A stretch of DNA of 30,783 nucleotides from a virus. Its lineage: Duplodnaviria > Caudoviricetes. The stretch spans positions 1 through 30,783 of the IMG/VR virus record IMGVR_UViG_3300034116_000273. One strand, written 5' to 3'. Both the position numbers and the translations under genes were made by a program. A model generated the notes under the pieces. The model was given only the letters and a program-made list of their open reading frames with translations, was not told the DNA's origin and did no database searches. Positions 1-30,783 of the stretch are shown here, piece by piece; within the stretch, counting starts at the first letter, position 1; the number at the start of each line of letters is the position of its first letter.

Positions 1-405
1 TGCATACAAGCCGTAGGCTGGTTCACCAACCCCTCCCGAAGGTCCTGTTAGCCCTGTATACAGGAGAATGTCTCCGTTTAGGGACACCGAGTATTCCTCG
101 CCTGCTAGGATGTACACCTCTGCTGCTAGCCCCGTGCCGCCGTAGAAGGGCGTGGTGGATAAAAGGGGTAAGTTCTGGGTGATGTTGATGTCCGCCTGGA
201 CTAGCGAGCTGACGTCTATCAGTCCTCTCCCTGCAGGATTAGGTGGGGTTTTGAATCTCAGCGGCCCTGTAGCTCCGCCTACATACACGTCGAAGACATA
301 GCGGAAGTTGTAGTTATAGGTTGCGTTCGACTCGACCATCCACACCATCGGGTTGTAAGCCGAGGAAAATATAGGTGGAGACTGTAGGGTATTAGTGATT
401 GCCAT
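1..405 (-). CDS. Putative tail/baseplate structural protein, N-terminal part (runs off window start)
   Basis: Not in ORF track. My translation from ATG at 405: MAITNTLQSPPIFSSAYNPMVWMVESNATYNYNFRYVFDVYVGGATGPLRFKTPPNPAGRGLIDVS...GEPAYGLYA, open to base 1. The ATG overlaps the upstream TAA (TAATG). In frame with the ORF entering at 30783. Confidence 0.8.
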   Translation of the reverse strand, partial: MAITNTLQSPPIFSSAYNPMVWMVESNATYNYNFRYVFDVYVGGATGPLRFKTPPNPAGRGLIDVSSLVQADINITQNLPLLSTTPFYGGTGLAAEVYILAGEEYSVSLNGDILLYTGLTGPSGGVGEPAYGLYA

Positions 406-680
406 TATCGTAATTGTGTTCTTAGATTTAGTTCTTGTTTTCTGATATCGTCTTTTTTCCAGGCGAGCCAGTTAAGGGCTGCTCGGAGAGGTAGTTCTGT
501 AGCGTCATTAAACCGGAGGGGATCTTCTCCAGATAAGACGTTAAAGAGGGTCCACCACTGTCGGGCTGGAGAGATTTTTCTAGGTCCTCCAGGTCTAGCA
601 GGTATGTCGAGTTCTTCTTCTCCAGGCTGGAAGAGTCCAGCATATTCTTTAGTGATTGACTTGCTGACTGCAAAAAAAAA
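405..680 (-). CDS. -1 frame C-terminal extension of tail assembly chaperone (gpGT-like)
   Basis: Open -1 frame from the T9 run (672-680): FAVSKSITKEYAGLFQPGEEELDIPARPGGPRKISPARQWWTLFNVLSGEDPLRFNDATELPLRAALNWLAWKKDDIRKQELNLRTQLR*. Its stop overlaps the next gene's ATG. Confidence 0.75.
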   Translation of the reverse strand, partial: FFFAVSKSITKEYAGLFQPGEEELDIPARPGGPRKISPARQWWTLFNVLSGEDPLRFNDATELPLRAALNWLAWKKDDIRKQELNLRTQLR

Positions 681-1189
681 GCGTTAGCGGACTTTATTGC
701 GGAGAGGGGGAGAAACTGAAATAACCTTTCCCTTTTCTTTGCGCCCTCGACTGTGTATTTTTCTAGTAAGATATAGTCTGGGGTCTCTTCGACTACGGGC
801 CTATAGACTATCGAGGCTATCTCTGCTAATCTCTTTTCTGGGCTAGGCCCCGAGGCTATAATGTCTAGGTCTGCGAACTCTCCGATGGTCATGTCCTCTA
901 TCTGGGGTAGGCCATACTTGACGCCCATAAACTCTATGATGGGCTGGATTGCTGCTGTGGTGTTCTGCCCCAGGATCATCTCCTCCACCTCTGACCACAG
1001 AAAAAACCAGTCGGAGGCCTTTAGTTCTCTGAGCGCTTCTTTAGGACACCCTGAGAGATATTCCACCACCTCGTAAGGCGTGTCTGCATCCGGGGCCTCT
1101 ATCAAGCCCATGACGTCTTTGTAGTTCTGCAGGTTGATGTCCCTCACTAGGTAGTCCTGGTTGTCTATGGTAAATTCTATTTTCTTCAT
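428..1189 (-). CDS. Putative tail assembly chaperone (gpG-like), 253 aa
   Basis: Start moved to ATG 1189 (MKKIEF...; ATGA overlap with the upstream stop). Contains MTIGEFADLD, acidic, has a GCT TTT TTT TTG slippery site, and lies in the tail module. Confidence 0.7.
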   Translation of the reverse strand: MKKIEFTIDNQDYLVRDINLQNYKDVMGLIEAPDADTPYEVVEYLSGCPKEALRELKASDWFFLWSEVEEMILGQNTTAAIQPIIEFMGVKYGLPQIEDMTIGEFADLDIIASGPSPEKRLAEIASIVYRPVVEETPDYILLEKYTVEGAKKRERLFQFLPLSAIKSANAFFLQSASQSLKNMLDSSSLEKKNSTYLLDLEDLEKSLQPDSGGPSLTSYLEKIPSGLMTLQNYLSEQPLTGSPGKKTISENKN

Positions 1190-1551
1190 AAATCTAGTTG
1201 TGCTTGTGCTTGCTCTAGTGCTTCCTCGAAAAACATCTCCGCTCTCGCCCACTGGGAATCGTCCAGCGATGACCAGAACCTAGGGACTATACCTCCTTCT
1301 CCTTTCTCTGGGTCCGGGGTAAATGGGCCTCGCTCTGTCGCCCTGTAATCTCTGGTACCAAAGTCAGTAAAGTCTCCATACTCTGTGGGGTCGTCAAGAG
1401 TAAAGGTGAACACGTCTCCTTCCCTTTCGTAGGTTGCCCTCACCGAGTCCATAAGGTTGCCAGTCTTGTAGGCGGAAACCTTTATCTGCCCCTGTACCAT
1501 TTCCTGGACATAGGCTGCTGTTCTCTCTGCTGCTATGGTGAATGGATCCAT
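1186..1551 (-). CDS. Neck/tail-completion protein (HK97 gp10-like)
   Basis: 121 aa with TGNLMDSV, YGxFxDFGT and PRFW motifs typical of this family; tail-module context. Confidence 0.6.
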   Translation of the reverse strand: MDPFTIAAERTAAYVQEMVQGQIKVSAYKTGNLMDSVRATYEREGDVFTFTLDDPTEYGDFTDFGTRDYRATERGPFTPDPEKGEGGIVPRFWSSLDDSQWARAEMFFEEALEQAQAQLDL

Positions 1552-1553
1552 GG

Positions 1554-2027
1554 TTAGTTAAAAGCCGCAGAACAAAGGTCGAAGGGCGAAGGAATAATAA
1601 TGTTTAGTTCTGCCGACCAGCCTGCTAGGTTGTTGTTGAACTTTTCCACAAAGGGCGTCAACCTGATCGGTGTCTGGATCTCCCAGTCTATCTCGGACGG
1701 GGGAGACATGATAACCCTAGAGAAAATGTCCTGCATGATCATCAGCGTGTTGTTGTGCGTGTTCTTCTGCAGATCTTCCTCGTTCTTAGCTATGTCTGCG
1801 ACGATCATAGTAAAGCCTAGAACCATCTTGCCGAACCTGTCCATAGAGGACGGTCTTGGTATCAAAAAGACGAAGGGATATCTCTGAAAAGGCTCTATGT
1901 TGGTCTGGATATCCACGTCGGACATTTCTCCTACCTGGAAATGCCTGACGGACATCTGCTGGAGACAAATGGTTTCCATTGCCTCTATGAGTTGTTTATA
2001 AGTGCGGGGTTCAGTATAAGCGGCCAT
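1554..2027 (-). CDS. Putative tail terminator/completion protein
   Basis: YPFVFLIP and PFVEKFNNNLAGW motifs. ATG 2027 preferred over GTG 2033 because it is 7 nt from the ATACTTA motif. Confidence 0.55.
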   Translation of the reverse strand: MAAYTEPRTYKQLIEAMETICLQQMSVRHFQVGEMSDVDIQTNIEPFQRYPFVFLIPRPSSMDRFGKMVLGFTMIVADIAKNEEDLQKNTHNNTLMIMQDIFSRVIMSPPSEIDWEIQTPIRLTPFVEKFNNNLAGWSAELNIIIPSPFDLCSAAFN

Positions 2028-2034
2028 ATACACT

Positions 2035-2060
2035 TAAGTATTATTTCTCAAGAAACTGCC
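2035..2060 (-). promoter_or_regulatory. Putative late promoter GGCA-N15-ATACTTA
   Basis: One of 8 fixed-spacing copies. Confidence 0.7.
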
Positions 2061-2599
2061 GAAGGAAGGATGTTCTCTATCTCTTTTAGTTTAGCCTCGT
2101 AGGCCTCGGACGCTTCCTCAGGTGTGTCAAATGATCCCAGATAATATGTCTTCCTGTTGTGCTGGTTGCCGACGTTTAGCCTAGCTCTAAACTTGCCCGT
2201 GCGCTTTACGACGTCCACGCCTCTGGGTAGTCCAGATTTTATAGTCCTCTCCTGGGACATGTTGTGTCTAGCCGTCGCCACCTCTAGGTTTTCTAAGCGG
2301 TTGTCCCAGCCGATCCCGTTTTTATGACACACAACCACAGATAATCCCTTGGGGACGTGTCCTAGAAAAGCCATAGCCACCAGCATGTGGGCTAGCATAT
2401 ACCTTGTTTTATCGCCTTTCTTACAAAGCGAGTAGGCGTGGTAGTAGTTACCGTTGCCCCACGGTTTAGTCTTAGACGGGGCTAGAAGTTGCTCTATTTT
2501 TTTCCCCCTGTAGTTTAGGGACTTTACTTGCCCCACAGTGGACACCTCGTATAGGCCTTCGTAGCCTGGGATGGGCGCCCAGATAATCTCTTGTTCCAT
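2048..2599 (-). CDS. NUMOD4-HNH-AP2 homing endonuclease
   Basis: WAPIPGYEGLYEVSTVGQVKS (NUMOD4), HMLVAMAF...CHKNGIGWDNRLENLE (HNH), GKFRARL...YLGSFDTPEEASEAY (AP2). Confidence 0.9.
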   Translation of the reverse strand: MEQEIIWAPIPGYEGLYEVSTVGQVKSLNYRGKKIEQLLAPSKTKPWGNGNYYHAYSLCKKGDKTRYMLAHMLVAMAFLGHVPKGLSVVVCHKNGIGWDNRLENLEVATARHNMSQERTIKSGLPRGVDVVKRTGKFRARLNVGNQHNRKTYYLGSFDTPEEASEAYEAKLKEIENILPSAVS

Positions 2600-2608
2600 T
2601 GTTTATGT

Positions 2609-2842
2609 TTATTTGAAGTCTTCCCAGTCTCCTAGACATTTGTCGTAGTCTGTAAACTTGGGGGAAGTTATTGTTCCTGTGGGCGTGTTAGCTTCCCACT
2701 GGTAGTAGTTGCCTGTGCGGTAGATGCGGTAGGGAACTTTTACCTCTATGGGGTCTAGGTTTCCTGTGTTTAGGTAGTCGTAGACGTTCTCTGTAATAAA
2801 GCCTTTTACTAGAGTTACTGGTTTTTGGGTTTGGTTTTTCAT
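2609..2842 (-). CDS. Hypothetical protein, 77 aa
   Basis: Fills the gap, has an A-rich start, and is preceded by a GAAAC-N17-CTATAA motif. Confidence 0.75.
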   Translation of the reverse strand: MKNQTQKPVTLVKGFITENVYDYLNTGNLDPIEVKVPYRIYRTGNYYQWEANTPTGTITSPKFTDYDKCLGDWEDFK

Positions 2843-2854
2843 ATTTTATATATA

Positions 2855-2882
2855 TTATAGACTATATATATAAAAAAGTTTC
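2855..2882 (-). promoter_or_regulatory. Putative early/middle promoter GAAAC-N17-CTATAA
   Basis: One of 4 fixed-spacing copies. Confidence 0.65.
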
Positions 2883-2902
2883 CCTTTTTTTGAAACTTTT
2901 TT
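2872..2902. terminator. Inverted repeat at TerL stop (possible terminator)
   Basis: AAAAAAGTTTC (2872-2882) / GAAACTTTTTT (2892-2902), 9-nt loop. Confidence 0.4.
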
Positions 2903-4158
2903 TAATCCCCTCCGCCGAAGACAGAATAGCCGCTCCTCCTGCCCGTCACTGCATACCTAGAACCCTCCTGGTGCAGGGCCATCACCCCGTACCTCAGGGC
3001 GTCCATCAAGTGGTTATAGTCGTCTATGGGTTTATCCGTGCCCGTCCGGTATGCATAGTTGTAGTACTCCTGGATCATGTTCTCCGAACCTGGGTGGACA
3101 AACACGTTGTAGGATCTTAGCCTGTCTATTCCGGCCCTCACTGAATCAGGTCCTTTGGTCGCTGGGCTTATATTCTTCCAGCCCATCCTCCTTAGCGTCT
3201 CGATGGACTTGGGCTCTGCCGAGTCTGCGTATATGCTAGCGTTCTTGGGTAGGCCTAGCCTTTCTAGGTTAGCCGAGATGTCCTCGTTGGTTAGCCCCGT
3301 CTTATACAGCAGCTCCTCTATCCACAGGGACTTGCCTCTCTTGTGTATCTTTACCAGGGCGGTCGGGTCGCTAGAGAACCCCCAGTCAAGCCCGTAAACA
3401 ATTTCGGCCTCTGGGTCGGGCGAGAAGGTAAACTCCCAGTTCTTGAACACCTGCCCGTCTCCTATGTCTCTCCAGTCCCCTCTGATGTGGTGGTCGTAGT
3501 AGTCCGGGTCGTGGACTTTTAGGTCTTCCCACTCTTCTATCTTTTTGGGGTCTAGGTTTCCCGAGTTGTCTTTGTAGGTCGTGTGTAGGTAGCCGTGGTT
3601 GTGTGTCCACTTGGGGTTGGGTTGCCCGTCCGGTAAAAAGAACCTCTTAAAGATCCAGTGCGACTTAGCTGTTGGGTTAAACAGAAGGAAAATCTTCCTG
3701 TCCGAACCCTTCTGTCTGAATGAGTCGATGAGTTTAATGTATTCTTCCTCCATGGGTAATTCCGTTGCTTCATCTATTAACAAGTGCGTCACACGTGCAA
3801 GCCCCTTTCCCTTAGCCGTTACAGTCCCCTCCTGCAACCTCATAGCGTGGGTGGTGATCATGTTCTTAGAACCAACTGCTCTTATTTCTTCCCCCTTTAT
3901 AGTTAGGTAGGGCGCAACCCCCCAGTCGGCCACTAGGTCTAGGATGTCTCTGTATATGGAAGAAGATATAGATTTCTGGGTATACCTTGTTACAACTCCT
4001 CGGAAATACTCGGGGGACAGAAGTTTCATTAGGAAGTATGCAGCAGCCTGTGTGGACTTACCGCTTGCTCTTCCCCCCGAGATAACCCAGTAGGTCTTGT
4101 CCTCTGAGAAAACTGGGGCGAACCAATCTAGGAACCTGAACTGTTTAGTCTTGCTCAT
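2902..4158 (-). CDS. terL: Terminase large subunit (PBSX-like)
   Basis: Walker A GGRASGKS, Walker B LLIDEA, FNP motif, nuclease GLDWGFSSDP, ADSAEPKSI, DDYNHLMDALRY. Confidence 0.95.
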   Translation of the reverse strand: MSKTKQFRFLDWFAPVFSEDKTYWVISGGRASGKSTQAAAYFLMKLLSPEYFRGVVTRYTQKSISSSIYRDILDLVADWGVAPYLTIKGEEIRAVGSKNMITTHAMRLQEGTVTAKGKGLARVTHLLIDEATELPMEEEYIKLIDSFRQKGSDRKIFLLFNPTAKSHWIFKRFFLPDGQPNPKWTHNHGYLHTTYKDNSGNLDPKKIEEWEDLKVHDPDYYDHHIRGDWRDIGDGQVFKNWEFTFSPDPEAEIVYGLDWGFSSDPTALVKIHKRGKSLWIEELLYKTGLTNEDISANLERLGLPKNASIYADSAEPKSIETLRRMGWKNISPATKGPDSVRAGIDRLRSYNVFVHPGSENMIQEYYNYAYRTGTDKPIDDYNHLMDALRYGVMALHQEGSRYAVTGRRSGYSVFGGGD

Positions 4159-4540
4159 CCGTGATGTCTATGTAGGGTAAACCTTTAGCCTCGTTAGCCC
4201 CGCCAGGGATAATAATCTGGATGGGCTGGATGGTGTCTATGCCTATTAGAGGAGACTCGATGTAGCCTCTCTCTTTACCCCTGGTCTTAAGGTAAAAAAT
4301 GGTCGCTGCAGTGTTTCCTTCTCTTATCTGTCTGAACAGCTGGGACTCCACAAAGTCTAGGGTGACGGCCTGGATGTTGTCTGCTTTCTCTTTGAAATCC
4401 GGGTCCTCGTTATAAAACTTGTAGTAGGTGGTCCGGCCTATCCCAGCCTCTCTGCAGGCCGTAGTGACGACGCCCAGGGCTCTTTCCAGCGCCGCGAGCA
4501 CGCGCTCTTTCTCTTGTTCTATTCTGTTCTCTAGCGACAT
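4145..4540 (-). CDS. terS: Terminase small subunit (HTH)
   Basis: GVVTTACREAGIGRTTYY HTH and ATIFYLKTRGKERGY; directly upstream of and overlapping terL. Confidence 0.8.
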   Translation of the reverse strand: MSLENRIEQEKERVLAALERALGVVTTACREAGIGRTTYYKFYNEDPDFKEKADNIQAVTLDFVESQLFRQIREGNTAATIFYLKTRGKERGYIESPLIGIDTIQPIQIIIPGGANEAKGLPYIDITDEQD

Positions 4541-4541
4541 C

Positions 4542-5390
4542 TTATTTGTTCTTTTTAAACTGCTTAGTTAGACTAGCCAGGTGTTCTGGGTCCAACCTAT
4601 TCTTTTCCTTTTTGGTCTTCGCTTTTCTTACCCTTTCTATCTCTCCCTGGATGGGCTCACATTTCCACATCTGCTCTAGAGAATAATAAACCAAAGAAAA
4701 CCTGTAGGCCATGGGGTTTTTATAGTCGATTGGGGATACGCCGTGGAGAATGTCTTGTCCGTTGAAAATTGTGAGGGTGTTGTCTGCAACCTCTAGGGCT
4801 AGGTCTAGTTCGGGAATAACCAGGTATCCCCCTTCCACGTCCGACTTGAACACCACCATGTTGGACAGCATTCCCTTGAAGTTTCCAGAATCGTAGTGGT
4901 ATTTTAGCGGGTTGTTCTTGTTTACGATCCCAGAAGTAAAGGGCGAGTTGCTCATCTTCCAGTCTTCTAGGACTTTCTCCTTCACCGTGTCTTCGTGCTC
5001 CTGGTATTTCTGGGGGAAGTAGGTTTCGTAGTAGACTTTTAGCTGCTCTGCAAATGTCGTAATAACGTGGTGGTTCTTGGGATACTGGGTCGCCATCGAG
5101 GCCACTGTGCAGTAGTCGTTTCTCATCGGGATGCGGGGCGAATAACCAAACACCTTAGACTGCGTTGCAAGCCCGTTGGTTCTGGTCCCGTTGGGGTATT
5201 TCATGTTCTTAGCCGCCCAGCGTAAAGCAGAAGTGTCCTCTTTTAGCCTCGTGTAGAATAAGATGGGCTGTCCATTTTCGTAGATGATGCAGTCGTCCGA
5301 CATAATCTTACTGACGTCCGACACTAGTGCAGTTCTCTTGACGTATTCTTTTTTATCTATCGGCTTACGGATTAGATGTAGTTCTTTCAT
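4542..5390 (-). CDS. 2OG-Fe(II) dioxygenase, TET/JBP-like
   Basis: HxD (YHYDSGN), distal His (ILHGVSPI), 2OG-binding Arg (YRFSLVYY), GGYLVIPE. Start set at ATG 5390 (ATGA overlap). Confidence 0.8.
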   Translation of the reverse strand: MKELHLIRKPIDKKEYVKRTALVSDVSKIMSDDCIIYENGQPILFYTRLKEDTSALRWAAKNMKYPNGTRTNGLATQSKVFGYSPRIPMRNDYCTVASMATQYPKNHHVITTFAEQLKVYYETYFPQKYQEHEDTVKEKVLEDWKMSNSPFTSGIVNKNNPLKYHYDSGNFKGMLSNMVVFKSDVEGGYLVIPELDLALEVADNTLTIFNGQDILHGVSPIDYKNPMAYRFSLVYYSLEQMWKCEPIQGEIERVRKAKTKKEKNRLDPEHLASLTKQFKKNK

Positions 5391-6079
5391 TTTATTTTTA
5401 GTAAGATTTCGTTTGGTCTTTTTGAATTTAGTTTTAGGTATTTGGGCCATTTTTCTAGCAGGTAAGAGATGTTCTTCTTCTCCTCTAGCGATGTTCTGTA
5501 ATCAACCGCTCCTCCCTTGTTGTCGTAGTGTTTAAAGTGGAAGAGATATTTTTCCCAGCGCAGAATTATTCCCGAGTGTTTAAAGTGCTGGAGGGTAAAG
5601 TCGTAGTCTTCTTTTAGAGTTAGCCTGGGGTCGAACCTTACTGGGGTTGGTTTTACGCCGAAGAAATCCCCAATCACAAACCTGTTCTTCTCGATTAAGT
5701 TCTGTGAATAAAATGAATTAGCAGTTGGTGCTATCCCGACTAGGTTTACCTGGGGAATATCGTTCAAGAACTTTGCGTATTCTTCTATAGTTTCCAAGAG
5801 GGTTAGTTCTTGTTTAGGAAAAAAGTTGGTGTTGATCTTGATGGACATGAGGTCGTCCGACACTTGGAAACAAATCTTACCTTCTGCTGCTGCATGATCA
5901 AGCGCCCAGTTGCGGGATTCGATGAGGGTGCCCGTCTCGTTTACGCGTTTACACCCGGCCGCCTTGTATTCCTCTAGTTGTCCCGCCGGTACGCAAAAAT
6001 AATACAGGGCCTTTTCTTGGTCGGTAAAAGGAAGATCGTTAGACCTTCCTGCGCTGATAACGTAAACACTGTGCTCCAT
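5387..6079 (-). CDS. GT-A fold glycosyltransferase, TET-associated type
   Basis: VISAGR, SRNWALDHA, QVSDDL, KEDYDFTLQ, NKGG, LLEKWP; translationally coupled to the oxygenase. Confidence 0.75.
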   Translation of the reverse strand: MEHSVYVISAGRSNDLPFTDQEKALYYFCVPAGQLEEYKAAGCKRVNETGTLIESRNWALDHAAAEGKICFQVSDDLMSIKINTNFFPKQELTLLETIEEYAKFLNDIPQVNLVGIAPTANSFYSQNLIEKNRFVIGDFFGVKPTPVRFDPRLTLKEDYDFTLQHFKHSGIILRWEKYLFHFKHYDNKGGAVDYRTSLEEKKNISYLLEKWPKYLKLNSKRPNEILLKIK

Positions 6080-6663
6080 TAGTTGTTTGCTCTATAGTTC
6101 TCCATCAAGAAAATAAAAGCCTGGGTGTTGGACTCCATGTCTTCTTGCTTACAAATACCGTCTAAAAAGTTTACTACGTCTTCGTACTGCTGGGCGTCGA
6201 AATACAGAACAACCTGTTTTATCTTTGCGTTGATGTAAGCATCAAGCTTATTACCTAGATCAGAATGATCAAACTCGGGCTCTACATCATCATCAAAATA
6301 AGACTTTGGAATATCTAATCCCCAATCGGACAAATCATTTGTTGACCATTCGTCTATTAACACGTCCCAATCCCATTCTCCAAAAGAAGCATTATCCTTA
6401 ATAACAAACTCTTTCTGCTGTTCTTCTGACAAATCACTAGCCTTGATGATAGGAACTTGTTTTAGGCCGGCCGCGATGCAGGCTTTTAATCTCATGTTGC
6501 CCCCTAACACGATCATATCGTCGTTTACGACTATTGGTCTTAGGTCTAGCATTTGTGGAAAAGATTTGATTGACTGGACTAGTTTTTCAAACTTGTCGTC
6601 TCTAATAAACCTAGGATTAGAAGGATTTTCCTTTACCTTGGTGATTTCTACTGTTTGTATCAT
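6079..6663 (-). CDS. ParB/Sulfiredoxin-like N-terminal domain protein
   Basis: NPSNPRFI, LRPIVV, VLGGNMRLKA, FVIKDNASFGEWD. Confidence 0.85.
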   Translation of the reverse strand: MIQTVEITKVKENPSNPRFIRDDKFEKLVQSIKSFPQMLDLRPIVVNDDMIVLGGNMRLKACIAAGLKQVPIIKASDLSEEQQKEFVIKDNASFGEWDWDVLIDEWSTNDLSDWGLDIPKSYFDDDVEPEFDHSDLGNKLDAYINAKIKQVVLYFDAQQYEDVVNFLDGICKQEDMESNTQAFIFLMENYRANN

Positions 6664-6706
6664 ATTTTATATATATTTGTTTTATTCCTTTACTGTTGTC
6701 AGGAGA

Positions 6707-6733
6707 GGTTATAGGGGCTGAACCCCTATAACC
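6707..6733. repeat. Perfect 11-bp inverted repeat
   Basis: GGTTATAGGGG-ctgaa-CCCCTATAACC. Confidence 0.9.
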
Positions 6734-6739
6734 AAACCC

Positions 6740-7125
6740 CTTACGCAGACAATAACTAGTTTGTTTAGTTTTGTTTTCGTACCGATAATTTATTCTATTT
6801 GCGATTTTGGACTTTTGTTTCTGATAATTAAGACTCTTTTGACTAACTTGTCTTTTTGTAACTGTGTCGGCGGGTCCTATGAATTTAGTTGAAAAAGATA
6901 ATATGTGATGTTTTGACTTACTCTAAAAAGGTAAGTCTGTTGCCGTAGTGGATTGCAAGGTACCGTCCCGCCGTAGCAAAATTCATAAAAGATTTACGTC
7001 TGTACCGATGCACTAGGGGCTTTGTCCAGGTCAGCCTCACGCTATGCGTTTGCCCCGGGGCTCCTACCTTCTTGATTTACACCAACAGTTTATGGTGGTT
7101 CTCCGACTAGCGGATGGTTGTTTAA
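6740..7125 (-). ncRNA. Candidate structured non-coding element
   Basis: Longest ORF-free gap in the window; crossing complementary segments plus hairpins. Strand assumed from flanking genes. Confidence 0.4.
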
Positions 7126-7128
7126 TTA

Positions 7129-7365
7129 CTATAGTTGGATTTCAGAAAAAGTTTCTCCAGGTTTGTTTTTATTTTTCCAGAAGAGGTCTAGTCTTTTTTC
7201 TCTTCTTTTTTTAGCCCTAGCCCTTTCTCTTTGTCTAGCTTGTACACGCTTTAAAGCCTCGGCCTCCTCCTGAGGAACAAACTTATCTTCACTCTTTACC
7301 TCCTTGCCTCTAACAGATATAGAGGTAAACTTTTCTTTTTTTTCTAGGTATTCTTTTCTGCTCAT
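7129..7365 (-). CDS. Small basic (K/R-rich) hypothetical protein
   Basis: 78 aa, operon-like spacing. Confidence 0.65.
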   Translation of the reverse strand: MSRKEYLEKKEKFTSISVRGKEVKSEDKFVPQEEAEALKRVQARQRERARAKKRREKRLDLFWKNKNKPGETFSEIQL

Positions 7366-7370
7366 AATTT

Positions 7371-7595
7371 TTAGAATAAACTTGTGTCCGGCCCCATGTT
7401 TTGGTACAACTTACGGACGTGGTTTACCACTGATCTGCGACAAGATCCGCATCCAGTGTCCTGTCTATTTTCCCCGAAGTGGAGATTAAAGATCTGGTAA
7501 GTGTAAAGAAGTTCTTCTGGTTGCCAAATCTTTTTCCCATTGGTTTCATACCAGTGGGCTTTTTCTTCTAACATTTTTCTTACCTCGGGCGTCAT
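7371..7595 (-). CDS. Small CxxC protein
   Basis: DTGCGSCRRSV; ATGA overlap with the upstream ORF. Confidence 0.75.
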   Translation of the reverse strand: MTPEVRKMLEEKAHWYETNGKKIWQPEELLYTYQIFNLHFGENRQDTGCGSCRRSVVNHVRKLYQNMGPDTSLF

Positions 7596-7864
7596 AGTTG
7601 TTGGTGTAATTTATCAGTTTGGTTCGCTAGCCACGCTGTCGCTAGTGCTGTTATCATCGCTAGTGGAAGATCCGTCTGGAAATAAGTCAGTTGCAGGATC
7701 AGTTGGCTCCACATCGATAAACACTCCGAGCAGTTCAGGGGTTTCCGATTCAAGTTCAGTTTGTTCAGCGTCCACTGATACGGGCGGCTGTGTATTAAGG
7801 ATGGCGTTGCGCTCGCAACTAGAACAGCCTGCAATATCAGATTCGTTAAGAGTAAAGTTGTCAT
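7592..7864 (-). CDS. Small membrane protein with CxxC (DUF1360-like)
   Basis: Hydrophobic segments flanking KPLNCSECLSMW; stop coupled to the next start. Confidence 0.6.
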   Translation of the reverse strand: MTTLLLTNLILQAVLVASATPSLIHSRPYQWTLNKLNLNRKPLNCSECLSMWSQLILQLTYFQTDLPLAMITALATAWLANQTDKLHQQL

Positions 7865-7994
7865 CTATGATTTCTATTTTTGCTTTTGTTCCTAGTTTAG
7901 ATCTGTGTCTTAGTTGATCTCTTTCTAGTTTTTCTTCTTGGGATACGAAATAAAGGTCTAGGCCTTTAAATTTCCATTTGATTTGTTTTGTCAT
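7614..7994 (-). CDS. Hypothetical protein with acidic tail, overlapping the previous gene
   Basis: 126 aa; the only ORF covering 7865-7965; contains GCSSCE. Confidence 0.55.
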   Translation of the reverse strand: MTKQIKWKFKGLDLYFVSQEEKLERDQLRHRSKLGTKAKIEIIDDNFTLNESDIAGCSSCERNAILNTQPPVSVDAEQTELESETPELLGVFIDVEPTDPATDLFPDGSSTSDDNSTSDSVASEPN

Positions 7995-8496
7995 CGTCTT
8001 GATTTTTTTGTGGTTCTATTTGTGTTTTGATGTGTCTTCTGATCCTGTTGATGCTTAGACTTATTGAAGTCCTTGGGATCTTAGTTGCTCTAGCCAGCGA
8101 GGAAACTGTGTGGTTCTCCTGGACGAAGGTGTCAAATAAGATTCTGTCGTACCAGCAAAGTCCGTCGAGTTCGGCTCTGATTCGGTCTGCTGTCTTAGTA
8201 AATTCCTCATCTTCTTCTTCGATAATATCGATAAAGTCATCCGTGATTTCGTCATGTTGTTTTCTATAAGTATAAAAGAATGGAGAAGTGTTTGAGTTCC
8301 ACTGGTTCATCATCATCCTTACAAGATAAAAGCGACCACCACCAGAAGCAACAATCTCCTCCACGTTCTTTTTTACTAGAAATTCCTCCATGCAGTGGTG
8401 CAGCAGTTCGTCTGCAAGTTCAGAATTTTGAGATATCCTGACCGCTGCTTGGTGAAGTTCCTTATAGTTGTCCTGCATGAAATCGTTTACCTTCAC
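7966..8496 (-). CDS. ECF/sigma-70-like RNA polymerase sigma factor
   Basis: Region 2-like (YKELHQAAVRI...ADELLHHCMEEF...FYLVRMMMN) and region 4 HTH (LCWYDRILF...TVSSLARATKIPRTSISLSINRIR); GTG start uncertain. Confidence 0.8.
   Translation of the reverse strand: MKVNDFMQDNYKELHQAAVRISQNSELADELLHHCMEEFLVKKNVEEIVASGGGRFYLVRMMMNQWNSNTSPFFYTYRKQHDEITDDFIDIIEEEDEEFTKTADRIRAELDGLCWYDRILFDTFVQENHTVSSLARATKIPRTSISLSINRIRRHIKTQIEPQKNQDDDKTNQMEI
8267..8292 (-). promoter_or_regulatory. Internal late-promoter-like motif AACA-N15-ATACTTA inside the sigma gene
   Basis: Matches motif and spacing, but is intragenic. Confidence 0.35.
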
Positions 8497-8500
8497 ATTG

Positions 8501-8839
8501 TTATTCTATATTGAAAATATCGTCCGGCCCAGTAGAGTTTTCGCAGGGGTCAGGAACATCCGTAAACACAAAAGATAGGGATCTAGCCCCGCCTTTGAAT
8601 GCCCTGTTTATGGTAATGTAGCCTTTCATCTGCAGTAGATTAAGGGTGGTAAAGACGTCGTTTTTAGGGAAACCGAACTTGTGTCCCATCCACTCGTCTG
8701 TGGAAAAGCAACACCGTTGCTGGATAGACCATGAGTAAACATAGTTAAGCAGGATTTTTTCAAAAAGGGATAGACCTTCTATTCTGAATATCCAGGGATC
8801 CACTCTTAGTAGGATTGCGTTTTCTGTCCTATTGTCCAT
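8501..8839 (-). CDS. Winged-helix protein (replication-initiator N-terminal-like)
   Basis: LSLFEKILL...CFSTDEWMGHKFG...VFTTLNLLQMKGYITI pattern. Confidence 0.65.
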   Translation of the reverse strand: MDNRTENAILLRVDPWIFRIEGLSLFEKILLNYVYSWSIQQRCCFSTDEWMGHKFGFPKNDVFTTLNLLQMKGYITINRAFKGGARSLSFVFTDVPDPCENSTGPDDIFNIE

Positions 8840-9056
8840 CTCCGAACTTTTGATTTAGCATACTTTCCAACTCTTCTAGATTACAAAGAGTAAGTATTTG
8901 GTTCTCGAATGTTAGGTAGTTGTGCAGTTTAACTGACACATTTCCCGAGTCGGTTAGGGATATCCCCTGGACTAACCACTCCCTATTTTGGTACTTAATG
9001 TAATTACCTTCGGGGCGGATTTTTCTGTCTTTTGCTGTTCTTATTTGAAATGCCAT
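8829..9056 (-). CDS. Hypothetical protein
   Basis: 75 aa, tight operon spacing. Confidence 0.7.
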   Translation of the reverse strand: MAFQIRTAKDRKIRPEGNYIKYQNREWLVQGISLTDSGNVSVKLHNYLTFENQILTLCNLEELESMLNQKFGDGQ

Positions 9057-9062
9057 GTTTAT

Positions 9063-9254
9063 TTATAGTTGATTATTTTTATTTTGTTCCTTCAGAAGAA
9101 GATCCTCGAATGGGCCTAGATTTACGTTCATCCAAACTTTTTTCTCCTCGTCGTAAAATCGGACCATAAGATATCCTAGTTGAGAAATAAAAGATCCGGA
9201 CAGAACATATTTTCTTCCTTCGTACTCGTAGTATTTTTTTCCTATTTCGATCAT
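9063..9254 (-). CDS. Hypothetical protein
   Basis: 63 aa, ATGA overlap. Confidence 0.7.
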   Translation of the reverse strand: MIEIGKKYYEYEGRKYVLSGSFISQLGYLMVRFYDEEKKVWMNVNLGPFEDLLLKEQNKNNQL

Positions 9255-9808
9255 AGTCCAATGCTTTTTAAATCTTCTAGCAGTTCTTTTTCTTTTACTA
9301 TTTTTTCAGGCCAAATTATTTTGCCCTTAAAAAGAGGGTTGGTTGATAAGTTTAGTGATTTATCCGACCAAAGTACCGCCATTTTTTCTGGGTAGTGTTC
9401 CACTAACCACTGCAGTCTTTCTAGAGATACAGGTTTATATGCAGTAGGAAGTAATGGTTCGTCGCAGAAACAATCTTCGTCGTCTACAGATACAGAACAA
9501 ATAGGTGTGATAATATCGTCGTGTGCTATGTTAAAAAACTTTCTTACCATAAATAGATCTGTTTCCGAATCATCCCAGTCATGCCAATCCTCTACTATAT
9601 ATTCAACTATAGTTCCTATCCTTATTTGGTGTATTTGCAAATAAAGATCCATAAGTGCTACGAATTCATTTTGAAGTTCTGATTTCCTGGTTAGTTTTTT
9701 GCAGGATTTAGCCTTTTTTCTTAGCTCGCTTGAATAATAATCAAATTGTTCTGGAGATAGAGAAGAATAAAAGTTTATTTTTCCCTGTGATAGTTTGTAT
9801 TTTGCCAT
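9251..9808 (-). CDS. Hypothetical protein
   Basis: 185 aa, preceded by GAAAC-N17-CTATAA. Confidence 0.8.
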   Translation of the reverse strand: MAKYKLSQGKINFYSSLSPEQFDYYSSELRKKAKSCKKLTRKSELQNEFVALMDLYLQIHQIRIGTIVEYIVEDWHDWDDSETDLFMVRKFFNIAHDDIITPICSVSVDDEDCFCDEPLLPTAYKPVSLERLQWLVEHYPEKMAVLWSDKSLNLSTNPLFKGKIIWPEKIVKEKELLEDLKSIGL

Positions 9809-9829
9809 TTTTTTATTTGTTTACCTTTG

Positions 9830-9857
9830 TTATAGTTTAGTTTGTATAAAAAGTTTC
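9830..9857 (-). promoter_or_regulatory. Putative early/middle promoter GAAAC-N17-CTATAA
   Basis: One of 4 copies. Confidence 0.65.
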
Positions 9858-9873
9858 ATCAGGATAAGATGTT

Positions 9874-10560
9874 TTATCTTACGAGACCTCGGTCTCTGAC
9901 AACTTTTTTTACCCGGTGGGTGGAAGTCCATCCGAATCTATTAATTATTGCATAAAAAGTCAAGCCCATTAAATAAAGTTTTTCTATTTCGTCCGCCTCT
10001 TCTTCAGTAGTGGGTGATTTACCTCCCGGAAGTCTTAGCTTTTGGATACCAGGACCCCCGTTTTTTGCACGAGCAACAACCAACCAATGTGGTAATAAAA
10101 GAAACTTGTGAAGTTCAGTAATATCCATCCCCAGTTTTTCTGCACGCTCTTCTATCTTTATTAAATGTTCAACAGATTTTTTGGTGAATTTTCTCTTAAC
10201 AGCTAGCAATTGATCCCGTTCTTTGCTGGTAAGAGTGTTGGATTTTCTAATGTTTTCCCAGCGCAGATCCAATGGGTTGCCGTTGACAAATAAAAAATGT
10301 GGACCAAATGCAAGTTCACCTGTGTAGCACTCCCAGATAATTCTAATCTTAGATCCGCAGTTTCTCCTTGTTGGTGTGTGTCTCACTATGGCCGTGTCTT
10401 GCTTTTCATAGACTGCATACACGGATTCGTCGTAGTAGAGAACCCCTAGTTGGTTTATTTTTATCTGGTGGACAGGATGTTGGAAAAATATTTCCTCTTC
10501 GTGGTCTTCTAGTTTAGGAAACTTAGCCTCGAAAAGATGTCTAGCCGGGTAGACTATCAT
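9874..10560 (-). CDS. Degenerate HNH-like protein with C-terminal HTH
   Basis: RIIWECY...FVNGNPLDLRWENI (catalytic His position is F); C-terminal IEKLYLMGLTFYAIINRFG. Confidence 0.6.
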   Translation of the reverse strand: MIVYPARHLFEAKFPKLEDHEEEIFFQHPVHQIKINQLGVLYYDESVYAVYEKQDTAIVRHTPTRRNCGSKIRIIWECYTGELAFGPHFLFVNGNPLDLRWENIRKSNTLTSKERDQLLAVKRKFTKKSVEHLIKIEERAEKLGMDITELHKFLLLPHWLVVARAKNGGPGIQKLRLPGGKSPTTEEEADEIEKLYLMGLTFYAIINRFGWTSTHRVKKVVRDRGLVR

Positions 10561-10561
10561 T

Positions 10562-10759
10562 TTACAGTTCGACTGTAGACCAGGATTTTCCTTTGACGAT
10601 TCTGTAAACTTGAGCTTTGCTGATGTTGCAAGTCGAGGCTAGAGAATCATAAGTGTATCCACCAGCAGCATATAAAGATTTTATCTGTTTTACCTCGAAT
10701 TCATTCAGTTTAGCATTCCCGTTTTTTTCTCCTGCAAAATTACAATTTATTTTTTTCAT
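10562..10759 (-). CDS. Small HTH DNA-binding protein
   Basis: GEKNGNAKLNEFEVKQIK...YDSLASTCNISKAQVYRIVKGKSW, as found at the C-terminus of phage HNH nucleases. Confidence 0.75.
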   Translation of the reverse strand: MKKINCNFAGEKNGNAKLNEFEVKQIKSLYAAGGYTYDSLASTCNISKAQVYRIVKGKSWSTVEL

Positions 10760-10765
10760 ATGCTA

Positions 10766-10793
10766 TTATAGTTCCTGAGGGTATAAAAGTTTC
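10766..10793 (-). promoter_or_regulatory. Putative early/middle promoter GAAAC-N17-CTATAA
   Basis: One of 4 copies. Confidence 0.65.
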
Positions 10794-10795
10794 GT

Positions 10796-10828
10796 AAAAA
10801 ACCCCAGGAATGGCTAAAAACCTGGGGT
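10796..10828 (-). terminator. Rho-independent terminator
   Basis: ACCCCAGG/CCTGGGGT stem, 12-nt loop, followed by a T run on the minus strand. Confidence 0.75.
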
Positions 10829-10834
10829 GTTATG

Positions 10835-10901
10835 AAACAGTGTCCGGTCTAAATAAAATATGCTAGAATACCAATAACTAGAAAAATACCGGACACTGTT
10901 T
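10835..10901. repeat. Perfect 14-bp inverted repeat with 39-nt loop
   Basis: AAACAGTGTCCGGT / ACCGGACACTGTTT. Confidence 0.9.
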
Positions 10902-10905
10902 ATAG

Positions 10906-11112
10906 TTAATCCTTTTCGGATGGTTTCGCCTCTTTATATTTTTTTATCTCGTTGATAATTCTAAAATAAGTCCAAATAATAGACGGGACGGCCACTAGAA
11001 TTTTTATCAGTAAGTCCCACTGCATAGCAGACAAACCAAATAAAACTGTCGTGTTAACGTATGGAACTGGGTCGCTCCCCAGGCCTTTTATTATTGCTAA
11101 AGTATCTCTCAT
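10906..11112 (-). CDS. Small membrane protein (holin-like)
   Basis: 68 aa, hydrophobic core, charged C-terminus. Confidence 0.5.
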   Translation of the reverse strand: MRDTLAIIKGLGSDPVPYVNTTVLFGLSAMQWDLLIKILVAVPSIIWTYFRIINEIKKYKEAKPSEKD

Positions 11113-11192
11113 AGAGGTAAGTTCTTAATTTTTTCTCGTTCTCTAGCGTAGACTTATAGGCCTTTGATAGTCTTATTTCGAGAGGTTTAGGG

Positions 11193-11834
11193 TTATGCAT
11201 TTTTGGAGACATAAAGATTAGGTCCACATTCAACGCAGTCAGTTCCGTTGTCGTACCACCCAACGTTTCCTAGATCTCTGTTAGACATAGCAAGTCTTCT
11301 GCGGAATGCGTATGGTTGTTTGGGTGTAACAAGTTGCGCATAGTAGGGATTTCCACGTTCTGGTAGTTGTCCGTCTAGTACGTTTGGTGTGATGTAATCT
11401 GGGAAATCTCCGGGATGAAGGACCATCCATTCTATCATCCTTTTCATGTAAGTTTCTCCTGCAGACCTAACCTGGTCCATTAGAAACTTTAACTCGTCCA
11501 ATACAATAGATTCCGAGTTCTCCGACGTTGGGGAAACAACCGACTTATTAAAAATTTTGTACTTCAAAAAGGGTAAAGCCATGAAAAGCCCAAAATTACA
11601 CAAGGCCGAACCTATGTAGTTGTCCAGTAAAAACTGGTTGTTAGAAGAAACAGTGTTGTTTACCACTTGAGTTTTTAGTTTCATGTAATAAGTTGCACCG
11701 ATATAATTTTGCAAATAAATGTCCTGCGCCTGTAAAATTGATGGGATAAGATCAGCGGGGGAAACATTCTGATTGATGGAGGTAAAAGCCTTTAACTTTT
11801 CCTCGGAGACTAGTAATGCGAGTTTTTGTGCCAT
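11193..11834 (-). CDS. Head-tail adaptor/connector protein
   Basis: Follows the portal; ILQAQDIYLQNYIG and FPDY motifs. Confidence 0.65.
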   Translation of the reverse strand: MAQKLALLVSEEKLKAFTSINQNVSPADLIPSILQAQDIYLQNYIGATYYMKLKTQVVNNTVSSNNQFLLDNYIGSALCNFGLFMALPFLKYKIFNKSVVSPTSENSESIVLDELKFLMDQVRSAGETYMKRMIEWMVLHPGDFPDYITPNVLDGQLPERGNPYYAQLVTPKQPYAFRRRLAMSNRDLGNVGWYDNGTDCVECGPNLYVSKNA

Positions 11835-11837
11835 GTG

Positions 11838-13016
11838 TTATTCGATTGCGTCTATTGCTCCTGGGCCGACTGCTACCCCTTCTTCGTTAAAGAGTTTCTT
11901 AGGCTCGATGTAAAGTTCTGTATCGTATCCGTAGTAGTTGATAAGTTTGTCAAATACTTTTAGAAGAACTGCTTGATCCGGTTGGATTACAGTCGATACA
12001 AAGTGCTGGTAGGAAACTAGAATTTCATCTTTATTGTTAGTTAACCCGGAAGATCCTAGATCTTTGATTCCAAGTAGGAGGGGTGATGTAATCCTGTGTC
12101 CCGTCAATATCCTAGAGGTAATCCTAGATTCGAGTGTGATGTAGTATTCATCGTTAGCGGACTCGATAGGCGTTACTTCCATGTTGTGGTCTTTATCGGG
12201 TGAAAAGGCTAAGAAAAACCTTCCTGTATTATCTACCCCGGAAAAGTTAGATGCGATTTCCTGGTAAATATCTTGACGTTCTTCTGGACTTGGCATTCCG
12301 TCGTGGAACTGGATCACGAGGCTAGGATTTAATCCGTTCATAAGGTTCCAGTAGTGGAAACTAGAAATGGATACGTCCACCTGTATGTCTGTAAGAGATC
12401 CAGAATACTGCGGGAGAGGATAGTATTTTTGTCCAGGGTTGTGTGTGAAAAAATACAAGATTTGGTTTGGATATTCCCCTGCTCTGTTTGGATCAAATGA
12501 CTTAAAAGCCTTAGGCTTATAGATTTCTCTCTTGATTTTAGTCCAGTCGGCCGAGTAGTAGTACCATTCCACTTTATCCGTGTCGTAATCTATGTGTCCC
12601 GAGCGGATATCGTTAAAGTCCATGTTGTAGATATCAACAATTTTATCGCCCGATCTGCTCCAGATAATATTAAGCGCAAAGCCGCCGTAAATGATATAAT
12701 CTAGAGATGCTCTAGAAAAAATATCGTTCCAACCTTCCATAGGATTAGCTCTTTTTAGAATGTATTCTAGAGTTTCGTCCTTAGTTCTTAGTCCTTCTCC
12801 GATAGTTGCAATATGCTTAGACACGATGCAAGATCTGTTCATAGCAGATGCGTTATAAAGTGGGGTGATAAGACTGTTTGGGTATAAATTATCGTTTCCG
12901 TATCTAACCCAGGATTCACCTCTGACTTCGTAAACTCTAGGTAGGGTTGGATCCGGTACATCTAGAGAAAACCTTTGAAAAGTAGATGCGACTTTTTGTT
13001 TATTATCTTTGTTCAT
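11838..13016 (-). CDS. Portal protein
   Basis: WVRYGNDNLYP, YYPLPQY, NGLNPS, ILTGHRITSPLLLGI, VIQPDQ. Confidence 0.85.
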   Translation of the reverse strand: MNKDNKQKVASTFQRFSLDVPDPTLPRVYEVRGESWVRYGNDNLYPNSLITPLYNASAMNRSCIVSKHIATIGEGLRTKDETLEYILKRANPMEGWNDIFSRASLDYIIYGGFALNIIWSRSGDKIVDIYNMDFNDIRSGHIDYDTDKVEWYYYSADWTKIKREIYKPKAFKSFDPNRAGEYPNQILYFFTHNPGQKYYPLPQYSGSLTDIQVDVSISSFHYWNLMNGLNPSLVIQFHDGMPSPEERQDIYQEIASNFSGVDNTGRFFLAFSPDKDHNMEVTPIESANDEYYITLESRITSRILTGHRITSPLLLGIKDLGSSGLTNNKDEILVSYQHFVSTVIQPDQAVLLKVFDKLINYYGYDTELYIEPKKLFNEEGVAVGPGAIDAIE

Positions 13017-13022
13017 CTACTA

Positions 13023-13048
13023 TAAGTATAAAAATCAAGAAAACTGAC
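13023..13048 (-). promoter_or_regulatory. Putative late promoter GTCA-N15-ATACTTA (portal)
   Basis: Repeated motif, 6 nt before ATG. Confidence 0.75.
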
Positions 13049-13052
13049 AATT

Positions 13053-13080
13053 GAAACTTTTTACCTCAGGATAACTATGA
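13053..13080 (+). promoter_or_regulatory. Putative early/middle promoter GAAAC-N17-CTATGA (glycosyltransferase)
   Basis: Same motif, oriented with the only plus-strand gene. Confidence 0.65.
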
Positions 13081-13090
13081 TAAATATACT

Positions 13091-14005
13091 ATGACTAAAA
13101 AACCAATCAATTTATTACTACACATTCAAGGAGGGCTAGGAAAATGTATTATGGCCACTGCAGTCCTAGCCTCTTGGAAGAGAACTTACCCCGACTCTAA
13201 AGTCGTTGTTGTCTCCGGATATCCCGAGGTTTTTGTGAACAATCCATATGTTTACAAGAATTTTCCCTTCGCCACACCTTACCTCTGGAAGGACTATTAC
13301 GGCCGCCCAGGCTGGAAAGTATCTGCCCATGACCCCTATATGGAGGAAAGTTGGATTAAGAATGAAAATCTTCACCTCATAGATATCTGGTGTCGCATGC
13401 TAGGTGTTGATTCGGTCCAAAAGACCCCGTTGCTTTATTTTGCAGGTCCAGAAGTCGACGAACTCCAGGCTATGATAAAAGTCGATAAGCCTCTAGTTGT
13501 TGTCCAGTCGACCGGCGGGGCTAACCCAGCTGCTAGATCTTGGACACGTAATCCACCAATTGGTGAGTTCGACGAGTTTTTAGCTAGGTATAAAGAGACA
13601 CACTATGTTGTCCATCTGTGCTTACCAGAAACACCTGCGTTGTCTAACATACACCAGCGGGTGGAAAATTTAAACCGCCGACAAGCAATGGCTTTAATTT
13701 ATTTTGCCCAAGAAGTTGTTGGTATTGATTCGTATGCTATGCATGCTAGGGCGGCGAACTTAGAGGCTGGGCCTAGTACAATCTTCTTCCCACTAGCCGA
13801 ATCAGTAGATAGACTGGGATACACCAGAAGCGGATGGAATAATATAGTCCCCACTGCTCAAATCCAGCAAATGCTGCTAGACCACACTGATTACTATGCG
13901 ACTGTGTTTAAGTTGTCCATCGAGAATGTCTCTGACAACTGTCCGGTACCTGCTGGAACTAGGTGGTTTAACCTTAGTGTTAAGAGTAATACTCAACAAC
14001 TCTAA
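13091..14005 (+). CDS. GT-B fold glycosyltransferase, GT9 (heptosyltransferase)-like
   Basis: GGLGKCIMATAV, YPEVFVNNPYV, RSW, VGIDSYAMH motifs. Confidence 0.75.
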   Translation: MTKKPINLLLHIQGGLGKCIMATAVLASWKRTYPDSKVVVVSGYPEVFVNNPYVYKNFPFATPYLWKDYYGRPGWKVSAHDPYMEESWIKNENLHLIDIWCRMLGVDSVQKTPLLYFAGPEVDELQAMIKVDKPLVVVQSTGGANPAARSWTRNPPIGEFDEFLARYKETHYVVHLCLPETPALSNIHQRVENLNRRQAMALIYFAQEVVGIDSYAMHARAANLEAGPSTIFFPLAESVDRLGYTRSGWNNIVPTAQIQQMLLDHTDYYATVFKLSIENVSDNCPVPAGTRWFNLSVKSNTQQL

Positions 14006-14789
14006 CTATTCCAGAAGCTCCGGCTCCTCCTGCTAGAGGACAAGAAGCTCCAGTCCAAGTTCCAGCATTTCCCCCTCCTCCACCTGCTCCATACGGAGAA
14101 GCATTAGGTGGGGTTAGGTTATTAAAGCAGGTATCTCCCCCTTTTCCTAATCTTAATCCAAGATAAAATCTCTCGGGACCACCTGCTCCTGTAGTAGTTG
14201 AAGGTATTGCCGCGCAACCAGATCCCCCGCCTGCTCCGCCTAAAGAAGAAGTAGAAGCTGCAAAAGAAGAACCGCCTGCTCCGGGATTAATACACCCAGT
14301 TCCACCAACATTTCCATTGTATGTTGTTCCTGCCCCACCTGCTCCGGGTGAAACTAAAATTATACAGCAAGCAGTGCTGCAATAACATCCTCCGGACCCA
14401 GGAGATCCACCATTTGCTATAGCAAGTGCTCCGAAGCATGAATTACCACCGACTGAACCTATAGTTCCATTAGAACCTGCAGTTGCTGCTCTAGCCCCGC
14501 CAGCCCCGCCAGCTCCTATAATTACACAGTGTGTAGCAGAAAGTTCTGCGCAAGTGTAACAGCAGGAAGAAACTCCTCCGCCACCGCCGCCTGCTCCACC
14601 AGAAGCAGATCTAGTAGGAAATAAACTAGTGTTAATTCCTCCTCCCCCACCGCCTCCCCCACCTGCTCCAACAGCATAGACACAAGCATAGACTAGACCT
14701 GCAGGCCTAGTCCAAGTTCCATTTGCAGTAAAATCTCTTACTATAGGACCGGTTGCCCCGTTGTTAAAAAATCCATTGTTCCCAAACAT
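13980..14789 (-). CDS. Glycine-rich, Cys-rich virion protein
   Basis: FTANGTW...VGAGGGGG...GASGIVRVVEY domain. Confidence 0.75.
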   Translation of the reverse strand: MFGNNGFFNNGATGPIVRDFTANGTWTRPAGLVYACVYAVGAGGGGGGGGGINTSLFPTRSASGGAGGGGGGVSSCCYTCAELSATHCVIIGAGGAGGARAATAGSNGTIGSVGGNSCFGALAIANGGSPGSGGCYCSTACCIILVSPGAGGAGTTYNGNVGGTGCINPGAGGSSFAASTSSLGGAGGGSGCAAIPSTTTGAGGPERFYLGLRLGKGGDTCFNNLTPPNASPYGAGGGGGNAGTWTGASCPLAGGAGASGIVRVVEYYS

Positions 14790-14793
14790 GTTA

Positions 14794-16821
14794 TTAGGCT
14801 AGATTAGTTGCAAATGATCCGTAATAAACAGTTCCAATATAAATTAGTGAAACTGTAGTTACGCTCCCGATAGCCCCGGTTATAACTGGAGGGGTTGCAT
14901 TAGGCCATTTAACAGATGCAGGCCAAGTGATAGTGTATCCTCCTGCTCCTCCCTGGGTTATGAATAATCCATAGTTTGCTCCGTCGATAGGATTGGATAG
15001 AGTTAAAGAAGATATAGAAGATGTTAGGGTTAAACTCTGATTGTTTCCGTTGTCCCAATCTAGTGTTACAGTTCCACCGACGTCTCCGTTAGCGTTCGTT
15101 AAAGAAGCTCCTTGCCCAAAAGCAACTAAAGAGTTAACGTGCGTTGTGTTTTGTTTAATAGCAGTTAAATTATTTCCTATAACAACTCCTCCAGTTACTC
15201 CGCTTGTGCTGCAATGACCAAATACTAATCCATCGTTAGAAGTTACAGAACTTACAGATCCTACGACAATAGATCTTGCAGAAGATGATCCAATCGAAGA
15301 TGCGTTTCCCAATACCAAAGGTCCTGCGTCTGTTGGCGCAGAAAAACTTGAAATACCACAATTACAAGTGTTAAATCCGATACTAATTCTAAAAGGACCT
15401 CCTGAACAAACCTTACCGTTTGTTCCGATTGCGATTCCAAGATAATCCCCATTTGCGTTTGTTCCGATTGCTACTGCTTGTTGTCCTGAAACAGAATTAG
15501 GTCCTATTGAAATCCCTGAGAGATCGTCAGCAATTGCTCCAAGACCAATAGCAACAGAACCGTTACCATAAGCATTTGCTGTGTTGCAAGCTCCCTCACC
15601 AATAACTACCCCATATTCTCTTGCTATTGCGTCTTTTCCTATTGCTATACCTGTGCTGCAAATAGTTCTTGTATTACAACCAATTGCTATGCTATTTGAT
15701 CCAATAGTGCAAGCTGAATTACCCAGAACTACTGAGTTGCAAGCCCCGGTACCTCCGACAGAAGAGCAGCCTAAGACTATGGTGCCGGTTGCTCCTGTGT
15801 GGATAGTGTTGCAAAATCCTATAGCATTTGTAAAAGCGTTAGAAGAACAGATAGTGTTAGCAAGTCCTAAAGCCATAGTACAATTTGCAGAATTAACATT
15901 ATTAAAACCAACTGCAATTTTTACCCCACCAAATCCTCCAACCTGATTGCCTGAGCCTAATGCAAGAGCCGCAGCTGGAGATCCGCCTCCTCCTCCGTTA
16001 TTACTTCCAAAAACAAAAATATCTCCCCCAATAGGAACTGAGTTGTTATTACCAACCTGAATATGGTTGTTATAAGCTAATCCATTACTAAATCCGATAT
16101 TTATAGCTTGGCCCTGTGAAGAACATCCGTCTCCGATAGCAATACCATTATTATTTCCATCGACTTTTGCGTTTAGTCCTATTGCAATACCAAATCCACC
16201 TGCTGGACATGCGGTTGCATTAGTTCCGATAGCAATACTATTTTGTGTTGTTGCGCAAGCTGTTGCCCCAATAACGATTGCATTAGAGACAGTTGCAGTT
16301 CCTCCGATTGCTGTAGAAACTAAAGAGTTGGTTTGTTCGATGGTAATCGGAGAAGATGCTCCCGCTCCTGTTGCTCCCGCTGGGCCGGTTGCTCCAGTTG
16401 ATCCAGCAACACCAGAAGATCCATCTGCTCCAGTTGGTCCTGCAGGTCCAGTTGCTCCGTTAATACCAGAAGTTCCGCTGGTCCCAGAAGAACCACTTAC
16501 TCCGCTAGTTCCAGAAGTTCCCGATGTGCCGTTAATTCCACTGGTCCCAGAAGAACCACTTACTCCGCTAGTCCCAGAAGTTCCCGATGTGCCGTTAATT
16601 CCGCTGGTCCCGGAAGTTCCGGAAGTTCCTGCTGCTCCAGTTGTTCCTATAATGTTTCCTGTTACAATACCAGAAAAGTTTATTGTGGTGTCTGAAACCT
16701 GGATGTTTAGGAGATTACCTAGACCATCTGTGATTTCCTGTAAAGCCCCGGTAAGTCCAGTCGCCCCGATATTTAGGACACCTTCGTACGTGTCTTTAAT
16801 TTGTGATCCTGTTAAGTTCAT
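14794..16821 (-). CDS. Tail fibre/adhesin with GTS repeats and YadA-like head repeats
   Basis: G-X-Y run, then many SIAIG/AIAIG/AVAIG repeats; C-terminal ITQGGAGGYTITWPASVKW domain. Confidence 0.8.
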   Translation of the reverse strand: MNLTGSQIKDTYEGVLNIGATGLTGALQEITDGLGNLLNIQVSDTTINFSGIVTGNIIGTTGAAGTSGTSGTSGINGTSGTSGTSGVSGSSGTSGINGTSGTSGTSGVSGSSGTSGTSGINGATGPAGPTGADGSSGVAGSTGATGPAGATGAGASSPITIEQTNSLVSTAIGGTATVSNAIVIGATACATTQNSIAIGTNATACPAGGFGIAIGLNAKVDGNNNGIAIGDGCSSQGQAINIGFSNGLAYNNHIQVGNNNSVPIGGDIFVFGSNNGGGGGSPAAALALGSGNQVGGFGGVKIAVGFNNVNSANCTMALGLANTICSSNAFTNAIGFCNTIHTGATGTIVLGCSSVGGTGACNSVVLGNSACTIGSNSIAIGCNTRTICSTGIAIGKDAIAREYGVVIGEGACNTANAYGNGSVAIGLGAIADDLSGISIGPNSVSGQQAVAIGTNANGDYLGIAIGTNGKVCSGGPFRISIGFNTCNCGISSFSAPTDAGPLVLGNASSIGSSSARSIVVGSVSSVTSNDGLVFGHCSTSGVTGGVVIGNNLTAIKQNTTHVNSLVAFGQGASLTNANGDVGGTVTLDWDNGNNQSLTLTSSISSLTLSNPIDGANYGLFITQGGAGGYTITWPASVKWPNATPPVITGAIGSVTTVSLIYIGTVYYGSFATNLA

Positions 16822-16828
16822 ATATTAG

Positions 16829-16854
16829 TAAGTATATTTTTCTTGATTATTGAC
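16829..16854 (-). promoter_or_regulatory. Putative late promoter GTCA-N15-ATACTTA
   Basis: 7 nt before ATG 16821. Confidence 0.75.
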
Positions 16855-16859
16855 AAAGA

Positions 16860-18374
16860 TTATGCGAAATACTGAGTAACCTTAACGATACCTGGTCCGC
16901 CAGCTTGTCCTGATTGTGCTCCAGATCTTGCTCCGGCTGCTCCACCGCCTCCACCGCCTCCATAAGAAGTTCCACTTGTAGGAGAACAATTTGGAGTAAC
17001 TGAAGAAGGTGGAATACAATAAGTTCCTTGTCCTCCTCTTCCACCTGCTCCAAGAGTTATTCCACAAAGAGTAGCTGAAGATCCTCCTGCTCCTGCAAAA
17101 CCTCCGTAATAAGTTCCAGTATTAGTAACATAGGTTTGTCCTCCTCCTCCACCACCTCCTGGTGCAGTTGCGCAAGAACCTCCTGAAAATGCAGAAACAT
17201 CTCCTGCTGCAGTACAGGATCCTCCCCCTGCTCCACCGTTAGCATAGTTTCCAACCCCTCCAGGTGCAGAACCTGTAGGAACTTCTGGTGCAAATGCAGT
17301 TGTATTAGAAATTGCTGCGCAACCATCAGAACCTTTAGTAGCAGTAACTAAAGTTCCAAAACAAGATGCTCCAGATCCAACTACAATAGACTGAGAAGTC
17401 CCAAAATCAGAAGTTAGAGTGCAGATAGAAACTCCGCCACCACCGCCACCTCCGCCACCGGTAGATGCTTTATTTGGACCTGGGGTTGGTGTAGATCCAC
17501 CTCCTGCTCCTGCTCCACCTGCTCCAATTGCAACTACCTCTACACAGACTGCTCCTGGACAACAGGACCAAGTTCCATTAGAAGTAAAACACTGAACTAC
17601 GCAAGTAACGTACTGGGTGATTTTCATGATACCTGGTGCTCCTGCTCCTCCAGCTCCTCCACCTCCGGTGTTGGTATAACCTGCTCCTCCTCCACCGCCA
17701 CCTGCTCCATAGTTAGATGCTGCACATCCTGGACTTGGTGGTGCTGCCGGAAGACAAAAAGTAGTGCAGCCACTTTGTCCGCCTGTTCCAAGAACAAGTC
17801 CGCATAAAGTAGATCCACTTCCTCCGGATCTCCGTGAGGCTTGAACATAAGAAGGTGAATTAGTTCCGTCTGATGCTCCTCCTCCTCCGGGAAATCCAGT
17901 TTTAGATTGACCAGCTCCTCCTGCATTTGCTGGAGATGTAGATGTACTACCACCACAACCTCCATGGGAAGAATTTCCTTGGTTTCCAACTCCTCCAGGT
18001 GCACAAGATCTATCTGATGAATTTCCTCCTGCACCTCCAGGAACAATAACCAATGCGCCAAAACAAGTAGATCCACCAGCAGAATTTGCTCCTCCCCCAC
18101 CTCCAATTCTTACACATTCAGTAGAACTAAACCCAGAAGTTAAAGTGCAAATAGAAACTCCTCCTGCTCCTCCTCCTCCTGCACCATTAACCATTGCACC
18201 TGAAGTAAATGTTCCATTTGCTCCTCCTCCACCGCCTCCAACTGCAACTACTTCAAGACAAACTGCAGAAGGACAGCAAGACCAAGTTCCATTAGCAGTA
18301 AAACACTGGACTATAGTTCCGTAAGCTACTGTTGCGCATTGACTGCCGGCTATGCCTATCCCTGTTAGTATCAT
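16860..18374 (-). CDS. Glycine-rich, Cys-rich virion protein with tandem domain duplication
   Basis: Two copies of VQCFTxNGTWSCCP...GIxKxTQY. Confidence 0.8.
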   Translation of the reverse strand: MILTGIGIAGSQCATVAYGTIVQCFTANGTWSCCPSAVCLEVVAVGGGGGGANGTFTSGAMVNGAGGGGAGGVSICTLTSGFSSTECVRIGGGGGANSAGGSTCFGALVIVPGGAGGNSSDRSCAPGGVGNQGNSSHGGCGGSTSTSPANAGGAGQSKTGFPGGGGASDGTNSPSYVQASRRSGGSGSTLCGLVLGTGGQSGCTTFCLPAAPPSPGCAASNYGAGGGGGGAGYTNTGGGGAGGAGAPGIMKITQYVTCVVQCFTSNGTWSCCPGAVCVEVVAIGAGGAGAGGGSTPTPGPNKASTGGGGGGGGGVSICTLTSDFGTSQSIVVGSGASCFGTLVTATKGSDGCAAISNTTAFAPEVPTGSAPGGVGNYANGGAGGGSCTAAGDVSAFSGGSCATAPGGGGGGGQTYVTNTGTYYGGFAGAGGSSATLCGITLGAGGRGGQGTYCIPPSSVTPNCSPTSGTSYGGGGGGGAAGARSGAQSGQAGGPGIVKVTQYFA

Positions 18375-18376
18375 AA

Positions 18377-20233
18377 TTATGCGCTTAGATCTCCGAACAT
18401 ATACCAGGTGTCCGTATCCTGTTTAACAAGTGTTGCTCCAGAATAAGCCTGTGCTAGTTGTTTTTTAAGTCCTGCGGAATAGAGAGTAACTCCTGCTGCT
18501 CCAGTAACTCCTAGTGCACCAACCCCAATTCCATAACCTCTAGCAACCATTATCTGCGAGCCTGTTACAAATGCAGTAGTTGCGTTAGTTGGAATGGTAA
18601 ATGTTAGTGCTGCAGCCGATCCGCCGATGATTAGTTTATTTACGTCGGATAAACCAAAAGTATAATTCGAGTATTTAATGTTGTTAGCAACAATGGAAGT
18701 GTCTAGACCAGAAGTTCCAGAAGTACCAGAAGTTCCACTAGATCCGTTAGCCCCGGAAGTACCAGATGTACCATTTACGCCAGAAGTGCCTGACGTTCCG
18801 TCTGTCCCACTCGTGCCGCTAGTTCCACTAACTCCAGAAGTACCAGAAGTTCCACTAGATCCATTAGCCCCAGAAGTACCAGATGTACCGTTTACTCCAG
18901 AAGTTCCAGAAGTTCCATCGATACCAGAAGTTCCACTAGTTCCGTTAACTCCAGAAGTGCCCGACGTTCCGTTAGCCCCGGAGGTGCCAGAAGTTCCATC
19001 AGTACCAGATGTTCCGTTGACGCCGGAAGTACCAGAAGTACCATTTACGCCAGAAGTGCCTGACGTTCCGTCTGTCCCACTCGTGCCGCTAGTTCCACTA
19101 ACTCCGGAAGTACCAGAAGTTCCATCCGCCCCGGAGGTACCAGATGTTCCGTTTACGCCAGAAGTACCAGAAGTTCCGCTTGTTCCAGAAGGAAGAGAAA
19201 CTAAAATTAAAAGAATGTCTTCGTTGTTGGAGAAAGAATAAGTCGATGTGGTAAGTGTTACTCCATAAGTCCAGTAGGTCGAATTATCTGTTTTAGAAGT
19301 TATTGTCCAAGATTGGTAATCCAAATGTGAAGATTGACTTTGGATTGTAATCGTAGAACCAACAGGAAGACTTGATAAGAACAAATCTAAATTGTCGTTG
19401 TTTCTATCTAGTTCTGAAACATAAATTTCTGTAGCAGAAGCTTGAGTTACGTTATTCCAAGTAATGTGGGTAGATCCAGGATCTCCAGACTGAGAATTAG
19501 TTTTTGCAACGTAGCTAAAGAAAGAGTTAGAAAATCCTTGCTGTCCTTGTGGTCCGGTTGCTCCGTTAACTCCAGAAGTTCCCGAAGTACCATTTACTCC
19601 AGAAGTACCAGATGTTCCATCAGTCCCAGAAGTACCACTTGTTCCAGATACACCAGATGTTCCGCTTGTTCCATCGGTGCCACTAGTTCCGTTTACGCCG
19701 GAAGTACCAGATGTACCGTCGGTTCCAGAAGTACCAGAAGTTCCACTTGTCCCATCTGTGCCGCTAGTTCCGTTTACGCCAGAAGTACCAGAAGTTCCGT
19801 TAGCCCCGGAAGTGCCCGATGTTCCGTTAGATCCACTTACACCTGAAGTTCCGCTAGATCCGCTAGATCCGTTAGCCCCGGAAGTACCAGAAGTACCGCT
19901 AGATCCACTTACGCCGGAAGTTCCGGAAGTACCGCTAGATCCACTAGCTCCGGAGGTACCAGAAGTACCATTCACTCCAGAAGTACCCGAAGTACCGCTA
20001 GATCCGTTAGCTCCGTTAGCCCCGGAAGTACCAGAAGTACCAGAAGTACCGGCTGCTCCAGTTCCTCCTCCTCCGACGTTAATGTTAGAACCGGTGGAAT
20101 TGATAGCATAAAGAGTAGACCCGTCTGTATAGAGGGTTATGTAATCAGATGTTGGATTGGAAGGGGCTGTATTGGTGATGGAAAGATCTATCTGTCCTCC
20201 AGTTTCCCCTATAATAAATTTAGCAAGGCTCAT
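18377..20233 (-). CDS. Collagen-like (Gly-Thr-Ser)n fibre protein
   Basis: Two long G-X-Y blocks; C-terminal [10 protein letters not shown]...DTWYMFGDL domain. Confidence 0.8.
18768..19105. repeat. Exact 68-bp direct repeat inside the GTS array
   Basis: 18768-18835 equals 19038-19105. Confidence 0.8.
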
Positions 20234-20810
20234 ATGGACTAGGTATTTGTTTTAAGAAAATATTATCGTTAATTTGGACTGTTCCCCCGTTTTCTATTAG
20301 GACAGGATTACAGTAAGTAATGGTGTTTGTTTCGACTGTAAAATATTCCCCGTTGAAAACTGTGCAGGGAAAATTAGCCATCGGAATAGAAGTGACGTAA
20401 ACAACGTTGAAGAGGCCCTCGTTATCCGAAACATAAGGAACAAACTTTATTTCCCTCTCACATTCGTCTTCCGTATAAAGGAATGCCTGCCCTCTGTCTA
20501 TTTCTTCATAGGTTCCGGCTAGTGGGTTTAGAGTTGCAGTTGCAGTGTTGTAAACTATGTAGTCGAAGTTCTCTAAAGGATACAAATAAACAGAACCGTT
20601 GATGGGATCCGAATATTCTGTAACTGCTACCGTGTCGAACTCTAGTTCCACAAATCTATAGTTTCTCCTTACTATGCTAGGGACAACCTCAAAGGTTTCT
20701 CTAGAGTAAGCGTTGGTAAAAACTATTGTGAAAAAGTTTCCCACGCTAGAAGATACCGTGTCTGCATAGACAACGACATTATTGGTTGCGCCGAGAGTTA
20801 AATTAAACAT
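20220..20810 (-). CDS. Putative virion (head-closure-like) protein
   Basis: 196 aa, follows the major tail gene, has its own late promoter. Confidence 0.55.
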
Positions 20811-20817
20811 TCAACAT

Positions 20818-20843
20818 TAAGTATAAAAACAAAGAAAACTGAC
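20818..20843 (-). promoter_or_regulatory. Putative late promoter GTCA-N15-ATACTTA
   Basis: 7 nt before ATG 20810. Confidence 0.75.
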
Positions 20844-20878
20844 ACAACAAGCCCCCGGAATGGGAAAAACCGGGGGCT
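20844..20878 (-). terminator. Rho-independent terminator after capsid/major tail operon
   Basis: AGCCCCCGG/CCGGGGGCT stem, 11-nt loop, TTGTTGTGT tail. Confidence 0.7.
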
Positions 20879-20915
20879 GTCTAGGAAAATGTGTCCTTCC
20901 TGTGTGTTAGGACAT

Positions 20916-21452
20916 TTACGCGTTGGTTACTGTTACGCCGGTTAGAGAGGCTAGAGACGAAACCTGGTAAGCCATTTCTGGTTCCATTGCTTGCAATACA
21001 AAAGAATATTGCGATGCGTCTCCTGGGGCCACCCCAGTGACTGTAGTTCCAGTGCTGACAACGCAGCCTCTGGTTAGTCCGACGAGCCAGTAAAGCCCGT
21101 TATTGTCTTCAAACAGAACCTTAGAGTTTCTGTTGTAAGTAAGAAGTTGGATTTGGGCTCTCTTAGCAGAAGATAGATGCTGAACAGGGATTGTAACCTC
21201 CTGGGTAAAGAAGGCTGTCCCGTTGGTGTTGGAGATGTTGAAAGTCTCAGTGAAACTTGCAACGTCTTTTGCCACCTCTATCTGATAGAATGTTCCAGTT
21301 GCTCCAGTGCAGGCTGTGATACCTGATGTTGCTCCTGCAGTGATTGTACCTAGATCTGCATTAGAACTCACCCAAAGCGTTTTGATACCACCGATTGAAT
21401 CCAAACAATCTAGGGCGATTGCGGCGGTGAGATTACATGATGTACTTGCCAT
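20916..21452 (-). CDS. Putative major tail (tube) protein
   Basis: CLDSIGGIK, NGTAFFTQEV, EDNNGLYWLVG; follows the capsid gene. Confidence 0.65.
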   Translation of the reverse strand: MASTSCNLTAAIALDCLDSIGGIKTLWVSSNADLGTITAGATSGITACTGATGTFYQIEVAKDVASFTETFNISNTNGTAFFTQEVTIPVQHLSSAKRAQIQLLTYNRNSKVLFEDNNGLYWLVGLTRGCVVSTGTTVTGVAPGDASQYSFVLQAMEPEMAYQVSSLASLTGVTVTNA

Positions 21453-21477
21453 AATTTAGTGAGTTATTTTAGTTTGA

Positions 21478-22422
21478 TTAGATCGTAGATACGAACTGTG
21501 AATTGTAGATTGCAGTTCCAAGTTTGAACTTAGACATGAAATTCACTACATCTTGTGAAGGATCGTAGTAGAATTTGAACTTATCTGCATCATCAAGAAG
21601 ACCAGTACCAAAGAAAATGTACTTTTTAGGCCCAACTAGGATGTGAGTGTTCACATTGATTCCTGGTGCTGCGAAAATCGTGCAATTAGTTCCTGGAAAT
21701 ACAAATGAAGAAGGTGAATCTCCAGTTGCGTTGGTGATGTTAGGGTATTGACTGATCAATGAATTACCTTCTGCCATGATAGCCTGTACTAGGATCTGGT
21801 AGTTAGTGTAAGACATGTAAGCAATCAAGTCGTTCTCCTGCTTAAGTGCATTCGAAAGTTTGTTGATAATTCCCCACATAGATGCGAATGCAGTTGAAAC
21901 TGCGAAAGGAACTGTAATTCCTGCTCCGGTACCACCGATACATCCGTTTGCTACGGTTCCCTGTGCAAGTAGACCGTCTAGAGACGCTCCATCACCCTGC
22001 CAGATAGTGTTTTCAACATACTGTGCGATGTTAGCCACTTTGTTGTTAGCGATCTGAGCCTCGAAAGGAACAGTTTCATGGTAAGCAGAAGGGGTCAACT
22101 GAGAAGATAACCAGTAGTTATACAAGTCGTCTGGACACAGTTGTTCCTTCAGCATTTTCGCTTGAACAACTAGATCAATTTGATCGAAAACAGTCGCGTT
22201 TCCAGTTGCTCCACCAGGACCAGTTGTAGCAGTTGAAAAACCACAAGTTGCATCGATGATGTAAGGATTAGAGTTAAGTACGTTGATCGCTGAAGTACCT
22301 GCCGTCTTGCCTGCCTGCAAAGTTAGCATCTGTACTGAGTAAGGCTTCAAAAGGGCCTTGCTGATAAGGTCGGTTGATAGTTCGTCCGTATATGTGGACA
22401 AACCTGATAAATCGAAAGACAT
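21478..22422 (-). CDS. Major capsid protein
   Basis: 314 aa after protease and scaffold; EQLCPDDL, ENTIWQGD, FGTGLLDD. Confidence 0.8.
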   Translation of the reverse strand: MSFDLSGLSTYTDELSTDLISKALLKPYSVQMLTLQAGKTAGTSAINVLNSNPYIIDATCGFSTATTGPGGATGNATVFDQIDLVVQAKMLKEQLCPDDLYNYWLSSQLTPSAYHETVPFEAQIANNKVANIAQYVENTIWQGDGASLDGLLAQGTVANGCIGGTGAGITVPFAVSTAFASMWGIINKLSNALKQENDLIAYMSYTNYQILVQAIMAEGNSLISQYPNITNATGDSPSSFVFPGTNCTIFAAPGINVNTHILVGPKKYIFFGTGLLDDADKFKFYYDPSQDVVNFMSKFKLGTAIYNSQFVSTI

Positions 22423-22444
22423 AGTTTTTAGTTATTTGTTTTTT

Positions 22445-23032
22445 TTAGAATTTTCTGTTTGGTTTAATGCTGGTTCTTAGAGACTTTAGTTGCTCAACAC
22501 GAGCATCTAGTGCGTCTACTTTTTCCGACATTGGGTTAGCACTGAATGTGCTTATTTTAGAGGACGCAGGTTCTTTAGAAAGTTTTTCCATCTTAGTTTT
22601 GTAAGCGGCCATGTCTTCTTTAACCATTGCAACCTCTTTAGCAACCTCTTCGATCGCTTCCATACATTGCATGATCATTTCCTTCATGTCCTGTTCGATG
22701 ATTTCTTTTTCTGTTTTTACTGGTTCTTCCTCCATTTTCTCTTCCTCTTTTGCTGCTTCGATCTCCACCTCAACCTTTGGTTCTGGTTTTTCTACTGCAG
22801 TGATTGTTCCCTCGCTGTCGACTGTAACTTTAGTTCCGTCTTCGGTTGTGTGTACTCCTTCGGGTGCTGGTCCTTTTTCTCCGGTTTCAGATACAACAAA
22901 TATCTTTTTACCAGGTTCAAAAGCTTCAGCCTCGACTTTAGTAACCATGTCCTCCAACATAGCCTCAGCCATCTTAGTCTCTAGTCCTAGAGCAATTCTG
23001 ATTTGGTTTAGTTTTTCTTGATAATAATTCAT
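22445..23032 (-). CDS. Capsid scaffolding protein
   Basis: Acidic, coiled-coil, PAPEGVHTTEDG motif; between protease and capsid. Confidence 0.7.
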   Translation of the reverse strand: MNYYQEKLNQIRIALGLETKMAEAMLEDMVTKVEAEAFEPGKKIFVVSETGEKGPAPEGVHTTEDGTKVTVDSEGTITAVEKPEPKVEVEIEAAKEEEKMEEEPVKTEKEIIEQDMKEMIMQCMEAIEEVAKEVAMVKEDMAAYKTKMEKLSKEPASSKISTFSANPMSEKVDALDARVEQLKSLRTSIKPNRKF

Positions 23033-23057
23033 TAGTTAATTATTTTGTTTACAATGG

Positions 23058-23083
23058 TAAGTATAAAAATTAAAAGGACTGAC
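23058..23083 (-). promoter_or_regulatory. Putative late promoter GTCA-N15-ATACTTA
   Basis: 25 nt before the scaffold ATG. Confidence 0.75.
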
Positions 23084-23088
23084 ATATC

Positions 23089-24576
23089 TTAGATTGACTT
23101 TAGGATTTTCATAATCCTGTCGTATGTCTCCCTGTCTTTTTTGTAGGCCTCGTAGTCTTCCTTAGACATAAAGTTTCCTTCGATAGAAAAACCATTTAGT
23201 TCTCCCGCTTTGATTTTTTTCCAAACTTTAGGGTCTTGGACACGCATTGAAACCATCCACGTTCCTACCGGTACATTTAGCCCGTATTTCGTGTTAGCCT
23301 TATCGTCTTCTGTTTCTACTATCCAGGTCTCTTTTACGTATGAATTAGCCTCGTTAGCCTCGTCGTGTTCGATGTTGGTGTCCCCGTTGCGCAGTTCACG
23401 CATAAACTTTTCAGCAATCTTTGCGATGGTTTCTTTAGAAAACTTTACGTAGTATGGTTCTTTAGTCTTTTGGTCTTTGCGTAGGATTTCCATGTCTGGA
23501 ATCATTGCAGGTCCTATAACAACTCTTTGATCTTCGGAGGCGAAAACCATTTTTACCGGTTTTTCTTCGGCTCCAAATGCGAACTTTTTGTTTTTGTGGA
23601 TAGAAAAAGCATAGTCTTCTAGTTCTGGGTGATATCCTATGTAAACTAGTCTTGCCGAGTCGGTTATAGTTTCCCCGTCTACTTCTACCTCCGCAGGTTC
23701 AATATTAGTTGGTTCGTTAAACCAGTATTCAACGTTATAACCACCGTCTTGCAACAGTTCCACCACTAGACCTCTGTCGTAGTCTTCGTCTTCTGCTTGC
23801 AAAACAACCTTTTGACCTCTCGGTAGGGGAATACCCTGCAGTGCAAAATTGTCTTTTTTCTTTTTAGGAACTTGATCTACGTAAGGGGGTAGTCCAGATA
23901 CGTCGATAGACATTTCTTCTTTACGGATTTGTTTTAGTTTTCTCTCCGCCCACTCTACACCAGCGTCCCCGCCCCATGCGTCCCACATTAACTTACCGCA
24001 ACCTTCGCCGTAAGGCGTGTCCGAGTTTTGTTTGTGTCTTTGGAATGCTGACATCCTTGCGATTGTGTCTTCTGAAATAGGTTCTCTGTTTGCTAGTTGG
24101 TTTGCTCTAGCCTTACCTGGTCCCATTCCGCAGTCTCCCCAGCCGTTTTCTTCCGCCCAGGCTAGTGCTCTTTTAGCGTTGTTTACTGCTGCTTCTGGAT
24201 AGTCTGTGTAGGTTTCTGCAAACTTTTCTGCTTTAGATTTTACTGGAATACAGTTTGGTGTTCCGTCGTCCTTTAAACCGTAGGGCTCGTAGCCTTCCCA
24301 GCATGGATTAGGTTCAATTGCTGCTTTTTCTCTGTATGTGCTGTAGCAAATCGCAGCCGCCTGGTCTGTCTCGTATCCCTCGTCACCAACTAATTTTGCT
24401 ATGCAACGCGGAATGAATTCGTCTTCTGATTCTCCTGCTCCTGGATCTACGAACACCTCTTTTTTAAAGGCCATCCAGTTTTTTTCGATTGCTGGTACGT
24501 CCACTAGAGAGATTGCAAAGACACCTGATTGTTCTAGGTCTTCTACTATTTCTAAGTCTATAACTTTTTTTTCCAT
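23089..24576 (-). CDS. Prohead serine protease (XkdF-like) with inserted domains
   Basis: AISLVDVPAIE, IGPAMIPD, NIEHD, GTWMVSMRV, GELNGFSIEG. Confidence 0.85.
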   Translation of the reverse strand: MEKKVIDLEIVEDLEQSGVFAISLVDVPAIEKNWMAFKKEVFVDPGAGESEDEFIPRCIAKLVGDEGYETDQAAAICYSTYREKAAIEPNPCWEGYEPYGLKDDGTPNCIPVKSKAEKFAETYTDYPEAAVNNAKRALAWAEENGWGDCGMGPGKARANQLANREPISEDTIARMSAFQRHKQNSDTPYGEGCGKLMWDAWGGDAGVEWAERKLKQIRKEEMSIDVSGLPPYVDQVPKKKKDNFALQGIPLPRGQKVVLQAEDEDYDRGLVVELLQDGGYNVEYWFNEPTNIEPAEVEVDGETITDSARLVYIGYHPELEDYAFSIHKNKKFAFGAEEKPVKMVFASEDQRVVIGPAMIPDMEILRKDQKTKEPYYVKFSKETIAKIAEKFMRELRNGDTNIEHDEANEANSYVKETWIVETEDDKANTKYGLNVPVGTWMVSMRVQDPKVWKKIKAGELNGFSIEGNFMSKEDYEAYKKDRETYDRIMKILKSI

Positions 24577-24583
24577 ATAATAC

Positions 24584-24609
24584 TAAGTATATTTTTTTTA
24601 TAAAGTGGC
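24584..24609 (-). promoter_or_regulatory. Putative late promoter GCCA-N15-ATACTTA
   Basis: 7 nt before ATG 24576. Confidence 0.7.
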
Positions 24610-26940
24610 TAATGATGATAATTTTGCGTCCGCCTCCTGTTGATTTGTCATTTCTGACGCAACTACGTATGTTTTTATGATCGGGGCTTGGTTCATAGAG
24701 GGGGTTTCAGGCCCGGGGCTATTACCCATATTATTTATCTGCTCTAAAATTGGTAGGAAATTAGCAGTAGATCTGCGGTTTACCACATATTCTCCGCCTT
24801 CTACTTCACCTAGGGCCGTCTGGATACCTCCCATGTCGTGTGATGGGCCGCCTAGAATACCTCCAGATTGGTACATAGATCCAGAAGATTTACCTTTTGC
24901 TGCTCCGCCTCCGCTAGATTTAGATTCATACTGGGTCTGGGATATTTTGGACAGTGCAAAAGCGGTCGAGGCTGCTGCTGCGGCTAATCTAATGGCCGAG
25001 GCTACACCTAAGGTAAAGTCAGGAACAGATAAAATAGCGGTGACTGCTTTAGCCCCGTCTATAACTGCTAGTGCATACTGCAGTTTCTTTTGCTTTTCGA
25101 ACTGTTCTTTTGCTAGTTTATCTTTTTCTGCGTCGGATAGTTTTTCGTCGTTTAGAATTTTGTCCGTCTTGATCTGGTTTAGTTCCATTAAACCATTTGC
25201 AACCCCTGCTGCAAATTCGTATCCTGCGTTAAGCGCATCTATGACTTCTGCTTTTTCTGTTTCCCTAATTCCTTTTTTCTTCTGGAACAGGGCGAGTTCT
25301 AGCTTATAATATTCCTCGTTAGTTTTTTCAGTTGCTGCTAGTTTTTCTTCTAGCTCTTTTAGCTCTAGTGCATCCTGTTCTTTTCTTAACTGTCTGCTGT
25401 TTAGTCCCTTTTGCTCTAGTAGGGCTTTCTCTTTGTCGTAAGTTTTAGAGATAGCGTCTATTTTGTCCTTGTAGGTTTTAGCCTCTTCTGCTTTAACCTT
25501 ATCGTCTGCTGCTTTTTTGTCTGCTGCAACTTTTTCGTTGTATGCTTTAGCCTGCTCGACTAGCAGTTCTTGCTTCTGGGCTTCTAGTTGGGCCTGCATG
25601 TCTGCATTACCCTTGGCCTTCTCTATGAGTTTATCGTAGTTTTCAGTAGTCTGCTGTTGCTGCTGCTGAAACTTTTCCGCGTCTGTATTTATTAGGGCGG
25701 CTGCTAATTCTTTTTGGGTAGCCTTTTCTTTCTCTGCTGCATCCTCGTTGATCTTTGCAACCGCTAGCGCGTAGGCCTCGTCTGCTTCTATCTTTAGTTT
25801 CTTTTTCTCTGCTGCTGTATATTTCCCCCTGTCGATTTCTCTCTTGGTGTTTTCTAGATCTATCTGGGCTGCTTTTTTGTCTCTCTCCTCCTGGTCTTTG
25901 ATCGAGGCTAACAGGTTCTTCTGCTCTGCTGCTCTGATTTTATCCTGGGCGGCTTGTCTTTCTGCTGCATAAGCCTTAGCCTTATCTGCTGCTTCCTTGT
26001 CTCTCGTTGCTTGTTCAGCATCTAGTTTCTTTTGCTGCTGATTAAACTGTCTCTGTTTTGCTGCTGCGTCTTGTTGTACTTGGGCGAGTGCAATTTCTGC
26101 ATTTCTCATTTCCTCCCTTAATTTAAGGTCGTCATCGTGTGCATCGTAAAGTGCTTTAGCAATTCTAAGTTTTTCTTTAGCATTAGCAACCTCTAGTTTA
26201 GTTTGTTTGTCTTCTGCTACTCTTATTTGTTCCAACGCTTGCTTTTTTCTGTCGTAAGTTTCGTTGGTATCTGATAAAATATCTTTTGCTTCTGCTAGTT
26301 GTTTGTTAGTTTCTGCTCTAGATACTGCTGCTTTTTGTTCTTCCTGGGCTAGTTTTAGAGTAGCATCTGATAATTTACCTGCTTCTGCTGCTGCTCCGCC
26401 TAATAATCCTGCTACTATCTCTAGTCCACCGGCTACTAATTCTCCGATTGATGCAGCTAAATCTTCAATAAGACCGATTACAGGGTCTATTATCTCTCCG
26501 AAAACTGCAGTTATTTTATTAAGCGCACCAAATCCCTTCTCGGTGTTCCCCATCACCTTGGTTATAGTCGTAAACACTGCAACCAAAGCTGTTATTACCG
26601 CCCCGATAGGGTTCATTACGAATGCTGTTGCTGCTTTAGATAGCCCCTGGAAACCCGAGATAGCCCCGCCGATTGGGCCTGGGATAGATGTTAGAGATTG
26701 TCCTATATTTTTTAGACCATCTATAGCTCCTTTAGGCTTTAGCCCATCTATTCCTTCTTTCTGCAGTATCCCCAAAGCCTGCTTAGCCTTGTTGGATTCG
26801 CTGACTAGGTTGCTGAAGTTAGGATCGTTGATGTCCGAAGTTTTTATCTGCTCGTCTAGCGCTGCGATCTGCTCTTGGATCCCAGCAAGGGTTTTCATTG
26901 CTGGTTCTCCGTTTATCTTTAGTACAAATTCTTTTGCCAT
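24598..26940 (-). CDS. Tape measure protein
   Basis: 780 aa, Ala/Lys/Glu coiled-coil, hydrophobic segments, C-terminal GPSHDMGG...EGGEYVVN. Confidence 0.85.
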   Translation of the reverse strand: MAKEFVLKINGEPAMKTLAGIQEQIAALDEQIKTSDINDPNFSNLVSESNKAKQALGILQKEGIDGLKPKGAIDGLKNIGQSLTSIPGPIGGAISGFQGLSKAATAFVMNPIGAVITALVAVFTTITKVMGNTEKGFGALNKITAVFGEIIDPVIGLIEDLAASIGELVAGGLEIVAGLLGGAAAEAGKLSDATLKLAQEEQKAAVSRAETNKQLAEAKDILSDTNETYDRKKQALEQIRVAEDKQTKLEVANAKEKLRIAKALYDAHDDDLKLREEMRNAEIALAQVQQDAAAKQRQFNQQQKKLDAEQATRDKEAADKAKAYAAERQAAQDKIRAAEQKNLLASIKDQEERDKKAAQIDLENTKREIDRGKYTAAEKKKLKIEADEAYALAVAKINEDAAEKEKATQKELAAALINTDAEKFQQQQQQTTENYDKLIEKAKGNADMQAQLEAQKQELLVEQAKAYNEKVAADKKAADDKVKAEEAKTYKDKIDAISKTYDKEKALLEQKGLNSRQLRKEQDALELKELEEKLAATEKTNEEYYKLELALFQKKKGIRETEKAEVIDALNAGYEFAAGVANGLMELNQIKTDKILNDEKLSDAEKDKLAKEQFEKQKKLQYALAVIDGAKAVTAILSVPDFTLGVASAIRLAAAAASTAFALSKISQTQYESKSSGGGAAKGKSSGSMYQSGGILGGPSHDMGGIQTALGEVEGGEYVVNRRSTANFLPILEQINNMGNSPGPETPSMNQAPIIKTYVVASEMTNQQEADAKLSSLATL

Positions 26941-26947
26941 GTGTTAT

Positions 26948-26973
26948 TAAGTATCTTTTTCTTGGTTTTTGGT
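26948..26973 (-). promoter_or_regulatory. Putative late promoter ACCA-N15-ATACTTA
   Basis: 7 nt before ATG 26940. Confidence 0.65.
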
Positions 26974-29891
26974 TAGAGATCCCAGATTATATCCGATAGG
27001 TTCCAGATGTCAGTTTCTTCGTTCCAGATATTTTCTGGACATACGTTCCATACGGTGGTTGAAGTTCCCCATGTATCTGTATCTGTAGACCAAACTGGAC
27101 ATCCAGGTTCCAGGGTAATACCTTTGATGAATGCTGTTACGAGATAGTTTGCTGCTGTTACGCCCGTCGGTAGCTGGGTGGAGATTGGACCTGCATAAAG
27201 TCCAGAATAACTTGTGTTAGCCACAGTTATAGAGTTTTCTTGAATAAAGATGTATTCCCCTTCGACGAAGTCTACCCCAGTCGCTCCGTTGTTCCAGGTT
27301 AGGGTTGTCCTAAATCCATAGTCGTAAGGGACGTTGTAGAAAAGTCCGGTAAAAGTATCGGGACCTTCTATGTTGTAGTACTGCATAGGAATGTAGGTTC
27401 CTGCAGTTCCTCCCGTTGCTCCTTCTATTAAGAAGGTCACGTTCATGTCGTCTCCGCCAGACACGCCTAGATCTATGTAGATGAATTCTCCTGCTGGAGA
27501 AGGCGTCACGCCCGAACAGTTTCCGTTAGGGATAGCAGTCCAGTTTGGAGGTAAAGCGTTAGCGTTAGGAAACAGAAGACACACAGATGCGCACGTCTGG
27601 GGAAGTAGAGTTAGTGTCTGCAGATTATTAAAGCAGTCCACGTAAGTCCAGGTGTTGGTCTCTACTACCTGTGTTTCTAGGTTGTTATTACACACGGCCA
27701 CGGACATACATTCTCCCTGTGCTGGGCCTGTTGCTCCGTTTGGTATGTTGGGAATAGCCTTTACTGGAACTTTTATCAGCTCCACTTTTACCAGGGCGGT
27801 CTCTCCGACTGGATAGTCTGCTATTTTGTTCACGAAATACCAGGAATCTTTCACCCAGATTTTATCGTTGAACTTTAATTTCTCCACGATCTGCGGATCT
27901 AGCCTGAATGTAGCAGTCTTTTGTCTGTTGTAAGGATCATAGATCCAGTTGATATAGTCTCTCCAGTAGTTTGTGTATAGGTCGGTAGCAGTCTTTCCCT
28001 CGTAGGTGGACAACGGAGACCAAAGCGGGGTCTTAGACTGGAAGGTTAGATCCAGGGTAAAAGACTGTGGAGGGAATGTTTGATATTCTGAAACTAGGGG
28101 GTACTTATTCTGAGCTGTACCTGTCGCCCCAGGGAGTAGAGTGGTGTTTAGGTACCAGTTTACTGGATTGCTCTGCAGGCCATTGTAAAACAGGATCCTA
28201 GGCTTAGGCTGGATAGGCTGTACCTTTCCCGCTCTGTTTTCGTTGGGATCTCCTGGTAGCAGTTTAGCCAGCGACGGAAAAACCCAGTCGGGCTGTGGGG
28301 TTGCTCTTGCAGGTATGCTCTGGAGTGGAGTAGGCGCAAATGGGATAGTCGTCTCTGTGGTCCCTTTTATCAGATTTATGCCCGAGTCGTACTCTCTGAA
28401 CATAAAGTTTCGCTTGAACTGCTGCTGGAAACTTAGGTTCTGGAAGTCTGCGTCGTCTGTTCCTGTAAATCTCTGGATTCTAGCCTGGTCCAGGAATGGT
28501 GCGTGCTGTTCCGAGTCGGCCGAACCGTCTAGATACTGGGTCCAGTCTTGGATTTCCCCTAACCTGATCCAGTCCACCCAGGGTTCTATCTGGAATCTCT
28601 TAGCCTGGTTTCTGTCTGGGACAAATACTAGGTTGAACATCTTGGTGATACCCTTGATAAAGTCTATGTTTTTCATCGTGCCCTCTGGAGGGAAGAATGA
28701 ATTGACTAGGACGCCCTCCGGGGCTAAGGTACACTCGAAGAGATTGCTAATAAAGGTAGCAAAAGAGGTAGAAGATGCTAGGTTGTTTATTTCTGCATAG
28801 ACTTTTTCCCCCTGTGCTAGAGTTACGGTTCTAGTTAATGTGTAAGAAGACTGTCCAAAAGTGTCGGTTTGCCCGTTCACCTGTCCGAGGGTTCCCTGTA
28901 TATCGGACTTTAGGAACACCCTGTATCTAGCCTGGAGGGACGGTTCGCTTTCTGCTCCCCCAGTCAGTCTAAATGTGTACACGCCAGAAGTTTTTGCGAT
29001 ATACTCTGCTGTCGTGGTGGAAAAAGATAAACTCGGATTGCTGATTTCATTGTTATAAAGGATCCTAGTAGTTGTACCAGTCGGGATACCGAAGTCCTCT
29101 GCTGCAACAGAACAAAGGCCCGAGATGGACTGCTCCACTCTAGCCAGCGAGTCCGAGATAAAGTACAGGGAGTCGAAGAGGTCCGAGGTCAAAAAGGCCG
29201 ACTCGTATGCGTATCCCGCTGTGGAAAATATTTTATCCCAAAGCCACTTGATCCTCACTGCAGGCTTAAACTGTCTGAGGCTTAGCCCCGCGGTGGGGCC
29301 TATCGTGAATGATCTGTTGAACTGGTGGGACAGGGTGTTTTGGATCGGAACATTGTCTGTGCCGTATGTGTATCCCCACTCGCACAAAGGGTACAGAACA
29401 TTTCCGTCTTTAAAGCCTGCGGTTGCTCCTGCGGTCGCCCCCCAGGAGGAAACAACGTTTGCATAGGTCAAGTTGTGGTCTAGTTCCGACGTGTCAATGG
29501 AATTCATGTAGGCCGTGCCTACCGCCGCCGAGAAGTTGGAGGTGTCCCCCATAAAGAACACCTCGTATTCTATGCGGTTTAACCTTTCGTTTATAAAAAC
29601 CGACTTTAAATTTAGATTTCCTATGGTGAACAAGAACCCGTTGTTGTTGATCCACGCTTGGGCCGTCTTAGAGGCGTCAAAAGAATACCCGTTTACGGAG
29701 AATACGTCCTCGAAGAACTGTCCGTTTACCCCTTGTCCGGGTATCCTAAATGTCTGGGAGTAGTAGGAAGATGGGGAAAAAGCATCTAGCGACGCTACCG
29801 ATAAGTTTAGTTTTATCGGAGATGTCTCTGACAACTGCAGAAGAACTGTTTCCCCCGCCGAGTTTACTGCAAATAATTGTACGCTGCTCAT
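26973..29891 (-). CDS. Large tail/baseplate hub-like structural protein
   Basis: 972 aa; SQTFRIPG, DFIKGITKMFNL, KVELIK motifs; adjacent to tape measure. Confidence 0.7.
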   Translation of the reverse strand: MSSVQLFAVNSAGETVLLQLSETSPIKLNLSVASLDAFSPSSYYSQTFRIPGQGVNGQFFEDVFSVNGYSFDASKTAQAWINNNGFLFTIGNLNLKSVFINERLNRIEYEVFFMGDTSNFSAAVGTAYMNSIDTSELDHNLTYANVVSSWGATAGATAGFKDGNVLYPLCEWGYTYGTDNVPIQNTLSHQFNRSFTIGPTAGLSLRQFKPAVRIKWLWDKIFSTAGYAYESAFLTSDLFDSLYFISDSLARVEQSISGLCSVAAEDFGIPTGTTTRILYNNEISNPSLSFSTTTAEYIAKTSGVYTFRLTGGAESEPSLQARYRVFLKSDIQGTLGQVNGQTDTFGQSSYTLTRTVTLAQGEKVYAEINNLASSTSFATFISNLFECTLAPEGVLVNSFFPPEGTMKNIDFIKGITKMFNLVFVPDRNQAKRFQIEPWVDWIRLGEIQDWTQYLDGSADSEQHAPFLDQARIQRFTGTDDADFQNLSFQQQFKRNFMFREYDSGINLIKGTTETTIPFAPTPLQSIPARATPQPDWVFPSLAKLLPGDPNENRAGKVQPIQPKPRILFYNGLQSNPVNWYLNTTLLPGATGTAQNKYPLVSEYQTFPPQSFTLDLTFQSKTPLWSPLSTYEGKTATDLYTNYWRDYINWIYDPYNRQKTATFRLDPQIVEKLKFNDKIWVKDSWYFVNKIADYPVGETALVKVELIKVPVKAIPNIPNGATGPAQGECMSVAVCNNNLETQVVETNTWTYVDCFNNLQTLTLLPQTCASVCLLFPNANALPPNWTAIPNGNCSGVTPSPAGEFIYIDLGVSGGDDMNVTFLIEGATGGTAGTYIPMQYYNIEGPDTFTGLFYNVPYDYGFRTTLTWNNGATGVDFVEGEYIFIQENSITVANTSYSGLYAGPISTQLPTGVTAANYLVTAFIKGITLEPGCPVWSTDTDTWGTSTTVWNVCPENIWNEETDIWNLSDIIWDL

Positions 29892-29892
29892 A

Positions 29893-30783
29893 TTAAAATC
29901 CTTGTACTACGTCTGGTTGTGCTTCTGTGAATGACACAAAATATTGGAATAGCTTTTCTCTCGCATAGTTCTGGACTGCATAGCTTGCGTCGGTGATGTT
30001 AACGAGAGTGGGCTGGGTGCGACCAGGAAGGTAAACTAGGACTGACGGAGATGCAAACATGGATCTCAGCCACTCTGATTCCTCTTCTGTGATCCAGTCT
30101 GTCGAGGCCGTCCAGGTGTTGTTTAGGTCTATCCTGAATGTCGTAGTTCCGTATCTAGCCGGAGAGTTGTCTCCGACAGAATAAGTTGATGCTGACCAGT
30201 AGCCCGGAAGTTTATACAGGGTGGACCTAGATGCGTTCTGGGTAAATGTGTTGCGCTTGATAAAGGTGTACCAGTCCCGGCCGCCTAGGTTGTTCAGCCA
30301 GGTAAATCTGATTGGGTCAAACCCCCAGCAGTTTGCGTCGTTTATCTGCAGGGTGATGGTCTCGGACAGTCCTGTAGCTCCTAGCGTGCAAGCCCCGTAG
30401 GTTGCATATGGGAACAGCTGGAGAGTTACGGTGTCGAAGGCTCCTGGGATTTCGTCTTGGACGTCCGCCATGTTTATCTTGAATGAATTTAGGTAGTCCG
30501 ACGCTGCTGTTGGGCCCGTACCGAAGGTGGTGCAGGACGTCCAGTTGCCCCCGTCGGCCTCGACGTTGATAAAGCCTGTTGCCCCGACTGTAGCCCCGTT
30601 GATGAAGGTAGTCATTTTCATAGCATACGGGAAGGTCTGCGGGCCTGTAGCCGCCGCGAAGTTGTAGTTTAGCCAGGTAAGCGTAAAGGTCTCGTCGGAT
30701 CTTATGCTCTGGACTGACTGTGGACACCGAGTTAAAAACTTACCCCCTGTGTTAGCAGTTTGTCCTAGCGACATCTCGTATTC
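29893..30783 (-). CDS. Tail structural protein, C-terminal part (enters from window end)
   Basis: Frame open to 30783 (EYE-MSLGQ...); WLNNLGGRDWYTF and SPSV motifs. Confidence 0.8.
   Translation of the reverse strand, partial: EYEMSLGQTANTGGKFLTRCPQSVQSIRSDETFTLTWLNYNFAAATGPQTFPYAMKMTTFINGATVGATGFINVEADGGNWTSCTTFGTGPTAASDYLNSFKINMADVQDEIPGAFDTVTLQLFPYATYGACTLGATGLSETITLQINDANCWGFDPIRFTWLNNLGGRDWYTFIKRNTFTQNASRSTLYKLPGYWSASTYSVGDNSPARYGTTTFRIDLNNTWTASTDWITEEESEWLRSMFASPSVLVYLPGRTQPTLVNITDASYAVQNYAREKLFQYFVSFTEAQPDVVQGF

Follow-up and report, generated by a model that had tools for sequence, protein, structure and literature searches.

The tetrapeptide GATG, in broader form small-Gly/Ala-Thr-small, is under selection as a peptide and sits in variable loops of outer virion proteins, both in the phage analysed here and in its relatives. 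Its enrichment is a real and strong sequence feature. The motif may be a threonine O-glycosylation tag that is read by a cytoplasmic enzyme of the host; this is the reading that we tentatively prefer, while rating it somewhat short of probable. The GT9-like protein encoded by the phage itself is probably not the writer of the tag.

The GATG motif in the phage genome and in its relatives

At 30,783 bases, the stretch of DNA analysed (the window) represents a complete circular phage genome. The record is considered circular because a split tail ORF is continuous across the window ends as a single 431-aa frame, its N-terminal part lying at 1-405 and its C-terminal part at 29893-30783. Almost all genes are on the − strand; an exception is the 304-aa gene at 13091-14005 (+ strand), which has the fibre block on one side and the portal on the other. 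Of cultured phages, Nonlabens phage P12024 is the closest (portal 24%, terminase 35% identity), and of the three portal matches found in bacterial assemblies, two carry a Bacteroidota label, which weakly suggests a Bacteroidota host. The head-gene order of Nonlabens phage P12024S (Inhavirus) is similar to that of the window; unlike the window, that phage has no GATG in its ORFs of at least 150 aa. Sequence searches found no capsid relatives in bacterial genomes, and no capsid or tail tube relatives in cultured phages. Scans of 26 and 31 window ORFs turned up nothing recognisable as an endolysin, polymerase, primase or helicase. A TET/JBP oxygenase, a TET-associated glycosyltransferase and a ParB-like gene stand in a row at 4542-6663 (− strand), likely a DNA hypermodification module to judge by its gene content, with no counterpart in the 20 related genomes compared.

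Six-frame translation yields 17 GATG peptides, every one on the − strand; 16 are in frame, and the off-frame one (30551) lies within a 40-codon stretch. The in-frame totals are identical, protein by protein, to those counted by hand in an earlier sequence-only reading of this DNA. All the genes concerned lie on that strand. The major capsid protein (314 aa, HK97 fold, 21478-22422) has one copy at residues 71-74 (22201-22212) and a GGTG at residues 163-166 (21925-21936). The likely tail tube protein (178 aa, 20916-21452), its role assigned by gene order and its sole match being an unnamed PHROG, has one at residues 50-53 (21294-21305), as well as GATS at 40-43 (21324-21335). Four copies are found in a 972-aa protein that by gene order is likely the tail-tip protein (26973-29891; GATG at 28119-28130, 27726-27737, 27411-27422 and 27276-27287, GATA twice at 29418-29441), and three in the split 431-aa tail protein (30574-30585 and 30370-30381 in its C-terminal part, which also has AATG at 30643-30654, and 265-276 in its N-terminal part). 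The collagen-like fibres carry five (675 aa, with a YadA-like head, 14794-16821) and one (618 aa, with GTS-type triplets, 18377-20233; GATG at 19553-19564), and a 269-aa Gly_rich_2 protein (13980-14789) has one close to its N-terminus (14748-14759). The motif is absent from the portal, tape measure, scaffold, protease, terminases and all non-structural ORFs tested, as had been claimed.

In the four non-repetitive outer proteins (capsid, tube, 972-aa and 431-aa; 1,895 aa in all), GATG occurs 9 times against 0.20 expected from 1,000 shuffles inside 20-residue blocks, which never gave more than 3, so that the enrichment outlasts correction for composition. The anagrams GTAG (1) and AGTG (0) are at chance level in the same proteins, where GATG is the highest-ranked tetrapeptide with a Poisson p of 4e-15 (the runner-up has 4e-5). 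The fibres and accessory proteins reveal a smaller excess (7 vs. 1.5, shuffle maximum 6) and no enrichment of G-x-T-G (17 vs. 18 expected). GATG is missing from a 196-aa protein and from the 504-aa tandem Gly_rich_2 protein (16860-18374, − strand; 0 vs. 0.49 expected), though the composition of the latter is favourable. The zero count in the inner proteins of this single genome carries little weight, since the expectation is 0.06.

Two trivial causes were ruled out. The motif is not a DNA-level one, as the codons vary freely and 16 of the 17 codon-pattern matches fall in the reading frame of the coding strand; block shuffles and anagrams dispose of local composition for the outer globular proteins.

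A short (5-residue) insertion is present in 100 of 121 close capsid homologues, and GATG is invariant in it (100/100), while the adjacent residues 63-67 are variable; the other 21 have no insertion. With 17 GATG codon combinations across 28 distinct genes, this bears out the claim that selection acts on the peptide. The second capsid site is GGTG, SATG, SGTG or AATG in close homologues, the Thr always being retained. Tail tubes of relatives have the motif at three different positions, and in the 972-aa family it falls into 19 raw alignment columns, a figure inflated by alignment noise. Pooling of 11 motif-rich genomes gives GATG 52 vs. 2.1 expected in outer proteins and 0 vs. 0.7 in inner ones, which agrees with the claimed limitation to the outer virion. 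In the same pool GASG is enriched (9 vs. 1.2, maximum 5) and GAVG absent (0 vs. 1.0), i.e., Ser is accepted at the Thr position and Val is not. These genomes were picked after the GATG counts had been seen (G003 and G041 were excluded from the pools) and are mutually related, hence non-independent, so the pooled figures are a description and not a test.

A second lineage, with capsids 26-30% identical, places its capsid GATG outside the window's loop, behind the spine helix and at the A-domain entry; at one of its loci (L305) the outer proteins contain 4 copies vs. 0.11 expected, and the protease holds one. Across 144 distant capsid clusters of the wider family, GATG occurs in 6, weakly over the shuffles (6 vs. 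2.7, maximum 6), and throughout the family G/S/T/A abound in the same three capsid loops. In one relative (G033) GATG is present in the fibre repeats and is lacking in the outer globular proteins.

According to the predicted capsid model (mean pLDDT 74.9, HK97 fold), GATG 71-74 lies where a long hairpin turns from strand 42-50 to strand 78-95, in a loop whose residues 70-74 have a pLDDT below 50. In an HK97 fold this loop would be the tip of the E-loop, facing outward. Mapping on the predicted structure thus places the capsid copy in a low-confidence hairpin loop, in line with the loop location that the sequence-only reading looked for. By indel percentile, the capsid and tube sites rank 87th-99th; those of the tail proteins spread over the 41st to 95th, with 3 of 11 at or under the 58th.

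Several neighbouring patterns were observed. The fibre N-terminal domains bear a short motif that matches the repeat type of each phage, GATG, GTSG or GAQG (window 16756-16767, L016, L017, L032). A distant clade represented by G021 (L115, L116) has SG[ST]T in outer proteins 5 times vs. 0.19 expected, as well as TPTP repeats and FkbM and Methyltransf_24 genes; its sequence would be consistent with possibly a different tag. The clade of G034, G039, G041 and G045 possesses a primase and an endolysin-like peptidase, and has neither collagen-like fibre genes nor GATG in outer proteins. An HNH-like/HTH protein is encoded at 9874-10560 (− strand) of the window; its family follows the motif better than the GT9-like gene does, being present in motif-rich genomes of both lineages and absent from motif-poor genomes and from G017.

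Readings of the motif

A covalent modification site is the simplest account of the invariant Thr, its small neighbours, the tolerance of Ser and not of Val, and the restriction to outer proteins. The acceptor-tag reading is therefore drawn from this Thr pattern together with three precedents. SgtA of C. difficile transfers O-GlcNAc in vitro onto Thr, and also Ser, of GATG-containing collagen peptides (PMC7157674). A phage tail protein is reported to be methylated at a short motif by a host enzyme (PMC13445384). The capsid and tail tube of mycobacteriophages bear C-terminal glycans (Freeman et al. 2023, as cited in PMC12619734). The enzyme that reads the motif is likely the host's, since GATG is retained in several relatives from which the phage's predicted sugar transferase is missing. 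The loop Thr of GATG would thus mark the acceptor on capsid, tail and fibres, a host cytoplasmic glycosyltransferase would add a sugar to it, and the particle would become sugar-coated in all three parts; the GT9-like protein would play an optional part, lengthening or capping the glycan or modifying the host surface. Outward exposure of the motif, modification at the Thr hydroxyl, a sugar as the adduct and a host origin of the enzyme are all inferred.

The likeness to the known systems is partial. The mycobacteriophage system shares the capsid and tail tube targets and a glycosyltransferase among the virion genes; its glycans are C-terminal (PMC12619734), whereas here the motif is internal, occupying loops in seven or more proteins, and is retained where the phage has no transferase. 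With SgtA and its substrate BclA3 the shared element is Thr in G-x-T-G collagen-like peptides including GATG, the match here being in sequence context alone. SgtA is a GT-A enzyme plus TPR encoded beside its own substrate (PMC7157674), whereas the motif here also stands singly in globular proteins. No GT-A plus TPR enzyme was found among the 26 and 31 window ORFs, where the sole GT-A-like match is the TET-associated one (TAGT). Of the marks of phage-encoded virion glycosylation, the window has a putative transferase gene near the virion genes, 13091-14005; it does not have an acceptor motif dependent on the phage transferase. No description of GATG or of a sequon-type motif on phage virions was found in the literature searched, mostly non-subscription papers without supplements.

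In Bacteroidota, the general O-glycosylation motif is D-(S/T)-(A/I/L/V/M/T). GATG does not fit it, and that motif is unenriched in the capsid family (139 vs. 169). Several points count against the tag reading: the 504-aa Gly-rich protein and the outer globular proteins of G033 have no GATG, the capsid loops are G/S/T/A-rich family-wide with exact GATG weakly over the shuffles, the second-lineage protease has a copy, and 3 of 11 tail-protein sites rank low for indels. So does the observation that Thr-rich phage collagens produced in E. coli were not glycosylated (PMC3368898).

The motif could instead be structural, a tight turn of small residues seeded from collagen-like repeats and kept for folding or assembly without any modification. 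That is unlikely in our judgement, even though the composition of the capsid-family loops, the several fibre collagen runs that end in GATG and the lack of GATG in the clade without fibres all speak for it. The order of the residues matters (pooled counts are GTAG 3 and AGTG 0 against GATG 52), GATG is common to unrelated folds, capsids without the insertion (21/121) still assemble, the fibre-bearing G009, G014, G033 and G043 are motif-poor, and the capsid site is predicted to be disordered. It is also quite unlikely that the motif docks a partner, whether a decoration protein, a host surface molecule or the N-terminal domain of a fibre. A docking role would suit a motif that is exposed, invariant and repeated on many virion proteins, the fibre N-terminal domains among them. 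Against it, no small structural gene follows the motif, the best follower being the HNH-like/HTH protein that G017 lacks, and Ser is tolerated at the Thr position where Val is not.

The GT9-like protein at 13091-14005

The sequence-only reading held the 304-aa protein to be GT9-like, and its predicted model (pLDDT 89.9) agrees: a GT-B, GT9-like fold closest to WaaC/WaaF. The best fold matches are GT9 LPS heptosyltransferases (WaaC/WaaF/WaaQ, Z 16-20); listed structures include 3tov (Z 19.9, rmsd 3.6, 275 aligned), 1psw (WaaF, Z 17.9) and TibC (Z 17.6, rmsd 3.2, 264 aligned). A chloroplast NDH subunit also matches with Z 17.6; other families reach at most 9.5. Unlike WaaC/WaaF/WaaQ, the protein belongs to a phage-restricted subfamily with no PF01075 match in any of the 81 members; TIGR02201 (NCBIfam) matches 36 of the 81 weakly (best E 2.6e-4), and the Atlas neighbour cluster is 57% PF01075. 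Sequence searches of solved structures gave no match, and promoter scans around the gene were at chance level. Among 401 genomes from the phylum of a Flavobacteriaceae assembly, a host copy was sought and weak partial matches appeared in 4 only.

The subfamily has an invariant GGLGK, with Lys18 conserved in 81/81, and an invariant D-S-x3-H. By topology, Lys18 would stand where an acidic base is expected after the first strand, in the place of TibC Asp110. The BAHT enzymes (TibC/AAH) share the GT9-type GT-B fold and are protein O-glycosylating. The 304-aa protein differs from them (PMC4358343) in having 11% identity, Lys at the inferred base position, no N-terminal beta-barrel and no four-Cys iron finger. 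Its model residues 1-304 align to TibC 90-393 with no domain before the catalytic part, and its Cys residues (19, 101, 177, 284) form no CxxC and just two are conserved.

Of 46 related records, 6 have the gene; among the 15 that are at least 90% complete, 4 do. Six of the 11 near-complete relatives without it are motif-rich. In G002, G003, G017, G025 and G030, all motif-rich, the slot is intact but empty of a GT9-like gene, and no other glycosyltransferase was recognised; G030 is closed by terminal repeats. G016 was set aside as a GT-less case because its contig end falls inside the slot. A search with a GT9-like profile and of all frames of at least 130 codons in G002, G016, G017, G025 and G030 found no such gene. 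A Pfam scan of the unclassified ORFs of 20 genomes (97 of 116 ORF representatives, 19 spurious-looking or redundant ones being omitted) gave its sole glycosyltransferase match in G028. With G016 omitted, GATG numbers 29 per 11,976 aa with the gene vs. 17 per 8,692 aa without it (2.4 vs. 2.0 per 1,000 residues), and G-x-T-G 59 vs. 53 (4.9 vs. 6.1 per 1,000 residues). Presence of the gene is scattered through an unresolved clade; G017 lies outside it on a long branch.

Among 33 capsid-to-portal loci, one of them the window copy and several near-duplicates, 8 have gene and motif, 5 the motif alone, 20 neither and none the gene alone. This tally and the motif-rich GT-less genomes indicate a gene nested in motif-bearing phages yet dispensable. 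It may be an accessory, since it is found solely in motif-rich genomes wherever capsid or tail genes could be checked, and its confinement to motif-rich loci (8/8) suggests that it keeps some role. The same subfamily (51-66% identity) adjoins fibres in the second, motif-bearing lineage, often with a DUF6734-like partner. Homologues at 25-38% identity in large phages have 0-3 GATG in nearby virion-like proteins, and GATG is the top word in 0 of 94 such loci. A transferase beside fibre genes has been proposed to modify the host surface (PMC7029224, PMC10202952).

That the phage enzyme writes the tag, the GT-less relatives being recent losses or supplied by co-infecting phages, thus seems very unlikely. 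TibC, a protein O-heptosyltransferase, among the top fold matches of the model, the position of the gene beside fibres with the motif in 8/8 cases, and the same subfamily in a distant motif-bearing lineage would favour it. The five motif-rich genomes with an intact empty slot, including closed G030 and long-branch G017, the similar densities with and without the gene, the 25-38% homologues without nearby GATG excess and the invariant Lys at what would be the base position speak against it. Of the two writers that the sequence-only reading had offered, the GT9-like one is not borne out and the host one fits better; the motif persists independently of the GT9-like gene. A host enzyme that attaches a non-sugar group (phosphate, phosphodiester, acyl or methyl) to Thr is likewise very unlikely: sequence evidence points to the hydroxyl alone and a host is reported to methylate a phage tail motif (PMC13445384), but the one in vitro precedent found for the peptide context is O-GlcNAc transfer (PMC7157674), and the accessory genes travelling with the motif resemble sugar transferases.

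Other gene contexts were noted. In the second lineage, a gene of 278-288 aa stands ahead of the GT9-like gene on the same strand (L160:6932-7792, L232:1579-2439, L238:5604-6437, L250:9126-9989); one of five scanned weakly matches DUF6734, and it is possibly a second transferase. At L225:1-5979 a 73% identical GT9-like gene adjoins a large type IX secretion (CHU_C) protein, which would mean either a bacterial context or a chimeric assembly. Distant GGxGK-type homologues at L143:5998-10561 and L213:252-5145 lie in accessory clusters of large phages; by eye, these clusters also contain genes resembling those of oxygenases, sulfotransferases and carbamoyltransferases. G028 (L119:618-3904, L120:15548-16982) has GTP cyclohydrolase I, radical SAM, GT1 and methyltransferase genes, a cluster that we take to resemble that of 7-deazaguanine DNA modification.

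What the tag would mean

A broader form of the host-read tag reading may be entertained, if with clear doubt: in these 30-kb phages a portable tag that recruits a host cytoplasmic protein glycosyltransferase would sugar-coat the whole particle and would have been gained independently, in different capsid and tail loops, by separate lineages, with swaps of GT9-like/DUF6734-like genes varying the outer sugars as virion serotype switching. If true, phages could have their virions glycosylated without enzymes of their own, and metagenomic sequence could reveal this through a tag of four residues; surveys that count phage glycosyltransferases would overlook such phages. The motif pinpoints residues (capsid Thr73, tube Thr52) and could lead to the host via its enzyme. 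Even without glycosylation, it would have to be explained why unrelated virion folds have repeatedly gained one and the same tetrapeptide.
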